Sequence record: MK514281.1 | Direction: 5' to 3' (one strand) | Length of the DNA stretch: 64,000 bases | Shown: in pieces, positions 1 to 64,000 of the stretch | Position numbering within the stretch: the first letter of the stretch is position 1 | Layout of the letters: the number at the start of each line of letters is the position of its first letter | Position numbers and translations under genes: made by a program | The notes under the pieces: model-generated | What the model was told of the DNA's origin: nothing | The model's database searches: none | The model's input: the letters and a program-made list of their open reading frames with translations, nothing else

Positions 1-756
1 ATCCACGCGCTGTTCAAGTTCGACCTTTACACCCATGTCAAAAATAAACTGGTACTCTCGGCCACCCTTGAGGCGGATGATCAGTTCATTAACGACATGT
101 ACTTTGTCATCTACCCGAATAAAATCAGGTTCCGTGGCGGCGAGTATGATAAGTACATCGAAGCAATTGCCTTGATGTATGGACTGGTGAGTAATAAGAA
201 GGTCAAGACCAAAGGCTTCGGCGGGACGTATAACCACGTCAAGTTTGAGCAAAGCATCATGAAAGACAAGCAGCTGTTGAAGACGTACCTTACGCTCATC
301 AACAAGGTGTTCTCCTTCTTCTTTATTAAAGTGAAGGAGCCCGAACAGCGCTGCCTCATTTATTGTGCCACGGTCGAGATGTGTTTGTACGTGACGGATT
401 ATCTGAGCAGTATCCATGATACCCTGATCGTGCGTAAGTATACCCAGGAAGACCCGAAAGAATCGTTGTATGAATCTGACGTGAGTGTTTCGACACTGAA
501 GTCAGCCGGTACCGGTGTGGATATCCCAGGACTCCGCACTTGCATCATGACGATCGCGATTGGGTCACGGCAAGCCAGTGATCAGGCATTGGGACGACTG
601 CGGCGGTTGAAAGACTACCCGGACACCATCCCGACGTTTGTTTACTTCGCCTGCACGGGTATCGAAGCACACATGAAATACCACAGCAAGAAACTCGAAC
701 TCTTCCCAGTGAAGACGTTGAGTCTGCGTGAGGTGAACAGCGGCTTCTCGTTATAA
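1..756 (+). CDS. SF2 (DExH-box) helicase, C-terminal part; 5' end outside the window (phiKZ gp75-like position)
   Basis: Frame is open from base 1 (IHALFKFDLYTHVKNKLVLSATL; SAT = motif III). Motif V STLKSAGTGVDIPGL and motif VI QALGRLRR are present. Confidence 0.85.
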   Translation: MHALFKFDLYTHVKNKLVLSATLEADDQFINDMYFVIYPNKIRFRGGEYDKYIEAIALMYGLVSNKKVKTKGFGGTYNHVKFEQSIMKDKQLLKTYLTLINKVFSFFFIKVKEPEQRCLIYCATVEMCLYVTDYLSSIHDTLIVRKYTQEDPKESLYESDVSVSTLKSAGTGVDIPGLRTCIMTIAIGSRQASDQALGRLRRLKDYPDTIPTFVYFACTGIEAHMKYHSKKLELFPVKTLSLREVNSGFSL

Positions 757-767
757 ACTGACTGTGT

Positions 768-803
768 AAAAGACCAGGGGGCTTACTCCTTGGTCTTTTA
801 TGC
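768..803 (+). terminator. Hairpin terminator followed by TATGC and a T-rich tract
   Basis: aaagacc-agggg-gctta-ctcct-tggtcttt directly after the helicase stop, then tatgctttctttccttttc. Confidence 0.65.
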
Positions 804-840
804 TTTCTTTCCTTTTCTTTTTGTTAAGGATACACAGCTT

Positions 841-1167
841 ATGAATGGTAACCGGCCAGTAATGGTGATTGGCGGCATGGGGTTGAGTCCTGCATTGATT
901 GAGCGCTTACGACAGTTAGACGACCTGGAGATCAAATTGGTGGCCGATGTGGCAATCAGTGATATCCTGGAGTTTGAACCGGGTTATGCTCGCGGCTTGG
1001 TTCAGGCGATTCAGCATCAGCAACAACGTGAGTGGAATCCCTTCCGGGAAAGCTACTGGGATAACTTCATTACCCTGCGACGTAAAGAAGTCAACGGACA
1101 TACCCGCATTCCTCCCAAGAAAGCCACCTGCAGCTCCCGTCGTAAGGGACGGAGGTTCAAGGGATGA
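841..1167 (+). CDS. Hypothetical protein with basic C-terminal tail
   Basis: ATG at 841 behind aagga RBS (ORF-track start 790 lies in the terminator); ATGA coupling to the next gene. Confidence 0.6.
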   Translation: MNGNRPVMVIGGMGLSPALIERLRQLDDLEIKLVADVAISDILEFEPGYARGLVQAIQHQQQREWNPFRESYWDNFITLRRKEVNGHTRIPPKKATCSSRRKGRRFKG

Positions 1168-1487
1168 GCGAGATCGATTATCGTGCATTGAAGTATTGTG
1201 TCACCAAGGTTAGTCGACGTATCCGCGACGGGGATTCCCGTAACGCGTCACGTTGCCTCTTCCAGTATGTTGAGACGCATGCCGCATTACAAGACATGGC
1301 CGCCATTGATCGTCTTTTAGCACAGTGCCGAGAAAATAAGGTACCCCTAAAAGAGATCAACAAAGTCTCGTTACTGCGTGCATGCTCATGTTTACGCCCC
1401 CACCTTACAGAGTATCAGTCGTGTATGGACCTGTGGCGCCAGGACATTAAAGCGGCGGGTATGGAAAACTTATTAATAGGATTGTGA
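1164..1487 (+). CDS. Hypothetical protein
   Basis: 107 aa, 4-bp overlap with the upstream gene, operon-like packing. Confidence 0.6.
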   Translation: MSEIDYRALKYCVTKVSRRIRDGDSRNASRCLFQYVETHAALQDMAAIDRLLAQCRENKVPLKEINKVSLLRACSCLRPHLTEYQSCMDLWRQDIKAAGMENLLIGL

Positions 1488-1488
1488 T

Positions 1489-1851
1489 ATGTCTGATTAT
1501 TGTGCGGATATCTTTAAAGCGATCAGTTGCAAAACCCCCACCAAAGGCAGTGAACTTTACATCGATGATTTCGGTGATCTGTGGATGTTGATTCCCAAGC
1601 TTAACCGCTTCGGTGAGCAGTCAGTGTTTCGTCAGTATGCTGGTAACCTTGCGTTGATGGCTGACCGCGGGCAGATGTATCAGGGTCAGTTATATGTGTG
1701 TGAGTTGATCCCGGGATATCACTTGGTGTTAACCAACCAAGCCGTGATGGTCAACCAATACAGCCTGGTGCAGTATGTGAAGACCCGTGCTGCGAAAGTG
1801 GAAGCGCGCTACCGTAAGAAACCCAAGCCGATGAGCCGAGCTTACGCGTAA
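1489..1851 (+). CDS. Hypothetical protein
   Basis: 120 aa, starts 1 nt after the upstream stop. Confidence 0.6.
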   Translation: MSDYCADIFKAISCKTPTKGSELYIDDFGDLWMLIPKLNRFGEQSVFRQYAGNLALMADRGQMYQGQLYVCELIPGYHLVLTNQAVMVNQYSLVQYVKTRAAKVEARYRKKPKPMSRAYA

Positions 1852-1881
1852 GCAACCTGACTGACAAGAAAGGATAGACCT

Positions 1882-2391
1882 ATGTTCGAATGGTTCTCTG
1901 TGTTATTGATGAAGTGGCAGACCCGAAAGGAAAAGAAACACAACAGGACAGTGCGGGTAGAACCGGTGGTGTTTGAACCGCAACTCAAACCCACCCCGCA
2001 GCCGTTGAGTAACGCGTTAAAAGAAGAAGCGCAGCAGATTCGGGACACCCTGCTGTTTGAGTCGCCGTTGAATAAATCCCGACCGATCCCGACCAAACCC
2101 ACCTTACGGGTAGTAAGACCCAGTACAAGCTCCTCACGCCCACACGGTAAGGCGAACGATGACAGCATGCTAACACATGCCTTATTGATGCAGCAGGTGT
2201 TAGCAGACGATACAGCGCCGTCTGATCGTCATCATCGTACCCATGCCCCTCAGGATAACCACCGCCATGAAGACCGACCCTCGTACCATTCCACGCCCAC
2301 TCATCATAGCAGCCCTGGTAGTAGTCGCGATGATGATAACGGGAGTAATGATTACAGTAGCGGACCTAGTGACAGCGGTTCGTCTGATTAA
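1882..2391 (+). CDS. Hypothetical protein with His/Ser/Asp-rich low-complexity C-terminus
   Basis: aagga RBS; ends HHSSPGSSRDDDNGSNDYSSGPSDSGSSD. Confidence 0.65.
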   Translation: MFEWFSVLLMKWQTRKEKKHNRTVRVEPVVFEPQLKPTPQPLSNALKEEAQQIRDTLLFESPLNKSRPIPTKPTLRVVRPSTSSSRPHGKANDDSMLTHALLMQQVLADDTAPSDRHHRTHAPQDNHRHEDRPSYHSTPTHHSSPGSSRDDDNGSNDYSSGPSDSGSSD

Positions 2392-2430
2392 CACCTTCGA
2401 TTAACCTTACGTAATAAGGAACGCCTCACC

Positions 2431-2670
2431 ATGACAGATCCCCACCCCATTCTCGCCGCAGCCATCGGAGAGCCCCAGGATGACGATTACTGGGACTTTC
2501 CGGGCGAGACTGTTGTTGGTCACGGTGATCTGATGTACACCAATATCCATAAACCCCAAGCATTATGGAACGGTGTTATTCGGTCACTGCAAAAACGTTT
2601 CCTTACCGAACCACCGAACACCCAAAAGGAACAGCATCATGTCGCACAAGAACCGCGCCCCTCAAATTAA
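2431..2670 (+). CDS. Hypothetical protein
   Basis: taagga RBS, 79 aa. Confidence 0.5.
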   Translation: MTDPHPILAAAIGEPQDDDYWDFPGETVVGHGDLMYTNIHKPQALWNGVIRSLQKRFLTEPPNTQKEQHHVAQEPRPSN

Positions 2671-3433
2671 GTTAACCGGCATCAGAGATGGCGAAAATGA
2701 CGTCTATATCCCCGTGGCTGGATTAGGTATTGCTAATGCCGCTGGAATTACGTACGACCCCACCGCAATTAGTAGTGTGCTGGATAAGCTTCGAACTGAC
2801 AGGCGTTATTTCGATAATTTGCAAAGCCATCCGTATTATCAGCAGAACCTGTTTACGAAATACATTGGTCTGATACCTGATGACGCTGATTATCGCGGCA
2901 CACCTGTTCAACGCCATCCGTTCATGCGTGAGATGGCATTGCGGTTTGGCATCGCGCTGGAATCAGTCAGACTCAACTCCCATCGTCAGACCGGTAAATC
3001 GAATTTCATGTACTACCGCATGGTGCAGTTCCACAACCATTATCTGCAGGAAATGACCGATATAAAGGCAAGCAAGCCGATCCCTATTGACCTTACCCGT
3101 TACCTGAAATTAATAACCGGTAAGGATTTCTGGGAGAAGCCTGGCGTGGGTGCATGGGGTAGTGAGTTTACCGAACTCTATTTTCATAGACACCAGGCAG
3201 GTAGTGGTGGTAAGTCAATGTTCTACAACATGCTGCCGAGAATCAAACTGCATCTGGCTGGTATTCACGCAACTCTCGGTGGTCGACCGTGGATCTACCA
3301 CAATGTTGTCAGTCGTGGTCCTGCAGGTTTCTGGCCAGCCACAATAGAGTACGGTATGGCAAGCAACGGCCCGGCTATGACTGCTCAGCTTAACCGTGAG
3401 CGTATGATCAAACCTAAGAAAGGGAGAGCATAA
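2639..3433 (+). CDS. Hypothetical protein with two P-loop-like peptides
   Basis: ATG at 2639 behind aaagga; contains HRQTGKS and GSGGKS. Confidence 0.6.
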   Translation: MSHKNRAPQIKLTGIRDGENDVYIPVAGLGIANAAGITYDPTAISSVLDKLRTDRRYFDNLQSHPYYQQNLFTKYIGLIPDDADYRGTPVQRHPFMREMALRFGIALESVRLNSHRQTGKSNFMYYRMVQFHNHYLQEMTDIKASKPIPIDLTRYLKLITGKDFWEKPGVGAWGSEFTELYFHRHQAGSGGKSMFYNMLPRIKLHLAGIHATLGGRPWIYHNVVSRGPAGFWPATIEYGMASNGPAMTAQLNRERMIKPKKGRA

Positions 3434-4335
3434 TGGCTTTAGATCAAGAGTATTACGAAAAGGCATTAGCGGTGCTCGCTTCCAAAGGTTTCCCTGATAA
3501 GGAAGCAGACGAAATTGCCACAACCCTTTCTGTCTATCTGCCTATGCGATTCATCAAGGCTGGTGAATGGGCGCTGTTGTCACAGGACGTGACACCCGTT
3601 AACTCGTTGGCGCTCAAGCACCTGGAGTTACTCGAAAGAATTCCTGAGTTAAAGAAGCCCATGATTCTTAAGATGCCGACCGATTTCACCTACACAACCT
3701 ACGGTCAGGAGTATTGTCCAGGTGCCGATGCACCCGTATACAAAACTGGCCCTGATGGTTACACACATCACCCGGTAGGCTGGGAAAGTGGAATTACTGG
3801 TGTGACGGGTATTTCTGGCGAGGATGGTGTTGAAATTGGCGGTGTTAAACCTGTACGTCATGATTTCAAATACGCGTTACCACCCGAGCTCGGTTTACCG
3901 AAGGGTGTAACACCGGAACAAGCTAATTATCTGAAGCTTCATGACCTCAGTGATATCGAGGGGATCAAGCGGGCTTATCCAGATATAGATGAAGAGACTG
4001 CTCAAAGTCTGTCGGCTATGCAGCGTAAGATCGACCAACGTTTAGGGCGTGCACATCGTGAAACACGCAACTCTGAAATGCTTGGTCAGCGGGCTCAGCA
4101 GCAGTATCGTGGTAGCTTGTTTGAGAAGTTCTTGATTGACGAACCGATCGGTGAACCTAAAGGCATGACCGTCAAGATCATGACGCACTCCATTCGCAAC
4201 TTCGGCCACGGGTTACAAATCAGCACACCGTTGTTTGGCCAGAGTCATAAATCTCCAACGGGCCCACAAACTATGCCGGGTCTTGAAAAGGGACGTAATG
4301 GCCACGGCAAGCGTAAAAAGAAAGGTAAACGATGA
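3433..4335 (+). CDS. Hypothetical protein with basic C-terminal tail
   Basis: 300 aa, TAATG coupling, ggaga RBS. Confidence 0.7.
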   Translation: MALDQEYYEKALAVLASKGFPDKEADEIATTLSVYLPMRFIKAGEWALLSQDVTPVNSLALKHLELLERIPELKKPMILKMPTDFTYTTYGQEYCPGADAPVYKTGPDGYTHHPVGWESGITGVTGISGEDGVEIGGVKPVRHDFKYALPPELGLPKGVTPEQANYLKLHDLSDIEGIKRAYPDIDEETAQSLSAMQRKIDQRLGRAHRETRNSEMLGQRAQQQYRGSLFEKFLIDEPIGEPKGMTVKIMTHSIRNFGHGLQISTPLFGQSHKSPTGPQTMPGLEKGRNGHGKRKKKGKR

Positions 4336-5114
4336 TTAACGGTAACACTGAGGGGTCATGGGAATCCCTCCTTAAATGGCATTGGTTTGAAGAGCGGTCA
4401 GCCCGACGGGAGCCAATGCATTTCGTGGTTGTCGATTACGATACGGGTAGTGAAGCCAAGGCGTTTCAGCAGCTGACTGAACTGGCAGAGAAATTGGACT
4501 ATGTCTCTGTTGAACGTATTGCGGCGGCTGACTTCACCCCTGCTCGTACCAGAGCGCTGAACGAGCGTGAAGGCGGGTGGCATTATTGTCATCTGATGGG
4601 GGAGTGTCGGTATGGCCGAGGTGGGATCATCATTGGTGAGGGTGGTGGTTGGACAGGCGCGCACGGTGGTGCCGGTGATGTCGGGATGGCTGCAACCCCT
4701 AATGATGGATCGATACTATACCAAACCGATTGCAATGATCCTGTGGTTGGCAGGCGTAAGTTTAAGACGGTGCGGGATGTCATGGAAAAGGCCAGTCCTT
4801 ACGATTGGCCGGTAGAAATCTGTGTAGTGGGTAACCGGCGTGACCCAGAAGTCGTGGCATTATCCCAAGCTGTGTTCAAATCGGTGGGTAGTCGCAATAT
4901 CAAAGTCACTGCCAAAACCCATCAGGAAATGATGTTTAACCAGCGCACACACCAGGTGGTTAATATCACGCCGGCGAAGTATCAAGCGGAGTTTGAAGCG
5001 GCTTACCAGGAAGCTTACATCAACGCTAACACGGTCTCGACCATGCCGGTACGCCTTGGCCCACGTGGACCGTTGCATTCGGTCTTGGCAACCCAACGCA
5101 AGAAACACTTTTAA
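4332..5114 (+). CDS. Hypothetical protein with a Gly-rich internal segment
   Basis: 260 aa, ATGA coupling. Confidence 0.7.
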   Translation: MINGNTEGSWESLLKWHWFEERSARREPMHFVVVDYDTGSEAKAFQQLTELAEKLDYVSVERIAAADFTPARTRALNEREGGWHYCHLMGECRYGRGGIIIGEGGGWTGAHGGAGDVGMAATPNDGSILYQTDCNDPVVGRRKFKTVRDVMEKASPYDWPVEICVVGNRRDPEVVALSQAVFKSVGSRNIKVTAKTHQEMMFNQRTHQVVNITPAKYQAEFEAAYQEAYINANTVSTMPVRLGPRGPLHSVLATQRKKHF

Positions 5115-5141
5115 TCAGTTCCCCTCAACAGGAGAGTAACC

Positions 5142-5447
5142 ATGTGTAACATGCGATCGGATTGGTTTGTAGAAGACGAACCATCCATGCAGGAAAGTGA
5201 TCCGCATTTCGATAACCACGCGATGGATGGTTTGATGGCAAAGATCCGTGACTTTGTTAAAGAGAGCGATGCAGCGACGTATGTGCCTCAGGCACTGTTT
5301 GGCGAAGCGGGTAAAGTCAACTTATCCAAAGTGGCAGCAGTAACCCGTCCGGTCGATCACCTCATTACCCTGAACCCAGTGGCCAATGACGGTGATGTGT
5401 ATCTGGACTTCGCGCGAGGGAAGCGGCGTGGATACAAACCCCACTGA
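5142..5447 (+). CDS. Hypothetical protein
   Basis: aggag RBS, 101 aa. Confidence 0.6.
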   Translation: MCNMRSDWFVEDEPSMQESDPHFDNHAMDGLMAKIRDFVKESDAATYVPQALFGEAGKVNLSKVAAVTRPVDHLITLNPVANDGDVYLDFARGKRRGYKPH

Positions 5448-5658
5448 AGTTAACATCGAGCAGGCCAATCGTTATGAGGGGTCTACCGATGATTTGGTCC
5501 AGCAAGCTAATGATCGTGGTTTTCTCCAGGGGATTCGTATCACTTCTGGCGAGGACATCGATCCAAGCATTTGGACGCCTGAGAAGATCGAAAAGTTGAA
5601 AGCCGCACTTCGACATATTCGTGACTCAGAACAACGCATCAAAGGTAGCCAGGGGTAA
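5428..5658 (+). CDS. Hypothetical protein
   Basis: GTG at 5428 behind gaggg; stop lies inside the terminator hairpin. Confidence 0.5.
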   Translation: MDTNPTEVNIEQANRYEGSTDDLVQQANDRGFLQGIRITSGEDIDPSIWTPEKIEKLKAALRHIRDSEQRIKGSQG

Positions 5659-5676
5659 TACCCTGGCTTTATGCCG
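5647..5676 (+). terminator. Hairpin + TTATGCCG
   Basis: agccaggg-gtaata-ccctggct-ttatgccg. Confidence 0.65.
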
Positions 5677-5696
5677 GTTTAACGAGGACGTGTAAC

Positions 5697-6152
5697 ATGG
5701 AATCGAGCGGTTTGATTACGCTGGCAATGGTCTTTTTAACCTTCGTCATTGGGTTATGTTGTTGGCTGACGCGTTTCATACGCTATCACACCAACCGCTA
5801 CACCGTTGACACCAAGAAGGCGTTAAAGCAATTTGCCTGTAAGCTTGAAAGAGTACTGGATGTCCCGCAGCCGTATTCGCTGGCACAAAGCGAAATGACA
5901 AGGCTGGATAATGAACTGAACGCTTCTCTCTTCCTCTTTGAAGAGATCACAGGGAAGATCCACGATGAAACCAGTCGACTGTACCTGGAGTCAAGTTTCA
6001 TGGTGGTGCGCGGCACTCAACACGATACCCCGATTCGTATCTGTGTGGCGAACACAATCTTCAGCCTGTCAACGACTAACCACAATCACCACAGCGTCAT
6101 GAAGGTCATCAACGACTTTAATAACCGCTTGGCTAAAATTGTAGAAAGTTAA
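5697..6152 (+). CDS. Membrane-anchored hypothetical protein
   Basis: N-terminal hydrophobic stretch LITLAMVFLTFVIGLCCWL; gagga RBS. Confidence 0.6.
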   Translation: MESSGLITLAMVFLTFVIGLCCWLTRFIRYHTNRYTVDTKKALKQFACKLERVLDVPQPYSLAQSEMTRLDNELNASLFLFEEITGKIHDETSRLYLESSFMVVRGTQHDTPIRICVANTIFSLSTTNHNHHSVMKVINDFNNRLAKIVES

Positions 6153-6167
6153 GCACAGAAAAACTCA

Positions 6168-6179
6168 GACCTATATCAC
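6168..6179 (+). promoter_or_regulatory. Candidate early (virion RNAP) promoter, variant GACCTATATCAC
   Basis: Matches the ACCTACATTA copies at 13827, 54048 and 63924; intergenic, upstream of accessory genes. Confidence 0.45.
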
Positions 6180-6227
6180 GCCCGTGATAGACCCCTCAAC
6201 CCCCATTAATCTTAAGTGAGTTCAATC

Positions 6228-6668
6228 ATGAAATACGTTTACACTATTATCGCTGTTCTTGGTTTCTCTTTTGTGTCTGTTGCAGTTGCTGCAGATCAAA
6301 CCAAAGTGGTGAAAGGCTGGTACGCCGAATACAACACGGCTTCGGTCCTGTATTCTGCTGGGCCAAAGAAAGGACAAGAATTGACTATGGAATGTGTATT
6401 AGGTGGTTGGACGTTTGCGTATGCAGACAAGATGGGCGAGGAGATAAACTCGGTCGATGATGACATGACAATCCTGGTCGACGGTGCAGCCTTTGCTGTG
6501 CCGAAGACGCAGGGTCAACGTGAGAAGTTATACGCCGCCATTCAGCACGCTAAGAGTGGTATTCAATACAAGACCCACGCCTATGGTGCGTCGGTAGTAT
6601 TCCCAGTGGATGGCTTGGCCGAGATGTTTCGTGACCTGCCGTTTGAAGTCAGCCCGTGCATGAGCTAA
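6228..6668 (+). CDS. Secreted/periplasmic hypothetical protein
   Basis: Sec-type signal peptide MKYVYTIIAVLGFSFVSVAVA-A. Confidence 0.65.
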   Translation: MKYVYTIIAVLGFSFVSVAVAADQTKVVKGWYAEYNTASVLYSAGPKKGQELTMECVLGGWTFAYADKMGEEINSVDDDMTILVDGAAFAVPKTQGQREKLYAAIQHAKSGIQYKTHAYGASVVFPVDGLAEMFRDLPFEVSPCMS

Positions 6669-6681
6669 AAGGAAAACAATT

Positions 6682-7383
6682 GTGATGACTCCTACCAAAC
6701 AAATTAAACGCAGCTACCGTCTGATCAAAGTGACTGCCGATGTAACACGGGATAACTGGGTCGGGAAAGACATCGACTTCATTGTTCAGCCCAATAAAGA
6801 CATGATCGACGACACCACACGTGGTGGACCTAATCGCCTGCTGGCGACATACATCGTGCTGGGTAACCGTATTCCTGTAACCGTTAACAGCCATGCGACC
6901 ATTACCCGGGAAGAAGGCTTGCAGGATCTGCAGGTCAGTATTGTCGATGGTCAGTCAAACTACATTGACATCAGTAATGTGCGTTACGTCGTGTCGTGTG
7001 AGTTAGAAGAGCACTTCACCTACACTCCACCAAAAGAACCTTCGCTACTTGATCAGCTGGTTGGCGGACCAATGGGTGACCCAGCCCATATGTTCATTAT
7101 CGATGAAAACTATAACGTCTTTGTCGGCACAGCGAACGATTCACAGGAAGATTATACCTTAGCAGGTCGTCTGATCAGTAACCTCGGTTCTCATGATGCT
7201 GAAGCTAATGATTTGGAGATTATCGGCAGTTATCCCGATGACCAAGGTGACCACTACTACGTCTCCATTGACTGGAACAAGTCATTCATTTCCGGGATTT
7301 CCAACAACGAGAAATGCGCATGGTTTAACCAACTCGATGCACTGGTAGCAATGTTGTTGGAAAAGATTAAAGTTACAGTGTAA
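6682..7383 (+). CDS. Hypothetical protein
   Basis: aagga RBS, 233 aa, followed by a terminator. Confidence 0.7.
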   Translation: MMTPTKQIKRSYRLIKVTADVTRDNWVGKDIDFIVQPNKDMIDDTTRGGPNRLLATYIVLGNRIPVTVNSHATITREEGLQDLQVSIVDGQSNYIDISNVRYVVSCELEEHFTYTPPKEPSLLDQLVGGPMGDPAHMFIIDENYNVFVGTANDSQEDYTLAGRLISNLGSHDAEANDLEIIGSYPDDQGDHYYVSIDWNKSFISGISNNEKCAWFNQLDALVAMLLEKIKVTV

Positions 7384-7391
7384 GTAATATC

Positions 7392-7424
7392 AGGCAGGGG
7401 GACTACTCTCTGCCTTTATTTTTT
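7392..7424 (+). terminator. Intrinsic terminator
   Basis: aggcaggggg-actac-tctctgcct followed by ttatttttt. Confidence 0.7.
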
Positions 7425-7495
7425 GTGGTATTCTGCCACAGAAAACTACTGGCCATACTGCCAGTGGTATTCACTCAATAGGCTGCGAGGAATAA

Positions 7496-8056
7496 ATGAT
7501 GTTTGATAAAATTGAAGGATTGGCTGATGTGATCGAGCTGAAGTACGGCTTGCTTGATATCACCTATCACCGCGATAACGACAAAGACCTCTATGTCGAT
7601 GTCTTTTATAAAGACACACGCTTGTCAAGCCGGCGTGATCTAACCGATGCCCTGGACTACGCTTATATCGGTGTGCGGTTGTGTAACCCTCAGTTCGGTG
7701 CCTGGTGTTATGGTGCTGAGCGTGAGTTGGTCATGTCGCATTTAATGGACGCATTGAGAATGGTGGGTAAGCCTGCACCCAGGGCGGTTGAAGACTCACG
7801 GTTAAAGACAGGGATTCATCGTACCATTCAGCTGCTTGCCGAGAACGGTAACCTGCATCCGAAAGAAGATGATATCCGCATCACGATCCATCGTGCGGCG
7901 CGAGTGGACTACGGTTCAACAGATACCATCGAAACAACCATCAGCATGACCAACCACGATATTACTATTAGTAAGCGACGGATTGAGTGTGTTAGTGGTG
8001 AGATGCGGGATTTACAAGCATGGGCGCGTAAGTTATATGCGAGACACTTTGAATAA
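7496..8056 (+). CDS. Hypothetical protein
   Basis: gagga RBS, 186 aa. Confidence 0.65.
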   Translation: MMFDKIEGLADVIELKYGLLDITYHRDNDKDLYVDVFYKDTRLSSRRDLTDALDYAYIGVRLCNPQFGAWCYGAERELVMSHLMDALRMVGKPAPRAVEDSRLKTGIHRTIQLLAENGNLHPKEDDIRITIHRAARVDYGSTDTIETTISMTNHDITISKRRIECVSGEMRDLQAWARKLYARHFE

Positions 8057-8066
8057 CGAGGTAGCT

Positions 8067-8468
8067 ATGGGTAGTGCGTACTGTAAGGTTGTGGCAATCC
8101 ACAGCATCTATGTACACAGTGCAGCGATGGAAGCGGTATCCGCTAAATACAGGAGCTGTTTTCGTTTGGCGTATAACTTCGTGAATGCTACGCAGTTAGC
8201 CCAACAGCTACGGCTTGCCGTGAAGAACAGCGAAATCCTGATTGTCGATACCAGTGACTTTACTCGCCGGGCACTTAACAATCTTAATGAGCAGTTCTAC
8301 TGCATCTATCCGGGTGAGGAACAACATTCCGATATGTCAGTCAAGCATCAGCGTAACTGTCGCATGACGCCTGACTGTATTCATATCGAAATTCAAAACC
8401 TCAGCGACTTTGAGCGCTTAAACTGGGAAGTTCGACCCGATGCAGGGTTAAGGATATCACGCCGTTAG
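8067..8468 (+). CDS. Hypothetical protein
   Basis: ATG at 8067 behind gaggt RBS (ORF-track start 7983 overlaps the upstream gene). Confidence 0.55.
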   Translation: MGSAYCKVVAIHSIYVHSAAMEAVSAKYRSCFRLAYNFVNATQLAQQLRLAVKNSEILIVDTSDFTRRALNNLNEQFYCIYPGEEQHSDMSVKHQRNCRMTPDCIHIEIQNLSDFERLNWEVRPDAGLRISRR

Positions 8469-8470
8469 AA

Positions 8471-8523
8471 CGGCATATAGGCCCTCCATTACGGAGGGCC
8501 TTTTATGACATCTTTTTTTTTTG
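8471..8523. terminator. Bidirectional terminator between convergent units
   Basis: cggcata-t-aggccctcc-attac-ggagggcct-tttatgac then poly-T. Confidence 0.75.
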
Positions 8524-8533
8524 GTTTACAGCG

Positions 8534-8980
8534 TTATACCAGGCGCTGAGTTAGCTGCGAACTATATTGAATAGCGTGATAGGTCGCAGGTTTCTCAAGC
8601 TGCTCGGTGCAGCGGTAGACCGGGGTCTTCATAAAAGGACAACCGGCATTCATTAATGCCTCACGGTTGCTGGGCGACTCATCAACGCGAATCACCACAT
8701 CCGTGGACTGGAAGCCAAAGACTTCCCGCTTCGTTGCAGTATATTCTGCATCCAGCACCACGATCTTACGGTTGATCACCAGCTTCACGGCCACCGGGTA
8801 TTTGATTACCAGGTCTGACCCTAAGCCCGCCAAGACAAACTTAATGACAAACTTCTTAAGTCCATTTAGCAACTGACTCTCACTGGCCCAACTTTTAACA
8901 ATCTGCAGCATGTGTGTATTTCCACTCATATAAGGGGAAGTTAAGAAAAGCAACCTGAGGGCCCGTCCGTGATCCCTCAT
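8534..8980 (-). CDS. Hypothetical protein, last gene of the minus-strand unit
   Basis: ATG 6 nt after the upstream stop; ends at the bidirectional terminator. Confidence 0.5.
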   Translation of the reverse strand: MRDHGRALRLLFLTSPYMSGNTHMLQIVKSWASESQLLNGLKKFVIKFVLAGLGSDLVIKYPVAVKLVINRKIVVLDAEYTATKREVFGFQSTDVVIRVDESPSNREALMNAGCPFMKTPVYRCTEQLEKPATYHAIQYSSQLTQRLV

Positions 8981-8986
8981 AATGTA

Positions 8987-9451
8987 TTACTTCATACCGT
9001 CCAACTGCTTTTGAAGTTCCTTTAACTGACGGCTTGCATCCGGCGTCTCGGCGTCATGATCTCTGATCGCTTCAATAAACGACTTCCGTTTGCAATAAGG
9101 ATACTTCATCCATTTATCAAATGACAAACCAAATTTGCCCAAGATATCCGCACGCAGATATTCGAGCTCATACTTTCGATACCCAACTAACGCCAGCGAG
9201 TCTTCCTGCTCGACCTGTAAGATTAACGAGAGCGGCGAGGTTTCCACGTTATGGTCAATAATCCCAAACGTGTCATCGTAAAGCTCTGTTAATCGAATTA
9301 GTGGATACTCCCAGTTCTCGGTAAGAAACGTGGGGTTTTCTAACGCGACATCCCAGGCATCGGACCGATCACTTTCGGACAGACCGAAATCCCAATGGAT
9401 TAGATGTCGGCTTGATCGAACGTCTGATTCAGTGTATTCGTCATTAGGGTA
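8987..9451 (-). CDS. C-terminal frame probably reached by -1 frameshift from the 539-aa gene (gpT/T4 gp51-like assembly-chaperone tail); alternatively an 86-aa gene from GTG 9247
   Basis: The frame is open with no ATG/GTG/TTG between the slippery T8 run (9451-9458) and 9247. It reads YPNDEYTESDVRSSRHLIHWDFG...KFGLSFDKWMKYPYCKRKSFIEAIR. Confidence 0.6.
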   Translation of the reverse strand, partial: YPNDEYTESDVRSSRHLIHWDFGLSESDRSDAWDVALENPTFLTENWEYPLIRLTELYDDTFGIIDHNVETSPLSLILQVEQEDSLALVGYRKYELEYLRADILGKFGLSFDKWMKYPYCKRKSFIEAIRDHDAETPDASRQLKELQKQLDGMK

Positions 9452-11019
9452 AAAAAAACCCGTGCTACGTTCAGCGGGGTGTACGCAGGGAAGGTGTTGC
9501 TAACTAGCGGTTGACGCGCCTGGCAGTTCGGGCATTTCCAACGCGGTACTGCGACTACACCGACCGTTACCCGGTTGATGAACTTGTTCAGCTCTTCAAA
9601 GAACGGTTTACGCATATCCGGGGTTGCACTGAATTGCTTCAGCAGCAATGCCACGTCATCGGCCGACTCAACATAGTTGCCATCGTTGAACTCGATCTTA
9701 GTCACCCAGTGGGCGTAACCACGCATGGAGGACAGCGCTGCCTGTTTGTTGATGTGCTGCTCACGCTGCTCACGCGTCATGCTGTCGTTGAAGCTGTCGG
9801 TGATCGCTTGTTGAATACCGTTGATCCAGGCATAACCCGCTGCATTCTTATCTTCGAGTGATGGCACCCGCAGATAGAACTTCACATCTTTCACAGTGAT
9901 GACATTGTCTTTCATCACTTCAAAGCCGGTCTGATAGGCAATGACCTGCTCGACGGTACGGCCGCTGAAGTGAGACATGTGCGCACGCTGGGTTGGTGAC
10001 AGACGATTGTTGTCAATGATCGACAGACGAGAGACGTTAACTTTCGCTGCTTCAACATGCACACACTTCTTCGGATCGGCGGCACAGGCAGTGACCATGT
10101 GGTAGCCAGACTTAAAGCGTGCGCCCAGGTAGGCGTTAGCGATCAGATCGAGATCCTGCTCTTTGATTAACGGCAGCAGGGTTTTCTTATCGGAGACACC
10201 GATGCTGCTGTCAGTGACCATACCCAGCAGGAAGTCAGTCATGTGCTTACGCACCACGACATCCAGGTTGTTAAACACCAGACCGTTGGTACGACGACCG
10301 AGGATCGCTTTCTCAGCCATGATGGCGGTTTGCATATCCACAAACTCATCATCACCGGCAATCAGCAACGTAACCCAGATACCAGAATGTGGCAGCGGCA
10401 GATGGACATAGTCGCCCATGTTCATCACACCACGAGCACGCATCACTGCCTGTGGACCGGTCAGCAGTTTAGTGCCTTCGGTACTGCGCTTCACTGGCGG
10501 GCGAGAAACACCCTGCACTTTGTTGCTGTCAAGCAGAATACCTTGCAGCCACTGCGCGCCATCCTGACGAATGGTCAGATTCAGACCAGAACGGTACGAC
10601 AGGTTGGTGATGGCATTACTGGCCAGGGATAGCCAGATCATCGCTTTATCAGCACCGTACAGACTGACGATCTCTTTTAAGATCTTCTTGTCTTCGGTGT
10701 TGGTGTCGATCTCGTTGATCAGCGCCGTCGCTGCATCGTAATCCTGATGCATGATAGACAGCACACCTTCCGTGCCGACATCCTCCATGGAGTTCAGCTT
10801 TTCAATGATCGGGTTCTGATAGAGCGGATCGAACGCCTGCTCAACGGCTTCAACTTCAGGTGCTTCAGCTTCGCCCTGTTGGCCGGTTTCTGCTGGCTCG
10901 GGATCGGTGCCAATAGTACCAGTAGTCGCCGGACGGCCTGGATCAACTTCAGGAATACCAGAGTGGTTTTCTTCAACAGGCTCTTGCTGTGACAGAATGG
11001 ATGGGTTATCACCGGACAT
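9400..11019 (-). CDS. Conserved phiKZ-like core protein with Cys motifs (CAADPKKC, CPNC); putative baseplate-hub/tail assembly chaperone
   Basis: 539 aa, acidic N-terminus; position between the SF2 helicase and the RNAP beta' fragment matches the phiKZ core order. Confidence 0.6.
   Translation of the reverse strand: MSGDNPSILSQQEPVEENHSGIPEVDPGRPATTGTIGTDPEPAETGQQGEAEAPEVEAVEQAFDPLYQNPIIEKLNSMEDVGTEGVLSIMHQDYDAATALINEIDTNTEDKKILKEIVSLYGADKAMIWLSLASNAITNLSYRSGLNLTIRQDGAQWLQGILLDSNKVQGVSRPPVKRSTEGTKLLTGPQAVMRARGVMNMGDYVHLPLPHSGIWVTLLIAGDDEFVDMQTAIMAEKAILGRRTNGLVFNNLDVVVRKHMTDFLLGMVTDSSIGVSDKKTLLPLIKEQDLDLIANAYLGARFKSGYHMVTACAADPKKCVHVEAAKVNVSRLSIIDNNRLSPTQRAHMSHFSGRTVEQVIAYQTGFEVMKDNVITVKDVKFYLRVPSLEDKNAAGYAWINGIQQAITDSFNDSMTREQREQHINKQAALSSMRGYAHWVTKIEFNDGNYVESADDVALLLKQFSATPDMRKPFFEELNKFINRVTVGVVAVPRWKCPNCQARQPLVSNTFPAYTPLNVARVFFTLMTNTLNQTFDQADI
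9451..9457 (-). other. Candidate -1 ribosomal slippery heptamer T_TTT_TTT
   Basis: 0-frame reads CGG GTT TTT TTT ACC; the -1 frame stays open for 154 codons downstream. Confidence 0.6.
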
Positions 11020-11036
11020 TATGCTTATCCTTACCT

Positions 11037-11504
11037 TTACTTTTTAGTGGGGTCGACCTGAACCGGGTCATTGAGTTTGCTTGCTGCGCCAGCGGCAACC
11101 GCGTTAGCATGGGCGCTGTCTGACATGGTCAGAATGGCAGCACCGTGACGCTGCATCGCATCCAGCAATTTACTTTGCAGGACGATGTATTGTTCGTGCA
11201 CACTGAGGAAGTCAGCGATGGTGCTGTCATGCAAGGCATAACCGGTTTTGCCTTGGTGCTGCTGCTTGATCATCGGCAGTGTTTCATCGATCTCTTTGAC
11301 TACAGCCAGCGCCGCTTCGATGTGCGAGCTTAACGCAGAGGGGTTTGGCTGAAAGCGAATGATGTTGGTGTTGACGGCCATGAGGCAAGTATTGCTCAGC
11401 TCATTGCGCAAATTAATCGTATAAGTTGCCGCAGAATCCAGGTACTCCCAGAACTGATCGGGCTGATGGACCTCTGGTGCGAGAGGCGGTTCATTGGTTG
11501 ACAT
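11037..11504 (-). CDS. Conserved hypothetical core protein
   Basis: 155 aa, aagga RBS, same operon as the 539-aa gene. Confidence 0.7.
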   Translation of the reverse strand: MSTNEPPLAPEVHQPDQFWEYLDSAATYTINLRNELSNTCLMAVNTNIIRFQPNPSALSSHIEAALAVVKEIDETLPMIKQQHQGKTGYALHDSTIADFLSVHEQYIVLQSKLLDAMQRHGAAILTMSDSAHANAVAAGAASKLNDPVQVDPTKK

Positions 11505-11596
11505 AACGGGTCCTTGAGGTGATTTATCTTGTGGCTTACATATATTGACACTACTAATGTCAACAATTACAACGTTTATACGGAAAAGGCACGGTC

Positions 11597-12508
11597 ATGA
11601 GTGATTTTACTGACTTAACGAAATTGAAGACCGAATTACCACAAAACATCCAAAAGATTGATGAGCAGGATGATGTGGGTGACTTCAGCGATCTTAACGA
11701 CTACCTCATGACCATCATTCCGGATGAACGGCGTGAGCGCTTGATCGCGATCTGTCAAAACTTAAGTACCCTGCAGTATCATCAAGTCCAGCCCGATGTG
11801 GATCGGTTACTGATGATGGCTAACGACGGTGAAGCGCCTTCGGTGCTCGATGACTTGACCCGGTTGTTATTTGAACACGCTTATGACTTAACGAAAAACA
11901 TGGGCTTTAACTGGGCTGATGAGATTGAGTTTGATAAGCTGTTCCTGCTCGGTGATGTAATCGAAGGCGCCATGTTGATTGATGGCATGGAAGACTACGG
12001 CGACCTCTCAGCGATCCTGGATGGTGATGACTCAGTTGAAGAGAAGGTGGTGGATATCTGGGGCCTGGTGCTCGACAAAGACATGCACCATCTCTTTGAA
12101 CAGATCCAGTCCATTGAACCGGCAGTGATCAGCGGGATCAAACAAGTCACGACCCGCCCGTATGCCGAAGACGATTATGCGGATGTCCAGCGTCCACTTG
12201 AGTTCGTGGTTGAGCGGTTGGTGAAAGTTCGTGAGATGATGAAGACCGATGGCATTGCTTACCAGCATGTGGCCAAGGGTGGAGCATTAGGCGTTGAGCT
12301 CGATTCACTGATTACGCTCTACACCCCTGAGCTGAATGCCGTGACCGATCCGATCGAACTGACCGACCTGCTGGTTGCCTTTACCCTGATCAGCAACACC
12401 CCAGATGGTTTGGTGAAATCCACCGCATCCCGGCTGGCAGAAAAATGGATTGATGATATCGAAGTCATCAATGTGGTAGGTAAACATATCGACAGGTATC
12501 CCGTGTGA
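11597..12508 (+). CDS. Acidic helical protein coupled to the RNAP beta' gene (phiKZ gp79-like position)
   Basis: 303 aa, GTGA overlap with the RNAP gene; assignment from synteny only. Confidence 0.65.
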   Translation: MSDFTDLTKLKTELPQNIQKIDEQDDVGDFSDLNDYLMTIIPDERRERLIAICQNLSTLQYHQVQPDVDRLLMMANDGEAPSVLDDLTRLLFEHAYDLTKNMGFNWADEIEFDKLFLLGDVIEGAMLIDGMEDYGDLSAILDGDDSVEEKVVDIWGLVLDKDMHHLFEQIQSIEPAVISGIKQVTTRPYAEDDYADVQRPLEFVVERLVKVREMMKTDGIAYQHVAKGGALGVELDSLITLYTPELNAVTDPIELTDLLVAFTLISNTPDGLVKSTASRLAEKWIDDIEVINVVGKHIDRYPV

Positions 12509-13815
12509 ATATTCGCGACTATTTAATCATGGCCTTTCGGGCAGGGGCTTACAAGCAACGCCAGTGGGTGTTGAGTGTCATGAGTATCACCCAGACCCCG
12601 GATGGTAAATCCGTAGCAGACAGTATGATCCCGTATCAGGCACACCGCATCAACATCGGCGCGACCCTCGATTGGGCTTACTGGGACGACTTCAACAAAA
12701 CCTTTGTGCCGATTGAGGGAGTGGATGTTAACTTCCCGTTGTTTCGACCCGAGGATCAATACACACTACAACCTGGGGATTTTGCCAATGTCACTGAAGA
12801 AGTTACTACTACTTTCGGCCGTATTCTGGCTAACCATTATTATTTTATCGATGTGGTCGGTGAACGTGTCCCATTTCAGAACGTAGAATTCAACCGTGGG
12901 ATGTTGGAGAAGATCTACAAGGCCCGGGTATTAGAAGATGCCCAGGACTTGCGGCGCTCTGATCCGTTCTACCTGACCGTCGATGAATTCAAACGCTCCG
13001 TGGATAATGGCTTTGCCTTGGGTGGGTTGTCGAAACTCTGTGTACCGACTGCTTGTCCGGAAACCATGTATCCGCCGAAGTTCATCATCGAGATGCGTGA
13101 CCGTCTGTTTGAAGAGCACAAGGATGAGCTCAACAACCCGGTGGTCATGGGGCGTATTCAGGATGAGCTGTTAAAGCATTATCGTGAGTTCCTGATGTCC
13201 ACCCCGTCAGCCAAGTTCTTTGTGATCAAGAAGACCATCGACCAGGCCTTCAACAACATGTTCCTGACCGGCGGTATTGCCGGGGCTTTTGGCGGTAACA
13301 CGGTTATTACCAACTCGCTGTACGAAGGCTGGAACCTGAAGAACTTCCCGGCGTTAGTGAATGGCTCTATCGAAGCTTCCTTTGACCGCGGTGCGGCTAC
13401 AGCCGACGGTGGTGAGAAAGTGAAGATGTTGATCCGTGCCACGCAGAACATCCGTATCACCGATGATGATTGCGGGACCCAGCTCGGGGTCCCGTGGGTG
13501 ATTGAAGATGCCGGCAAGGCACGCTTCATTAACTCTTACATACTGGATAAAGGTGTGACGATTCTGTTAACCCCGGAGAACATTGATAAGTTCGTCGGTA
13601 AGCCGGTCATGACCCGATCACCCAGCTTCTGTAAGAAATCCCATGGCGACTCCTGTAAGTTCTGCGTCGGGGCACATAACGCCACCAACCCACGCGGGAT
13701 GTCTTCTGGCACCTCGAAGATCGGTTCTACCCTGATGTTGCTCAGTATGAAGGCAATGCACAAGGGGTCAAAAATAGACTTAATTGAATATAATCTCGAT
13801 GAAGTCTTCAATTGA
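12505..13815 (+). CDS. Phage multisubunit RNA polymerase beta'-like fragment (bridge helix/Zn site/trigger loop); probably the virion RNAP subunit (phiKZ gp80-like)
   Basis: RGAATADGGEKVKMLIRATQNIRITDDDCGT parallels beta' [42 protein letters not shown] Zn ligands; IGSTLMLLSMKAMHKG trigger loop. Confidence 0.9.
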   Translation: MNIRDYLIMAFRAGAYKQRQWVLSVMSITQTPDGKSVADSMIPYQAHRINIGATLDWAYWDDFNKTFVPIEGVDVNFPLFRPEDQYTLQPGDFANVTEEVTTTFGRILANHYYFIDVVGERVPFQNVEFNRGMLEKIYKARVLEDAQDLRRSDPFYLTVDEFKRSVDNGFALGGLSKLCVPTACPETMYPPKFIIEMRDRLFEEHKDELNNPVVMGRIQDELLKHYREFLMSTPSAKFFVIKKTIDQAFNNMFLTGGIAGAFGGNTVITNSLYEGWNLKNFPALVNGSIEASFDRGAATADGGEKVKMLIRATQNIRITDDDCGTQLGVPWVIEDAGKARFINSYILDKGVTILLTPENIDKFVGKPVMTRSPSFCKKSHGDSCKFCVGAHNATNPRGMSSGTSKIGSTLMLLSMKAMHKGSKIDLIEYNLDEVFN

Positions 13816-13826
13816 GGATATCTGAA

Positions 13827-13836
13827 ACCTACATTA
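13827..13836 (+). promoter_or_regulatory. Candidate early promoter ACCTACATTA
   Basis: Exact 10-mer repeated at 54048 and 63924; lies at the head of the accessory island. Confidence 0.55.
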
Positions 13837-13869
13837 TAAGAGGGAGATATCTTTTATAAGGAACGTATC

Positions 13870-14586
13870 ATGTATGGTTTATTAATCCTCGCCTTGCCTC
13901 TGTCACCGTACGTCCACATGAGTGCGATGACTGAGGAACAATTCCAGAAACGCCTCCCGCAATTCATCAAAGACCTGGAAGCCGACATCTTCCCCAACGT
14001 CTGTTTCCAGGGTGCCTTTAACGTCAGCAACACCCGCACGGTCACTCAGCTGTTCATTCCGTGTAACGGCTTGGTGTCAGCACGGGAACTGGCGTATGAA
14101 CAGATCCGTAATATTCTTGCTAACCCAGAGAAAGAAGTCCAGCACGTCACCAACATCGGTGATTGGTTAGGTCGTCCGGGTAAGGTGATGTTTGATAATG
14201 CGGATGGGTCTGTGGATGAGGTCGTTGTGACCGACATGTACAAATATCTGGTACACGAGAGAAGAGAGCGTTCTGTCTTTCGGTTCAGTCCGGTTGATCT
14301 CAGTATCACCGATACCGAACCATTACCAACTCACCTCTACCCGCGTGATCATTTCTACGACCAGGTCTACATCGACAAAGACGGTGAGCGTGCTTTCCTG
14401 TCTTACGGGTCGTGCGGTGAGGAAGGCTGTGCCATAGAGCCGGGCGAAGAGAAGCCCGTGCAAGTGTACGGCGTTACCTACTCGTCACTGGATGAAGCGG
14501 CCCGATGCTATAACCTGCCTGAGCAGTACGTGAAAGAACGCGTTGAATCTGACAGCCTTGAATGGCTGGAGTGGTCATATTTGTAA
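13870..14586 (+). CDS. Hypothetical protein with C-terminal NUMOD1/IENR1-like DNA-binding module; paralogue of 18132-18914
   Basis: VYGVTYSSLDEAARCYNLPEQYVKERVES...W; shared TNIGDWL motif. Confidence 0.6.
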   Translation: MYGLLILALPLSPYVHMSAMTEEQFQKRLPQFIKDLEADIFPNVCFQGAFNVSNTRTVTQLFIPCNGLVSARELAYEQIRNILANPEKEVQHVTNIGDWLGRPGKVMFDNADGSVDEVVVTDMYKYLVHERRERSVFRFSPVDLSITDTEPLPTHLYPRDHFYDQVYIDKDGERAFLSYGSCGEEGCAIEPGEEKPVQVYGVTYSSLDEAARCYNLPEQYVKERVESDSLEWLEWSYL

Positions 14587-14714
14587 AAGTATTTGGGAAT
14601 GAGACGCAGAGCTGATTCCCATCTACGGTAAGTTGTTCAAGGAAGCAGCAAACCGGTTATAAAAAATGAAAGGGTTTTCGTAAGATAGTCAGTGCTCCGT
14701 ACCCGAGACAATAC

Positions 14715-14912
14715 ATGACCACAAACCCGCAGTTTATTTTCGTGGCTCAGAATTCTGATGCTACACACAGCGTAGAGAAACTGGAAGTAGGACGCGATAC
14801 CGATACCCAGAAGAACCTCACGGAACTTCGTAAAGGTTTGCCGTTCGACTTCTCGTTTATCATGTCTGAAGAGGCGATCTATCAACTTCGACAGGCAGGG
14901 CACATCAACTAA
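14715..14912 (+). CDS. Small hypothetical protein
   Basis: 65 aa, fills the gap in the operon. Confidence 0.5.
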   Translation: MTTNPQFIFVAQNSDATHSVEKLEVGRDTDTQKNLTELRKGLPFDFSFIMSEEAIYQLRQAGHIN

Positions 14913-14927
14913 ACTGCTGAGGTAGTC

Positions 14928-15380
14928 ATGACGAACAAATCGGAGATCTCACACGGTGGTGGTGATCAGCCTATGGAAAAAGAGCAAAGCAACTTATCCG
15001 TACTGGTGAACTACTCCACAGGTGTGATGGAAGGTGACCGTTTTAATTACTCGGTTGCATTGGCGCTGTTGAAAGACGGCATCAAAGTGAAACGCGAAGA
15101 CTGGAAGAACGCTTTCCTGGTATTCGTCCCGGGTAGTCAGAATGTTGAACTGCCAAAAGGGTCGCCGTATGAAGTCGCACTCCACGGTAAGAAGTCCGTT
15201 GCCAATATTCGTCCGCACATCGATCTGTACACGGAGTACGGTGAATTCGAAGTCGGTTGGACCGCCAACCAGGAAGACACCAACGCCGATGACTGGATGA
15301 TTGTCTTAGACAAGAACACCAATCAAGACGACAGTGCCGACGAAGAGAAAGAGTCTTCACAAGACGACTCGAAGTCATAA
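14928..15380 (+). CDS. DUF2829 / Tad2-like anti-Thoeris/anti-CBASS nucleotide-signal sponge
   Basis: FNYSVALALLKDGIKVKREDWKNAFLVF ... IDLYT...GWTANQEDTNADDWMIV follows the DUF2829 pattern (F.eAl..lk.G.kv.R.gW ... W.psq.D.la.DW.iv). Confidence 0.75.
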   Translation: MTNKSEISHGGGDQPMEKEQSNLSVLVNYSTGVMEGDRFNYSVALALLKDGIKVKREDWKNAFLVFVPGSQNVELPKGSPYEVALHGKKSVANIRPHIDLYTEYGEFEVGWTANQEDTNADDWMIVLDKNTNQDDSADEEKESSQDDSKS

Positions 15381-15385
15381 ACTCC

Positions 15386-15414
15386 AGGAGAGCTTCGGCT
15401 CTCCTTTTATGCCC
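15386..15414 (+). terminator. Hairpin + TTATGCC
   Basis: aggagagc-ttcg-gctctcct-tttatgccc. Confidence 0.7.
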
Positions 15415-15429
15415 ATTAAGGAACATGTC

Positions 15430-15789
15430 ATGAGTGAAAAGAAAGCGTTCGAAGTGGTATTGGATAGCCGTCATGAACCGTACGAGGCTTACCAGTTATT
15501 AGTGGCGCGTATCAATACGTTATTACGCACCGGTCAAGGCTACCATGAAGTGAAACTCACGAAGTGGCAGCTTTACGATAACGGTCTTCTTATCAAAGGA
15601 GATGATGATGTGCATATCTCCTTGTTGCGTCATTTCTATTACGACGAACAACGCAATACGTTTGGTGGTGGCTTCATGGCCTTTGAGATCCTGGAAGATT
15701 TGGGTCGGTACTACAAAGTGCCCGATATCACAGAAGGGATGGGCGAGAACGTTGGCCTCGTCTTCACGGTCACGGTAACCACACCATAA
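15430..15789 (+). CDS. Hypothetical protein, tandem paralogue 1 of 4 (V.xT.W family)
   Basis: ATG 15430 behind aagga; VKLTKWQLYDNG...HISLLRHFYYDE. Confidence 0.65.
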   Translation: MSEKKAFEVVLDSRHEPYEAYQLLVARINTLLRTGQGYHEVKLTKWQLYDNGLLIKGDDDVHISLLRHFYYDEQRNTFGGGFMAFEILEDLGRYYKVPDITEGMGENVGLVFTVTVTTP

Positions 15790-15795
15790 GAGGTT

Positions 15796-16164
15796 GTGAT
15801 GAAACCACTCTTCGCCATGAAGTTTGATACCCGGGATGCGGGATTAGGGGATCAACTCGATCTCTTGCAATCACGGGTGAAGGCTTACTCTAAACACGGC
15901 ACCATGATCAAAGATGTGGCGGTGACTGCCTGGGTGGTCTGTTCGGATAACATGCCAGTTGCCGGTGATGACCCTGCTCATGTCAGCATTATCCACCGTT
16001 ACCGTTACGACATCGAACAGCAGTGTGTGGTCGGTGGGGTCAGTGCCATGGATGCTCTGCGTGAGATCTGGTCGGCGTATGGTCCTGACTCTACCCTCCC
16101 ACCGTTCAGCCGGATACCCGGTGCTGTCGATATGCAATTTACCTTAACTGTGTTCACTATTTAA
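15796..16164 (+). CDS. Hypothetical protein, tandem paralogue 2 of 4
   Basis: VAVTAWVVCSD...HVSIIHRYRYDIEQQCVVGG; gaggt RBS. Confidence 0.65.
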   Translation: MMKPLFAMKFDTRDAGLGDQLDLLQSRVKAYSKHGTMIKDVAVTAWVVCSDNMPVAGDDPAHVSIIHRYRYDIEQQCVVGGVSAMDALREIWSAYGPDSTLPPFSRIPGAVDMQFTLTVFTI

Positions 16165-16177
16165 AGGAGATACCCTC

Positions 16178-16567
16178 ATGGGAGTTTCTGCTGCTGCTCG
16201 TCGTTCTAAAGAAGGGGTGTTTACCCGTAGCATTGAAGTGCGTCCAGACCACTGGAAACGGGATATCACTGATTTAGGACTGGATGTCCATAACCTGGTG
16301 TTGTGTAAACAGGAGATCGTGTCAGTGACCGTCACGGCTTGGAGGGCGTATGACGAGTGCGGTGTACTGCGTGGTAGTGCCAAAGAGTTGAAGTTAGACA
16401 TTACGGAATGGTTCCTCGGTGACAAAGGCCCGGTCATTAATGATGCGATCAAACCTCTCACGTTTGCCTTCATCATTAATCAACAACGCAGCCAACGCAC
16501 GCCCTGGGTAAAAGATGTCCGCTTAGGGCTTAACCTGTCCATTGTCTACAAGAGGATTCAGCAATAA
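16178..16567 (+). CDS. Hypothetical protein, tandem paralogue 3 of 4
   Basis: VTVTAWRAYDECG...KLDITEWF; aaggag RBS. Confidence 0.65.
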   Translation: MGVSAAARRSKEGVFTRSIEVRPDHWKRDITDLGLDVHNLVLCKQEIVSVTVTAWRAYDECGVLRGSAKELKLDITEWFLGDKGPVINDAIKPLTFAFIINQQRSQRTPWVKDVRLGLNLSIVYKRIQQ

Positions 16568-16911
16568 TGGAAATTGTCCACCAACTCGATCTTAGCCACG
16601 GCTGGGAACCCTTCAACCGCCTGAAAGCCGCCTTTGCCAAGAAACCCCCGGAGGCGATCCACATCACTGCCTGGGTTGCTCATGGTTATAAAGGAAACCT
16701 CATCGGTGATGAGCAAGTGGTGAAAGGGTCGTGCCAGGAGTGTCGGATTGATGTGACCCACATCTTCTTCCCCAGTCGGCCTGAGATCTTGATTGGTTTG
16801 TCGAGCTTCATTAACACCATTAATCGTGACGGGCCGGTGAAGATCCCGGCCTGGACCGGATCGATTACTCTTTGTCTTGAATTAGCGATAAGTTATACGG
16901 ATAGAATTTAA
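16567..16911 (+). CDS. Hypothetical protein, tandem paralogue 4 of 4
   Basis: IHITAWVAHG...RIDVTHIF; TAATG coupling. Confidence 0.6.
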   Translation: MEIVHQLDLSHGWEPFNRLKAAFAKKPPEAIHITAWVAHGYKGNLIGDEQVVKGSCQECRIDVTHIFFPSRPEILIGLSSFINTINRDGPVKIPAWTGSITLCLELAISYTDRI

Positions 16912-17018
16912 TCGGCATATATTCTGTCTCGTTAGCGTAAGCTCGCTAAAAACCCTTTTAAAGTTTTGTATAACAAACTATCAACTTTGTAGAAAGAAAC
17001 AAATAGGAAATTAATCTC

Positions 17019-17729
17019 ATGTTGCATGAAAACTTTGAAGCCTTAGTGGCGAACATCGCCAACCAAATCAATCAGCTGGAACCCGAGGATCTGCCGTCAC
17101 TGATCCTGACCAAGAGCGGGGTCTACATCAACGACAAGCGCCACGATCGCACTCGTCTACTGCTGAACCTGTTTACCCCCCAGCCCGGGCACACGCACGA
17201 CGTGACCTTCGATCAAGAGCTGCAGGATGCCTTCGCTCACAACAACCTGGAGTTTATCAAAGTCGGTGAAGGGATCGCCTACGGACTACTGCGTACCAGT
17301 ATCGTTAACAACGAACCCGCGGTGTTCTGGATTCACGCCGATGTCTCCGATGATGCATCATTACTGAAGCAAGCCTGGGATATCATCACCGACCTGAAGA
17401 AGAATGCGGGTTACCCCCAGGCGTTTAACATTGACGTGCTCGACGTAAGCTGGCATGCGTTAAGCTGGGCACAACTGCTGGGGACTTTGCTTGACCGCAC
17501 TGACCCGACACGCCGGTTTCGTTTGGCAACTAACGCTGACTACGATTTTGTGTTATCCCAGAAAGCCATCACGTACTACCAGGAGACGTTGAGTAAACGT
17601 CCGATGGCACCGGTTGCTTACCTCGATGACACTAACTTGTTTAACGGTGGCGACTTTAACGACAGTGATCGCAACTGGGCAATCGCCCCGAACGACAGCA
17701 CCCGCCCTATCGTGAAGGTGTATGTTTAA
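17019..17729 (+). CDS. Hypothetical protein
   Basis: 236 aa, tagga RBS, AT-rich upstream region. Confidence 0.7.
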   Translation: MLHENFEALVANIANQINQLEPEDLPSLILTKSGVYINDKRHDRTRLLLNLFTPQPGHTHDVTFDQELQDAFAHNNLEFIKVGEGIAYGLLRTSIVNNEPAVFWIHADVSDDASLLKQAWDIITDLKKNAGYPQAFNIDVLDVSWHALSWAQLLGTLLDRTDPTRRFRLATNADYDFVLSQKAITYYQETLSKRPMAPVAYLDDTNLFNGGDFNDSDRNWAIAPNDSTRPIVKVYV

Positions 17730-17787
17730 ATAAACACAAGCTCCAGATGGTATACTTGGAAACATTTATTGATCTGGAGCCCCAGCC

Positions 17788-18087
17788 ATGCAAAACAATG
17801 ACGATGTGGTGCCGATGCACTATAACCACAACGTGGACATGAATAACCCGCTCGACGTGGATGAAGAGGCGTTAAAGGTTCGCTTCGCTGCGCGCCTGTG
17901 CAGCTTCCTTGATCTTGCCGAGCAACTGAATAAGGATGACTTAACCCAAAACGATATCAGTCAGTTCACCGTCGGTATCGTAAACTTAGTGTGTGACTCA
18001 ATGGGCAGTAGTCCCAAACGAGACCTTTACAGGAGACAGATGGTTGACAAACTTGAACCTGTTCTGTCGAGGCATCTGATTAAATAG
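17788..18087 (+). CDS. Hypothetical protein
   Basis: 99 aa. Confidence 0.55.
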   Translation: MQNNDDVVPMHYNHNVDMNNPLDVDEEALKVRFAARLCSFLDLAEQLNKDDLTQNDISQFTVGIVNLVCDSMGSSPKRDLYRRQMVDKLEPVLSRHLIK

Positions 18088-18131
18088 TCGGAGGCGTGAC
18101 GGAACGCGACTACATTGCAGTATAAAAGGAT

Positions 18132-18914
18132 ATGGCTATGACGTTCGAAAAAGAAGGGGACACGTTGCACATTGTGCGACTGAGAACCAAAGGCTGGTAC
18201 CACATGACGGTAACCAGCGATCCTGATGCGAGTATGGATATCGTTAACACGAACTTACGTCAGGGCACTTTTACTGATCCACTTTTACAACACCAGTACG
18301 ACATCTGTAAAAAAGAGATGGGACAAGATCCCAATCCAAATGACATCGTTTTCCACCAGTTCGTGACCACGCCAGACCAGACCGGGTATCAGTCTGGCCA
18401 CTGGATGATTCGTGATCACATTCGCCACGGCTATTCACTGAAGTGCCTGACTAACATCGGTGACTGGCTTTCGACCGCAGCCTATCTTTATATCCCAGAC
18501 CCTGATGATAAAGAGGGCGGTGAGAGAAAATACAAAGTAACTGACTTAGGTAAGTATCTCGACAAGGAAGAGTTGTTGGGTCACTCCGACCACCTGCCGA
18601 TGTATTTCTTGCCTGATGAGGAACCGGGTGACAGCTATGATGAGTTGATTGAAACCCATCGTCTCCCGCAACCTGACAAAGGTTACTCTTGTGTGGCCAT
18701 CAAGAACGGTATGTCGTTTAGTTTGCTGACGTACAACAACTCCAAGCGGGTGCTTTCAGAAGAGGAAGAACTGCAAACCACAACCGTCCCAGTCAGGGCA
18801 GATGGTTTGCTGTACAGCTCCGTCTTAGAGTTGGCTATGGCTAAGAACGCCCCAGTCTGGTTTGTCTTGGAGATGCTAACCTCCGAAACCGACCCAAACT
18901 GGCATTTCGTCTAA
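18132..18914 (+). CDS. Hypothetical protein with C-terminal NUMOD1-like module; paralogue of 13870-14586
   Basis: CLTNIGDWLS...YKVTDLGKYL; C-terminal ADGLLYSSVLELA...W. Confidence 0.65.
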   Translation: MAMTFEKEGDTLHIVRLRTKGWYHMTVTSDPDASMDIVNTNLRQGTFTDPLLQHQYDICKKEMGQDPNPNDIVFHQFVTTPDQTGYQSGHWMIRDHIRHGYSLKCLTNIGDWLSTAAYLYIPDPDDKEGGERKYKVTDLGKYLDKEELLGHSDHLPMYFLPDEEPGDSYDELIETHRLPQPDKGYSCVAIKNGMSFSLLTYNNSKRVLSEEEELQTTTVPVRADGLLYSSVLELAMAKNAPVWFVLEMLTSETDPNWHFV

Positions 18915-19002
18915 CCGAGATTGGCTGTGGGGAATCCTATGCAATTGCAAAGTGTAGAGAGAACCACGGCCAATCGTAAGCTGTATCATAAGGAGAGAGA
19001 TT

Positions 19003-20583
19003 GTGAGTGAAGCTAACCAGAACATCGTAGAAAGCTACGACGACCTGCCGAAGAACGCGCAGAAAGGTGATCGCTATACAGTGCGTGAAGACGCGATCGT
19101 TTATGAACTCCAGGAAGATGGTTCTTGGAAAGACGTAGACATCAACGAACAGGTTGATCAGGAAAACGAAGAGCAGGCGCAGACCGAAGATGGTCAGCAG
19201 TCTGACACTGGCGCAACTGATCAGCCAGCCTCTGATGAAGAGAGCGATGCTGATTCGTCTGAAACGGCAGCTACCGATGAAGAAGACCAGGTAGATGACA
19301 ACGGCGATGACAAGCAGACTCCGGCTGAAGAGAAGCAGGAGGAAGCAGCGCAGGCGGTTGATGAAACCCAACCACGTGATGACCCTTACGTACGAGGAGC
19401 GAACAGCGATGCCAATCCGGCACAACCTGAAGATGCGAATCAAACGCAAGATCAGACTGACGAAGCAGGACAAACTCCTGATTCTTCTGACGATACCAAC
19501 ACGCAGCAGGAAAGCACTGATGGCGTTGCGACGCAGGATGCGAAAGAGCAGGCTAACATCCCGGAAGGGGTAGATCCTGAAGAAGCGCAACCTGACAACC
19601 AACCGCTGGCAGTAGCGCCAGTTGAGCAACCCCCTGTCCAGCACGAAGCGGTCGCGGTTGATCCTAACGCCGACCAGCCATCACCTGAAGCGCGTCCAGA
19701 CAGCAAGATCGAAGAAGCGGCTGAACTGAACGCACAGAAAGAAGATGCGGTTCGTGATGAGATCGCTGAAGCCGGTGCTGATGCACAAGCTGCGACCTCT
19801 GCTGAGCAGACTGACGCTGGCAAAGCCAAAGAAGACGCACAGGCTGAAGGCCAGTTGCCGAACGATGGTGCTGCTGATGATGTCGCCGCTGGTAAACCAC
19901 GTAATGACCAGACCTACACCGAAGATCAGAAAGCAGCGAACACGCCAGCTCCTGAAATCGTGCAGGCTCAGGAAAACCATACGTCAGAGCCCGATCCGGT
20001 AGTCAGCCAGGAAGAGACCCATGTGCAGAACGCCACGGACCCTGACCAGCCGACTATTATCCCGCAGGAAGCGAAGTCTGAATCACTGGCGCATCAAGCG
20101 GCTGATCCAACGCAGGAAACTGTGTTTGTTAAGCAGGATGAAAACCTGGACCCGGAAGTGCGCGTGCTGCAACAGCGCATTGAAGAGTACATCGGCAACA
20201 TGGGTGTGAACGGTAAGCACGATCGCCGTGACGGTCCGAAGTATCAGGCTCGCCTGTACAAAGACTTGCACTCCATCATGGCGCTGGAGCCAGTGAAGTT
20301 CAAGCAAGTGATGGACTACCTGCTGAACCGTGTGTATGAAGAACGTGCCGGTGCTTTCTCTGACACCTATACGCGCCGTTACTTCGATCAGCTGTCACCG
20401 ATGCACATGCAGACCGATCGCGTGCGTGAGTTTGACAACATCCTCTCGCTGGTAACTACTGTGGGTCATTCCAAAAACCGCAGTCGTGCCCTGCAGCAGG
20501 TTGATCTGCAACGCGCCCTGAAGAATATTCAGGATGCCGGTAAGCAGCAGCGTATGGCAGCGTACTTTGATGCTCTGCGTTAA
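19003..20583 (+). CDS. Protein with about 370 aa acidic disordered N-terminus and a helical C-terminal domain
   Basis: GTG start behind aggaga; D/E/Q/A/P-rich up to about EVRVLQQRIEEY. Confidence 0.8.
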   Translation: MSEANQNIVESYDDLPKNAQKGDRYTVREDAIVYELQEDGSWKDVDINEQVDQENEEQAQTEDGQQSDTGATDQPASDEESDADSSETAATDEEDQVDDNGDDKQTPAEEKQEEAAQAVDETQPRDDPYVRGANSDANPAQPEDANQTQDQTDEAGQTPDSSDDTNTQQESTDGVATQDAKEQANIPEGVDPEEAQPDNQPLAVAPVEQPPVQHEAVAVDPNADQPSPEARPDSKIEEAAELNAQKEDAVRDEIAEAGADAQAATSAEQTDAGKAKEDAQAEGQLPNDGAADDVAAGKPRNDQTYTEDQKAANTPAPEIVQAQENHTSEPDPVVSQEETHVQNATDPDQPTIIPQEAKSESLAHQAADPTQETVFVKQDENLDPEVRVLQQRIEEYIGNMGVNGKHDRRDGPKYQARLYKDLHSIMALEPVKFKQVMDYLLNRVYEERAGAFSDTYTRRYFDQLSPMHMQTDRVREFDNILSLVTTVGHSKNRSRALQQVDLQRALKNIQDAGKQQRMAAYFDALR

Positions 20584-20598
20584 TTGATCATTTGATCA

Positions 20599-20650
20599 GC
20601 ATAAGGAGAGGCCTCGCGCCTCTCCTGTTTATGCCGTCTTTTTTTTTTAC
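20599..20650. terminator. Bidirectional terminator GCATAA-hairpin-TTATGCCG + poly-T
   Basis: gcataa-ggagaggc-ctcgc-gcctctcc-tgtttatgccg between convergent genes. Confidence 0.75.
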
Positions 20651-21147
20651 ACTAAAATGCCGTTAAAAGCCACCGGGTCATTAGCCAGGAATGGGTTGTA
20701 CCGAACCACGGACTCTAACGTGTAATCGTAATAGATGAAATCCAAGCATTGCTCGCCCTGGTAGGTAGTCCATGACCTTGACAAGAAGCCATTACGATCT
20801 AACGAAATATACGCCGGACGGCTTGCTAACGGCGTGAGTTTCATTAATACCTGAGGGTGGTTGTTGAGGTTATCGGTAAAGACTGCAAGATTCGGGTGCG
20901 CGTGTCGCGCGACAGTACTTAATCTGGAGTCATAGGTGAACCACTCTTTATACGGCGTGCCGTACATGATCGTGGTACGTGTTACTGCGAAGCTGACATA
21001 CTTGTCTGGATATAACCGCACCTGGTCGTCACCCAGTGCATTGGTGTACTTTGTAGGGTTCGCTGTAAGCCATGCCTGGAATTGCGCATAGGTCATCTTG
21101 GTACCTATCTGCGGCTGCGGCTTACCACCCATTAACATCTCTAACAT
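20647..21147 (-). CDS. Putative accessory virion protein (MLEMLMGG N-terminus); paralogue of 21160-21669
   Basis: Shared ARHA.P, SRNGF, LDFIYYD, FNG.L motifs. Confidence 0.7.
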   Translation of the reverse strand: MLEMLMGGKPQPQIGTKMTYAQFQAWLTANPTKYTNALGDDQVRLYPDKYVSFAVTRTTIMYGTPYKEWFTYDSRLSTVARHAHPNLAVFTDNLNNHPQVLMKLTPLASRPAYISLDRNGFLSRSWTTYQGEQCLDFIYYDYTLESVVRYNPFLANDPVAFNGILV

Positions 21148-21159
21148 GGTAACTCCTGA

Positions 21160-21669
21160 TTAGATCAACACCCCGTTAAACGGTACCGGTGTGCCACCAT
21201 TTAACGGAGTCCACCGCATCACAACACCCTGGGTATTGTCGTAGTAAATAAAGTCAAGCAAAGTACGACCGTTAAATGATCCGTAGGAATTACTGGTGAA
21301 GCCGTTGCGGTTGACACCCGGATAGGAACCTCTACTGACATAAGGCCCAAGTTTCATTAAACAAAATTGTTTATTCGCCAACATGTAATCAAACATCGTT
21401 TGTGCCGGGCATGCATGTCGTGCGATCCTGGCCCAGGTTGAATCGTGAGTATAATAATTTAAATAGGGCGATCCCCACATGTTACCGCCATCGGCCGTCA
21501 TGGAGATTCTGGCATAGCCGTTCGTAAACGTGGTGGACGACGGTGTACCTGAACTGGACACCGCAGTGACCGCACTGTACTTAGCGGTATTGGTATTTAA
21601 CCAGTTAACAAAATCAGCATAGCTCATCTTCACAGTTTTCTTGCCAGCGTACATTAATAACTCGAGCAT
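21160..21669 (-). CDS. Putative accessory virion protein (MLELLMYAG N-terminus)
   Basis: ATG 21669 behind gaggtgg RBS; paralogue of the downstream gene. Confidence 0.7.
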   Translation of the reverse strand: MLELLMYAGKKTVKMSYADFVNWLNTNTAKYSAVTAVSSSGTPSSTTFTNGYARISMTADGGNMWGSPYLNYYTHDSTWARIARHACPAQTMFDYMLANKQFCLMKLGPYVSRGSYPGVNRNGFTSNSYGSFNGRTLLDFIYYDNTQGVVMRWTPLNGGTPVPFNGVLI

Positions 21670-21741
21670 AACTACCACCTCAAAATAAAATCCCGTTAGC
21701 AAGGGTTCTGGTTATCTAATACATGACTTATAGGATTTAGC

Positions 21742-21771
21742 CGGCATAACGGAGCAGGCAACGCCCACTCC
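21742..21771 (-). terminator. Hairpin + TTATGCCG (minus strand)
   Basis: Minus reads ggagtgggc-gttg-cctgctcc-g-ttatgccg after the 22789-21812 gene. Confidence 0.55.
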
Positions 21772-21811
21772 TGAATCCTGGTGTGAATAACGGTTGGTCG
21801 ATTGGAGTATT

Positions 21812-22789
21812 TTAACCCGCTGTAGTTTGATCTGGGTAACCTCGACCTGTCCCCCAGACAATACGAACAATACCATCAGCACCACTGCCTAACAAACTGG
21901 TGCCGTCACTCTTGTACTGACTTGCCCCGCCGCCTCCTGCACCCCCGCCTGGAATCGCGGTCGGTATCCCCGCTCCTGATCCCGGCAGATCCTTGATACG
22001 TCCTGTCGATTTAATTCCCCCGCCACCCCGGCCGGTATAGATCTTGGTGGTGCCTTGCGTTGTCAGGGTAACATTCCCGCCATAACCCGCTCCTGTATCC
22101 GTAGGGTTAGTGGGGGTTGCGCCATACGCACAGCCTGTACCACCATCACCCATGTAGCCACCCGCACCACCTCCGCCAACCGCACGTGTCGTTAATGACC
22201 CTGTACCACCCTTTCCGCCCGCACCGCCACCAACAATAGGTTTGGTAGCAGGGTGCTGGATAGGGTTATTGGCAATCCCCGCTAACACACCCCCGACGAC
22301 ATTTAACAACCCGCCGACCAAACCACCGACTAATCCCCCTACTATATCCACCAATACCAGATCCAGGAGATTACCGGAAAGTCCATTCGATTGCGGCATG
22401 ACGGTAACTGCCGTGTTACCGGATGCGTCCTCCCCGCCACCCACTGCTTTTAACAGATAAGTGCCATTACGTGCTATCCCGGAGAAAGACCCTTTATTCG
22501 CTGTGAAGGCGGTTTTAACGGGCGTTGGTGTACCAACCCCACCTTGCCCTACCACAACCGTCATCTTCTCACCAGGGGTCACAGGGATCGCATTACGGTA
22601 ACGTAACGTTCCGCCATTCCCGCCGGTGTGTACAAGGGTAGTGCTACTGGCTGATTGCCCGCCCCCTACTGCGACGGCACTCATACTTGTTGCCCCTTCT
22701 GGCACAATCAGTTCATACACCCCCGCCTTTGTGAAGAGCGTTTCTAGGGGTAACTTAATGTGTGTCTTGTTTAACAATAACCCAATCAT
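21812..22789 (-). CDS. Glycine-rich tail-fibre/virion-associated protein
   Basis: VPEGATSMSAVAVGGG ... GGGAGGYMGDGGTG ... GADGIVRIVWG, typical Gly-rich phage fibre domain. Confidence 0.7.
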   Translation of the reverse strand: MIGLLLNKTHIKLPLETLFTKAGVYELIVPEGATSMSAVAVGGGQSASSTTLVHTGGNGGTLRYRNAIPVTPGEKMTVVVGQGGVGTPTPVKTAFTANKGSFSGIARNGTYLLKAVGGGEDASGNTAVTVMPQSNGLSGNLLDLVLVDIVGGLVGGLVGGLLNVVGGVLAGIANNPIQHPATKPIVGGGAGGKGGTGSLTTRAVGGGGAGGYMGDGGTGCAYGATPTNPTDTGAGYGGNVTLTTQGTTKIYTGRGGGGIKSTGRIKDLPGSGAGIPTAIPGGGAGGGGASQYKSDGTSLLGSGADGIVRIVWGTGRGYPDQTTAG

Positions 22790-22846
22790 GCATCATCCTT
22801 CTAGAATGAGTACCTTGACGACCTACTCGCGTCATAGCATTCCAGC

Positions 22847-22890
22847 CGGCATAAGGGAGTGGATACCCTGACCGTAGCCAAGGTATCCAC
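22847..22890 (-). terminator. Hairpin + TTATGCCG after the DNA polymerase gene
   Basis: Minus reads gtggatacc...ggtatccac-tccc-ttatgccg. Confidence 0.6.
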
Positions 22891-22898
22891 GTGGTGCG

Positions 22899-24620
22899 TC
22901 AAGCCGCAGCCATGAAATCGATCTCGATATGTTTTTCTACCATGAAGTCTTTCAGTAACGTAATGGTCTCAGGTGCTTTGTACAACTTACGCGCAAGTTC
23001 ACCGGCATTGTTCATACCACCGGCTGCCAGGTTAACTGCTACCTGACGATACTCCGTATCATCCAATCCTTCGATCTGGGTCATCTCAATCCAGGTGGTT
23101 TGTTTCCCCACATTCATGATGACCGTACCGGTCGGATATGCCCCTTCTACGTCGATGTCGTTCGTACCTGTACGGACATAGGACTTGACGTTCGGCAGTT
23201 CTTTAAACATCGCTTTGCCGTTTAAGGCAACCAGCTCTGTTGGGAGCATAACGATCCAGCCACCGAGACCCTGAATGTGATCATCCAGTTCGGTACGCAT
23301 CTGATCCGATGTGGTACCCCAGATATACCCTTCTTTCATCACATCGTAATGCATCGCCTCAGCGATACGTGTCGGCTGCGATATAAAGTTACGGTAGTCT
23401 GACACCCCGCAGAACGTTGGAACCGCTACAGAGAGATCTGAGGTCTTCTCGTCCATCATTTCAACCACGATGCAGTCGAAGATGTTATACATCACATATT
23501 CGTACTTGTAGTTGCTCTGCATGAACTCATGCCAGTCCGCCCCGTGGTACCCTTCGGCTTCACTGAACTTCATCTTGGTCACACCGAGTATTTTCTCAGC
23601 GATGTTATCCAGTTTGTAGTTCAGCTCTTTACCGTTCATGGTGCGCAGGTAGTAATAGGCTGACATCGATTCAGCCCAACGGAACGACGCAGGGGCATTG
23701 ACGTAAGGCCACTTCTCATAGTTAGCTAATGATGTCTTGGTGACTTCTTTGCCATCATTTTTTACTTTGTGGGTTTTGCCCTCGTAGTAATAAACGTTAC
23801 GGTACTCTTGTGGTACCGAGGGATCGCAAATAACGTCAGCAGGGTTGATGCCGGCATTAGTTAATGTTTGGGTAAGGACCTTGTAGTCGAACTCGAGTAC
23901 GTTCCAACCAGTGATAAAATCAGGCATCCACTCATGGGCGCGTTCAAACAGTTTGACAAAGCCATCCGCCGCACTGTCAACCAACACGAACTCTGGGTTG
24001 GTGATGCTGCGTTTGGTTGCCCAGTCACCCAGGTATTTATCCCAGGCCAGTTTCAGCTTCTGATGAATACGCTCATCCGCTTCCCCGCCAAAGTAGCGAC
24101 GGATCACAAAGGTAAAGGTGCGTTCTTTAAAGGTTAAGGATGCCATGATCGGCTCACCCTTATACCGCTCGTCTACCATTTCGGTTTCGATATCGAACAC
24201 ACTGATTTTGTACGGTGTAAAGGTATCAGGAAACTTCGCTTCATACATCGCTTTGACGATCGAGGAGGGTTCAATGTCAGCGCCATACACGTACGGACTG
24301 CGACACACCCGACGCAACTGCTGATCAGTAGCGCCTTTTCCCAGCATCTTTGAGATGTGGTTAGGAAGATCCCACTGCGGGCAACTGAACTTCTGCAGCT
24401 TGGACAGCTCTTCGTAATCTTTCTTATCCTGGTGATTGCGGTACGCTGGTTTGGTGAGGTAGTAATCACGCTTCATGTCTTTGATGATGCGGGTGTGGGG
24501 TTTGCTGTTCCCGTTCTCGTCAATCACATTCTCTTTCACGAAGATGATGTCTGATTTGCCGCGCAGAGAAAGGGTATAGATCGCGTGCTTGCATTCGAAA
24601 CGAAGGTTATTGCTGCTCAT
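22899..24620 (-). CDS. Family-B DNA polymerase, 3'-5' exonuclease/N-terminal subunit of the split jumbo-phage polymerase (phiKZ gp82-like)
   Basis: ExoI FDIETE, ExoII ITGWNVLEFDY, ExoIII YNIFDC, motif-A-like DIDVEGAYP; motifs B and C absent. Confidence 0.85.
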   Translation of the reverse strand: MSSNNLRFECKHAIYTLSLRGKSDIIFVKENVIDENGNSKPHTRIIKDMKRDYYLTKPAYRNHQDKKDYEELSKLQKFSCPQWDLPNHISKMLGKGATDQQLRRVCRSPYVYGADIEPSSIVKAMYEAKFPDTFTPYKISVFDIETEMVDERYKGEPIMASLTFKERTFTFVIRRYFGGEADERIHQKLKLAWDKYLGDWATKRSITNPEFVLVDSAADGFVKLFERAHEWMPDFITGWNVLEFDYKVLTQTLTNAGINPADVICDPSVPQEYRNVYYYEGKTHKVKNDGKEVTKTSLANYEKWPYVNAPASFRWAESMSAYYYLRTMNGKELNYKLDNIAEKILGVTKMKFSEAEGYHGADWHEFMQSNYKYEYVMYNIFDCIVVEMMDEKTSDLSVAVPTFCGVSDYRNFISQPTRIAEAMHYDVMKEGYIWGTTSDQMRTELDDHIQGLGGWIVMLPTELVALNGKAMFKELPNVKSYVRTGTNDIDVEGAYPTGTVIMNVGKQTTWIEMTQIEGLDDTEYRQVAVNLAAGGMNNAGELARKLYKAPETITLLKDFMVEKHIEIDFMAAA

Positions 24621-24720
24621 GATGAATGATAATCCTATGTCAAAACACTACAAAGTGCACCAGTGTTTAATACGCGTTATAACATCAGGCGTGCAACTAC
24701 ATTTATACAAAGGAGATCAC

Positions 24721-25983
24721 ATGATCCTATCTAGCGGTCTGGAAGCGATTAGCTTTCAAAAGAATCCGCTCTTTTACAAACAGCTGGTTGTCGAATTCGG
24801 CCGTCTGATGGAACTTGCTAAAGCCAACGGTAAGAAGCGCCTGACCGAAGAGATGATGGCGCAGTCTAATCTGGCGAAGATCACCATGGCGAACACCGGT
24901 ATCAAAGTCTCGCCTGGAGTGGATACCCGCATGCAGTGTAATGCGTACGTTATGATCCCAAGTATCAACTCCTATCACGTCTTCAATGACCGCATGCGTC
25001 AGATCTTCTCAGGTTATGCCGAATCGTTTGAGCAGTTTCGTAAAGCCAACGATGTGCTGATTGGGTTGGTTGATCTACAGAACTCCAAAGTGGGCGGGGT
25101 CTTCTCGACTATCGATCACCGCATCTGTCTATCGTACGATATCATGACCGACTACGACATGACCCCGGGTGAAGTCGCTGCCATCTACATGCATGAAGTC
25201 GGCCATGCCTTTACCTTCCTGGAGATGCTGCATTATACCGCTACCACCAACCTGGTGCTGACCGCCGGCATTGAAGCGATCATCAAATCAGAAACTTCCC
25301 GTAAGCATGTCATCTTAAGTGATATCGAAAACTCCTTAGGGATTAAGATCGATAATAAAGATGAACTGGTCGCTTACGACAAGTATGAAGATTATGCTGT
25401 CACGATCCTGTCGAAGTACAACCGCACCTTAGCAGCAGCCCTGGGTTCACCGGCACACGATGAATCGATGTCTGAGCAGATGGCGGATATGTTTGCCACC
25501 CGACATGGCGCGGGATTGGATCTGGCGCGCGGATTGTCCCGTATTCACAAATATTACAATTCACCGAAGTTTAAGTTTGCCCGCTATCTGGAGATCTTTG
25601 TTGGCATCCTGCAGACCATGGGCTTGTCCCTGGTGTTCGATGTGCTGGGAGTAATCGTTGTCCTGACTGTCGGTAACTTCTTTGGTGGGACGTATGACCG
25701 GGCGAAAGACCGTTTCATCCGCATGCGTAATGAGATCGTGGTCGGCCTGAAAGATGAAGAGATCAGTGCAGCTGACCGCAAACTCTTGATCAGTCATATC
25801 GCCGAGCTGGACAAGATCATTGCCCAGGCCAAAAACGAAAGCTCCTTTGTCGAGCGGCTGTCCCTGGTGGTGCGCGCCAGCCAGCGTGAGCGGTATGCCA
25901 GCAAGTACCTGCAAAAGGATCTTGAAGCCCTTCTTAATAATCCGCTCTATGTCAGTGCGGCCAAACTGAAAACATTGCAATAA
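24721..25983 (+). CDS. Virion head protein with M48-like zinc metallopeptidase motifs
   Basis: ATG 24721 behind aaggag; N-terminal SGLE/A maturation site; EVAAIYMHEVGH; EQMADMFA; hydrophobic helix pair. Confidence 0.7.
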   Translation: MILSSGLEAISFQKNPLFYKQLVVEFGRLMELAKANGKKRLTEEMMAQSNLAKITMANTGIKVSPGVDTRMQCNAYVMIPSINSYHVFNDRMRQIFSGYAESFEQFRKANDVLIGLVDLQNSKVGGVFSTIDHRICLSYDIMTDYDMTPGEVAAIYMHEVGHAFTFLEMLHYTATTNLVLTAGIEAIIKSETSRKHVILSDIENSLGIKIDNKDELVAYDKYEDYAVTILSKYNRTLAAALGSPAHDESMSEQMADMFATRHGAGLDLARGLSRIHKYYNSPKFKFARYLEIFVGILQTMGLSLVFDVLGVIVVLTVGNFFGGTYDRAKDRFIRMRNEIVVGLKDEEISAADRKLLISHIAELDKIIAQAKNESSFVERLSLVVRASQRERYASKYLQKDLEALLNNPLYVSAAKLKTLQ

Positions 25984-25996
25984 GGATTCATCAGAA

Positions 25997-26503
25997 ATGA
26001 TTATTGACGTAGCAGAATTAAAGAAACAGATCGTGTCGGTGCGTTCTATTGCAGAGATCCCAACTACCCTGCGTACTAAACTGATTGAAACCGGTCTGGC
26101 CCGTGCGGTAGCGTATGGTGTTGATCTGCCAAAAGAGCTGGTCGGCAACCCGGTCTCCTATTTCGCCAGTAACGCCACTGACGCTAAGCAGGCACTGGCG
26201 GTGATCAACGAAACCAACGTGATCAACATCTCCCGTATCCTGTCACTCGCCACCATCATCTGGCAGGCACGCTACAACATGGTTTATCTGCCCGCCACTC
26301 GCGAGTCCATGGAGTTGACCCATCAGGTATTGTCCGATCAACGCGAATGGTTGTTCGATGCAGAGCAGCAGGATTTCCTGTCGGCGACCATTGGCGACGG
26401 TACGGTGCAAGACAGCCTGAAGCTGGCTCTGTTAACCTTCACCTGCCCGGCTGTGATCAACCCTAACCAGGTAGCACCAGTCACCACCGCTGACGAGGAG
26501 TAA
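25997..26503 (+). CDS. Putative virion head protein
   Basis: 168 aa, second gene of the head operon; synteny. Confidence 0.6.
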   Translation: MIIDVAELKKQIVSVRSIAEIPTTLRTKLIETGLARAVAYGVDLPKELVGNPVSYFASNATDAKQALAVINETNVINISRILSLATIIWQARYNMVYLPATRESMELTHQVLSDQREWLFDAEQQDFLSATIGDGTVQDSLKLALLTFTCPAVINPNQVAPVTTADEE

Positions 26504-26505
26504 TC

Positions 26506-27972
26506 ATGTCTATTGATCTGATCGCTTCCTTTATCGACGATTCGGGCAATGTCCCGATGACGGCGCTGACCGTGGTAAAGAAAGAGAACGACGAAGCCAA
26601 CGCACAACTGCCGAAACAGGTAGCGATGCTGAAAGCCTCTAACGAACGTATCGTTGAACTTCAGTCTGTGATCGAGCGCGTACGTCGTGAAGGCATGAGC
26701 CGTGAAGTTGCCGCGATTGTTGCCTCGATTGCACCCGAAGCGCTGCCGGTTGGCTACGGTGCTGAAGGTTTCACTGAGCAACCCTCAAAGCTCGGGATGG
26801 CCGCTGGTCTGGAATCGATCACCGCCTATGTGATTGATGGCATCAAACGTCTGATCGCATTCCTGATTGATAAGGCCAAGAAAGCCGCTGCCTTTATTGT
26901 GGATCAGTATCGTCGTCTGACGGGCATTGCTCCCACTGCGTACAAGATCGATCGTCGTGCTGCTTATCTTACGGCGATGTCTGTCCGGTTTGCTCAGCAC
27001 TTCGGTACGGATCTGGCGACCCTGTTAGAGCAGGATATCAATGCCGGCTTTACCAGTATCGAAAGTACCCGTATGGTATTAAGCGGAATGTTTGCTGATG
27101 CGGAAGTGCTGCAGGCGGATCTGTCTAAATATGGCAAGCACATCAATGTCATGTCCAAACAGATCGAAGCGTTACTGGCAGATGCGCCAGCACGTGTGGT
27201 GCGGGTCAATGCGATTGTTAATGATGTCACGGTATCGCGCAATGGCAGCAACGATCGCAGTGCAGAGATCCTGCGTCTGATCGACACCCGTAACCTCGAT
27301 GCCCTGGTTAGTACGTTGCGCAGCGTAAGTAAGTTACTGGTCAGCAGCCCGATGTACAAATCCACTGGCGCCGGTAAAGACGGCAAAATCAAACAGACTA
27401 TCCTTGAGCAGTTAAACAGCGATGGTTTCCGTGAGATGATGTCCGGTCTTTCCATGGCTGCTAATGCTGGCATGACCCACACCATGGACATGACGGATGC
27501 CTCGGCGATCATTCGCTCACGTAATCTGGCTGAGGCTGTTAAAGAGCTCACCAATTACGAAGAAGTGAAGAAGCGTTCACTGGATGACCTCAAGTCTGCT
27601 ACTGGTTCGATCAACAGCAACAAATATGTGCAGGCCGCTGAACAGTCACCGGGTGATGACCCGACCATGGCAGCTGTGGTGCAGTTTAACCAATACTGGG
27701 ATGATGTCACGACCGCCGTAAAAGTGGCACAGGACATCACCACCGCCTACGCGGAGACAGTATTCAAACTGCAGCTGTTCTCGGTGCGTTGTCAGGATCT
27801 GGCGCTGGTACAGTGGTCCGCTAACCCAGCCAATGCCGGCCTGGCAGAAGCCAATGCCGCGACTGAACGTCTGCAGGCGGTGGTCAAGCAGTATCTGGAT
27901 AAGGTCGTGAAGAACACCACGGGCTTGAAAGGTGCGCTGGATGACCTCGGCAAACTGGTCAATCAACTGTAA
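26506..27972 (+). CDS. Protease-processed inner head protein
   Basis: YGAE/G and AGLE/S maturation-type sites followed by an amphipathic helix; paralogous to 27982-29238. Confidence 0.7.
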   Translation: MSIDLIASFIDDSGNVPMTALTVVKKENDEANAQLPKQVAMLKASNERIVELQSVIERVRREGMSREVAAIVASIAPEALPVGYGAEGFTEQPSKLGMAAGLESITAYVIDGIKRLIAFLIDKAKKAAAFIVDQYRRLTGIAPTAYKIDRRAAYLTAMSVRFAQHFGTDLATLLEQDINAGFTSIESTRMVLSGMFADAEVLQADLSKYGKHINVMSKQIEALLADAPARVVRVNAIVNDVTVSRNGSNDRSAEILRLIDTRNLDALVSTLRSVSKLLVSSPMYKSTGAGKDGKIKQTILEQLNSDGFREMMSGLSMAANAGMTHTMDMTDASAIIRSRNLAEAVKELTNYEEVKKRSLDDLKSATGSINSNKYVQAAEQSPGDDPTMAAVVQFNQYWDDVTTAVKVAQDITTAYAETVFKLQLFSVRCQDLALVQWSANPANAGLAEANAATERLQAVVKQYLDKVVKNTTGLKGALDDLGKLVNQL

Positions 27973-27981
27973 GGAAATCGC

Positions 27982-29238
27982 ATGGAATCCACATTACTTC
28001 AAACGATCAATGAAACCACGGAGTTGTGTGACTCTTTGATTTCGTTGTCACAACGTCTTGAGATGTTGGGTCCCATTGCTGCTGAATCCGTTAACTTCGC
28101 AAAGATCCATGAATCGATTAACCTGAAGGTGGCGAAGATTGCCGCTTCGATGGAGTCGATTGAAGCTAACGGCATCAACCAGGAGGCGGTGTTAGAAATC
28201 AATACTGCCATGCCTGGTATCATTCCCAACACCATCCCTCTTAATGGATACACCAAAGCCCGCAGTCAGATGAATGTGGGGTTTGCCTTAGAGTCGTTGG
28301 AGTCAGGTAAAGCAGCAATGATCTCCGGTTCAGTAACAGGGATCGTGGCCGTGATCGTCAAACTGTTTCGTTGGGTTGTCATGACCATCAAGCAGTATGT
28401 CAAATCACGCCGTGATGCGAACCGTCTCGGTGTCTCTGTGACACAAGCACTGCAACGTGCGGGAACGATCAACGAATACCTGTTAGAACAGTTGGCAAAA
28501 ACCCCAGAAGCCAAAGCCGCCCGTCCGGGCTTTGAATGGTTGGTATCGATCTGGCGTCCGCAGGCTGGGATCTTTAAGTTCAATGAAGATGCACTGGTGC
28601 AGTGGTGGCCAGAACTCGTCAATGAACTGGAGTACGAATACAACCAGATCAGCAAGGCGTTTGACATGCTGCGTAGCGGTGGGTCGTTTGTCCCGAACAT
28701 TGCGAAAGCGCATCAGTCCCCCTCCATGAAGCGTTTCTTTGAAGCCTTACCGCAAGGGACGGATCGTCAAGGGAACATCGTTGAGGTAGAGCTGGCGAAG
28801 AAGCAGTTTCAGGAGAACCCACAGCGTGCGTTGTTCCAGCTGGCTGAGCGTCTGCGCTACATGATCATGCGTGAGCCTAAATCAAAAGGTACTGACTTTG
28901 GGCAAGAGCTGATCTCAGTAGGTCGCAGTATTGAAGCCTACACCAATGTGGATCGTCTGGTGTTTGATCAGCTGAATACCTACGACACCAACAATCGATT
29001 AGGGAAACTGGAAGAGGCGTTTGGTGCGTTGTATAAGCAAGTCCAAGCCACACGCTACACTGCAGACAAAGCCCTGGTTGATGAGTTCGTGGGTTACCTG
29101 AACCGTTATTCAGAAAAGCTTAACTGTTTCGTGCAACTGATCACCATTGTGAGTTACCTGGATAGCTGTAGTTTCCAGATCCTTGACAATGTCTCCAAAG
29201 CTACCATGAAGTACGTTGATATTGCTGCCAGTAATTAA
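27982..29238 (+). CDS. Protease-processed inner head protein
   Basis: PLNGYTKARSQMNVGFALE/SLE/S parallels PVGYGAEGFTEQPSKLGMAAGLE/S of the upstream gene. Confidence 0.7.
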   Translation: MESTLLQTINETTELCDSLISLSQRLEMLGPIAAESVNFAKIHESINLKVAKIAASMESIEANGINQEAVLEINTAMPGIIPNTIPLNGYTKARSQMNVGFALESLESGKAAMISGSVTGIVAVIVKLFRWVVMTIKQYVKSRRDANRLGVSVTQALQRAGTINEYLLEQLAKTPEAKAARPGFEWLVSIWRPQAGIFKFNEDALVQWWPELVNELEYEYNQISKAFDMLRSGGSFVPNIAKAHQSPSMKRFFEALPQGTDRQGNIVEVELAKKQFQENPQRALFQLAERLRYMIMREPKSKGTDFGQELISVGRSIEAYTNVDRLVFDQLNTYDTNNRLGKLEEAFGALYKQVQATRYTADKALVDEFVGYLNRYSEKLNCFVQLITIVSYLDSCSFQILDNVSKATMKYVDIAASN

Positions 29239-29240
29239 AT

Positions 29241-29292
29241 CGGCATAAAGGCCTGGCCTTCCTTGCGGAGGGCCAGAGCCTTGCTTATGCCG
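29241..29292. terminator. Bidirectional CGGCATAA-hairpin-TTATGCCG
   Basis: cggcataa-aggc-ctggccttcc-ttgc-ggagggccag-agcc-ttgc-ttatgccg; the right-hand motif overlaps the TAA stop of the minus-strand gene. Confidence 0.75.
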
Positions 29293-32242
29293 TTAAGCTT
29301 GACTTCGCTGAGGTATGCTTCAGGAAGGTGATGGAGATGTCTTCTTTCACCGTTAAGGTTTCATCCGACGCCACATCTACCCGTTTCTTGATGGCACACC
29401 GCATGGTGTCATCTAATGCGGTCATGACTTTGATGTCACCGTTCACCCCGAGTGCTTTAAACTCGATGTCAACCACATCAGACGTTCGATACGGTTTCAG
29501 CGCATCAACCAGATCTGTTAGACCAAAGGTCGCCCGGGCAATCACAGCAGCAACCGCTGGACTCACTTTCGCTGACAGGTTGTCACGCAACGAGGTGTTC
29601 TTGTAACCGTTGTCGGTCATGTAGAAGGTTACGTCAAAACCAATCGCGGCGGAGATCTGACGAGACTCTCGTGCATTGGCAATCACATCGATCAAGCCCA
29701 GGGTTTGTTTCGGTCGTAACGACACCGTGGTCTTCTCAAGCAACTGCCGCTTCACCGTAACCATATCTTGCGTCACCCAGTCAACCAGATCAGAGATCAC
29801 ATCAGTGATGTATGTCTTATCCAGCGGGTTACCGGTAAAGTAGTAGACACCATCCAGACCCACCACATCGATCTCACGCACCACCACACGTTCATTAAGC
29901 GGGATAGGGTTACCTTGCTCATCCGACTTAATGTCACCCACCCGATAACGATAGATGATGTTGTTATCAGCGTCATACATGATGTCGCCTTTGGCGTGCA
30001 GGATGATCGGTTGGTTGTTGCTGTCAAACACCAATTGGTTAGTGACCGCATCACGCTGATACACTGTCTCTGCATAGCGCCATGGTACATCGACATCGTA
30101 CTTCTGATACTCGATGTCAGACACCACTGAACGCGACCGCTGGTACAGGTAGGTCAGGGCTTTGCCCATCACCACATCGTAGGACTGCTCCGTCACCACC
30201 ACGAACTGCTGATCCAGGTAGAAACTCCCCAGCTTCTTATCACTGTCGCTGTACACCACATCGTTCGGTGATTTGGCCACCGCAATACAGTTCAGCAGGA
30301 TGAAGTTCTTTTCCAGTACCGAGCGCAACTTAGACGGTGCATTACCAAACTGACCAAAGGAGGTCAGGATGATCTCGTCCTCGTTGGTGATGTCGAGATT
30401 ACTGTCAATGTCAAACTGCCAGACACGTTCGCGGGTTGCTGTCCGACCGATCATCACGCCATTGAGGTAGCCGTAGTTGCTTTCCCCTTCTGGCATGAAC
30501 AGTAACTGACACGCCACATCGCTGTCTGCCAGGTCTTTGTAGTAATCACCTGAACTCGTCACCACGGTTGCTCTAAAGCCATTGGTGGTTTTGGTAAAGG
30601 TAAAACTGTCCGCCACAAGTTCAACACCGATGGAGTTGTTCTCATAGCTGAATACCCGACCTGCTACAGAAGGACGATCCAGATCATAGACCCGAGTGGT
30701 AAACGCATCGTTATTCGCATCCAACACCATGTAGAAAGGTGAGAACATGAACACGTTGTTGTTGACCGTCAAGGCACGACTGTCTAATCCCGCACCGTTG
30801 ATCGTAGCCAGCTCCGCATCGGATACCATGTTGTAGATGCCGTTGACCAGCCGGTATAAGGCGGTCGGGGTGATGGTGATGCGATTGCCGTTGTCACGCA
30901 CTGCGGTATTACTGACCAACTGCAACATCGATGACTGCAGGGTAATGATCCCGGTACCGGCCGGCGTGTTGATACCAGACTTGTTGGTCTGCGGATTCAG
31001 TGACCGTGTCGCATGGTAAATACGTTGCGTCACTGTGTCTTCTGATTTCAATGCCCCGTAGCCTAAATCGACCAGGGTTTGTGAGACCTGCGCTTCAGTA
31101 ATCGGTAAGACCGTTTTATTGGCCGAATAGATCACCGCTTCCCGCAACGCTTCAACACTGAGACCGTTCACCCCACCGCTGACACCGCTGCTGATCGACA
31201 TGGTCTTTTCATTAAAGACGGTCAATGGGGTAGAGTACTTATCCAACACCCGATCTTCGTAATTGAAGTCACGGTAGACCGCACTGATCGAAGAAGACTG
31301 CAGCGCCAGCGTTTCGATAACCAGGTTACCTTTACTGGTGTAGACATCCGCCCGCACCTGACGACCCACTGCCAGATTGTTGGAGATGTAGATTTCCGGT
31401 AGCACAACCTTCACTGAGTCTTCTAACACCTGGGCGACGAAGGTCAGCTTGGTGTTGTCATAGACCAGGTCATCATGGGTGACGTACGCCTCTTCCCACT
31501 CATCGGTCACATTCGCCCGCGTAAAGACGCGCAGGTAATAGAACTGATCACCTTTTAATGGATAGGTATTGCGATACCCACTCATGCTGGTAATCTGACC
31601 GTAATAAGGCTGGGCTTTGAACTGACGTAAAGGTACCGTGATGTAGAGCAGTTCAACCCCGTTGAAGATCGCAGTGCGCCAGGTTAACTGGTTGGTTTCA
31701 ACCGTCAGTAACGGGCTGGGTTGCGACACATCGTACACCACCACAAAGCCGCCATGTTTCATCACCCGGATTTCAATCGGATACTCCAGACTGAAGGTGA
31801 CATCCATCACCGTGATTTCCGTGTTGCGCGGAATCACCATCTTCGAGTAGATGCTGTCGATGTCATCGCTACCACTGCTGTCGAGTTGCACCGCTCGTGC
31901 CCGAATCTCATCGGCATTGAAAATGAAGTTGGTGGTGATACGTGACGGAGTACAGAAACGGTTCTTGTAATCCTCATCACTCATGTTGCGATACAGATCT
32001 TCATACGTCCGCGCCATCTTCGGGTAGTACGCCGTATAAAGGTCTTCATGGTTTTGCATCACCGCTGAACCGGTCAGGGCAACCAGCTCAAAAGCAAACA
32101 TCGCAGGGTTGGTGGCATTCATGATATCAATCGTGCCGTCCATGTTTTGGTCTAACAGATCGAGTGTGTAGTCCATCATCAACGATGGATCATTACGCAG
32201 GTCGATCATTTTCTGTTTACGTACGTCGATGCTGTCGCTCAT
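29285..32242 (-). CDS. Large virion structural protein, putative baseplate wedge (phiKZ gp87-like position)
   Basis: 985 aa beta-rich; TSKG...; SGGVNGLSVEALREAV resembles T4 gp6/baseplate-J segment; synteny. Confidence 0.65.
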   Translation of the reverse strand: MSDSIDVRKQKMIDLRNDPSLMMDYTLDLLDQNMDGTIDIMNATNPAMFAFELVALTGSAVMQNHEDLYTAYYPKMARTYEDLYRNMSDEDYKNRFCTPSRITTNFIFNADEIRARAVQLDSSGSDDIDSIYSKMVIPRNTEITVMDVTFSLEYPIEIRVMKHGGFVVVYDVSQPSPLLTVETNQLTWRTAIFNGVELLYITVPLRQFKAQPYYGQITSMSGYRNTYPLKGDQFYYLRVFTRANVTDEWEEAYVTHDDLVYDNTKLTFVAQVLEDSVKVVLPEIYISNNLAVGRQVRADVYTSKGNLVIETLALQSSSISAVYRDFNYEDRVLDKYSTPLTVFNEKTMSISSGVSGGVNGLSVEALREAVIYSANKTVLPITEAQVSQTLVDLGYGALKSEDTVTQRIYHATRSLNPQTNKSGINTPAGTGIITLQSSMLQLVSNTAVRDNGNRITITPTALYRLVNGIYNMVSDAELATINGAGLDSRALTVNNNVFMFSPFYMVLDANNDAFTTRVYDLDRPSVAGRVFSYENNSIGVELVADSFTFTKTTNGFRATVVTSSGDYYKDLADSDVACQLLFMPEGESNYGYLNGVMIGRTATRERVWQFDIDSNLDITNEDEIILTSFGQFGNAPSKLRSVLEKNFILLNCIAVAKSPNDVVYSDSDKKLGSFYLDQQFVVVTEQSYDVVMGKALTYLYQRSRSVVSDIEYQKYDVDVPWRYAETVYQRDAVTNQLVFDSNNQPIILHAKGDIMYDADNNIIYRYRVGDIKSDEQGNPIPLNERVVVREIDVVGLDGVYYFTGNPLDKTYITDVISDLVDWVTQDMVTVKRQLLEKTTVSLRPKQTLGLIDVIANARESRQISAAIGFDVTFYMTDNGYKNTSLRDNLSAKVSPAVAAVIARATFGLTDLVDALKPYRTSDVVDIEFKALGVNGDIKVMTALDDTMRCAIKKRVDVASDETLTVKEDISITFLKHTSAKSSLTA

Positions 32243-32251
32243 CGTAGCCTC

Positions 32252-33277
32252 TTATTTTTGATCCTTCGGAACCCACCACTGGAATTCGTTCGTCATCACG
32301 TCGATATAAGGATAACCAATAAAGTTGTAGCGCTGCATTTCACCCGGGGAGATTTTGCGGAAGAACGTGTTACGGTTTGCGGCTTTCATCTGCGGGTTAA
32401 ATAACTCGACACAACTGTTGAAATCCAGGATCAGGGATTGCGTGTTATAGCGCCAGCCCACACACTGCCAGTTACAACTGATTTGGTTATTGTTCTTGAT
32501 CAGTGGGGTGTCTTTGGTGGTGCCAAAGTCAAACGCATTACCAATCGGGTTGGTGGTACAGATTGCTGCGTAGGGTGCACCGATCTTCGTCACATAGCGT
32601 GAAGTCTGATCCAGGATGATGCGATAGAAGCGCATGGTGTAATCAATATAGTTGTTAACAATGGCGTCCCAGTAGGGAACCATGTCGCCAAGGTATACCG
32701 ATGAGCTGTACGTTTGCAGCAGATCCAGGATCATGGTGATCGGGTCACCTGAGATGTTGGTGTGCGTTGATGTCACCTGATAGGCTTCATTAAACTCCGA
32801 CTGACCATCAACCATCGACCAGGTTTCTTTACGTGAGCCTGGTGGTGCAGTAAAGGTATCGATCACGATATCGGGAAAACCGGTCATCGATTCCAGGGTG
32901 TTTGATAAAATGGACACGAAGGCCTGTTGGTTATCAAACAGTCTGGAGTAGCTTTTTCGATCAATTGTGCCGGTCGCATCAAACATCGAACGGATCGCAC
33001 CTGGGATCGTATCGGCGTTGTTTGAAGCAAGCGAAAGCAGCTTTTCTTGTCGATTCAGATTATCGTATGACAGGTTAAGGATTGGGCGTGTGAAAAAGGT
33101 ATACCCCATGACGTCTTTGTTGATGGGTAGAAAGGCGCTACGGTTACTGAATTTGTTCAAACCCCAATAGTTATGCGCAAGCGATGAGGTTACACTACCA
33201 TACCCGGACTCCCTTGCAGCCGAGTCAATACTCTCGGTCCACAACCCAGGATTGTAGTCGTCATTGTCATTGGCCAT
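32252..33277 (-). CDS. Virion tail/baseplate protein, tube-like fold (phiKZ gp88-like position)
   Basis: 341 aa; GYTFFTRPILNLS; co-oriented with the 985-aa gene; synteny. Confidence 0.6.
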   Translation of the reverse strand: MANDNDDYNPGLWTESIDSAARESGYGSVTSSLAHNYWGLNKFSNRSAFLPINKDVMGYTFFTRPILNLSYDNLNRQEKLLSLASNNADTIPGAIRSMFDATGTIDRKSYSRLFDNQQAFVSILSNTLESMTGFPDIVIDTFTAPPGSRKETWSMVDGQSEFNEAYQVTSTHTNISGDPITMILDLLQTYSSSVYLGDMVPYWDAIVNNYIDYTMRFYRIILDQTSRYVTKIGAPYAAICTTNPIGNAFDFGTTKDTPLIKNNNQISCNWQCVGWRYNTQSLILDFNSCVELFNPQMKAANRNTFFRKISPGEMQRYNFIGYPYIDVMTNEFQWWVPKDQK

Positions 33278-33330
33278 TACTCATCACCTCTTTGAAATAG
33301 AATATCCGTTGAATCCATAGGAGTACTTTT

Positions 33331-34497
33331 ATGTTACCATTAGTTACGGGGGCGATTACACTGGCCAGTTCGCTTGCGCTTGTCGCCGAACGTATTCTGG
33401 CAGCCAAGAAAGCTGCTGGTGAAGTCGCTGGTACTGTTGACAATACGTTGGCCACGTTAGGCCAGATGGGCACACGTGATTTGGTAACCTTTACCAAGGT
33501 GACCCGCATGGAACCTCTGGTGTTGTTAGATGATCGTTTGAAGTTTGATCCTTCGACCCCGGAGATCCTGCAAGTACTGACCAGTTTGATTGCCGGCTAC
33601 TATACCCAGGCGTTTGCCCTGCTGGGCCAGGTCGACGGTATTGACGTCATCGGCACCCTGGATAAGCTGAACCCGTCACGTACTGGTATTGGCCTGAACA
33701 ACTTTGAAGGTGATCTTGAGAAAGACGGCCTCCATAAATTTAGTAACCAGTCAAATACCCCTCTCTATAGTATCGGGCTGGAAGCACTGACTGAAGTGCA
33801 GAGCGCCGAGAACAAGCCGGTTAAAATCCAGACCGATAAAAATGTCGTGGCTGATATTTCGGCACCGACTAACCTGGCGCTGGGTAAGATGATCAAGGTG
33901 ACCTTGTCAGCTAATGGCAACACCATTGAGATCCCAATCACCATCCGTGTGAAACCTGTCACTACCGGTAGCGATGCCGTTACGGCGATTCTGGCTATTG
34001 GTACCACGAAGAACACCGTGGCTGAGCGCTGGAACCGTTTCAAAGCCGGTGAGCTGACCTTCACTAACCTGGCTACTGGTGATGACGTGATTCGTCAACA
34101 CAAGAAGATCCTGGTGCAGGATACCTCGGGCTTCTATGCCGAGATCACCCGTCGTGCCCGTGGTAATGCGAAGAAAGGTGCCCTGTCCGGTAACCTGTCG
34201 CTGGCTACGGATTCTAACGTGGTAATGATCTCTTCAGCCACGGCGCTGGATGTGGGTCGCGAGCTCGGTGGTGAACTGTCCAACTTCCGTATCCGTGAAG
34301 CGATGTTCGCCAAGGTGTACTCTAACATGCTGATCATCGTGGATGACCTGCGTGGCATGGTCTCCTTCTACTACCGCGGTGAGTCATTACCAAACGTACT
34401 GTCGCTGCAGGATATCAAACTGTATAACAAAGGCAGCGGTCCAGACATCATGTCGATCTTCAGTGCGTTTGCTGAAAACAAAATCCCTTCCCTTTAA
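33331..34497 (+). CDS. Virion head protein (phiKZ gp89-like position)
   Basis: 388 aa, IGLE/A site, optimised codon usage; synteny. Confidence 0.65.
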   Translation: MLPLVTGAITLASSLALVAERILAAKKAAGEVAGTVDNTLATLGQMGTRDLVTFTKVTRMEPLVLLDDRLKFDPSTPEILQVLTSLIAGYYTQAFALLGQVDGIDVIGTLDKLNPSRTGIGLNNFEGDLEKDGLHKFSNQSNTPLYSIGLEALTEVQSAENKPVKIQTDKNVVADISAPTNLALGKMIKVTLSANGNTIEIPITIRVKPVTTGSDAVTAILAIGTTKNTVAERWNRFKAGELTFTNLATGDDVIRQHKKILVQDTSGFYAEITRRARGNAKKGALSGNLSLATDSNVVMISSATALDVGRELGGELSNFRIREAMFAKVYSNMLIIVDDLRGMVSFYYRGESLPNVLSLQDIKLYNKGSGPDIMSIFSAFAENKIPSL

Positions 34498-34509
34498 GGA
34501 TCTCGTTCG

Positions 34510-35403
34510 ATGAACATTTTTAACTACGTCAAAGGCCTGATTGGTACGGTTGACAAACGCGATGTCCTAAGCGAGATCGATGCCCTGCGTGATGAGCTCA
34601 CCCGGTTCACCATTAACAACTATGCGAAAGCCATGGATGTTAATGTCAACACCGACGGCAGTAATTACTACGTAAAACAGATCAGCCGTGAATTCGCGAA
34701 AGTGAAACAGGTTGAAGGTTTACGTGGTCAGAACCTGATCGCTCAAACGTACATCTCCTTAAAGCAGCTGACCCTGACCCTGGAGTGGATGCGCAAACAG
34801 GTTGAGCGTGAGTACGGCGGTCGTATTGCCCGTGAAGCCGTTGACTTTAAACAAGCCAACTTCCTGCGCTATATCGACTCGATCGACTTCTACCTGCGTT
34901 ACGCTCGCTCCATGCTGCTCGTGGTGACGTCCCTGAATGCTAACCCATCAGCGGATATCACTAAAGGCTTCACGGTGCATGAGATCCGTTTCCTGACCGA
35001 TACTGCTGTGCACTTCATCTACCTGACCTCGCTGTTCTCACAGCCGGTGAGTGTGACTGAGAAAGTGTTCGATGCGGTGCCATCGGTTGTGGTCTCCGAT
35101 GCGGATCAGCAAGCGATCGAAGCAGTACTGGGTAACAAGACTGATGTGGCGAGGTCTAACTTCATCCCATTGGGTTACAACCCGTTCTTCCTGATTGGTC
35201 GTCTGCGTGCTGAACGTCGTGTGAAACGCCTGCGGGCAGCTGAAGCGGCAGCCATTGCCACTGAGCTGACCTTGAGCAAGCTCATGGACAAACAAGCAGG
35301 CGGGTCAGAAGACCCCACCATTCAGAAACAAATTGATCATTATCAGAATCAGTTGAACCGACTGAACTTTGAGATCGATCAGATCAAATCCGAAGTAGAG
35401 TAA
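34510..35403 (+). CDS. Virion head / inner-body protein (phiKZ gp90-like position)
   Basis: 297 aa with C-terminal coiled coil; synteny. Confidence 0.6.
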   Translation: MNIFNYVKGLIGTVDKRDVLSEIDALRDELTRFTINNYAKAMDVNVNTDGSNYYVKQISREFAKVKQVEGLRGQNLIAQTYISLKQLTLTLEWMRKQVEREYGGRIAREAVDFKQANFLRYIDSIDFYLRYARSMLLVVTSLNANPSADITKGFTVHEIRFLTDTAVHFIYLTSLFSQPVSVTEKVFDAVPSVVVSDADQQAIEAVLGNKTDVARSNFIPLGYNPFFLIGRLRAERRVKRLRAAEAAAIATELTLSKLMDKQAGGSEDPTIQKQIDHYQNQLNRLNFEIDQIKSEVE

Positions 35404-35413
35404 GGAGTCCGTC

Positions 35414-35953
35414 ATGGCAGATCGTGTTAGTACTGGTGCAGAGATTATCTACGGCACCGGCTTTACCTCCCATGGCGGCCCAGGACAGCAAGGCGTAAAG
35501 ATCAACGTCGACAACAACGTCATTGATCTTTACCAGCGTTTGGCAGGCAACATCACGCTCGCCGGTAACTTTAACTTCCGAAAAGAAGTGTGTGTTACTG
35601 CTGCACGACTGTTACTGCCATTGCCAAACTGGCTCCTGGCCACCCGTAGTAATTACCTGCACTCCAAACACGCGCTGTTGTTCGCCCGTGACCTGGGGTT
35701 GATTGCAATGGGTAAGAGTCCGGACATGAGTGTGATGACGCGCATGCGTCTGTTTTCACCCAGTTCTGTGAAGTCCAACCCGGGTGAGCTGAATGCGTCG
35801 AATTACGATGCACTCTCGTTGATCCCTAATAAGTTCATTGATGAGCTGCGTACCTATTCCAATGGTGCACAGCTGGCTAACCTGACCCGCGACGCACAGC
35901 ATGTGAAAGACCTGGTCACGTCATTATATGTCATGTTTGGTTCTGTTGAATAA
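35414..35953 (+). CDS. Putative virion protein
   Basis: 179 aa, aaggag RBS, within the head operon. Confidence 0.6.
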   Translation: MADRVSTGAEIIYGTGFTSHGGPGQQGVKINVDNNVIDLYQRLAGNITLAGNFNFRKEVCVTAARLLLPLPNWLLATRSNYLHSKHALLFARDLGLIAMGKSPDMSVMTRMRLFSPSSVKSNPGELNASNYDALSLIPNKFIDELRTYSNGAQLANLTRDAQHVKDLVTSLYVMFGSVE

Positions 35954-35990
35954 CAGGCCTCAAAATCGGAATGTAGAGGATACGTAAAAA

Positions 35991-37580
35991 ATGAGTAAAG
36001 CATACCTCCATACCCTGCTGACTGCAGGTAATGAAGCGTTTGATGCAGCCGGCGAACCAGTGGGTGTGACTGTGGTTGATGCCCCGATCGAAGTGCCTGT
36101 TGTTGCAGACCCAGCAGTTGAGCCAGAAGCCCCAGCGGTAACTGATGCGCCAGTGGTTACGCAGGACCCGGTTGAGCCTGATCCAGAACCAGCAGCGGTC
36201 GTCGTTGCCATCAACGAAGATGAAAAAGAGCTGGTCATTGCGTCTACTGAAGCGGCTGCGGCCGAAGTGGTTGTGATCGAATCTGATTGCGCGCTGGAAG
36301 AAGTCGAAGACCTGCTGGACGACCAGATCCAGGTTGTGGCGGAAACTGAAAACATCGTCGCCTCTATGGAATCGTTCGTCGGTTCTGCGATGACCATGCA
36401 GGATGCGCAAGCCCTGCAGCAGTGGGTGCATAACGCCACCCGTGGTCAGTATGATCAAGCTAAAGTTGTCGGCTCTCTGGAAGCGTTCGGTAACGACGTC
36501 TCTACCGATGATGCGCTGAACGCTGGCCTGGAAGGGATCGGCGAGTTCCTGAAAGCGGCCCGTAATAAAGCAGCTGATCTGCGTAAAGTCATGGTTGCGC
36601 GCTGGAACGCATTCTTCAAAGATGTGTTCGTGGGCTTTGATAAAGTCGCACGTCGTGCTGATGCGCTGGGTAAACTGGCGAAAGGTACTTCAGGCGAATC
36701 CAATTCCTCTACTATTCAGCTGCCGCTGGATACAGCCTGGCGTCTGGTGAAAGATGGTAAGGTTTCTCAGAACCTGCCGAAAGATCTGGGTGACCTGGGT
36801 AAATTTGCCAAGGCGGTCTTTAAAGACAACCCGGAAGCGCTGCTGGTTCATCGTAAGAAACTGGTTGACATCGCTGTTCGTCTGTCTACTGCTGACTATG
36901 ACGACGCGCTGAAGATCGGCAAAGAGCTGGTGAACTTCGAACTGCCAAGCGTTGGCGTGTGCAAAACCAAAGTGGTCAACAACTCCAACACGGTTGATGT
37001 GTATCGCTCTGATGAGTTCCTGGGTGCGCTGTCTATTTTCTATTGCAAACCTGTTGACAAAATCAATGCGCAGTTACCACTGCCGCGTCAGCTGTCTGAC
37101 AAGTTCAACTCCATCATTGCGATCGATGTGAGCGTGTCTGAAACCGGTAAGAAAACACCGAAGCTGGATGTCTCTATTGATACCCTGCAGCCGGCTGAAA
37201 TCGCCAAAGTGGCTGATGATGTCAACGCTATCCTGGGCGACATCCGTCAGTACCGCACCAACTACGGTGAGTGGTATGCGGCGAACAGCGATCTGGATCG
37301 TGTGATCGGTATCCTGGCGAACGTACCGTGGTCTGGCGATGCTGGCACCACTACTGTCGACAGCACCACTGATGCCGAGGGTAATACCTCAACCATCGTG
37401 AACATCATCGGTCTGAACCGCGACCTGGCGGATGTGATTGAAGGCATGCATGACATGTATAGCTACCTGTCTGTAAGCCCGATCCGTGTCCTGTCTGCCG
37501 AACTACTGCCAATCCTGAACCGTGCACTGGAAGTGGGTGAGCGTTCTCTGGCAACCTACAGCGACAACAACCTGGCGTAA
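35991..37580 (+). CDS. Inner head protein, phiKZ internal-protein paralogue family
   Basis: TAGNE/AF; acidic propeptide; SME/S, SLE/A, AGLE/G sites. Confidence 0.75.
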   Translation: MSKAYLHTLLTAGNEAFDAAGEPVGVTVVDAPIEVPVVADPAVEPEAPAVTDAPVVTQDPVEPDPEPAAVVVAINEDEKELVIASTEAAAAEVVVIESDCALEEVEDLLDDQIQVVAETENIVASMESFVGSAMTMQDAQALQQWVHNATRGQYDQAKVVGSLEAFGNDVSTDDALNAGLEGIGEFLKAARNKAADLRKVMVARWNAFFKDVFVGFDKVARRADALGKLAKGTSGESNSSTIQLPLDTAWRLVKDGKVSQNLPKDLGDLGKFAKAVFKDNPEALLVHRKKLVDIAVRLSTADYDDALKIGKELVNFELPSVGVCKTKVVNNSNTVDVYRSDEFLGALSIFYCKPVDKINAQLPLPRQLSDKFNSIIAIDVSVSETGKKTPKLDVSIDTLQPAEIAKVADDVNAILGDIRQYRTNYGEWYAANSDLDRVIGILANVPWSGDAGTTTVDSTTDAEGNTSTIVNIIGLNRDLADVIEGMHDMYSYLSVSPIRVLSAELLPILNRALEVGERSLATYSDNNLA

Positions 37581-37598
37581 CCGTCATAAGGCAAAGAG

Positions 37599-38984
37599 AT
37601 GTCTTTACACCAAAAGCTCCTCTCTGCCGGGCTGGAGGCGTTTGATGCGCCTCCGGCTGCTCCGGTAGTAGCGGCAGTAGTACCTGCTCCATTTGATAAC
37701 AACGCCCCGGTTAGCGAAGACCCGGAACTGATTCGTGAAGAGACTGCCGCTCGTTTAGCGCTCGTGTCGATCATCGAAGCGGAACGTGACGAAGAAGACT
37801 CGCGGTCAGCGGTTTACGAACTGCGTCGTCTGTCTGATGGTTTGGAAGGGTTGATGGTTGAGATTCAAAACGTCAACAACCCAGAAGAACCGACTGAAGA
37901 CGAAATGGCGATGTTGAAAGCCACCGCCCAGCAAGTACGTAAAGAGCTGCTGGAAGATGGTGAGCAAGAACTCGTCATCAATGTCGAAAACGGCATTCTG
38001 GTTGGTTCACAGGAAGGTCTGGCTGATGCCCTCAGTAATGTGGCGAAGAAGATCGGTTTTGCATTAGGTAATGCAGCGAAAGGTTTACTGAGCAAAGGCG
38101 AGCAGGCGAAAGCGCCGTTGTCTTATAACCGTAAACTGGCAGCTGAACTGAAAGCGAAAATCGATAAGCTCGGCACGACAGAATTTGACTTTACCATGCC
38201 AGCTGATCTGGTCCGTCAGATTCGTGTGAGCGATACCGGTCCGGTTGATGCACTCAAAGCAGTAGCAGACTTCCCGGCAGCACTTGATGCCTGGTATCTG
38301 ACCCCTGCTGATGCAGCAATGAACCTGTTTGAAAAACACGCCAACATCGTGCAGGCGATTGCCGGTAGCAAGACTCTCGAAGAGTTCAACACGAACTATG
38401 CGAAACTGAGCTCACTGGCACCACCGCTGCCTGCAGGCGCTAAACGCCTTGATCCGATTAACACGCGGGATTATATCTTCGATGTTAATGAACATCACCC
38501 AAGTATGGGTCGTGTGGCTCGCTACTATTATGTTGCGCGTCCGGATGTGGGTAAAACGCCTGAAGATAAAGCGCTGGATAATGTCATTGCTTTGGCGCAG
38601 TATTCGACCGGGATCTATCCGTTCGATAAGATCTCTAAACGCAAAGCAACTGATGAGCAGGTGAAGTTCAGCGCGGCTGAAGTCAAAGGCTTGCTGGATG
38701 ACATGCTGAAAGCGTGTGACGTGGTTGATAAGTACCTTTCACGTCTTGCAGTCGCCAGCACAATGGATAAGCGCTACAACGCTCTGGTTGATTTACTCAA
38801 CAGCGACTTGCGTAAACAAGAGTGGTGTTCCACAGAAGTCAACCGCATGGCACGCGTTGCGTTGATCTCAATGGATGCGTATTATTCATACGGGTTTGCT
38901 TATACCAGTCGTGCTTACGAGCTGATGGAGGTGATCGTCAAGTTGGTGAAGAAAGCCGTGTATAAATCTGACCTCAGTAAGTAA
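37599..38984 (+). CDS. Inner head protein paralogue
   Basis: SAGLE/AF; acidic propeptide; GSQE/G. Confidence 0.75.
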   Translation: MSLHQKLLSAGLEAFDAPPAAPVVAAVVPAPFDNNAPVSEDPELIREETAARLALVSIIEAERDEEDSRSAVYELRRLSDGLEGLMVEIQNVNNPEEPTEDEMAMLKATAQQVRKELLEDGEQELVINVENGILVGSQEGLADALSNVAKKIGFALGNAAKGLLSKGEQAKAPLSYNRKLAAELKAKIDKLGTTEFDFTMPADLVRQIRVSDTGPVDALKAVADFPAALDAWYLTPADAAMNLFEKHANIVQAIAGSKTLEEFNTNYAKLSSLAPPLPAGAKRLDPINTRDYIFDVNEHHPSMGRVARYYYVARPDVGKTPEDKALDNVIALAQYSTGIYPFDKISKRKATDEQVKFSAAEVKGLLDDMLKACDVVDKYLSRLAVASTMDKRYNALVDLLNSDLRKQEWCSTEVNRMARVALISMDAYYSYGFAYTSRAYELMEVIVKLVKKAVYKSDLSK

Positions 38985-38995
38985 ACGGAGAAAAC

Positions 38996-40366
38996 ATGTC
39001 CGCGATTAATGACTTTCTATTTACTGCGGGCATGGAGGGGTTTAACGACCCCTCCTCTATACCGCCCGTTGGTATAGTTGTGCCCTTTTTTGGTGTTGAA
39101 GAGTTCGCCGAAGCGGATGCTGAACAATCTGTACGTATGACAGAGATGAACCAGCAAGCCGAAGCAATTCAACGCCTGCAACAAACGCTGGTCTACATCA
39201 ACGCTCACCGTCCGACCTTTGACCGTGAGAATGCTGCCGTCGTGCAGCAAGCACTGGGTGAAGTGCAGGTACTGATGCCCGACATGGAAGACCCGGTCAC
39301 CATCATGGGGTCGCTGGAGCATTATACGCCGGCTTACACCAACCACCTGCTTGCGCACGGTATTGAAGGCATTGGTGATAAGATCCTGAGCGTGGTCAAG
39401 AAGATCATCGAACTCTTGAAGAAAGGTTATGCCTTCTTGAGTAAAGCCATCCAGGCAAAGGGTGTGGTCTTCGGTAAACAGAAGCGCGAACTCGATGACC
39501 TCAATGCGTGGTTTAAAGAGCAACGCAAAAGCAACGATAAGCCCGCTACCACCACCGGCAATGAACCTAAGGTTGTTACGGTCACTGCCCCGACCTATCT
39601 GTACACCGTCGACAGTAACAAACCGTTAGCGGCAGATCGCTTAGCAAGCGAAGTGGCAAAGTACAACAAATTCCTGCAGGCCTTCTCGGTTGATTTCATC
39701 CGGGCGCATATTACCCTGGGCGATCTCTATATTCGTGCACTGGGTAGTCTGGATATTGCCAGTACCAGTAACGAAGAGTTGTTCACCAAGATGTTTAAGG
39801 GTCAGTTTAAATACCAGGCCTCGGGTGCATCGCTGTACACCAAACGCAACGGCGAAATGTGTGATATCGAAACAGTTGGGTTGATTGGCGGGATTGGCTT
39901 TAAAGCCTCCATCGCGAATATCCTGGTCGCACCGCTTGAGATGACTGCAGACGGTTCTAACCAGCGTAAGTTCTTCAAGCAGATGAACGGGTTATACAAC
40001 TACAGTTTTGTCTCCAAAATAAAAATGGATGGCAGTACGGTAGGGAATACCCCAATCTATGCTTGCAGTCTCGCTGACGCTGAGCGGCTGGTGAATCAAC
40101 TTGATATGTTGACCAACTGGATGATTAACAGTCAACACGACGAAGAGATCCGTGACTTTAATAAGCGGGTGACTGAGTGTGTGGATAAGCTGGCTGATCG
40201 TGCCGGTCGTCTGGGTAATGACCGCAGTGATTTTATCACTACTGTGATCAACGCTTTGTCTGGTATCTCCAGTGGTCTGGAAAATGTGTCCCGTGGTATG
40301 AATCAGCAAACGAACACATTGATCAACAACTTGCGTGAGTACGTTACCAAATCCACGAAAGCGTAA
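38996..40366 (+). CDS. Inner head protein paralogue
   Basis: TAGME/GF; GSLE/H; HGIE/G. Confidence 0.75.
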   Translation: MSAINDFLFTAGMEGFNDPSSIPPVGIVVPFFGVEEFAEADAEQSVRMTEMNQQAEAIQRLQQTLVYINAHRPTFDRENAAVVQQALGEVQVLMPDMEDPVTIMGSLEHYTPAYTNHLLAHGIEGIGDKILSVVKKIIELLKKGYAFLSKAIQAKGVVFGKQKRELDDLNAWFKEQRKSNDKPATTTGNEPKVVTVTAPTYLYTVDSNKPLAADRLASEVAKYNKFLQAFSVDFIRAHITLGDLYIRALGSLDIASTSNEELFTKMFKGQFKYQASGASLYTKRNGEMCDIETVGLIGGIGFKASIANILVAPLEMTADGSNQRKFFKQMNGLYNYSFVSKIKMDGSTVGNTPIYACSLADAERLVNQLDMLTNWMINSQHDEEIRDFNKRVTECVDKLADRAGRLGNDRSDFITTVINALSGISSGLENVSRGMNQQTNTLINNLREYVTKSTKA

Positions 40367-40459
40367 ATTATTATATGTGTTAACGGCCCTGCAGGAAACG
40401 CGGGGCCTTATCACAATACGATCGTATTTAATTTCATGAAATTAAGGTAGAGACTCACT

Positions 40460-41815
40460 ATGTCTATTCAAGCATTTTTAAACCTCGGCGCCGAGGCTTT
40501 CGAAGACGCACCGGTAGTTGAAGAAGCACCGGTTGTGGTTGTTGCACCAGTACCAGAAGAAGTGATCGAGCTGATTGCTGAGCGTGATGATTCGAACATC
40601 GCCCTGGCTATTGCTCAGGATGCGGCGGCAATGTCTGCTGCTGAGCGTCAGGTGGAAGAGTTTGCTTCCGCAATCGAGCGCGTTGAAAATGTCCAGGCAT
40701 CAATGGAGCACTTCATCGAAGCGGGCCTGTCGCAGAAATCAGCAATGATGCTGCATCGCCAGATCTCAACAGTTATGGCATCTGTCGGCAAGGATGGCAG
40801 CGCCATCGGTGGCGGTCTGGAAAACTTCGACAACGAAGAAGCCAGCATTGCACTGCTGACCGCTGGTCTGGAAGCACTGGATGCCGAGAAAGCCGATCTG
40901 TCCTCCCGTGCCGGTGCATCTATTGCCGGTATCGCCGGTAACATTAAAAGCTTTCTGGGCAACATCAGTACTCAGGCCGGTCGTTATAAACTGCGTGCTG
41001 AAGCGATCGTTAAATCTGCTGACGGCGCTGAAGCCAAGTCCGGCACTGTTGAAGTAAAAGATAAACACCTGGTTGTAAAAGGCGGCAATCCATCAACTAA
41101 CCTGAAAGGCGATCTGGGTAACTTCAGCAAGCTGGTTGGTGCGGCAATCGCCACCTTCATCGAAGGCGATATCGTTAAAGAAGGCAGCGCTCTGGCAAAA
41201 GCTGGCGAGACCATCATTAAAGCGACTACCGCTGATGTGGCAGTGAAAGCCGCAATGGGTGTGAAACACAATCCATTCCCGGGCGCAACCATCGCAGTGC
41301 AGGACAAAGACACCTTCAGTATCAAACGTACTGAAGTGGTTCTCGGCGGCTATGCGGTATTCGATCTGCAATATAAAGCCACCGGCGGCGAAGGTGCTGA
41401 AGCAGCTGTTGCGCATCTGAATGCACTGAGCAAAAACCGCGTTACTCTTCGTCAGGCTCCGGTTGAAGCTGGTAGCGAGAAAGTATTCTCTGCCACTATG
41501 TCTCCGGCCGATGGCGCAGCACTGGCGAAAGATGTTATCGCAATGCTGGACAACATCACAGCGGTCAATAACCGTAGCCTGGGTGCGGTAAGTGGCGCAC
41601 TGGCCCGTCTGGGTACCAGCGTTGTGTTGAAAGGTGCTGTGGCGAAAGACGCAGACAAAGACGTGAAGAAAATTGCTGGCGCCATGGGTAAAACCCTGGT
41701 TGGTTCTATCCAGGCTGTTAACAGTCTGCCACGCGATGCCCTGAGCGCTGCGCTGAAAGTGTCTGATGCTGTACTGAAAGTTGCTAAGAAAGCTGCTGCA
41801 GGTCAAGTAGACTAA
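40460..41815 (+). CDS. High-copy inner head protein paralogue
   Basis: LGAE/AF; SME/H; GGLE/N; AGLE/A; strongly optimised codons; own leader and terminator. Confidence 0.8.
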   Translation: MSIQAFLNLGAEAFEDAPVVEEAPVVVVAPVPEEVIELIAERDDSNIALAIAQDAAAMSAAERQVEEFASAIERVENVQASMEHFIEAGLSQKSAMMLHRQISTVMASVGKDGSAIGGGLENFDNEEASIALLTAGLEALDAEKADLSSRAGASIAGIAGNIKSFLGNISTQAGRYKLRAEAIVKSADGAEAKSGTVEVKDKHLVVKGGNPSTNLKGDLGNFSKLVGAAIATFIEGDIVKEGSALAKAGETIIKATTADVAVKAAMGVKHNPFPGATIAVQDKDTFSIKRTEVVLGGYAVFDLQYKATGGEGAEAAVAHLNALSKNRVTLRQAPVEAGSEKVFSATMSPADGAALAKDVIAMLDNITAVNNRSLGAVSGALARLGTSVVLKGAVAKDADKDVKKIAGAMGKTLVGSIQAVNSLPRDALSAALKVSDAVLKVAKKAAAGQVD

Positions 41816-41835
41816 TCGAGTAACTTGACAACCTT

Positions 41836-41869
41836 AGGGGGAGAGGGGTTTCCCTCTCCTCTTATACCG
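41836..41869 (+). terminator. Hairpin + TTATACCG
   Basis: aggggga-gaggg-gttt-ccctc-tcctc-ttataccg. Confidence 0.6.
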
Positions 41870-41886
41870 ACCAAGAAGGTGAATGC

Positions 41887-44229
41887 ATGTCAACCATGAC
41901 AGAACTGGGTCCGTCACAAGGCACACTCCTTGCGGATGAGAAAGCAGTACACGATGACGCGGCCACCGAAGCCACCGAAGTTGCACTCCACGTATTAAAG
42001 AAGATTGGTAAGAAGAAAGAGAAAGATGACGAGGATGAAGAGGCCGTGCTCTCCTTTGGTAGCGAAGGCTATGCCATGCTCACCAGTATGTCATTTGATC
42101 TGACTGAGAACTCCGATCTGGCAGTACAGGAACTCCTGGATAAGATCACCACCATCGTCATTGAAGCAAATGGCAATCTCACGCAGAAAGATCTGGAGAA
42201 GATCAAGAGTGTGGGGAATGAGTCGTTGTTAGGCGATGGGAATGAAGACTATAAAGAAGTCGTCACCATGGTTATGAAACGGATCATGCAATTCATTCGC
42301 TGGGCGATCAACCAGGGTAAGGAAGGGATCAAACGGGTTGCTGACCGCTTGAGTCGTCTGAGCGTGAAGACGATGTATGTTGAGCGTAAGATCGATATCT
42401 CCACTGACAACTCATTACCGACTGACAAGTTTGTGTTACCGCGCAGCTACCCGATGCTGATGATGGTGAACAAACCACCGGCCAATGCCATGGAAGTGAT
42501 CAATGCCGTCAACCGCACCAAGTATCTCTTCACCACGCTACATAACGACTACCAAGGCTTCCAGGCGTTGTTTAAGGCAGCGGTAGCCACTGGCTCTCGA
42601 GCTGACACCTTAGAGATGATCAACAACTATCTCAACGGACTGATCAGTAAGCTCTCAGCACGCCCTAACCCACTGTTCGATAACCGCAATACCTTTAACC
42701 AGTTACCAGGCGGGTATCGTCTGGTGTTCTCAGAAGGTCAGTCGTTTGCGGATTGTGGGGCAACGATCCTGCGTACGCCGGAGAAATATGAAGCCGCACC
42801 GGCGGTTCAGCGTCCAGATAAAGCGAGCCTGGTACGGTTGGTCAGTGAGATCAAAACCTACCTGCGGGTGATTAACGAAGTCTACGGTAAAGTCTCCAGT
42901 CGGTTGGAGGTTGATTTCCGTAACATCGTGAAAGCCGCTGAGAAAGAAGTGAAGGGGTTTGATTCAACAGCAGATATCCGCACTGCCTCGACCACCATCG
43001 AATGGTTCACCGAACAGCAGTCACGCCTGTATACCCGCTCAATGATGCTCTCTTGTACGGTATTGAATGCCGCGCTTGATTACTGTCTGGGTGCCATTGG
43101 GGCGAAACCGGCTGTCGGGACCGAAAGCTTTGATATCCTTGATACCTCATCAATGGGTTATGCGATCGAGTCGCTGGGCGAGCAAATGGAACGGCTTGAC
43201 GCTGGCTTGTGTGAACTGGAGATCGATGCCCGTACTATGCAGTCGATTACCGATGTCAAAGAGATGGTAGATGTCGATAACGATCACGTCATCCAGCTTC
43301 TGATGCAGCAGCGCCCAAGCAGCTATTTCAATCCACCGGATGGGTTGTCAGAGTACTCGCTGGGTGATGCCTTTAACGGCAGTGCTACGGCACGTTATAT
43401 TGGCAGGCGTTTAACCAGTATCGTTAACCTCACGAATCAGCTCTCAGGCACCACGGATTTGATGAAAGGGTTATTGGCTGAAATGCCAACGGGTGAGATC
43501 AAGCCAGGCAGTGATGCGGATGTAATCGAGCGTAACTCGTTGCTTGACCGGGAGATGTTTGAAGGTCATCCCCTGTGTGCGTTCCTGCATCGGGTAGACC
43601 GGGAAGGTATCTACGCCACCGATGTGATTCGCTATGTTACTGACACCTATGAGAAACTGCGTCAAGTGCGCACGACTCTGGCGGTTCAGGCTGAGCAGAT
43701 GACACTAACAGTGGCTGATGGCGAGATGAACGTGAGCTTGTTGAAAGAGTTCCTGTTTAACGCCCCTCAGGAGCCCTTCACGGACAGCATGCTCTGTGGT
43801 GGATTCAGACTACAACCTGTAGCAGAAAAGCTCGGAGAACTCGTTATACACGGTGCTGTGATGGATTCCCCTCCACCACTGAAACCGATGACGACTATCC
43901 ATCGCCCAAGCTACGACGAGTATAATGGTGTCAACCAGTTGGCAAGCCTGTTCGGTAATGAGCTGCGGGAACTGGCTAAGATCGCAGAGCGGTTACAAAT
44001 CGGCACAGGGTATTTGCGCTACATCACAACCTCAGTAGCGGACAACCTCAATGAGGATGGCTTGAAAGGGGGTGGTGATGGTTGGTTCAATACTGCACTT
44101 GAGTACTTGGCGGTGTCAGCACGCCAGTATCGCTGGATGTATCGTCTAACCGTTCAGTTGGTGGTGTATGAGCACACCATGATCAATGCCCTGCGTCACT
44201 ACAACAACTCAGGAGGCTGGCATGACTGA
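41887..44229 (+). CDS. Large processed head protein, apparently two tandem internal-protein-like domains
   Basis: FGSE/G, VGNE/S, internal VGTE/S and YAIE/S; LPGGYRL vs LCGGFRL. Confidence 0.7.
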   Translation: MSTMTELGPSQGTLLADEKAVHDDAATEATEVALHVLKKIGKKKEKDDEDEEAVLSFGSEGYAMLTSMSFDLTENSDLAVQELLDKITTIVIEANGNLTQKDLEKIKSVGNESLLGDGNEDYKEVVTMVMKRIMQFIRWAINQGKEGIKRVADRLSRLSVKTMYVERKIDISTDNSLPTDKFVLPRSYPMLMMVNKPPANAMEVINAVNRTKYLFTTLHNDYQGFQALFKAAVATGSRADTLEMINNYLNGLISKLSARPNPLFDNRNTFNQLPGGYRLVFSEGQSFADCGATILRTPEKYEAAPAVQRPDKASLVRLVSEIKTYLRVINEVYGKVSSRLEVDFRNIVKAAEKEVKGFDSTADIRTASTTIEWFTEQQSRLYTRSMMLSCTVLNAALDYCLGAIGAKPAVGTESFDILDTSSMGYAIESLGEQMERLDAGLCELEIDARTMQSITDVKEMVDVDNDHVIQLLMQQRPSSYFNPPDGLSEYSLGDAFNGSATARYIGRRLTSIVNLTNQLSGTTDLMKGLLAEMPTGEIKPGSDADVIERNSLLDREMFEGHPLCAFLHRVDREGIYATDVIRYVTDTYEKLRQVRTTLAVQAEQMTLTVADGEMNVSLLKEFLFNAPQEPFTDSMLCGGFRLQPVAEKLGELVIHGAVMDSPPPLKPMTTIHRPSYDEYNGVNQLASLFGNELRELAKIAERLQIGTGYLRYITTSVADNLNEDGLKGGGDGWFNTALEYLAVSARQYRWMYRLTVQLVVYEHTMINALRHYNNSGGWHD

Positions 44230-44569
44230 TAACAGTAACAAGGCGTTGTACAATGCAGCGCGCTTGCCTGTTCTTTACGAGTACCCGCATGACTTCACCC
44301 CGTATGCCCGTTTACTGGCTAACGAGAAGCAAGGCGCACAACCTTCGCAGGCGTTTGCTGAGATGCTGGCTAAGGTAACGGGCGATCCCTGGACACTGAC
44401 CCCTAAGCAACCGTATACCCTGTACGGTGCCAAGGTGACGTTGATTGGTGAGAACCAGCCCAACTTCCCAACCAGTAAACGGTTTCCTTACGTCCTGGTG
44501 TTGCAGTTGAGTACCCGGTATCAAGAACGCAAGTTATACCTGAGCTTTAAGATCTTGAAATCGAGCTGA
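44222..44569 (+). CDS. Putative small virion protein
   Basis: ATG 44222 behind aggagg, overlaps the upstream stop. Confidence 0.6.
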   Translation: MTDNSNKALYNAARLPVLYEYPHDFTPYARLLANEKQGAQPSQAFAEMLAKVTGDPWTLTPKQPYTLYGAKVTLIGENQPNFPTSKRFPYVLVLQLSTRYQERKLYLSFKILKSS

Positions 44570-44612
44570 GCATAAGGAGAGGGCGTTTGCCCTCTCCTCT
44601 ATGCCGTTATGC
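44570..44612. terminator. Bidirectional GCATAA-hairpin-TATGCCG
   Basis: gcataa-ggagagggc-gttt-gccctctcc-tc-tatgccg-ttatgc between convergent genes. Confidence 0.75.
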
Positions 44613-45308
44613 TTGTGGTGCTTCGCCACTGCCATCAGCTGGCGTGGTATCATCTTCACTGAACGTGTTGGGAATACGAGGCAGATCACCAATCACGGTT
44701 GCAGAGGTTACCGCGTTCTTGAAAGTCCAATAACGCTCAAGGTACGCATTATAAGACTCCAGCAGACGCTCAACCACGTCGATCACTTCAACCGGTAAGA
44801 GTTCAACCATTTGACCATCAACAGTACGCAGACGGAATTTGGTTTCATCGGATGCCCCGACACGTTTCTCACCGACCACACGCATACCCATCAGGTTAGC
44901 GCGTTCTTCAGCGGTCATCACCACTTTGTAGTCTGTGTTGTCGTGGGTAAATGCAATACCGGTGTTAAGATCATTACTGATGATCTCTTTGGCACTTTGC
45001 AGCGACATGTCTTTACCCATTGCCAGGTTGGCTGCGAGCTCTTCTTCGTTATAAGCCCGCACATCCCAGAACTGGTAATAAAGACCGTCATCACCTTTAA
45101 CCGGTGTGCCTTCGGTCACCACATCACCATCCGGCCGATCAACCATGTTGACCATGGCGTAAGGACGAGGAAGGTTCAGCAGCTTCTCAGACTCGATGGT
45201 GCTACCCCAGCTGGTCTGCATGTTGTCCTGGCGGGCATCATACATGTACTTCGGGTAAGCCATATCCTCGATACGGACGAGGGGTGTAGAATTCGTTACT
45301 GTAGTCAT
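44607..45308 (-). CDS. Tail-fibre assembly chaperone-like protein (DUF4376-like C-terminus)
   Basis: Directly downstream of the fibre; YPKY...RQDN; W.VRAYNEEELAA; FRLRTVDG. Confidence 0.6.
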   Translation of the reverse strand: MTTVTNSTPLVRIEDMAYPKYMYDARQDNMQTSWGSTIESEKLLNLPRPYAMVNMVDRPDGDVVTEGTPVKGDDGLYYQFWDVRAYNEEELAANLAMGKDMSLQSAKEIISNDLNTGIAFTHDNTDYKVVMTAEERANLMGMRVVGEKRVGASDETKFRLRTVDGQMVELLPVEVIDVVERLLESYNAYLERYWTFKNAVTSATVIGDLPRIPNTFSEDDTTPADGSGEAPQA

Positions 45309-45356
45309 TACGACTCCTTGAAGAATGCTGGGGCTTTCACCCCAGCACAGACGCCG

Positions 45357-48464
<3,108 letters not shown>

Positions 48465-48523
48465 TACAAACCTCTTTTAGTAACTATATTGCTGTTTAGT
48501 GTAAACGGGTTCACACTCGTGTG

Positions 48524-49057
48524 TTATGCCACGCTTTCAAGCTTCAGTGGCTGGCCGTCTTCAGTTGTGAGCCATTGACCACTTTCAGTCAGCAGGACAG
48601 GCTGCTGCGTCGCACCGGTGTTAATCAGTACCGCAAGGGTACCTTCATAGACGAGGCTACCTTGGAAGACGATGTCGTGCATGATACGACCTTCGCTGTC
48701 CGTGTTGTTCGCGTCAATGGTGCGATCTGAAATGTCATTGGCTGTGACCTGCAAGCCGTAACGACCGTTTAACGTCGCCAGCAGATCTTTAGTTGTGGAT
48801 GGAGTACTAACAGTGAGTTCTGGAACAATGCCAAAAAACAACGTCGATACCTTGAGTCGGTCGAGGTTGACGATATTGCTCCCAACGTACCCTTTGTCAG
48901 CTACAGCAATAACAGGGATGTCGGTATCGCGTTTACCCGCTCCTGTCACTGGCGTAGGGACACCAAAGTTAATTTGATCAGCCTGGATAGTAAGATTATT
49001 ATCCTGGTTAATTTGATCAACGATGATTTGGGCCGATGGCTGATTCAGGATGGTCAT
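48524..49057 (-). CDS. Fibre-associated virion protein
   Basis: 177 aa, first gene of the fibre operon; C-terminal LLTESGQWLTTEDGQPLKLE. Confidence 0.6.
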   Translation of the reverse strand: MTILNQPSAQIIVDQINQDNNLTIQADQINFGVPTPVTGAGKRDTDIPVIAVADKGYVGSNIVNLDRLKVSTLFFGIVPELTVSTPSTTKDLLATLNGRYGLQVTANDISDRTIDANNTDSEGRIMHDIVFQGSLVYEGTLAVLINTGATQQPVLLTESGQWLTTEDGQPLKLESVA

Positions 49058-49188
49058 ACTTTTCTCCCGTAAGCGCCGTTTCTGATGATCATATAATAAT
49101 TTCTTTTCTACAAAACTAACCTAATCAAATAGGTATTCTGTGGTGAAATCGTATAGACATTAAAAGAAAGGGGATTGAGGATTACATC

Positions 49189-50745
49189 ATGCCCATTGTG
49201 ACTGAAGCTACACCTGAGCAACACAAGTCGATTATTCGCCCGGTGGTCATTGAAGTCGTCAACCAGATTCTGCCTGTCATGCGCTTAAGGACTGACGACG
49301 AATTGATCTTCAATGGTTTTGCGGATATTGCCATGTTGTCAAATTCCATGATCGGTGTGAGCCGTAACCCTGACTCACCCATTCGACCACCGGGTCCAAG
49401 TCAGATCATGGTTAATATCGAGGAGAGTGCAACCAGCACCACCTCGCCTGAGATGGCAGTGCTTTATCCCGAGAACCGGTTTATCATGCGTGATGCTCGC
49501 CTGGGGATTGGTATCCGTCCGGTTCGTAAACGCACCTTACTCAACATCACCTTTAATAAACGTTTCCGCTCCAAAGCCGCCGCTGACCGCTGGCATTCCA
49601 ACATGGAACAGTTGATGGCCCGTTATGTGCAGGATTATATCCACACCCTGGATTACCACTACAACATCCCCGACGGTATGTTGGTGATGCTCAGTGAGTT
49701 CTGGAAGCTGCGTGAAGCACAAGCGCCGTATAACCAGAACTTCGGTGAATGGCTCTCCTCGTGCATGGCGCCGTACCAGACGGTTACCACTAACCAGGCG
49801 GGTAAACAAGCACAGTTGTCATTTGCTGAATCGTTAGATAACGTGCAGGGGTGGTGGGATTTCGATGTGGTGCCCTACCCGGTCCGTGAGAACACCCGTG
49901 GGAACTGGCAAGTCACCTTCGATTACAAAGTCGAATTTGATAAGGTAATTGAATTGGTGATGAACTACCCGATCATCATTCATAACCAGATGCTTCCTCC
50001 GGAGATGATCCCTCAGCCACGCTTGCCGAGCTATCGCAACAAGGTATATCAGAAGAACGCGATGATGTATCGGGCCGAAGCCGTGCAACAGGAAGTAGAG
50101 CCAGCAAACTACAGCTTGCGTGATTACCTGTGCTACCCGGTGTACGACGACTGGATACCGGAATACATCCCGCCGTATCAGATCGTGCAATACACTGCCC
50201 AGCTTGCTGTTGATCCGGCTGACCTACGGTTGGTGGTTAACTTAAAAGAGTTGGGGGATTATGAGTTCACGGGAGCGGCACTGGAGTACTTGCGCTATGT
50301 GAAAAACCGGGCTTTCGTCAATACCCGTTCGGTGATTCAGCTGAAGGTGTATGAAGAGGATGTGCTGATCGATTCGGATAAGCTCACCCTGGACAGTAAC
50401 CTGGATGTGCACTGTACTTTTGATCTGAACCTGCGTAAATCTTACCACATCATGGTCACCATCGACTCCGACCTGGCAAAGCTGTCTGAACAGACCGTCA
50501 GTGAGTTAAAAGAAGATGGCTGGTTTACTGAGAATGTCTTGCAGGTGATCTATCCGCAGTATCTCAATACGCCGGTTTGGCCAAAACCCAATGACCGGGG
50601 GACGATCTCGGATCTTGCCTGGGATCGGTTTGTGGCGGCACTCTACCCGACCAACCAATGGTACCGCAAGCCGGACATCGCCCAGCTAACGATTGGACAG
50701 TTTACCATTCTTGCTAAGAAGAGAAACGATCATGGCTATCGCTAA
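49189..50745 (+). CDS. Virion structural protein (tail/baseplate region)
   Basis: 518 aa, gagga RBS; start of a conserved four-gene block; synteny. Confidence 0.6.
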   Translation: MPIVTEATPEQHKSIIRPVVIEVVNQILPVMRLRTDDELIFNGFADIAMLSNSMIGVSRNPDSPIRPPGPSQIMVNIEESATSTTSPEMAVLYPENRFIMRDARLGIGIRPVRKRTLLNITFNKRFRSKAAADRWHSNMEQLMARYVQDYIHTLDYHYNIPDGMLVMLSEFWKLREAQAPYNQNFGEWLSSCMAPYQTVTTNQAGKQAQLSFAESLDNVQGWWDFDVVPYPVRENTRGNWQVTFDYKVEFDKVIELVMNYPIIIHNQMLPPEMIPQPRLPSYRNKVYQKNAMMYRAEAVQQEVEPANYSLRDYLCYPVYDDWIPEYIPPYQIVQYTAQLAVDPADLRLVVNLKELGDYEFTGAALEYLRYVKNRAFVNTRSVIQLKVYEEDVLIDSDKLTLDSNLDVHCTFDLNLRKSYHIMVTIDSDLAKLSEQTVSELKEDGWFTENVLQVIYPQYLNTPVWPKPNDRGTISDLAWDRFVAALYPTNQWYRKPDIAQLTIGQFTILAKKRNDHGYR

Positions 50746-52003
50746 GACACCCGCATCGAAGGTTCCAAACCCGGTGCAGAACCCGGTGATCAAATCACCG
50801 GAGGTTAGAAACGAAGTGGTCGATTCCACTTATAACCCCCGTAAGTCGTTAATGACCTTTGTCGGAGGGTCGTCTTGGGTCATCACCTATTACAGTCAGG
50901 TCTTGGGTGAGGGCAGTGAACCCATGGCCTTGCAGCATGACGAGCAAGGGACCACACAGCAGTACCTGCGTATTCGTCGCAATGTCATGAAAGTCTCCAC
51001 CCCACTGAACCATAACCCCGAGAAAGACCAGGGGCAGATGGAAATCACCGGGGCTGGTTATCTGATGCCAGGGATTGTGCCGAACCAAGGTGACATGTTT
51101 GTGGCTGATGTGGGTGATGGTCGTGCTGGACTCTTTACCATCAACGATATCGAGATCATGTCCATCTATAACGACACCGCGTATCAGGTGACGTATGAGA
51201 TGACGGACTTCTGGGATACGGCTATCCAGAAGCTGCTCGATGACAAGACGGTGCAAGACACAGTCTATGACATGGACTTTGCCCGTACGGGTAAGAACCC
51301 GATCATCGCCTCGGAAGACTTCTTTAACCGTGAGCGCATGATGGGACTGGAGGCCTCGTTAATCCATCACTTCTTCATGACGTTTTATGATAACGAGTTC
51401 AACACCTTCTTACTCCCGGGGCAGTTGCGCACTACTTACGACCCGTACCATGCCCGGTTTGTGGATAAGTTGATTGACTACGATTCACGCCCAGGTCATG
51501 CCCGGGTTAACATCTACGACGAGTCACTCAAGGGTAATGCAAAACCCACCACGATCTGGGACCTGTTAGTTGCACAAGACCCACTGATGTTTAAGTACAT
51601 CACCAAACAGATGCAAGTCTTACCCGCGACATACTTTCGCAGTGCCACCGCGCTGTACGGGGCAATTGCGTATGCAGGTATCTACGGGGTGGTTTATCCG
51701 GTCAGTACCGATATCTTCATTAATACCGATATCGCCATTCCAGTGACACCCATCAACCCCTTGCTGTTCAGTGGGATTGGGATCAACAAGACCTACGTGT
51801 TAAGTGAGGCCTTCTATCTGCAGCAACCGCATCTGATGAGCGAACTGGAGCGGCAGGTGTATAACCTTATTACCGGCTTACCCATCAACGTGGAAAAGCT
51901 GATCGATTTGGTGGATGCCTACTTCGAGGCAGCGCCATTGGTACAATACTACGCATTTCCTCTATTAGTGTGTTTGTGCCGAACCGCACGTTATCGTTTA
52001 TAG
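50732..52003 (+). CDS. Virion structural protein (tail/baseplate/neck)
   Basis: ATG 50732 overlaps the upstream stop; PGIVPNQGDMFVADVGDGRAGLFTI. Confidence 0.6.
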   Translation: MAIAKTPASKVPNPVQNPVIKSPEVRNEVVDSTYNPRKSLMTFVGGSSWVITYYSQVLGEGSEPMALQHDEQGTTQQYLRIRRNVMKVSTPLNHNPEKDQGQMEITGAGYLMPGIVPNQGDMFVADVGDGRAGLFTINDIEIMSIYNDTAYQVTYEMTDFWDTAIQKLLDDKTVQDTVYDMDFARTGKNPIIASEDFFNRERMMGLEASLIHHFFMTFYDNEFNTFLLPGQLRTTYDPYHARFVDKLIDYDSRPGHARVNIYDESLKGNAKPTTIWDLLVAQDPLMFKYITKQMQVLPATYFRSATALYGAIAYAGIYGVVYPVSTDIFINTDIAIPVTPINPLLFSGIGINKTYVLSEAFYLQQPHLMSELERQVYNLITGLPINVEKLIDLVDAYFEAAPLVQYYAFPLLVCLCRTARYRL

Positions 52004-52010
52004 GTGTTCT

Positions 52011-52640
52011 ATGACCCAGGTGATACATAGCACGGAATTTCTAAAGAGTGAACTGGAGCGTTTACAAGTGGTGCTGTTCGAGTGCCGCTATGAATGCCGT
52101 ATCCGCCAACGCGATCTCTACGATGTTGACTATCTGCAAAACGTGGGACTGCCATCATCTGGGATAGCTTGGCTCGATCAGGAGATGGACAATCAGTTAG
52201 TGGATATGTTCCTTACCATTAACAAGATGACCGAGTGTGTGAAGAACGGGTATAACTTCTACATCAACTACCCAGAGACCTACGCAGGGATCATCTACAA
52301 AGCGATCACCGACTACATCCGCTATTACGGCGAGCTCTCGGACCGCTTCCCGAACTTACCGTTACCGGATCAGGATGACTTTGAAATCCTGGACCAGACC
52401 GCCAGTAAGATCTATACAGTCTATCGCTGCTACGAGAAACCGGAAGAGCTTTCGGGGATTGTCGGTCGTCTGCGTCGCCGTCGTCGCTCCTTCGACCTGC
52501 AGAACCCGGTAGCCGAAGTTGAGCTGCAGCGTGATGAAGATGGTAACGTGATTGCGAAGGAACATAACTCGATGCTGGATATGTTTGCTGATCGCATGAC
52601 CGTGAAGAGGATTCCAAAGCATGAATTTGGAGAAGAGTAG
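52011..52640 (+). CDS. Conserved hypothetical protein
   Basis: 209 aa, coupled within the structural block. Confidence 0.6.
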   Translation: MTQVIHSTEFLKSELERLQVVLFECRYECRIRQRDLYDVDYLQNVGLPSSGIAWLDQEMDNQLVDMFLTINKMTECVKNGYNFYINYPETYAGIIYKAITDYIRYYGELSDRFPNLPLPDQDDFEILDQTASKIYTVYRCYEKPEELSGIVGRLRRRRRSFDLQNPVAEVELQRDEDGNVIAKEHNSMLDMFADRMTVKRIPKHEFGEE

Positions 52641-53982
52641 TCTTTATAATGAAATCATCGCGATCGGGACCAAAGGCGGGCGCAGTGTCTACCGAATAAA
52701 GGCGGAGATCTTTTTTGATACCACCGTCTGTTCAGTATTCCGGGTCCGCAGTCTCAATCGCTTTGATGACTTCATGAACCGCTATAGTGAAGAGCTGAAC
52801 ATTGAAGTGGCAATGTCGGAGGGGGTGTACAACCAACAGATTATCCCCAATGCCACGCGGCTTAAGATGCACCTGGTGATTAACAAATACGAACCGGGAC
52901 AAGAACCCGTCAGTACGCGCTACACACTTCGGGTGTTTCCTAAAACCGGATATGACCCGCAGCTGACACAACAACGGGCCGCGGATATCAATCAGGCTGC
53001 GATTGCTGCAACCTCCTTGCAGTTCTATCAGTTCCAGTTGTTTACCTCAGCGATTGAACAACTCAGTGCAACGCCATGTGCCGGGATCTTTCCTACCACC
53101 TCACCGGCCGCATTGATTCGGGTGTTACTGGGCGGTGTGTCAGAAGGGCTGGAGTTACCGTTAGAGGAAAAACCGCTGGGGATGGAGATGTACCCGGTGG
53201 ATGCGGTGACGCCAGATGGCAAGGAGATCATCAAGAACCATGTGGTGGTCAAGCCGATCCAGTTGTGTGACTTGCCGGGCTTTCTGCAGCACGAGTATGG
53301 GTTGTACAAGACAGCGATTGGGTCGTATTACCATAAGCAGTATTGGCACATCTGGCCGCTCTACAACACCAAACGGTTTGAGCTGGTACGCAAGAACCTG
53401 ATTGTAGTCAACGTTCCTAAGGATAAGTTCCCTAACATGGAACACACCTACGAGATGCGTGGCTCGAGTCTGTGTGTCTTGGCGACCGGTGACACTGCGG
53501 TGCACGACACGTCGAACCTGGCGCAATACCAGGAAGGCAATGGCGTCAGGGCAACCCGGTCCTCTGCGATGAGTGGCGATGAGGGGATGGAGGTGAAGCA
53601 GGGGCAAGTGGTGCTGCAGCGTGGTGCGACTAACTCTGAGTTCATTACCAATACCCGTCAAGGTGCAGTTAACTTTGCCCCCATGGCTGGTGAGATCACA
53701 GACAACAGTTATCGCATTGTGTCAAAGACAGCGGTTAATAACGGATCTACTATTCAGGTGACCTGGCAGAACGCCGACCCTGAGCTGATCTTCCCCGGCA
53801 TGCCGGTGAAGTACCTCTACATGAAGTCGACGGGTGTTGAACAACGCTACGGGACGCTGGTGATGGCAGAGGCGCATTATCGACTGGCACAGGACGGGTT
53901 AGCTGATGAGGTGATGTTGTGTGATATGGCCTTAACCTTGTTCATTGATACCGCCGACGAAACCGCCAACAGTTCATTGTAA
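52621..53982 (+). CDS. Virion structural protein, putative baseplate hub
   Basis: 453 aa; QVTWQNADPELIFPGMPVKYLY C-terminal barrel; synteny. Confidence 0.55.
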   Translation: MNLEKSSLYNEIIAIGTKGGRSVYRIKAEIFFDTTVCSVFRVRSLNRFDDFMNRYSEELNIEVAMSEGVYNQQIIPNATRLKMHLVINKYEPGQEPVSTRYTLRVFPKTGYDPQLTQQRAADINQAAIAATSLQFYQFQLFTSAIEQLSATPCAGIFPTTSPAALIRVLLGGVSEGLELPLEEKPLGMEMYPVDAVTPDGKEIIKNHVVVKPIQLCDLPGFLQHEYGLYKTAIGSYYHKQYWHIWPLYNTKRFELVRKNLIVVNVPKDKFPNMEHTYEMRGSSLCVLATGDTAVHDTSNLAQYQEGNGVRATRSSAMSGDEGMEVKQGQVVLQRGATNSEFITNTRQGAVNFAPMAGEITDNSYRIVSKTAVNNGSTIQVTWQNADPELIFPGMPVKYLYMKSTGVEQRYGTLVMAEAHYRLAQDGLADEVMLCDMALTLFIDTADETANSSL

Positions 53983-54047
53983 TTAGTGACATTCATCCCT
54001 AGTCTTATGAGCTCCTGGCTCATAGGCTAGGATGGATTTATTCTTAG

Positions 54048-54057
54048 ACCTACATTA
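54048..54057 (+). promoter_or_regulatory. Candidate early promoter ACCTACATTA
   Basis: Exact 10-mer, 35 nt upstream of ATG 54092. Confidence 0.55.
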
Positions 54058-54091
54058 TCGAGATGATCCAATAAATTATAAGGACTTCACC

Positions 54092-55570
54092 ATGAGTCGC
54101 AATTTCTCGTTGACCACCCTCATCAATCTCCTTCAAGCTGAGCTCGATTGGTACTCTACCCAGTTTCCTGAGTTTGAAGCCGATGTGCTGGACATTGTTA
54201 ATAACACCATCAGCGGTAAGTTAACCGCCAGTGACTTTGGCTGGACTTATAATCGCCTGATCTCTAAGTTTGGTCTGGTGATGCAGGATACCGGCAACCC
54301 GCGGGCAAGGTTCTTGCGCTGCATCGTACCGAACTGCACCCACGGCATTATCCCACAGCTACAGAGTATTCGTAATTACGGTGATCAACACATCGATCGT
54401 GATCACATCATGGCCAGCGCTGTAGAGATCTTGTTGGGAAATTCCGTCGCCCCGATTATCAGCAGTTTTTATAAAAGCATCAAGCAGGGTGGCGATACTG
54501 CACCGTGGGAGCGTGAGGGCTATTATGAATTGTTGTATATGCGCTTGCGCAACAACCGCCATCAATTCCCTTCAGGCTTTCAGGTGCTGCAACCCCAACC
54601 GCGCTTGACGGATGAACTCTCCACTGAGATCTATCGTCGCTTTGATGAGATTGTCGGTGCCCTGGAGAAGTTTAACAGCGACCCACAATACGCGTCAGAG
54701 AACTACACCCTGCACGGCCTGCAAGATCCGTGGACTCATGCCGGGACTCGGGGCGATACCATGGCAGCGAAGTTATGCCGTGCAATTGATGGTGAACGCC
54801 CCCACCACTATGACGAAGATGAAGACGAGGAGCTTTCGTTTAACCTCACGCCCTATAACCCGGAAGCGGATTTAGTGAGCACGCTGAATAACGTGCATCA
54901 TCTTCAGCCGATTGTGAAAGCCATCGTCAGTGCGGCAGCCACCAAAGAGTCTATTGATGAACGTTACCCGTTTCGTCAACCTCACGGTGTGCTTCAGTTG
55001 GTGCAGAAAGGTTACTTCGATGGCCTGACCCCAAAACACCTCAACGAGATCTACAGCACCGATCTCACTATCCCTGCGATCCACAACGTATTAAGTAAGG
55101 TAACTTACTATAGTCGCGATGACCATGCGCAGCTTGAACTCGACCAGAACGGCAACATTCCTGATCGTCAAATCAACCCGGTGATCACTAACTTTAACCA
55201 AGCTCTAAACCGTACATACCCAACCAATATCCCGTTACTGACCATTCCAATGCCGGTGGCCATGAACGAAGAGCTCGACTTTGCAGCCCTCGCGAAAACC
55301 GAGATCAGAAACTATAACCGGGATGGGTATCTGTGGTTGTTGCTCGGTATCGTCTTTGACATCAGTAAGATGACCGTGACGTATCGCCGTCAGCTGAACC
55401 GCATCAAAGGCGTGCCGTTACGTAAGGTGTGGGAACTGCCTCTGATCGTCACGCCGCATCGCACCATCGAAGAGATCTTTGCTGATCTTGGTTATGAAAT
55501 CTTAGAGGTAACTGATCCAAATGCCAAAACAGAAGCTCCAGTTCGAAAACCTGGTGGCAAGCGTAAATGA
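54092..55570 (+). CDS. Hypothetical protein
   Basis: ATG 54092 behind aagga (ORF-track start 54032 overlaps the promoter motif). Confidence 0.7.
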   Translation: MSRNFSLTTLINLLQAELDWYSTQFPEFEADVLDIVNNTISGKLTASDFGWTYNRLISKFGLVMQDTGNPRARFLRCIVPNCTHGIIPQLQSIRNYGDQHIDRDHIMASAVEILLGNSVAPIISSFYKSIKQGGDTAPWEREGYYELLYMRLRNNRHQFPSGFQVLQPQPRLTDELSTEIYRRFDEIVGALEKFNSDPQYASENYTLHGLQDPWTHAGTRGDTMAAKLCRAIDGERPHHYDEDEDEELSFNLTPYNPEADLVSTLNNVHHLQPIVKAIVSAAATKESIDERYPFRQPHGVLQLVQKGYFDGLTPKHLNEIYSTDLTIPAIHNVLSKVTYYSRDDHAQLELDQNGNIPDRQINPVITNFNQALNRTYPTNIPLLTIPMPVAMNEELDFAALAKTEIRNYNRDGYLWLLLGIVFDISKMTVTYRRQLNRIKGVPLRKVWELPLIVTPHRTIEEIFADLGYEILEVTDPNAKTEAPVRKPGGKRK

Positions 55571-55916
55571 TTTCGCTGGTCAACTGGGTCAGGTAGCTGT
55601 GCTGATCGAAGGCTTTGATGGGGGCGCTAAGCGCCCCTATTTAGCGTTTGCTCTCCATATGCTCCTTTCATCAGACGCGTCCGAGCGACTGGGTGCCGGC
55701 TGGTACCTGTTACTCATTCGGGCTATGTACAACGAACTCGGTCATGAGTTCACTACCGTCGATGAGTTAGATGACTTCATCGATACCTTTTATGACTTGT
55801 TTGATGCGCACAACATCGAACTGAACGACGCCGTCGTGAACGAATTGAATATCGCTTTCGACATGTTTGAAGAGTCACTCGACCTGGGTGATGCCACCGA
55901 CGAGTATGACGACTAA
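55521..55916 (+). CDS. Acidic hypothetical protein
   Basis: 131 aa, D/E-rich C-terminus. Confidence 0.55.
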   Translation: MPKQKLQFENLVASVNDFAGQLGQVAVLIEGFDGGAKRPYLAFALHMLLSSDASERLGAGWYLLLIRAMYNELGHEFTTVDELDDFIDTFYDLFDAHNIELNDAVVNELNIAFDMFEESLDLGDATDEYDD

Positions 55917-55945
55917 TTCCCATCCTTAATTAACCGAGACGTAAA

Positions 55946-56167
55946 ATGAAAAAGAACATCCTACTGGCTGTGGTCCTGCTGTCTGCATTTCCTTCTGTAA
56001 AGGCATCCATGGATGTCCCGCCAGACCCGTACACCATTCAGTGTTTATCGGAGACTGAATGCTTTTATGCTAATGGACGTAAAGTGACTGAGCAGGAACT
56101 TCAGAAACTGGCGCTCCTGATTCAACAAGAGGAACAAAATGAGTCAAGTCAAAACAATGACGGCTGA
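55946..56167 (+). CDS. Small secreted protein
   Basis: Signal peptide MKKNILLAVVLLSAFPSVKA; C-x5-C pair. Confidence 0.6.
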   Translation: MKKNILLAVVLLSAFPSVKASMDVPPDPYTIQCLSETECFYANGRKVTEQELQKLALLIQQEEQNESSQNNDG

Positions 56168-56921
56168 AGAGATCAGAAAGGCGATGTGGGTCTATGATGC
56201 ATTGTCTAACAGCCACCGTGGTCTGTATGTCAAAGCAGAAGGTCCGGATGGTTCGGGTAAGTCAACCTTTGTGAAACTGCTAACGGAATGGTTACAGACA
56301 CAGTTAGGTAACAGCCGGGCGGTGATGACCCGTGAAATGGGCGGCACTGCACAAGGTCGTGTCTTTCGTGAAATGGTGCTCTTCCCTAAAGAGACCCAAG
56401 AGCTGGATCTGCAAACTGAAACGCTGCTGTGCTGGGCTGATCGGGTTGAAGGCCAGAAGCAAGTTAAAGCCTGGTTAAACGCCGGGATCGCTGTGGTTCA
56501 GGATCGCACCTACTTCTCCACCTACGCTTATCAAGGCATGCTGTACGGACAGTCACCGTTGGTAAGCAAGATTCATTCCGGCCTGGACATCATGAACGCG
56601 GATATCGTGTTTGTGTTGGACGTTGACCCAGAAGACATTCTGGCGCGCGTAGGTCGTCGTGAAGCAAAGGGTAATGAAGATCCAACGGGTAATGACCGGA
56701 TGGATGTGATGACCGATCGGCAACTAAAAGACCTCTGCTACTTTTACCGGGGTATTGAGCACCAGATGCCCGCCTGTGCCAATATCAAACAATCTAAAGT
56801 CATCCACCTGGATGGCCGGCAAACGCAGGAGCAACTGCTGCAGGATGCCATTGTTCACTTAACCCGTTTTCTGGATGAGAAGGAACGCGAAGCAAATGAC
56901 CTCTGCCGTGCTATTTGCTAA
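56139..56921 (+). CDS. tmk: Thymidylate kinase
   Basis: P-loop EGPDGSGKST, TREMGGT, WADR, DRTYFSTYAYQG, FVLDVDPE. Confidence 0.9.
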   Translation: MSQVKTMTAEEIRKAMWVYDALSNSHRGLYVKAEGPDGSGKSTFVKLLTEWLQTQLGNSRAVMTREMGGTAQGRVFREMVLFPKETQELDLQTETLLCWADRVEGQKQVKAWLNAGIAVVQDRTYFSTYAYQGMLYGQSPLVSKIHSGLDIMNADIVFVLDVDPEDILARVGRREAKGNEDPTGNDRMDVMTDRQLKDLCYFYRGIEHQMPACANIKQSKVIHLDGRQTQEQLLQDAIVHLTRFLDEKEREANDLCRAIC

Positions 56922-57207
56922 TGTGACCGAACCTCTGTTGCTGAAACTCAAAGAGGTGAATGAAGCGGTTGACCTCGAGTGGCTGATTGAACAGGGTAAG
57001 ATGGTCAGTCTTATTCGTAAGAACGTCGTGCGTGCTGAACGTGATGACGGCGCGCATGTGCATGTGATGGTGTTTCCCCGCGAGTATCTTCTGAACCTCG
57101 CTGAACGCCATGACGATGCGCAATATCAGGCCTGGTTAATCGAAAGCAAGATCAAGCCTTTTAAAGAGCATTACGCTCACGGTAGTCTCAGTATGTACGT
57201 GTACTAA
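56896..57207 (+). CDS. Hypothetical protein
   Basis: ATG 56896 behind aagga; followed by a terminator. Confidence 0.55.
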   Translation: MTSAVLFANVTEPLLLKLKEVNEAVDLEWLIEQGKMVSLIRKNVVRAERDDGAHVHVMVFPREYLLNLAERHDDAQYQAWLIESKIKPFKEHYAHGSLSMYVY

Positions 57208-57211
57208 CTTT

Positions 57212-57246
57212 AAGCAGGAGTAAGGAAACTTACTCCGCTTATGCCA
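57212..57246 (+). terminator. Hairpin + TTATGCC
   Basis: aagc-a-ggagtaag-gaaa-cttactcc-gctt-atgcca. Confidence 0.65.
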
Positions 57247-57270
57247 ATTTAATTTAACCGGACGTGTATC

Positions 57271-57681
57271 ATGAAATTAGGCTTTTATTACGCATTAGTA
57301 AAGAACCATGTGTCAGGTAAACGTGAGATCTTATCCATCCAACGTGAGAGTGTCGCAGAACTCTTCCCAGTGTGTTATACGCGACTCTGTAAAGAGATTG
57401 AGGAAAACCACAGTGGTAAGTACGAAACCTCAGCATTGGCCTTTGGTGCGCTTAAAATCGAGTATCATGCAGCCAGTCAGTTGGGAACGATATGGATTGG
57501 CCATACCAAGGTCGGGATCATCACCCCGAAAGCCACGTTGATCTCGGTAGGCGTGGAGTATCCGATTGGGACTTTCTATCTATCCCCACCACCAAGTCTG
57601 CAGATTGGTGACCCGGAATTGATTCAGTTACGGGATGTGGTGGCCAGTGTAATTGGCGATGCAACATGGGTGATGAACTAA
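57271..57681 (+). CDS. Hypothetical protein
   Basis: 136 aa, TAATG-coupled to the next gene. Confidence 0.6.
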   Translation: MKLGFYYALVKNHVSGKREILSIQRESVAELFPVCYTRLCKEIEENHSGKYETSALAFGALKIEYHAASQLGTIWIGHTKVGIITPKATLISVGVEYPIGTFYLSPPPSLQIGDPELIQLRDVVASVIGDATWVMN

Positions 57682-58178
57682 TGGCGAAGATCAATGTCTC
57701 GAATGCCACGACCTATAAGTTCTTTAAAGAACGTGCAAGCCATACACTGCGTCAGTTTGCCCAAGATCTTGATCCGGGTATTTTGCCAGTCGCAAGAGAG
57801 CTTAACGCAATAGAAGGGATCGCCCCTGTCTGGAGTTGTGAGTCACACCCTAAAGGCAAAAGTACGGCTGACCGTGACGCTTACGTTACTTGTGTGGTCA
57901 CCGGCCGTGGAATGGATAAGATAGAAGAGATCTACAAAGAGTGGATGCGGTTGCTAGACCAAGATCAATTATCCTGGCATAGTGGCGACAGTGCTCAACG
58001 GCGCAGAAAACGAGTGTATGCTCACCAGGTAATGATCAAAACACGCCGCCGGACTTGGCCCGATGATTTCTCTCGCCATTATATTTCGGTGTGGCTGGGG
58101 TATAGCGGGGTCAATGCTCTCAACAAGCGCTTGGTGCTTCTGTCGTTTGAACAAGCTATCCGTAACGTAACCTTTTAA
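57681..58178 (+). CDS. Hypothetical protein with a TYW3-like N-terminal motif
   Basis: LDPGILPVARELNAIEGIAPVWSCESH. Confidence 0.55.
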   Translation: MAKINVSNATTYKFFKERASHTLRQFAQDLDPGILPVARELNAIEGIAPVWSCESHPKGKSTADRDAYVTCVVTGRGMDKIEEIYKEWMRLLDQDQLSWHSGDSAQRRRKRVYAHQVMIKTRRRTWPDDFSRHYISVWLGYSGVNALNKRLVLLSFEQAIRNVTF

Positions 58179-58185
58179 ACTTAAT

Positions 58186-58252
58186 CGGCATAACCCCCTG
58201 AGAGAGAAGCGCAATGCTTCTCTCTCAGGGATGCCTGAATCTCTTTTTTTTT
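58186..58252. terminator. CGGCATAA-hairpin-ATGCC + poly-T
   Basis: ccctgagagagaagc-gcaat-gcttctctctcaggg, 15-bp stem. Confidence 0.75.
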
Positions 58253-58372
58253 AGTCTGGTTAAATATAGTGGATAGAGAATTAACTTGAATAACAAAAAA
58301 TAAAGCAAAGTAATATCAACGCCGGTAAGGGCTACAACAGTTGTTCTAATTTTCAGGCACGTAGCCTAGGAG

Positions 58373-58409
58373 AAAAAAAGGAGGAAGCAGCTTATCCAGT
58401 TACTTCCTC
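58373..58409 (-). terminator. Intrinsic terminator of the DnaB gene
   Basis: Minus reads gaggaag...cttcctc then cttttttt. Confidence 0.6.
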
Positions 58410-58450
58410 AAAAACGTTATTTCTCGTCGTCCCCATTCTGGGACATAGTA

Positions 58451-59983
58451 TTACCCAAACCACGGAGCTCCACCGCCATCAGAGTTTGTCTCTCCGGCAA
58501 CGTGCTTACGGGATTTGTCCTTTCCATTCACATCATCAAGAATACCGACTCCAGGTTCGAACTTGTAAACGCAATATTTATCACGCTCAGGTGTAATCGA
58601 AATGGTGCGATGCTTACCGCGCTGAATGCACAGATAAGACTCTTCACCAACACGGACAATATGGATAATCATTTCCACATCGACTTCTTGGTCGATCTTG
58701 GTACAGTTATCCCAATAACCTTTATTCGCTGTTTCACGTGGAAGGTCTTCTTCGAGACCGTTACGGACCAGCATCTTCGCAGCAGGACTCAACTGATGCG
58801 GAGTAATGACACAGATACCACGAGCAGATGTAAAGTTACGGACACGACGGAAAAGATCACGGTACTCTTGTCCCGCAACACCTTTCTCGCAACCTTCTTT
58901 ACTGAACATCCCCAGGTAGTCGATGGTTAATAGATGAATCTCATAGCCCATGTTCTCAAAGTGCTTGATACGCTCAAAGAGATTACGGTAACCAAACTGC
59001 GATGGGTTAACACGACAGAAGTTGACTTCATAACCGTTAACAGATAAGGCGGCTAAGACTTCACGGGCTGCTTCCGCTTCATCTACTGTCTGATGGTTAT
59101 GATCCAGGCCATCGATGTTTGCTTTGATCTTCTTCCACCACAGAACCATGTTGTCGGTCATGTTGTTTTCAGAAGAGATGTGCATGATCATCGGTTTCTT
59201 CTTCGGATCACGCATGTACGGTTTGTTAAAGGTGGCGATCTGACGTGTCAGGTCCATGGTGAAGCCGGTCTTGTTGTTGTGCTGCAATGCACCAATCAAG
59301 ACGAACTCACTGCGACGGAACCCGCCCACTTCACCCAGCATGCGGTTGATACCGGTGTAACCTGTCTTTAATACCCCAAGCGTAGAAGACTCTTCTTTCG
59401 CTTGCTTAAAGATCTTACCCACTTCTTCCAGGTTACTGACTGTAATGTCAGAGATCACCGCTGGGTCAAACTGTTCAGAGACACCGATGTTAACCGTTTC
59501 AATCTCTTCTAAGAGCTTGACCACCGCAGAATCCATGTCGATGTCTTCACCGCCAAAGATGATAGGTGCTGCAAACCGCTTGATGATGGCCTTCGCCCGA
59601 CGGTGCTGATCCCACTTACGCAGTTCACGTCCAATGGCGACCACAGACTGTTTGGCTTTGTAAGGATCATCCTCGGTGCTGCTGACACCCATTTCTAAGG
59701 CTTGGTAAGTTGCCGCGTCATGGCCGCAGTCAGTTAACAAGCGTTGAAGCAGATCAGTTTTATCCAGTGGTTGATTCTTAGGACGACTAATCATCCAACG
59801 AATAGTACGGCGTAAAGCCAGCTGTACATTGCGGGATTCGTCATCACCTGTACCTTCAACAGGGGTCGGAATGTTATCCAGGAGCTCATCAACGAACTCA
59901 CTGCTGTCATCGCTGTCAGTGCCAACAATGGACTCTTGATAAAATAACGTAATAATCTTTATGAGTAATAGAACGGTTTCCAT
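58451..59983 (-). CDS. dnaB: DnaB-like replicative helicase (phiKZ gp118-like)
   Basis: LKTGYTGINRMLG..GG; divergent Walker A GALQHNNKT; ISSEN; Walker B LLTIDYLG; PHQLS; RGKHR. ATG 59983 behind gagggg. Confidence 0.85.
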   Translation of the reverse strand: METVLLLIKIITLFYQESIVGTDSDDSSEFVDELLDNIPTPVEGTGDDESRNVQLALRRTIRWMISRPKNQPLDKTDLLQRLLTDCGHDAATYQALEMGVSSTEDDPYKAKQSVVAIGRELRKWDQHRRAKAIIKRFAAPIIFGGEDIDMDSAVVKLLEEIETVNIGVSEQFDPAVISDITVSNLEEVGKIFKQAKEESSTLGVLKTGYTGINRMLGEVGGFRRSEFVLIGALQHNNKTGFTMDLTRQIATFNKPYMRDPKKKPMIMHISSENNMTDNMVLWWKKIKANIDGLDHNHQTVDEAEAAREVLAALSVNGYEVNFCRVNPSQFGYRNLFERIKHFENMGYEIHLLTIDYLGMFSKEGCEKGVAGQEYRDLFRRVRNFTSARGICVITPHQLSPAAKMLVRNGLEEDLPRETANKGYWDNCTKIDQEVDVEMIIHIVRVGEESYLCIQRGKHRTISITPERDKYCVYKFEPGVGILDDVNGKDKSRKHVAGETNSDGGGAPWFG

Positions 59984-60011
59984 TATGCCCCTCGTTATAA
60001 GGTAATTAACC

Positions 60012-60641
60012 ATGTACAATGAAAAGTTGGTAATTGTGCCAGCGCCAATCCTTCGGGCTATTCACAATGCAAAAGAAAGTGAAGCAATTTTAACGTGTCC
60101 GAAAAGAATGCTTTCCATATTATCCAGACGTGATGTCATTTTCTACTACGTGGTGAATACTCTTCTTTGTGACTATTCCTATAAAGCAGACCCAGCCAAC
60201 CCAGAACCACCGTTGGTGTCGGCGCTGCGGGATCTGTTGTCACACACTAACGGCGTAATGAATGCCTTTACCTCGCCGGCGTGGGTTGCGTTTGTTGATG
60301 AGAACGACGCTGATATCCAAAGCGAGCGTCGACTGAAAGCGCGTAGTATCTATGAGTACCTGACTGGTGAACCGTATGCATGGAATTCAACAGAAGGTGA
60401 CGATTCTTTAAGCTATATCTATGACACCCAGGCGAAAGTCGTGGGAGGTGAAGCCGTTGCAGTGTTGATTAATGCTGTGAAGGAGAACGATAGTTACAAT
60501 ATCATCAGTCATCAACGTTTATTCGAACAAACCATTCTGGCGTTCACTACACTGACAGCAGACACCAAAAGCTTTGCTTCCCTTTATAAAGGCTTTTGTG
60601 AACTGGTTTACCAAGACTCGCTAATCCGACGTTTTGTGTAA
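60012..60641 (+). CDS. Conserved protein upstream of the capsid gene (phiKZ gp119-like position)
   Basis: 209 aa; synteny DnaB(-)/gp119/MCP. Confidence 0.6.
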   Translation: MYNEKLVIVPAPILRAIHNAKESEAILTCPKRMLSILSRRDVIFYYVVNTLLCDYSYKADPANPEPPLVSALRDLLSHTNGVMNAFTSPAWVAFVDENDADIQSERRLKARSIYEYLTGEPYAWNSTEGDDSLSYIYDTQAKVVGGEAVAVLINAVKENDSYNIISHQRLFEQTILAFTTLTADTKSFASLYKGFCELVYQDSLIRRFV

Positions 60642-60783
60642 GAATCTATGTAATAGTATGTAAATTGCCATTTCGATGGCGGCGTACTGTTATGACCGTG
60701 TGTTAGCGCGACACAACCCCCTGTTTATGTACATAGACAGGTAATATCGAAAACTTATATAAGTTATTGAAGGAAACAACGAA

Positions 60784-63051
60784 ATGGCATTGAAACTTCT
60801 GCATGTAGCTAAAACCGCCGACATGCTGTCACGCATCCAATCTCAGATCAATGGCGGCCATGCATCAGGCGACGCTACCGCGGTTAAAAGCTACGGTATG
60901 GAGTCGCTTGACGGCAACACTCTGGGCGCGCAGGAAACCGCCATCAAAAATGGTATCTCTGTCATTACCGACGTGATCGCTCAGGGCACTGCATCTCAGG
61001 GCCAGAGCTACGCCGGTAACGGTCTGGAAGGTTTCTCTGATGCACAGATCCAAGCGGCATCAATCGCACTGACTATCGGTGGTGACTTCCAGGGTTACAT
61101 CGGTGCACTGAAAAACAACTCTAACCGTGCCATGTCTGCATCTGACCTGAGCCTGGTTTCCGGTAGCCGTTACGGCTCTGCTAACATGAAGCAGGGTTAC
61201 GGTACCGAAGCTTTCGAACAGGCGCAGAGCTTTGTTCCTCAGCAGAACGCAACGGTTGAATACAACCTGAAAGCGGCTAAGCAGGATGCCGTTGGTGAAG
61301 CCTTCTTCCCAACTACTACCCTGACGCCAAACGACATCGGCCTGAGCGTAACTGTGCCGGTTGACATCGTTGAACCTTTCATCAAGCACAAAGCAAATGG
61401 CGAAGTGACGGATTGGCAGCGTAAGAAGCTCATCAACGCAATGCGTGACCCGACCATTCTGCGTAACGACGCGATCAAGCTGATTCCTTATCGTCCACTG
61501 GACGGCAGCAACGACGCACAGTTCGCAGTAGGCGTGCCGAAGTTCAACGAAATTCAGGGCGGCGAAGAAGTACCAACTGGTGCACTGAAGCCTGGTATCA
61601 AAATCGGTTTCATGGGTCTGTGCTCTACTCCGTCTCTGGTTCAGGCCGGCGCGCTGGAAGCATCTGATCAGATCGACACCGGTGCTCGTCTGCAGTACAT
61701 CTGGATCGAAGTAGCTAACGCCTCTGGTACCAAAGAGCTGTTCAAGCTGCGTACTGATCACCTGGATCGTTCTACTTTCCAGAAATCTCAGGAAGGCGAT
61801 AAGTTCGAGACGTCTCTGGACTTCTCTAACATCACCATCGCGCTGAACGACCTGAACAAAACCACCGACAACACCGATTCAGCTCTGCTGGCTCCGTTGG
61901 TGACTTCTGGTCAGCAAGCGATCCTGGCGCTGGATATCAAAGGCACCATGAACCACGAGAAAGGCAGCCTGGTAGTTAACTCGCTGACTAACCCGTCTAT
62001 CATCCGTGTTTACGATACCGTGGCTAAAGAAGATGCGAACACCAAGTCTGGTGCTCTGCGTGACGCAATCGACGCTCTGACGATCACCTTCAAAGGTTAC
62101 TTCGTCCGCGCTAACCTGCGTAACAGCAACTTCCGTACCCGCGAGCAGCGTGTTGACCGCCAGACTTCCGTGTACAAGTACATGGTACAGCTGGGCGCGC
62201 CAATCACTGCTATCGCTCCAGTAACTGACGCATGGGGCCCGAAAGAGTCTATCGCAGTTGAAACCCTGAGCAACGCAACGTATGCACGTAACTCCGCAAT
62301 GGCTATCAGCCGTCTGCTGGACTACGTTGAAACCATCCGTGATGCAGGCGTGACCAACAACGGTCTGTGGCAGCGTTACGATGAGAACAGCATCGAAGGC
62401 GTTGGTAAAGCTGTAGTTGATCCATGGTACGGCGAAGGTAGCTTTGACATCTCTAAAGTTGTCAACGGTGTTAAATCTTCTCAGACCCGCGATGACGTTT
62501 CTGAAAAGATCCTGAACATCCTGCGTACCTACGCATACCGCATGAACGCCGAGTCTGGCTACAACGTTGCACTGCAGATGCTGTACAACGAAGTTCAGCC
62601 AACGCTGGTTATCGCAACCGACAACATCATCGCGCAGTACCTGATGGAAGTTGGTGACCTCCGCACAGCTGGTATCAGCTTCAAAGTGCACGTGGCCACC
62701 ACCAACAACATCGAGATGCGCGGCAAGATCATCATGACCCTGTCTCGTATGAAGTCAGGTGGTCTGGATCTGCTGACGTTCGGTATGCACCTGTGGGTAC
62801 CTGAGATCGTAGCAACTGTTAACGTAATGCGTAACGGTACCTACATCGAAGAAACCATGGTGCAGCCGCGTAACCTGCACGTAGTGGTTTGCCCAATCGT
62901 GGCGAACATCACCATCACCGGTCTGGAAGAAGCGTACACCGGCAAGATCACTGTCCCTGTTGACATCGTGAGCGAGCCTGAGTCTGCTGGTACCCAGGAC
63001 CTGGGTGGTCTGAACACTACTCCGGCAACTACTACCAACCCTGCTGCGTAA
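60784..63051 (+). CDS. Major capsid protein precursor (phiKZ gp120-like)
   Basis: 755 aa; propeptide with YGME/S, NGLE/G, YGTE/A sites; EAFFPTTTLTP; PRNLHV; very strong codon bias. Confidence 0.9.
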   Translation: MALKLLHVAKTADMLSRIQSQINGGHASGDATAVKSYGMESLDGNTLGAQETAIKNGISVITDVIAQGTASQGQSYAGNGLEGFSDAQIQAASIALTIGGDFQGYIGALKNNSNRAMSASDLSLVSGSRYGSANMKQGYGTEAFEQAQSFVPQQNATVEYNLKAAKQDAVGEAFFPTTTLTPNDIGLSVTVPVDIVEPFIKHKANGEVTDWQRKKLINAMRDPTILRNDAIKLIPYRPLDGSNDAQFAVGVPKFNEIQGGEEVPTGALKPGIKIGFMGLCSTPSLVQAGALEASDQIDTGARLQYIWIEVANASGTKELFKLRTDHLDRSTFQKSQEGDKFETSLDFSNITIALNDLNKTTDNTDSALLAPLVTSGQQAILALDIKGTMNHEKGSLVVNSLTNPSIIRVYDTVAKEDANTKSGALRDAIDALTITFKGYFVRANLRNSNFRTREQRVDRQTSVYKYMVQLGAPITAIAPVTDAWGPKESIAVETLSNATYARNSAMAISRLLDYVETIRDAGVTNNGLWQRYDENSIEGVGKAVVDPWYGEGSFDISKVVNGVKSSQTRDDVSEKILNILRTYAYRMNAESGYNVALQMLYNEVQPTLVIATDNIIAQYLMEVGDLRTAGISFKVHVATTNNIEMRGKIIMTLSRMKSGGLDLLTFGMHLWVPEIVATVNVMRNGTYIEETMVQPRNLHVVVCPIVANITITGLEEAYTGKITVPVDIVSEPESAGTQDLGGLNTTPATTTNPAA

Positions 63052-63078
63052 GCACCAGGCGCGAGAGTAATCCGTAGC

Positions 63079-63118
63079 GCATAAACAGAGGAGGAGCAAT
63101 GCTCCTCCTCTTATGCCG
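63079..63118 (+). terminator. GCATAA-hairpin-TTATGCCG after the capsid gene
   Basis: gcataa-aca-gaggaggagc-aat-gctcctcctc-ttatgccg. Confidence 0.75.
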
Positions 63119-63156
63119 TGTGATTTTATAGAGGCACACACCAGGGGCGGATAGTA

Positions 63157-63870
63157 ATGCTTGAATTACTAATGATAGGAAGGAAGAAAGCAACAGGGGG
63201 TGGGATACCTGCAGATCTTGGACCAGGACCTGCCTCCATGCTTGGGTATTACGAACGACCGGATGGCGGTAACTCGGGGTACTTCGGTACCTTTACTAAT
63301 TTTGTTTCAACAGCTGGGTTATGTCAATCTATCGGGTTAACTGCAGGCTATCAACAAACTGAGAATGCCACTTGGCATAAGTTTCTGTTAGATGGTAAGA
63401 TCCTCTTTATACCAACCAACTATATAGTGCGTAACCTCCATTGGAACTACATTTATAATGCCGGGGCAGTATATGGGGATGACAGTTTTGGTCTTTATCA
63501 AAGCCCAACGCCAACAGCACAGAGTGCCAAGCATGTGACGGTGGATGGTCGGGTTTATCGCGTGCGGTTAGTATCTATCTCAAATGGTGATCCGGCTCTG
63601 ACAGGCCAAATCGATAAAACCACCGAATGGGGTCGGTTGATGTATCCGATTGATCCAACGGTAGATGCTAGTAATACTGAAGCGGGTAAGAAATGGGGTA
63701 ACGTGGGACTGCTTTTGAGTTCAACGCAGATTCTGGCAAAGGAGACCTACGCCAGCACACCTGCTAGTAGCCTGGTTGTGGTTACGAATTCTACGACACG
63801 CTCCGCTCAATCTAAATCAACCGCACCCAGTAACTGTACCTGGCGTCCTATTCTTGAACTTGTGCAGTAA
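63157..63870 (+). CDS. Virion structural protein of the phiKZ gp131-like paralogue family (MLELLM N-terminus)
   Basis: GPGP...GYFG...W.KF.LDGKILFIP...W..IY.AGAVYG...WRPILEL. Confidence 0.7.
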   Translation: MLELLMIGRKKATGGGIPADLGPGPASMLGYYERPDGGNSGYFGTFTNFVSTAGLCQSIGLTAGYQQTENATWHKFLLDGKILFIPTNYIVRNLHWNYIYNAGAVYGDDSFGLYQSPTPTAQSAKHVTVDGRVYRVRLVSISNGDPALTGQIDKTTEWGRLMYPIDPTVDASNTEAGKKWGNVGLLLSSTQILAKETYASTPASSLVVVTNSTTRSAQSKSTAPSNCTWRPILELVQ

Positions 63871-63875
63871 GCTCT

Positions 63876-63906
63876 AAGAGGAAGGCTCCGGCCTCCTCTT
63901 ATGCCG
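63876..63906 (+). terminator. Hairpin + TTATGCCG
   Basis: aagagg-a-aggc-tccg-gcct-cctctt-atgccg. Confidence 0.7.
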
Positions 63907-63923
63907 ATCTGAAAGAATTACAG

Positions 63924-63933
63924 ACCTACATTA
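63924..63933 (+). promoter_or_regulatory. Candidate early promoter ACCTACATTA
   Basis: Exact 10-mer just after a terminator, upstream of whatever follows the window. Confidence 0.55.
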
Positions 63934-64000
63934 CTAACTAGATGTAACAGCGACGCTAGTGTTTAGTTGAAGCCTTACATCTATGTGGAGTTAGGCGCGT

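Follow-up and report, generated by a model that had tools for sequence, protein, structure and literature searches.

Hairpins followed by TTATGCCG-like flanks as probable transcription terminators in the jumbo phage Rebecca

Gene blocks of Erwinia phage Rebecca tend to end in a GC-rich hairpin followed, in the direction of transcription, by a short sequence related to TTATGCCG and not simply by a run of T residues. What is the function of such an element? Its features lead us to consider it, with high but not complete confidence, a transcription terminator of phiKZ-like (Chimalliviridae-type) jumbo phages in the form present in Erwinia Agricanvirus.

The DNA examined (the window) comprises the final 64 kb of the Rebecca genome and is 100% identical to positions 209732-273731 of MK514281.1, whereas genome-wide counts cover all 273.7 kb. 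Rebecca belongs to Agricanvirus and is a jumbo phage of the phiKZ-like kind that encodes multisubunit RNA polymerases (RNAPs) of its own, and its major capsid protein is kin to those of phiKZ-like phages. The products gp2 and gp250 match phiKZ gp123 (E 3e-44) and gp74 (E 3.5e-80), both subunits of the non-virion RNAP, and several fragments of RNAP beta/beta' are annotated. The phage is therefore of the kind that has both virion and non-virion multisubunit RNAPs resembling those of phiKZ. An Rfam search of the window gave zero matches.

A hairpin and a short flank at the ends of genes

There are 11 copies of TTATGCCG in the window, where 1.81 are expected, and none of 100 shuffled sequences reaches this number. 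Nine of these copies are located directly 3′ of a GC-rich hairpin. The two exact copies found without a hairpin (25014 and 54773) are intragenic, and approximately this number is expected by chance. The relaxed form YTATGCYG occurs 17 times in the window (6.8 expected), and no enrichment is seen there for the bare hexamer TATGCC (32 versus 26.6 expected) or for the exact 9-mer TTATKYYGT as a string (6 versus 3.9). The weight matrix consensus is Y-T-T-A-T-G-C-C-G-t, wherein the trailing T is weak. When a 12-nt matrix is applied genome-wide at a threshold of at least 13 bits there are 43 matches compared to 4 expected, and the 40 nucleotides upstream have a dG of -12 or lower in 40 of these 43, compared to 6.8% of random positions. 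The extended motif without a hairpin shows no enrichment at 11 bits or more, with 21 matches compared to 34 expected by chance in all.

All 19 positions listed in the original prediction carry the letters claimed for them, with only TATGC present at 799. Moreover, 17 of the 19 are indeed directly 3′ of a stable GC-rich hairpin (dG of -13 to -30 kcal/mol over the upstream 45 nucleotides, gap of 0-4 nucleotides), and the comparison with shuffled sequence, proposed as a check, gives the excess stated above. Overlooked were a plus-strand copy at 8503 and variants at 7416, 40408 and 58229 (plus strand). The elements of the window are collected in Table 1.

Table 1. Hairpin and flank elements of the window, considered as candidate terminators
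Candidate terminator	Coordinates	Strand	Hairpin and flank
after gp251 (helicase)	769..806	+	hairpin 769-798 (dG -18.8, gap 0, stem begins 12 nt past stop); TATGCTTT 799-806, partial motif
after gp261	5647..5676	+	hairpin 5647-5668, overlapping gp261 stop codon; TTATGCCG 5669-5676; next start codon at 5697
after gp264, T-rich variant	7392..7423	+	hairpin 7392-7415; TTATTTTT at 7416
bidirectional, gp266/gp267 convergent	8471..8510		hairpin 8479-8501; minus ATATGCCG 8471-8478; plus TTATGACA 8503-8510
after gp275	15386..15414	+	hairpin 15386-15405 (UUCG loop); TTATGCCC 15407-15414
doubtful site	16913	-	weak stem, 5-nt gap, no minus-strand gene upstream
bidirectional, gp283/gp284	20597..20636		hairpin 20604-20626; plus TTATGCCG 20629-20636; minus TTATGCTG 20597-20604
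after gp286	21742..21771	-	hairpin 21751-21771; TTATGCCG 21742-21749
after gp287 (DNA polymerase)	22847..22890	-	hairpin 22859-22890; 4-nt gap; TTATGCCG 22847-22854
bidirectional, gp291/gp292	29241..29292		hairpin ~29249-29281; perfect palindrome CGGCATAA ... TTATGCCG on flanks
after gp299, variant	40385..40415	+	hairpin 40385-40407; TTATCACA at 40408
after gp300	41838..41869	+	hairpin 41838-41861; then TTATACCG
bidirectional, gp302/gp303	44568..44606		hairpin 44575-44598; plus CTATGCCG 44599-44606; minus TTATGCTC 44568-44575
after gp314	57214..57246	+	hairpin 57214-57238 (GAAA loop); then TTATGCCA
long hairpin, gp316/DnaB convergent gap	58186..58236		hairpin 58196-58230; minus TTATGCCG 58186-58193; plus degenerate GGATGCCT (58229), then T9 run
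after major capsid gene gp319	63079..63118		hairpin 63087-63111; plus TTATGCCG 63111-63118; minus partial TTTATGC
after gp320	63878..63906	+	hairpin 63878-63898; TTATGCCG 63899-63906

The position of the flank is closely tied to the ends of genes. If a hairpin side is considered to be in terminator position when it lies -25 to +80 nucleotides after the end of a same-strand ORF, then TTATG follows 46 and TTAT follows 63 of the 90 such sides genome-wide, and the count for hairpin sides that do not follow an ORF end is 15 of 698. Of the 62 hairpins at tandem junctions, half (31) have the motif on their sense side and only one has it on the antisense side, and hairpins within genes carry it in 4 and 2 of 309 cases on their two sides. 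Both strands had been proposed to carry the signal at convergent junctions, and among 22 of these the motif is present on both sides of 12, on one side of 5 and on neither side of 5. That is, the elements are oriented with transcription where a gene or transcription unit has its 3′ end, and they are bidirectional at convergent pairs. An overlap of the motif with a TAA stop codon, also part of the original prediction, is seen at 29285-29287, which doubles as the stop of the minus-strand gene gp292. A good motif is absent from approximately half of the terminator-position hairpins, and there are copies on a strand without an upstream gene at position 11349 of the genome and at 16913 and 37582 of the window (all minus strand).

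Copies that lack a U-run had been described as well. Genome-wide, TTTT is present within 12 nucleotides at just 18 of the 90 terminator-position sides, and a scan of 44001-64000 for canonical hairpins with T-tracts is at chance level (16 versus 15.4). Thus, the run of T residues that immediately follows the stem of a canonical intrinsic terminator is not a feature of these elements. We also considered whether the T-runs located 3′ of some copies could be terminator U-tracts, and this was rejected because they start 8-15 nucleotides past the stem and are specific to the plus strand.

Among loops read in the sense orientation, UUCG occurs 8 times, GAAA 6 times and CGAA not at all. These oriented loop types point to a hairpin that forms at the RNA level. 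The ATG inside the motif is an implausible start codon, since the reading frames are very short and there is no ribosome-binding site, the 3′ arm of the stem being CCUCUCC.

Mapped terminators of related phages

There are 61 mapped termination sites in phiKZ, wherein a stem-loop is followed by TTAT with the consensus ...GGGRRGGBYTTATKYYGT (Putzeys et al. 2024, PMC10914365). Terminator motif A of 201phi2-1 (n=59), also published in 2024, is similar, and eight terminators of this phage are active in P. chlororaphis when assayed with a reporter (PMC11512511). Two features of this type, a GC-rich stem-loop right upstream and a 3′ flank of the form TTATKYYG(T), are both present in Rebecca. The terminator motif already mapped by RNA-seq in phiKZ and 201phi2-1 has its local version in the Rebecca hairpin and its TTATGCCG flank. 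Its publication for two relatives makes the signal a solid one, and its kind not new. The match also indicates an intrinsic-like terminator of the phiKZ type, with a tail of 7-8 nucleotides, UUAUGCC, in place of the U-tract.

As in Rebecca, the GC-rich hairpin of phiKZ is directly followed by (Y)TTATG-Y-Y-G with little or no U-tract (a flank like that of Rebecca is visible in two 50-kb pieces of phiKZ), and the motif is located at the ends of transcription units, with some copies bidirectional at convergent genes. Rebecca differs from phiKZ in its host and GC content, in a sharper flank (G-C-C-G) with a weak trailing T, and in a reversed polarity of the stem arms, wherein the 5′ arm is purine-rich (0.77) and that of phiKZ is pyrimidine-rich (0.35-0.38). 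The elements of 201phi2-1 share the hairpin and TTTATGYYG, as well as the location of the one that follows the major capsid gene: the gp319 element of Rebecca is the positional orthologue of a published 201phi2-1 termination site (132,419). However, the stem in 201phi2-1 is often extended by a second motif, whereas the corresponding extension in Rebecca (GCATAA/TTATGC) is found mainly at convergent junctions.

The published RNA ends are informative with regard to the flank. Six published 201phi2-1 termination coordinates, from ONT-cappable-seq ends accurate to ~2 nucleotides, are all the 8th base past the stem, in TTTATGY[Y]G, and the mapped ends lie 3 nucleotides past the G of TATG. These ends suggest that UUAUGCC is the tail of the RNA and that the last conserved G is just beyond it. 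The 3′ end of a small RNA of phiKZ is 7 nucleotides past the stem, inside TTATATT. The sequence, position, orientation and conservation of the elements are observed in Rebecca itself, and the expectation that its RNAs would end there comes from relatives, by extrapolation from phages whose capsid proteins are just ~27% identical.

Closer relatives reveal which part of the element is conserved. Orthologous junctions in pEa_SNUABM_48 (capsid protein 65% identical) have unrelated stems and the same TATGCCG; for example, the site orthologous to the gp300 element is TTTATTCCG. Selection acts on the flank, and the hairpins are not copied repeats. The comparison with phage Special G (97.4% identical) reveals 0 differences at 109 motif positions and is without power, because intergenic DNA overall differs at just 0.5%. 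The motif is also found in phiKZ, Goslar, RSL2 and a Vibrio phage, and partly in PCH45, and the flank is retained across hosts of 37-52% GC. A phage that infects the same host but is not a chimallivirus lacks the motif (0 of 11). This extends the phiKZ and 201phi2-1 terminator motif to phages of Erwinia, E. coli (Goslar), Ralstonia and Vibrio with very different GC contents, and the conserved part is the flank and not the stem. In SPN3US-like relatives there are TTTATTTT tails instead, and thus the G/C portion of the flank is not obligatory in the family.

Most probably, the nascent RNA folds into the GC-rich hairpin, in many cases with a UUCG or GNRA tetraloop at its tip, and the polymerase would then release the RNA ~7-8 nucleotides beyond, inside Y-TTATGCC|G. 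The transcript would end with UUAUGCC, and the conserved G would be the next base, either unincorporated or the last one added. The four A/U pairs beside the stem may keep the upstream half of the RNA-DNA hybrid weak, as a U-tract normally does, and the adjoining GCC|G may provide a conserved context for release or pausing. At convergent pairs, a single hairpin would serve both strands with one flank on each side, and the basal GCATAA/TTATGC helix would be a by-product of this two-sided arrangement. The Rebecca elements resemble canonical intrinsic terminators in their stable RNA hairpin, in the A/U-rich positions right past the stem and in the presumed release a few nucleotides beyond it, and the elements of the relatives likewise function with host polymerase in the absence of phage factors. 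Unlike the canonical class, the Rebecca elements have no U-tract, and positions 5-8 past the stem are G/C and conserved.

Other functions considered for the flank

A weak hybrid as the sole requirement leaves the conserved A, G, CC and G unexplained. One possibility is that a phage protein binds the hairpin and its single-stranded UUAUGCC tail for 3′-end protection, processing or export from the phage nucleus, and that the non-U positions are retained for protein binding. We regard this as unlikely. It would account for the G, CC and G that hybrid weakness does not explain and for a flank that is kept across hosts of such different GC content, the tail would stay in the RNA if ends map as in 201phi2-1, and mRNA export is a necessity for chimalliviruses. 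Furthermore, the cross-linking peaks of the nuclear RNA-binding protein ChmC are near start codons, which is where the elements of tandem arrays are located, but the authors report no sequence motif (PMC11077065). The last conserved G would also fall outside the RNA, and the analysis of Rebecca found no candidate binding protein. The original prediction had joined termination at the ends of transcription units to a signal specific for phage RNAPs or for an RNA-binding, processing or export protein. The first part is upheld by position, strand specificity and homology to the mapped phiKZ and 201phi2-1 terminators. The second fares less well, since 201phi2-1 terminators of the same type work in uninfected Pseudomonas chlororaphis (PMC11512511), and the basic activity therefore needs no phage factor.

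Equally doubtful is a composite of terminator and promoter, wherein the non-virion RNAP uses TATG as its start element (T-3 A T G+1) and the hairpin with TTATG ends one transcript and restarts transcription for the next gene; the inverted repeat may aid DNA opening. In phiKZ, late promoters indeed have the consensus TATG, wherein G is the +1 base, and a pocket of gp123 recognizes it on the non-template strand (PMC4666361, PMC12809450). Its Rebecca homologue gp2 retains 7 of 14 pocket side chains, with 3 conservative changes, as judged by eye from the alignment of the two proteins. The motif of tandem arrays is ~20-45 nucleotides upstream of the next start codon, the 5′ end of the phiKZ small RNA is at a TATG, and the gap homologous to phiKZ P119L starts with TATGCCCC at 59984 of the window. 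However, the letters, while present, do not appear to be placed so as to drive a downstream late gene. At the 12 convergent junctions with motifs on both strands, transcripts started there would run into the end of the gene opposite, the extended motif is not enriched where a hairpin is lacking, and it is common after the non-structural genes of the small-gene region. TATG is located 12-60 nucleotides upstream of 14 of 60 divergent gene starts compared with a background of 15.5%, which is not significant in this crude test. The phiKZ promoter P119L has no hairpin, published late-promoter logos have no upstream conservation, and the promoter lacks the conserved CCG that follows TATG in Rebecca. 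Finally, the 201phi2-1 ends lie past the G. Pausing of the polymerase while TATG occupies the promoter pocket, with the RNA ending at U and G being +1, was rejected for the same reason, with mapped ends 3 nucleotides further on. A structural paper describes this pocket as incomplete in the transcribing complex.

A broader reading, to which we likewise assign a low probability, is that the non-U flank is a punctuation signal read by the phage multisubunit RNAPs or by a phage factor, beyond any effect of a weak hybrid, such that the TATG of promoters is recognized at terminators as well. If true, TATG would be read by a beta-like subunit at terminators to cause pausing, release or immediate re-initiation, and four letters would mark both start and stop across the whole family of nucleus-forming jumbo phages. 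The class II signal of T7 RNA polymerase (ATCTGTT-type) causes sequence-specific pausing or termination by a single-subunit enzyme and does not need a hairpin. Like the Rebecca flank, it is a short conserved non-U sequence that helps to stop a phage polymerase, but the two have zero sequence similarity. The probable terminators of Rebecca raise the question of why a G/C-containing 8-mer takes the place of a U-tract in phages that have their own polymerases in a nucleus-like compartment, for which a purified phiKZ polymerase system exists.

A dispersed, copied intergenic repeat or a double-stranded DNA site for a protein, independent of transcription, is already disfavoured and highly improbable: two hairpin sequences are each found twice and GGAGAGG-like arms are common to many stems, but 53 of the 55 motif-bearing hairpins are distinct, the motif is strictly oriented with transcription (31/62 versus 1/62), the loop types are RNA-specific and oriented, and stems turn over at orthologous sites while the flank stays.

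Annotation of transcription units

The hairpin followed by TTATGCCG can serve in practice as a rule for delimiting transcription units when genomes of Agricanvirus and related jumbo phages are annotated. Standard terminator finders fail on phages of this type because there is no U-tract. Two gene starts in the window overlap putative terminators and are probably mis-annotated.

Hairpin and flank in the Rebecca genome

The window matches Erwinia phage Rebecca (MK514281.1; 273,731 bp, genus Agricanvirus) with 100% identity (megablast, window 40000-48000) and corresponds to positions 209732-273731, the right end of the record. Its gene products include a phiKZ-like major capsid protein, a DnaB-type helicase, a DNA polymerase, a tail fibre, virion proteins and an RNA polymerase beta fragment. 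Outside the window, gp2 and gp250 are homologues of the phiKZ non-virion RNA polymerase subunits gp123 (E 3e-44) and gp74 (E 3.5e-80), and this phiKZ-like gene set bears out the assumption that the phage is a jumbo phage encoding polymerases of its own. Sigma-70-like promoter matches in window 44001-64000 fall below those in shuffles (12 versus 21.5, sd 4.5), a shortage that would be consistent with host-polymerase-independent transcription.

The original prediction was that GC-rich hairpins at transcription-unit ends are followed by (T)TATGCC(G). These letters are present at every coordinate it listed, and a stable GC-rich stem directly precedes 17 of its 19 sites. The site at 16913 (-) is doubtful. 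The motif is also enriched over shuffled sequence, as there are 11 copies of TTATGCCG in the window versus 1.8 expected, a number reached by no shuffle, and 17 copies of the looser form YTATGCYG versus 6.8 expected. The hexamer TATGCC alone is not enriched in the window, and therefore the signal depends on the longer word and on its surroundings. Of the 11 exact copies, 9 have a stable GC-rich hairpin directly 5'; the other two, at 25014 and 54773, fall within genes and lack one, and their number equals the chance expectation. The association of hairpin and flank is thus strongly confirmed, and several overlooked sites can be added (see table).

The entire genome was read piecewise with ORFs called independently of annotation, wherein our stops equal the annotated stops for 67 of the 70 window genes. 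A simple hairpin finder gave 394 hairpins. TTATG follows 46 of the 90 hairpin sides placed just past a same-strand ORF end versus 15 of the remaining 698, and several of these 15 are true terminators misfiled owing to spurious ORFs. Among the same 90 sides, TTAT follows 63, TATGCC 37 and TTTT only 18. Iterative refinement gave the weight matrix Y-T-T-A-T-G-C-C-G-t, with most information in TTAT and with G, C, C and G each found in 53-70% of cases. At a threshold of at least 13 bits there are 43 genome matches versus 4 expected from a Markov genome, and the upstream fold is strong for 40 of them versus 6.8% of random positions. With the threshold lowered to 11 bits, only 21 matches are hairpin-less, whereas 34 chance matches are expected in all, indicating that the extended motif does not exist apart from hairpins.

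At tandem junctions the motif is on the sense side of 31 of 62 hairpins and on the antisense side of one, and the two sides of intragenic hairpins carry it in 4/309 and 2/309 cases. The 22 convergent junctions have it on both sides (12), one side (5) or neither (5), and the basal GCATAA/TTATGC helix noted in the original prediction is the outcome of one hairpin needing the flank on both strands. Because the loops are oriented (UUCG in 8 and GAAA in 6 sense hairpins, CGAA in none), selection probably acts on the hairpin as folded in the sense RNA.

Some minus-strand motif copies have no upstream gene on their strand and are antisense to plus-strand gene arrays; the copy at 37582 sits after a 39-nt imperfect hairpin across the gp297/gp298 junction. 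These copies may be chance occurrences, stops for antisense transcripts or relics of rearrangement. The 5' arm of one-directional terminators genome-wide is purine-rich (mean 0.77; GGAGAGG-like) and the 3' arm reads CCUCUCC, whereas phiKZ has the opposite arm polarity (0.35-0.38) despite an identical flank.

Coordinates of sites and features (window numbering unless stated)
Feature	Position	Strand
Overlooked terminator-motif site	8503	+
Overlooked variant motif sites	7416, 40408, 58229	
Motif copies lacking an upstream gene	37582-37628, 16913-16953; genome 11349-11384	-
Example T-runs	8513-8522, 20639-20648, 58244-58252	+
Hairpin-less TATG at divergent gaps	59984-60011	
Hairpin-less TATG at divergent gaps	about 11536, 33306, 49092	-
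Interrupted-stem copies (Goslar piece coordinates)	1406-1450, 4112-4160, 15345-15379, 17014-17050, 37374-37416	

Distribution among related phages

The 55 motif-bearing hairpins comprise 53 distinct sequences. Erwinia phage pEa_SNUABM_48, whose capsid protein is 65% identical to that of Rebecca and which is syntenic over 22 kb, has unrelated stems followed by an identical TATGCCG after the capsid gene and at the gp302/gp303 and gp316/DnaB junctions. The gp300/gp301 site carries TTATACCGACC in one of the two phages and TTTATTCCGACC in the other. The conserved part is the flank, not the stem. In Special G, a closer relative, intergenic DNA overall hardly differs and so the flank comparison is uninformative; over window 20000-64000, differences amount to 0.5% of intergenic versus 2.6% of coding positions, making intergenic DNA about 5 times more conserved.

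Pieces of 30-50 kb from other phages were analysed by the same procedure. TTATG follows 10/24 and 7/20 terminator-position hairpin sides in the phiKZ pieces, and the motif is used in part by RSL2, a Vibrio phage and PCH45. Tails in the SPN3US-like phage SEGD1 are mostly TTTATTTT, and Goslar has a conserved interrupted hairpin followed by TTCTATGCCG, TTTATGCTG and like sequences. The Goslar hairpins are near-identical copies of one stem (CCCTCYTCC TTCCC TTAC GGGTT GGAGRAGGG), in contrast to the diverse stems of Rebecca. The non-chimallivirus phage Y2, which shares Rebecca's host, gives 0 of 11 in this analysis. Presence across relatives and absence from Y2 mark the flank as characteristic of the phage family rather than of the host.

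Termination and alternative functions

ONT-cappable-seq of phiKZ located 133 termination sites. A common element, a stem-loop and then TTAT (consensus terminating in TTATKYYGT), recurs in 61 predicted intrinsic terminators (PMC10914365). The same motif occurs in 201phi2-1 (n=59), where eight terminators halt transcription from a two-reporter construct in uninfected P. chlororaphis (PMC11512511). The Rebecca element is the Agricanvirus version of this known terminator type; we found no description in the literature of a hairpin and flank terminator in Erwinia phages. When sequences were fetched for six 201phi2-1 termination coordinates from the main text of PMC11512511, all six proved to be the eighth base past the stem, in TTTATGY[Y]G. 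A small RNA of phiKZ validated by northern blot (270595-270485, -) has its 3' end 7 nt past the stem, within TTATATT, and its 5' end at a TATG. If Rebecca behaves in the same way, UUAUGCC should form the 3' end of its transcripts and the final conserved G should lie immediately beyond it.

In this family the usual U-tract is replaced by an 8-mer containing G/C. Most likely, the element is a hairpin-dependent, intrinsic-like terminator, wherein post-stem positions 1-4 (U, U, A, U) would supply a weak upstream segment for the RNA-DNA hybrid and RNA would be released between C and G, 7-8 nt from the stem. Its position, orientation and conservation are established here, and by extension from relatives RNA would end at the Rebecca elements and a phage factor would be unnecessary for termination. 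The role given to the flank G/C positions is inferred. Of the original interpretation, a termination signal at unit ends is supported by position, orientation and mapped ends in relatives; that a particular phage protein or polymerase recognises it is a hypothesis.

An unlikely alternative is that the flank TATG doubles as a late-promoter start element. In phiKZ, the late promoter has TATG as its defining element, the G being +1 (PMC4666361), and a 2026 structure places the non-template TATG in a gp123 pocket (PMC12809450) that is partly kept in Rebecca gp2 (7 of 14 listed side chains identical, 3 conservative and 4 different, by eye from a pairwise alignment). However, the motif points into opposing genes at convergent junctions, is frequent downstream of non-structural small genes and is not enriched without a hairpin. 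Moreover, the known phiKZ late promoter P119L has no hairpin, mapped RNA ends lie 3 nt beyond the G, and the transcribing complex is reported to lack a complete pocket. This evidence goes against a terminator-promoter composite as the general function. Binding of the hairpin and tail by a protein at the RNA level would account for the conserved non-U letters, but this too is improbable. Cross-linking of the chimallivirus nuclear RNA-binding protein ChmC yielded no motif; its peaks are near start codons (PMC11077065).

At divergent gaps, several genes have a hairpin-less TATG 25-39 nt 5' of the start codon; one such gap, homologous to phiKZ P119L (DnaB / gp318 / capsid), starts with TATGCCCC. 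These are candidate late promoters; a genome-wide test for TATG upstream of divergent gene starts was not significant.

T-runs and gene starts beside terminators

Runs of at least 7 T number 19 on the plus strand and 6 on the minus strand genome-wide, and about 16 of the 19 (counted by eye) begin 8-15 nt past a terminator hairpin. Those adjoining hairpins directly follow TTATGCYG(Y)C, many then with G(G)TT(A), and they are still plus-strand runs where genes converge or where both neighbouring genes are on the minus strand. A role as the terminator U-tract was rejected because the distance from the stem is too great. Perhaps these runs serve as an early (virion polymerase) promoter or as a second stop signal.

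Two annotated starts overlap terminator hairpins, namely TTG 790 of gp252 (hairpin 769-798) and GTG 15334 of gp276 (hairpin 15386-15405). The likelier starts are the in-frame ATG 841 (after TAAGGA) and ATG 15430 (after AAGGAA), respectively.

Follow-up and report, generated by a model that had tools for sequence, protein, structure and literature searches.

The core gene cg18 of the nucleus-forming phages carries, near its 3′ end, a slippery heptamer in phase with the reading frame, and from this site a −1 frame stays open for well over a hundred codons, mostly without a consistent start codon of its own. Both the site and the −1 frame are kept across the phiKZ-like clade, and the latter evolves under purifying selection. 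The explanation that we favor, to which as a whole we assign a probability of about 0.8, is that programmed −1 ribosomal frameshifting makes a 539-aa and a ~677-aa product from this gene, and that the two are forms of an assembly factor resembling T4 gp26/gp51.

The phiKZ-like phages receive much study, both as a model for the phage nucleus and as candidates for therapy. If the above explanation is true, this family would have its first described case of recoding, and in hundreds of genomes a conserved domain of ~150–180 residues would have been mistaken for short orphan genes or for non-coding gaps. The sequence-only reading that raised the possibility of slippage was not aware of any such description, and none for this locus was found in the genome records or the literature searched. 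The text of the RAY/Deimos-Minion mass-spectrometry paper mentions neither gp266 nor gp267, and the orthologue is absent from the main text of both the PCH45 transposon-mutagenesis paper and the phiKZ antisense-oligomer screen. The literature matches to 'gp77' are differently numbered genes of other phages.

The locus and its two reading frames

The window, i.e. the whole stretch of DNA that was analysed, is 64,000 nt of Erwinia phage Rebecca (MK514281.1), to which it is 100% identical. Its gene REBECCA_269 is the orthologue of phiKZ gp77, Goslar gp081 and RAY gp267, and is the core gene cg18, which is still listed as a hypothetical protein (PMC10299810). Its neighbors are homologues of phiKZ gp78 and gp79 and of gp80, a virion RNA polymerase subunit.

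Re-examination of the letters confirmed the gene anatomy as originally described, including the open reading frame, the run of eight T's and its phase, the upstream stop, the 154-codon −1 frame with its 68 start-less codons, and the two products (Table 1). Thus, the T8 run on the coding strand (9451–9458) contains the heptamer, and the frame-0 stop comes 16 sense codons after it. The −1 frame is closed by a stop 16–17 codons upstream of the run, and the first ATG, GTG or TTG within it is the GTG at 9247, which leaves 68 codons without a possible start. The predicted products are 539 aa for frame 0 and about 677 aa after the −1 slip. By our own arithmetic, the chance of a 154-codon stop-free run in random sequence is ~6e-4.

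Table 1. Coordinates of the features of the cg18 locus in the Rebecca window.
Feature	Position	Strand	Remarks
Frame-0 ORF, REBECCA_269	9400..11019	(-)	539 aa + stop
Conserved body, residues 150-539	9403..10572	(-)	AlphaFold model, mean pLDDT 85.7, pTM 0.86
Cys312, Cys319, His321	10057..10086	(-)	Probable metal-binding site, first half; both Cys unchanged in 45 diverse relatives
CxxC (Cys496, Cys499)	9523..9534	(-)	Invariant in 45 diverse relatives; 23 codons before slip site
Slippery heptamer T_TTT_TTT	9451..9457	(-)	X_XXY_YYZ phase; last base of codon 521 + codons 522-523
−1 frame extension	8987..9451	(-)	154 codons + TAA (8987-8989); reachable only from slip site
Dual-coding overlap	9400..9450	(-)	Last 16 frame-0 codons + stop, also read in −1; DNA nearly invariant between species
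Start-less −1 frame past frame-0 stop	9248..9399	(-)	Evolves as coding sequence
REBECCA_268 as annotated	8987..9247	(-)	86 aa, GTG start

Conservation of the slip site and the −1 frame

The site was surveyed in 87 related loci with 18–100% protein identity, 80 of which came from IMG/VR. In 75 of the 87, a T_TTT_TTN heptamer stands in phase and the −1 frame after it is open for ~130–180 codons; nine further loci have an in-phase T_TTY tetramer with the same open −1 frame, and the remaining three were not readable. Within the IMG/VR set the corresponding counts are 67/80 and 9/80, the other four loci comprising a duplicate of RAY, one that runs off its contig, and two in which the frame was not resolved. 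The same arrangement is present in AH06, Simmy50, SA002, pEa_SNUABM_37 and Proteus phage 10, in phiKZ gp77, 201phi2-1 gp136 and SPN3US gp39, and in Halocynthia phage JM-2012, BONAISHI, FBKp24 and PCH45. The −1 slippage that had been guessed from the window is thus supported more broadly, over the whole phiKZ-like clade.

The motif is also specific in its placement. It occupies one single aligned position in the 75 loci, and an in-phase T_TTT_TT occurs only once in 28,597 other codons of the related genes; T6 runs are avoided elsewhere in these genes. Among the 70 distinct sequence contexts that the 75 loci represent, the last base of the heptamer is T in 47, C in 21 and G in 2, and the preceding base varies (T 42, C 24, A 2, G 2). 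The −1 frame is closed 0–4 codons upstream of the site in many loci, and the +1 frame, taken as a control, ends before 20 codons in most.

The part of the −1 frame that lies between the frame-0 stop and the first possible start in Rebecca was compared with three relatives, and the differences at codon positions 1/2/3 amount to 4/7/19, 11/7/29 and 10/9/32. This third-position bias indicates that the start-less frame is under purifying selection. The extension domain is homologous family-wide (hhalign 98.9%, E 2e-17), and that start-less part includes invariant residues of the extension family. Hence a slippery motif (X_XXY_YYZ or Z_ZZN) stands in phase with frame 0, an overlapping −1 frame without its own start is open from it, and divergent relatives keep both.

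These comparisons bear directly on whether there is a frameshift to explain at all. Homopolymer runs are error-prone; a sequencing error, as the sequence-only reading had considered, or else a recent inactivating frameshift might have split one longer gene. The comparative data already refute such an artefact or decay, and its probability appears practically nil. Thus, the slip site is identical in 16 independently sequenced Agricanvirus records, and the same frame relationship recurs in more than 80 loci, the most distant at 18% identity, whose T runs are 5 to 8 long. No fused single-frame homologue of ~690 aa was found among 14 and 20 close matches or the 150 representatives listed for the family, which has 1,638 of them, and the frame-0 tail after the slip site is itself conserved.

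Current annotations assume two separate genes, the downstream frame being translated alone from an internal or non-canonical start. A separate downstream gene is called in thirteen annotated records (REBECCA_268, PHIKZ076.4, 201phi2-1 gp135 and SPN3US gp40 are so annotated), and a start codon does follow soon after the frame-0 stop in some loci. A few relatives have an ATG shortly past the slip site, at 2 and 14 codons in two loci, and RAY and Simmy50 have a −1-frame ATG upstream of the site, which the annotators used. A proper independent start, however, is not the rule in the orthologues. The distance from the site to the first start codon of the −1 frame ranges from 2 to 151 codons, with ATG, GTG and TTG mixed, such that the annotated starts are not conserved, whereas the open stretch of the −1 frame reaches back as far as the slip site in every case and in many cases stops there. 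Moreover, the 52 codons from the frame-0 stop to the first Rebecca start are the best-conserved part of the extension domain and show the third-position bias, and no promoter-like or terminator-like site beyond chance was found between the frames. We consider independent translation very improbable. On our reading, REBECCA_268 is the distal part of the extension, not a separate gene; the orphan genes PHIKZ076.4, 201phi2-1 gp135, SPN3US gp40 and REBECCA_268 would all be parts of one protein, with a conserved domain that annotation pipelines miss throughout the family.

A third alternative places the slip in transcription, where the phage or host RNA polymerase would add one U on the T run and a fraction of the mRNA would carry the extension in frame. 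The run is eight T's long in Rebecca and seven or eight in most relatives, and UUUUUUU is under-represented in all frames of enterobacterial genes, possibly due to transcriptional slippage (PMC4066793). Yet it is the in-phase heptamer that is conserved and not the run length, which ranges from 5 to 8 at constant phase while the flanking and last bases vary. Nine lineages with only five or six T's still keep the in-phase T_TTY and the open −1 frame, and efficient transcriptional slippage needs homopolymer runs of about nine. Slippage of the polymerase is therefore unlikely, and we take the slip at the T run to be ribosomal.

Stimulatory elements, either a 3′ structure or a 5′ Shine-Dalgarno-like sequence, are common at frameshift sites and not obligatory. 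The sequence-only reading had seen no obvious 3′ stimulator next to the site, and the family-wide data agree with it: no conserved 3′ structure was detected, the downstream folding z-score being −0.54 vs −0.61 in control windows, and the fold of the single sequence is not unusual either (z −1.44). Upstream Shine-Dalgarno-like motifs occur at 7 of 70 sites vs 10 of 70 controls, and Rfam gave no match at the locus. RNAalifold did predict a consensus hairpin around the frame-0 stop. This was rejected as evidence of a stimulator because it lies ~40 nt from the site, its pairs are invariant and hence without covariation, and the region is dual-coding. With no stimulatory element conserved, the efficiency of the shift may be low. 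As to the heptamer itself, H_HH.U_UU.Y sequences are among the most efficient shifters in E. coli and U_UU.Y is the second-best tetramer (PMC4066793), a ranking that matches the preference for T or C at the last base of the heptamer.

Taken together, we propose the following for programmed −1 frameshifting in cg18. Most host ribosomes would read frame 0 and produce the 539-aa protein, the last 16 residues of which belong to a predicted terminal helix. A fraction would slip back by one base on U_UUU_UUU while tRNA-Phe occupies both the P and the A site, and go on in the −1 frame to produce the ~677-aa protein, probably the minor species, in which the conserved 154-residue domain would replace the end of the terminal helix. 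The slippery sequence apparently works with neither a conserved RNA structure nor a Shine-Dalgarno-like element, which would allow the site to function in the many host genera that these phages infect. It would then be a natural case of frameshifting on a slippery sequence alone, across many host genera, and the wide conservation of the signal suggests that both products are needed.

Fold and candidate function of the protein

The sequence-only reading took the protein for a tail/baseplate assembly chaperone. A first structure model, built with 13 close homologues, had a pLDDT of 47 and its Foldseek matches were meaningless. With the model of the conserved body listed in Table 1, Foldseek searches of BFVD returned ~15 predicted structures annotated as T4-like baseplate hub assembly protein, hub subunit or chaperone, with E values from 9e-7 to 3e-2 and TM scores (target) of 0.42–0.58. 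BFVD also contained more distant relatives of 389–475 aa. Against the PDB, the same model had no match (best E 0.26, TM about 0.1). The fold shared with the PF12322 family is accordingly one seen among predicted structures.

T4 gp26 and gp51 both belong to Pfam PF12322 (T4_baseplate), with scores of 216 and 178 bits. The window protein does not match this Pfam model, and one of 45 family members touches it (E 0.028). Aligned as profiles with hhalign, the body and the PF12322 family gave 29–47% probability over only 22–52 columns around the CxxC motif, and the body gave 4–10% with the single T4 gp26 and gp51 sequences. These values do not establish membership of PF12322 at the sequence level. 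The idea that a distal motif resembles gpT/T4 gp51-type tails did not hold, since the extension domain reached a probability of ≤1.4% against the gp51 and gp26 alignments.

Other searches returned little. Pfam and NCBIfam have no family for the protein, and no chaperone match was obtained there; the PHROGs matched by the proteins are annotated without function. PDB sequence searches, with single proteins and with body and extension profiles, gave chance matches only, and a word-indexed protein search with the 45-sequence alignment gave nothing new. In the Pfam, NCBIfam and PDB sequence and profile searches, the extension domain resembles nothing known. As regards the virion, neither the phiKZ nor the 201phi2-1 record flags its orthologue as a virion protein, and Goslar gp81 goes unmentioned in the text of the paper on the structure of that phage's virion.

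A role in baseplate or tail assembly is thus partly supported, by the fold matches of the predicted body, while the lambda-type chaperone family to which the protein had been likened is not matched. We suggest that cg18 encodes an assembly factor of the baseplate hub type that is not itself part of the virion and distantly resembles T4 gp26/gp51, which offers a concrete lead on how the baseplate hub is built in phiKZ-like phages. In its most general form, the proposal would be that in every phiKZ-like phage, and in relatives such as JM-2012, a large zinc-binding assembly factor with this distantly T4-like fold comes in two forms owing to a stimulator-free −1 ribosomal frameshift in cg18; we lean towards this generalization, if only slightly.

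Comparison with known systems

In E. coli dnaX, the frameshift shortens the protein, and a Shine-Dalgarno-like element before the site and a stem-loop after it drive the shift, whereas in cg18 the shift would extend the protein and no stimulator is conserved. What the two share is a −1 slip at a nearly homopolymeric heptamer, by which one gene encodes two products; for dnaX these are tau and gamma, made in a set ratio by a programmed slip (PMC5009743). Closer in its direction is the extension-type −1 frameshift of the IS-element orfA/orfAB transposases, and U_UU.U_UU.C is among the heptamers naturally used by IS elements (PMC4066793). The proteins, however, are unrelated, and IS sites usually have a hairpin or pseudoknot.

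With T4 gp26/gp51, the likeness is in the protein. The body fold resembles the predicted structures of the PF12322 family, and CxxC-type Cys motifs are found in both. In addition, gp51 is annotated as a chaperone, and gene 26 likewise has two annotated products, 26 and 26'. On the other hand, the T4 proteins, of 208 and 249 aa, are made without a frameshift, REBECCA_269 does not match them significantly in sequence, and the T4 genes lie in the hub gene cluster while cg18 does not.

The lambda G/GT pair represents the conserved tail assembly chaperone frameshift of long-tailed phages, and cg18 had been proposed to be G/GT-like. At the level of gene anatomy this stands: two products would share an N-terminal body, the longer one carrying an extension that lacks its own start codon and is reached through a −1 slip close to the 3′ end of a gene of morphogenesis type, the arrangement is conserved over great sequence divergence, and the protein is apparently not a virion component. 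Membership of the lambda type does not stand. The body is about 540 aa vs about 140 aa, i.e. four times too large; no chaperone family is matched in sequence; the gene sits beside that of a virion RNA polymerase subunit, not as a small gene between the tube (major tail) and tape-measure genes; the heptamer is U_UUU_UUY; and the extension domain has no known relative. Size, family and position thus all speak against a lambda-type G/GT chaperone gene. By analogy with G and GT, the two forms of the cg18 protein would probably be needed in a fixed ratio and, if this is true, the hub-assembly 'catalysts' of T4 would be linked to the two-form logic of lambda G/GT.

Two reading frames at the Rebecca locus

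The window matches Erwinia phage Rebecca (MK514281.1, an Agricanvirus) at 100% identity; another 15 Agricanvirus records share 97.8-99.3% identity with it over this stretch. A sequence-only reading had described a slippery run near the end of REBECCA_269, and direct reading of the sequence confirmed its account of the T8 run, the heptamer phase, the -1 stops and the lack of start codons: ATG, GTG and TTG are all absent from the -1 frame until 9247. Between REBECCA_269 and REBECCA_268, 152 bases carry no annotation.

Features of the locus in Rebecca, and of related loci in comparison sequences (L-numbers, own coordinates)
Feature	Coordinates	Strand	Remark
REBECCA_269	9400-11019	-	annotated ORF, 539 aa
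REBECCA_268	8987-9247	-	annotated, 86 aa, GTG start
REBECCA_267	8534-8980	-	next downstream gene, 148 aa
T8 run, coding strand	9451-9458	-	sequence reading
T_TTT_TTT in X_XXY_YYZ phase (site)	9451-9457	-	16 sense codons ahead of frame-0 stop
-1 frame	TAA 8987-8989	-	stop 16-17 codons upstream, then 154 open codons; sequence reading
Inverted repeat, 8 pairs	9385-9413	-	spans frame-0 stop, ~40 nt past site
Counterpart of RAY/Simmy50 ATG region	9459-9514
RAY_266 (L016)	2466-3014		182 aa
SIMMY50_271 (L003)	2975-3523		182 aa
phiKZ gp77 to PHIKZ076.4 (L013)	4180-4397		218-base unannotated 'gap'
PCH45 locus (L097)	566-2380
FBKp24 locus (L121)	1201-2916
Metagenomic relative (L009)	1-1249, 9484-9629
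T4 gene 26 (L098)	7803-8429

Sequence comparison indicates that the -1 frame of Rebecca is coding. First, over the 52 codons from the frame-0 stop to the first possible start, differences at codon positions 1/2/3 number 4/7/19, 11/7/29 and 10/9/32 in three relatives, and synonymous changes outnumber non-synonymous ones in this start-less part. Second, nine extension peptides (the products of the -1 frame) align over their full length, with 8 of the 14 invariant positions lying within the start-less part. Third, a profile of these nine matches the extensions of phiKZ, 201phi2-1, SPN3US, JM-2012, BONAISHI, FBKp24 and PCH45 with 98.9% probability (E 2e-17). In addition, the T run and the next ~70 bases are almost invariant between diverging flanks in Erwinia phage AH06 (79.5% DNA identity) and Simmy50, the pattern predicted by dual coding.

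The -1 frame piece alone, searched by tblastn, matched Salmonella phage SA002, Erwinia phages pEa_SNUABM_37/48 and Proteus phage 10 at 40-49% identity, each match beginning at query residue 1, which falls 51 bases short of where the upstream gene ends. The frame-0 site reads GCT TTT TTT ACC or GTT TTT TTT ACC in SA002, pEa_SNUABM_37 and Proteus phage 10. Four metagenome loci share the arrangement, with upstream protein identity down to 29%, and in several of the four a -1 stop lies just three codons ahead of the site. A sequencing or homopolymer error was rejected because the site and the open -1 frame recur in these diverged phages and metagenome loci.

The joining of the two frames is absent from all 13 annotated records examined. 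For the downstream frame, RAY_266 and SIMMY50_271 take as start an ATG that falls within the upstream gene (protein record version.2); in Rebecca, ~99% identical to RAY, a -1 stop cuts that start off, so near-identical phages carry three annotations of one stretch. RAY and Simmy50 also annotate REBECCA_267 with 23 codons less (378 nt), and the start annotated for it in Rebecca may lie too far 5', since the PHROG profile covers only residues 24-148.

Spread over phiKZ-like phages

The upstream protein matched 221 phage records by tblastn, and its orthologues include phiKZ gp77, 201phi2-1 gp136 (described in its record as similar to EL gp47) and SPN3US gp39. The gene is syntenic with phiKZ gp80, a virion RNA polymerase subunit gene, and appears in the list of Prichard et al. 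as core gene cg18 (Goslar gp081, phiKZ gp077, RAY gp267), a 'hypothetical protein' (PMC10299810 Table S3). The site reads ACT TTT TTT ACT in phiKZ, ACT TTT TTT ACG in 201phi2-1 and GTT TTT TTC GTG in SPN3US, with open -1 frames of 172, 177 and 183 codons that take in PHIKZ076.4, gp135 (annotated TTG start) and gp40, respectively. Read in the -1 frame of gp77, the phiKZ 'gap' has no stop and runs on into PHIKZ076.4. An in-phase heptamer with a 149-173-residue extension is also present in Halocynthia phage JM-2012, Vibrio phage BONAISHI, Klebsiella phage FBKp24 and Serratia phage PCH45. Frame 0 continues 38-45 codons past the site in PCH45 and FBKp24, against the usual 14-17, giving a much longer overlap. 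In one metagenomic relative, genes with weak GIY-YIG and LAGLIDADG homing-endonuclease matches flank the conserved block adjoining the gene.

In 67 of the 80 IMG/VR loci surveyed, an in-phase T_TTT_TTN precedes the frame-0 stop by 9-20 codons, and the -1 frame continues for another 150-181 codons. At the corresponding aligned position, nine have a run of just five or six T's; each of them retains a T_TTY tetramer in phase, and the -1 frame extends 142-170 codons beyond the frame-0 stop. The other four comprise a RAY duplicate, a locus leaving its contig and two whose frame was not resolved. With the named phages added, the heptamer occurs in 75 of 87 loci, in 70 distinct sequence contexts; the last heptamer base is T (47), C (21) or G (2). 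Away from the site, in-phase T_TTT_TT occurs once in 28,597 codons of the same genes. The +1 frame, as a control, is mostly open for <20 codons, and the first -1 start codon lies 2 to 151 codons past the site, depending on the locus. The orthologous heptamer and overlapping -1 frame that the sequence-only reading proposed to look for were found, and the signal extends across phiKZ-like phages as a whole.

Searched with a profile, 1.84 billion representative proteins yielded 1,638 family members. The 150 representatives listed (403-645 aa) end where the profile ends, marking the frame-0 stop as a family trait, and no single-frame ~690-aa version was found among these and the close homologues. 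Full-text searches of literature outside subscription journals gave no account of frameshifting in phiKZ, Chimalliviridae, jumbo or nucleus-forming phages, in line with the sequence-only reading, which was aware of none for phiKZ-like phages.

Probable origin of the predicted long product

The preference for T or C as last heptamer base fits data from E. coli, where H_HH.U_UU.Y ranks with the most efficient -1 heptamers and U_UU.Y takes second place among tetramers (PMC4066793). Transcriptional slippage on the T run could also yield the long product; it is less favoured than a ribosomal slip, because conservation holds for the in-phase heptamer and not for a long homopolymer. No promoter-like or terminator-like sites beyond chance separate the frames.

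The earlier remark that no obvious 3' stimulator adjoins the site holds. Folding energies of the downstream 60 bases do not fall below those of control windows, the sole consensus hairpin lies ~40 bases away and lacks covariation, and Rfam gave no match; upstream, Shine-Dalgarno-like motifs are not enriched. The pairs of the conserved inverted repeat are nearly constant, without covariation, and this constancy may be no more than an effect of dual coding.

In the structure model, the site falls at the beginning of the terminal helix (residues 518-536). A -1 slip would thus swap most of this helix for the extension.

Identity of the body and extension

Pfam, NCBIfam and PDB sequence searches gave no match, and the PHROGs matched are function-unknown groups. 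The body (residues 150-539), modelled from 33 sequences in two clades, was predicted with confidence (pLDDT 85.7, pTM 0.86) and had no structural match in the PDB. In BFVD it matched its own family first and next, with E values of 9e-7 to 3e-2, ~15 proteins about 250 aa long that carry the annotation T4-like baseplate hub assembly protein, hub subunit or hub assembly chaperone. This fold likeness lends partial support to the tail/baseplate assembly chaperone suggested before; the sequence-level link is weak, Pfam PF12322, which includes both T4 gp26 and gp51, being touched by one of 45 relatives (E 0.028). By hhalign, this link scores a weak 29-47%, within a short segment at and near the CxxC motif. 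The extension scores 1.4% or less against gp51/gp26, which speaks against the gp51 likeness proposed for its distal motif, and resembles no solved protein.

Cys312, Cys319, Cys496 and Cys499 are invariant across 45 diverse relatives, suggesting a putative metal site. Orthologues in the phiKZ and 201phi2-1 records carry no virion-protein flag, and their neighbours do; the paper on the Goslar virion structure makes no mention of gp81. We therefore propose, with modest confidence, that the body protein is probably a non-virion hub assembly factor. T4 gene 26, from the family that the body fold resembles, is annotated with two products, 26 and the shorter 26', but makes them without frameshifting.

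Follow-up and report, generated by a model that had tools for sequence, protein, structure and literature searches.

A Tad2-like protein with a predicted variant ligand pocket, gp275, in the Erwinia phage Rebecca

The DNA analysed here (the window, 64,000 nucleotides) is the final 64 kb of MK514281.1, Erwinia phage Rebecca, species Agricanvirus ray, with an identity of 100%. The gene under study is an intact, unbroken open reading frame on the plus strand, starting with ATG at position 14928 and ending at 15380 with the stop codon included, and it encodes a protein of 150 aa. It is annotated as gp275 (QBP07380.1), a hypothetical protein. A preliminary description of the window had noticed a Tad2-like ORF at these positions, and this observation was confirmed. 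The ribosome-binding site was found unchanged in ten related genomes, AH06 among them, and the gene was intact in 17 of the 17 related genomes found. The preliminary description had also assumed a nucleus-forming phage. This was correct, as RAY, which belongs to the same species as Rebecca, is a characterised nucleus-forming phage. The features of the locus are compiled in Table 1.

Table 1. Features at the gp275 locus; positions are those of the window, residues those of gp275.
Feature	Position	Strand	Basis
Upstream neighbour gp274, 65 aa, PHROG 11788	14715..14912	+	annotation, synteny
GAGG ribosome-binding site, 5 nt 5' of ATG	14919..14922	+	read from sequence
Complete CDS, Tad2-like gp275	14928..15380	+	ORF list, annotation, PF11195, phrog_1048, pN/pS, LC-MS/MS
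N-terminal extension, residues 1-38, mildly acidic, predicted disordered, conserved	14928..15041	+	pLDDT, lineage comparison
Tad2 (DUF2829) domain, residues 39-126	15042..15305	+	Pfam, pLDDT 94-98, Foldseek
Shortened beta1-beta2 loop W59-K60-N61-A62, without Asn-Gly	15102..15113	+	136-relative alignment
Beta2-to-beta5 connector, residues 68-89 ('inserted loop')	15129..15194	+	column occupancy, AF2 model
C-terminal pocket motif, residues 111-123	15258..15296	+	column shares, HgmTad2 mapping
C-terminal tail, residues 127-150, acidic, disordered, hypervariable	15306..15377	+	composition, pLDDT, lineage comparison
Stem-loop, 8 pairs, UUCG loop, then U-rich run, 5 nt after stop	15386..15410	+	folding

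The GC-rich hairpin that follows gp275 had a folding energy of -14.2 kcal/mol (z = -3.3 vs shuffles) and is kept in ten genomes; in AH06 it contains a G-U wobble. A simple terminator scan did not list it, and folding confirmed it; we predict that it is terminator-like or stabilises the transcript. Upstream, gp274 ends 15 nt before the Tad2-like gene, with the same order in Rebecca, AH06 and an assembled contig of 288 kb, and the two genes possibly form one transcription unit. The longer order of vRNAP beta' subunit, gp273, gp274 and Tad2-like gene is likewise kept in AH06 and in the 288-kb contig, so that the position of the gene is conserved in three phage lineages. In gp274 the last 24 residues were invariant across three diverged lineages and the first 40 were variable (pN 0.11-0.25). 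The synonymous divergence in the 3' part of gp274 was only slightly lower, which gave little ground for an overlapping DNA or RNA element.

Several observations were made on the other neighbours. The protein gp273 (13870-14586) showed a sub-threshold match of residues 191-232 to the Pfam I-TevI DNA-binding domain (E 0.0045, 17.3 bits vs 27) and was the fastest-diverging neighbour, with a pN of 0.56 vs AH06. Downstream, gp276 is annotated at 15334-15789 with a GTG start at 15334 that overlaps the Tad2-like gene by 47 nt. In nine related genomes gp276 starts at an ATG that corresponds to 15430 and is served by a separate AAGGAA ribosome-binding site, and the match to the PHROG 6658 profile sets in at residue 35 of gp276; the GTG start is probably over-extended. 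The genes gp276 (15430-15789) and gp277 (15799-16164) are tandem paralogues that both match PHROG 6658 (E 5e-59 and 6e-66), and neither gave a match in Pfam. They are followed in the same orientation by gp278 and gp279, which encode more small proteins.

The assignment of gp275 to a family was approached by sequence and by structure prediction. Residues 40-126 matched PF11195 (Tad2-like, formerly DUF2829) with an E-value of 4.5e-14 and 53.2 bits, above the curated threshold (gathering score 25). The match covered positions 2-73 of the 73 profile positions, which bears out the earlier remark that both halves of the DUF2829 signature are present. PHROG 1048 (phrog_1048) was matched at 2e-47. When gp275 was used as lone query against the PDB, SptTad2, ModTad2, SPO1 gp34.65 and HgmTad2/AcrIIA7 were matched with E-values from 1e-5 to 0.4. 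A word-indexed homologue search returned four close relatives, and a full HMMER scan of 1.84 billion representative proteins returned 324 relatives at E ≤ 0.001, with just one 50%-identity cluster close to gp275. A profile built from 141 relatives matched every solved Tad2 with E-values of 1e-22 to 1e-30. The residues A44, G51, R56, W59, W111, D117, D122 and W123, which are each at least 90% conserved among the 141 sequences, are all kept in gp275.

An AlphaFold2 (AF2) model calculated on the alignment of the relatives had a pLDDT above 90 for residues 31-130, mostly 94-98. Its secondary structure comprised a helix at residues 41-49, five or six strands, and helices at 80-84 and 115-119, and thus the predicted fold follows the Tad2 pattern of an N-terminal helix and an antiparallel sheet, with short helices both in the connector and close to the C-terminal end. 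In a Foldseek search against the PDB the best 24 matches were Tad2 chains exclusively (E 6e-5 or better, TM-score normalised to target 0.64-0.89), and the next match had an E-value of 0.16. For SPO1 Tad2, on which a superposition had been proposed as a check, the TM-score in this search was up to 0.80. Because the Pfam match, the profile of the relatives, the AF2 model and the Foldseek search agree, the family membership is secure, and we regard it as virtually certain that gp275 belongs to the Tad2 family. This assignment is not new. The Ea35-70 record already carries DUF2829 for the gene of gp275, and the identical protein of Simmy50 is named 'Thoeris anti-defense 2-like domain-containing protein' in UniProt. 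Our literature search found no published study of the gp275 protein and no report on Tad2 in Chimalliviridae.

The gene is expressed and under purifying selection. The gp273 protein of RAY differs from gp275 of Rebecca by a single residue of the C-terminal tail (Asn in RAY, Gln in Rebecca), and it was found by LC-MS/MS in a crude RAY lysate with 18.7% coverage (Sharma et al. 2019, PMC6690015, Table 3); since the sample was a crude lysate, this detection does not place the protein in the virion. The pN/pS of gp275 was 0.048 among ten E. amylovora Agricanvirus genomes and 0.18 vs the E. billingiae phage AH06, which, as judged from these comparisons, indicates purifying selection. The protein is 100% identical across 16 genomes. 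This identity could not by itself be taken as evidence of strong selection, as the synonymous diversity of gp274 and gp275 is very low, and it is partly a result of the very low DNA divergence of the two genes. Among the ten E. amylovora Agricanvirus genomes pS was 0 for gp274 and 0.026 for gp275, vs 0.08-0.35 for the neighbours. Since pS is near zero here compared to the flanking genes, the data suggest a recent shared history, a sweep or an exchange, of the two-gene stretch.

Both ends of gp275 extend beyond the domain, and the acidic N- and C-terminal extensions mentioned in the preliminary description were borne out. The N-terminal extension contains 6 D+E vs 3 K+R (pI 4.6). Its residues 1-30 had a pLDDT of 34-46, with values below 50 for residues 1-26. 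For comparing lineages we used Rebecca, the 288-kb contig (its copy of the Tad2-like protein is 86% identical), AH06 and a fourth metagenomic copy, which are 84-86% identical overall. Among these four lineages only 3 of the 38 positions in the N-terminal extension were variable (pN/pS 0.07-0.12). The C-terminal tail contains 9 D+E vs 3 K+R (pI 4.05), and its residues 131-147 had a pLDDT below 50 and are predicted to be disordered. In the tail 22 of 24 positions varied, yet it was acidic in every lineage compared; in three related lineages it is shorter. It was also observed that many of the nearest Tad2-domain relatives have 60-150 additional N-terminal residues with conserved columns in common, and therefore the bare form of 90 aa known from the solved structures is not the rule in the subfamily of gp275.

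A stretch of 22 residues had been quoted earlier as an inserted loop; it corresponds to residues 68-89, the connector between beta2 and beta5. Compared to the short Pfam model and to the shortest solved Tad2 it is indeed additional. Compared to the 136 nearest relatives it is not, as the connector columns are mostly filled (0-17 gaps of 136), and the interpretation as an insertion was rejected on this column occupancy. The relatives share P68 (103 of 136), G69 (114), P80 (88), Y81 (76) and A84 (83) with gp275, and the model places a strand at 70-74 and a helix at 80-84 of the connector, both with high confidence.

The largest deviation of gp275 lies in the pocket that binds gcADPR in other Tad2 proteins. 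The residues contacting gcADPR have been described for HgmTad2 (Li et al., preprint 10.1101/2023.11.15.567273), where N22 and G23 contact the diphosphate and the adenine, and where the W21A/N22A and S90A/T92A/D93A variants lost most binding (10.1101/2023.11.15.567273). We mapped these contacts on gp275 via HMMER alignments, in which the chain numbering equals the numbering of Li et al. plus one. W21, W87 and D93 correspond to W59, W111 and D117; M76, A78, T82 and V84 correspond to L100, T102, E106 and E108; L88, S90 and T92 correspond to T112, N114 and E116; and N22 and G23 are deleted. Hence the 12 contacts comprise three identical, one conservative, six substituted and two deleted positions. 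The pocket had been called divergent from its C-terminal motif, quoted as 13 residues that correspond to residues 111-123, and the mapping supports this divergence beyond the case made then. The largest deviation, the two-residue deletion after W59, had been overlooked.

The Asn-Gly after the loop Trp is absent from gp275, in which the Trp itself is kept, and it is common among the 136 relatives (Asn in 102, Gly in 102). The short beta1-beta2 loop is common to 16 of the 136 relatives. In the C-terminal motif W111, D117, D122 and W123 are kept, and N114, E116, T118 and N119 deviate. N114 replaces a Ser found in 109 of the 136 relatives, E116 replaces Thr, Ala or Ser (104 of 136), and T118 and N119 each occur in 1 of 136. 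As A62 (p = 0.0006), N114 (p = 0.0006) and E116 (p = 0.03, Fisher) were enriched in the 16 relatives with the short loop, the alignment suggests that the loop and these three residues form a coherent pocket subtype. The pocket strand additionally carries a His-x-Asp pair, H97 and D99, found in 125 and 124 of the 136 relatives, respectively. In the HMMER alignments this pair was present in none of the solved Tad2 proteins. As predicted from the sequence, the pocket of gp275 is unlike that of every Tad2 with a solved structure.

In the comparison of the four lineages 16 of the 88 domain positions were variable, seven of them within residues 112-121 and one being K60. The pN of residues 112-121 was 0.25-0.39 vs 0.03-0.04 in the remaining domain (8-10 times), with a pN/pS of 0.3-0.5 at synonymous sites near saturation. 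The clustering of the replacements was significant for segments that were defined after the data had been seen (Fisher p = 0.005), and it gave p = 0.38 with the ten contact-homologous positions alone. Residues 112-121 are a hot spot of replacements among these close lineages, judging from the aligned sequences. Positive selection on this segment was not supported by the pN/pS of 0.3-0.5 and the test on the contact positions. Adaptation is not proven because this pN/pS is below 1, and the hot spot could reflect relaxed constraint instead.

Published Tad2 proteins are tetrameric sponges. The ligands bound within the family are 3'cADPR, His-ADPR, N7-cADPR, cyclic dinucleotides or cUMP/cCMP, and all Tad2 proteins whose function is known act as signal sponges. 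A previous claim that the domain has anti-CRISPR activity was not reproduced (10.1101/2023.11.15.567273). The best structural match to gp275 was ModTad2/MoTad2 from a Myroides odoratus prophage (PDB 9EIB, 8V3E), with a TM-score normalised to target of 0.80-0.89 and an identity of 30-33%. This protein sequesters His-ADPR (type II Thoeris) and also cUMP. ModTad2 and gp275 have the same domain order (phmmer E 3e-5), but in contrast to gp275 ModTad2 has a Trp-Asn-Gly loop, a shorter connector and no terminal extensions. SptTad2 (PDB 8WJD), which binds gcADPR and cGG, was the best pairwise sequence match among the solved structures (E 1.1e-5, TM-score 0.70); its connector is longer than that of gp275, and it has the Asn-Gly loop and a C-terminal motif with Ser and Thr. 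HgmTad2 (AcrIIA7; PDB 8KBI-8KBM), a sponge for gcADPR and cGG/cGAMP, shares the fold (TM-score 0.64-0.68) and has W21, W87 and D93 in common with gp275 as W59, W111 and D117. Unlike gp275 it has N22 and G23, the dinucleotide contacts R31, L36, F70 and N85, and a longer connector. SPO1 Tad2 (gp34.65; PDB 8SME-8SMG, 8WJE), the founding type I Thoeris sponge, belongs to the same family and fold (profile E 1.7e-22), but the pairwise similarity is weak (phmmer E 0.36), and with its 89 aa it has no extensions, an Asn-Gly loop and a shorter connector.

Fifteen Tad2 homologues have been screened against seven systems (Hadary et al. 2025, Table S2). By our reading of the table, ten of them were active against one or more systems and five against none, with inhibition of type I as the commonest activity (7 of 15). 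Reading the homologues of Table S2 by eye, without alignment to gp275, we found four (nos. 79, 72, 69 and 80) that have no Asn-Gly after the loop Trp. Among these, no. 79 blocks type I and type IV Thoeris, and nos. 69 and 80 showed no inhibition in the seven systems (Hadary et al. 2025). No. 72 blocks type I by plaque assay only, if we interpret the column headers correctly in taking the 'n, N/A, y' rows as such validation. Nos. 79 and 72 thus resemble gp275 in the loop, but by eye they are far shorter or otherwise divergent in the C-terminal motif. No. 83, which has the His-x-Asp motif of the gp275 subfamily together with a canonical loop and motif, blocks type I (Hadary et al. 2025). Because nos. 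79 and 72 are active without the Asn-Gly, the short loop does not exclude activity, and since such homologues still block type I or type IV, the ligand of gp275 is not readable from the sequence.

Some Tad2 proteins have a second pocket for cyclic dinucleotides. In HgmTad2 cGG and cGAMP are contacted by R31, P32, D34, L36, K46, S47, F70, T71 and N85, and binding was abolished in the R31A/N85A and in the F70A variant (10.1101/2023.11.15.567273). R31, P32, D34 and L36 correspond to V67, P68, S70 and N72 of gp275 and N85 to V109; K46 and S47 could not be aligned, and F70 and T71 have no counterpart. The connector of gp275 comprises 26 residues vs approx. 44 in HgmTad2 and approx. 34 in SptTad2, and is thus approx. 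18 residues shorter than that of HgmTad2; the long, cavity-forming beta2-beta5 insertion domain of the dinucleotide-binding type is not found in gp275. As the key contacts are not kept and the connector is shorter, binding of dinucleotides (CBASS) as in HgmTad2 is unlikely from the sequence, and a pocket of this type was rejected by the residue mapping.

We consider it on balance probable, by analogy to the published proteins, that gp275 is an immune-signal sponge, best read as a tetramer that takes up an ADPR-derived signal. A homotetramer of gp275 would assemble in the host cytoplasm, and its pockets at the protomer interfaces would bind and sequester a nucleotide-derived alarm molecule of a bacterial signalling defence. 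The likeliest ligand would be the ADPR-derived product of a TIR (Thoeris-type) enzyme, and with this signal sequestered the defence effector would never be switched on. The kept core residues, the Tad2-only fold matches, the detection in lysate, the pN/pS of 0.05-0.18 and the synteny are in favour of this role, as are the precedent of phiKZ Tad1 and the anti-Thoeris genes often predicted in nucleus-forming phages. On the other side, just 3 of the 12 HgmTad2 contacts are identical and two are deleted, and the corresponding HgmTad2 mutants lose most binding; 5 of the 15 screened homologues were inactive, including two of the four without Asn-Gly; and our literature search found no report of Thoeris, CBASS or Pycsar in Erwinia amylovora. 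Taken together, the interpretation given in the preliminary description, an anti-defence sponge possibly with altered ligand specificity, was partly supported. In a narrower version of the sponge role gp275 would, as SPO1 Tad2 does, simply bind 3'cADPR and counter type I Thoeris, the differences in the pocket being immaterial; this version appeared rather unlikely to us. Type I inhibition is the commonest activity among the tested homologues, nos. 72 and 79 retain it without the Asn-Gly, and W59, W111 and D117 are kept; but the Asn-Gly that binds diphosphate and adenine in HgmTad2 is deleted, both the Ser and the Thr of the C-terminal motif have given way to other residues, T118 and N119 are both nearly unique among the relatives, and the best structural matches are to ModTad2, which binds His-ADPR and has no blocking effect on type I.

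It is unlikely that gp275 carries the Tad2 fold without a role in immune signalling and binds another metabolite or a protein partner, e.g. gp274, or acts via its N-terminal extension. Such a protein would fit with the third of the screened homologues that inhibited nothing, with a pocket helix that varies freely among close lineages in which the disordered N-terminal extension is tightly conserved, and with gp274, which is always adjacent and has an invariant C-terminus. However, the Tad2 proteins of known function are all signal sponges, the anti-CRISPR function claimed for the domain was not reproduced, and gp275 retains, under purifying selection, W59, W111 and D117 as the invariant residues of the pocket. 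Very unlikely, in our view, is the sequestration of cyclic mono- or dinucleotides (CBASS/Pycsar) in a dimer-internal second pocket built by the beta2-beta5 connector. The dimer-internal interface is where cGG or cGAMP is bound in HgmTad2 and SptTad2 and cUMP in MoTad2, and the connector of gp275 is longer than that of SPO1 Tad2 and confidently folded in the model; against this stand the replacement of R31, L36 and N85 by V67, N72 and V109, the missing counterpart of F70, the abolished binding of the R31A/N85A and F70A variants of HgmTad2, and a connector much shorter than that of HgmTad2. A chance ORF or a decaying gene has practically no probability left, as it is refuted by the detected peptides, the pN/pS of 0.05-0.18, the intact gene in all 17 related genomes and the high-confidence predicted fold, and nothing was found in its favour.

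Going beyond the preferred reading as a sponge, the Tad2-like proteins of Agricanvirus might have a pocket tuned to a signal outside the known set and diversifying, with the N-terminal extension and gp274 adding a function. We regard this combination as quite speculative and improbable. If it were true, the added function, e.g. trafficking or the binding of a partner in nucleus-forming infection, would be one not seen in minimal Tad2 proteins, and the diversification of the pocket between phage lineages would follow the way in which signalling differs between hosts.

The DNA of nucleus-forming jumbo phages is shielded from nucleases, but the phages are still exposed to small-molecule signalling defences, and a sponge would cover this weakness left by the phage nucleus. 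Surveys have predicted anti-Thoeris genes in many chimallin-encoding phages, and a 2026 review gives phiKZ Tad1 as the sole characterised anti-defence protein of jumbo phages. phiKZ Tad1 resembles gp275 in its setting, being a signal sponge of a nucleus-forming jumbo phage, but the two proteins are unrelated in family and fold, and the likeness does not go beyond function and setting. From a second sponge family, unrelated to the first, it would become apparent how jumbo phages cover the signalling gap. An entire genus of fire-blight phages has kept the Tad2-like gene, and its variant pocket with the rapid change between close lineages offers a natural series for Tad2 specificity. The value of the present analysis is incremental, because the family call was already public and no feature of the sequence compels us to assume an unusual function; gp275 is an uncharacterised family member with a variant pocket, of modest interest.

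Tad2-like folds were also observed in other phages. A 'putative thymidylate kinase' of the Erwinia phage RisingSun had a weak match to the Tad2 fold (E 4e-3), and because of this match its label may be wrong. In BFVD, Tad2-fold proteins were found in the large phages PaBG of Pseudomonas, pEt-SU of Edwardsiella, JA11 of Dickeya and Parlo of Serratia; they also occur in KVP40-like vibriophages.
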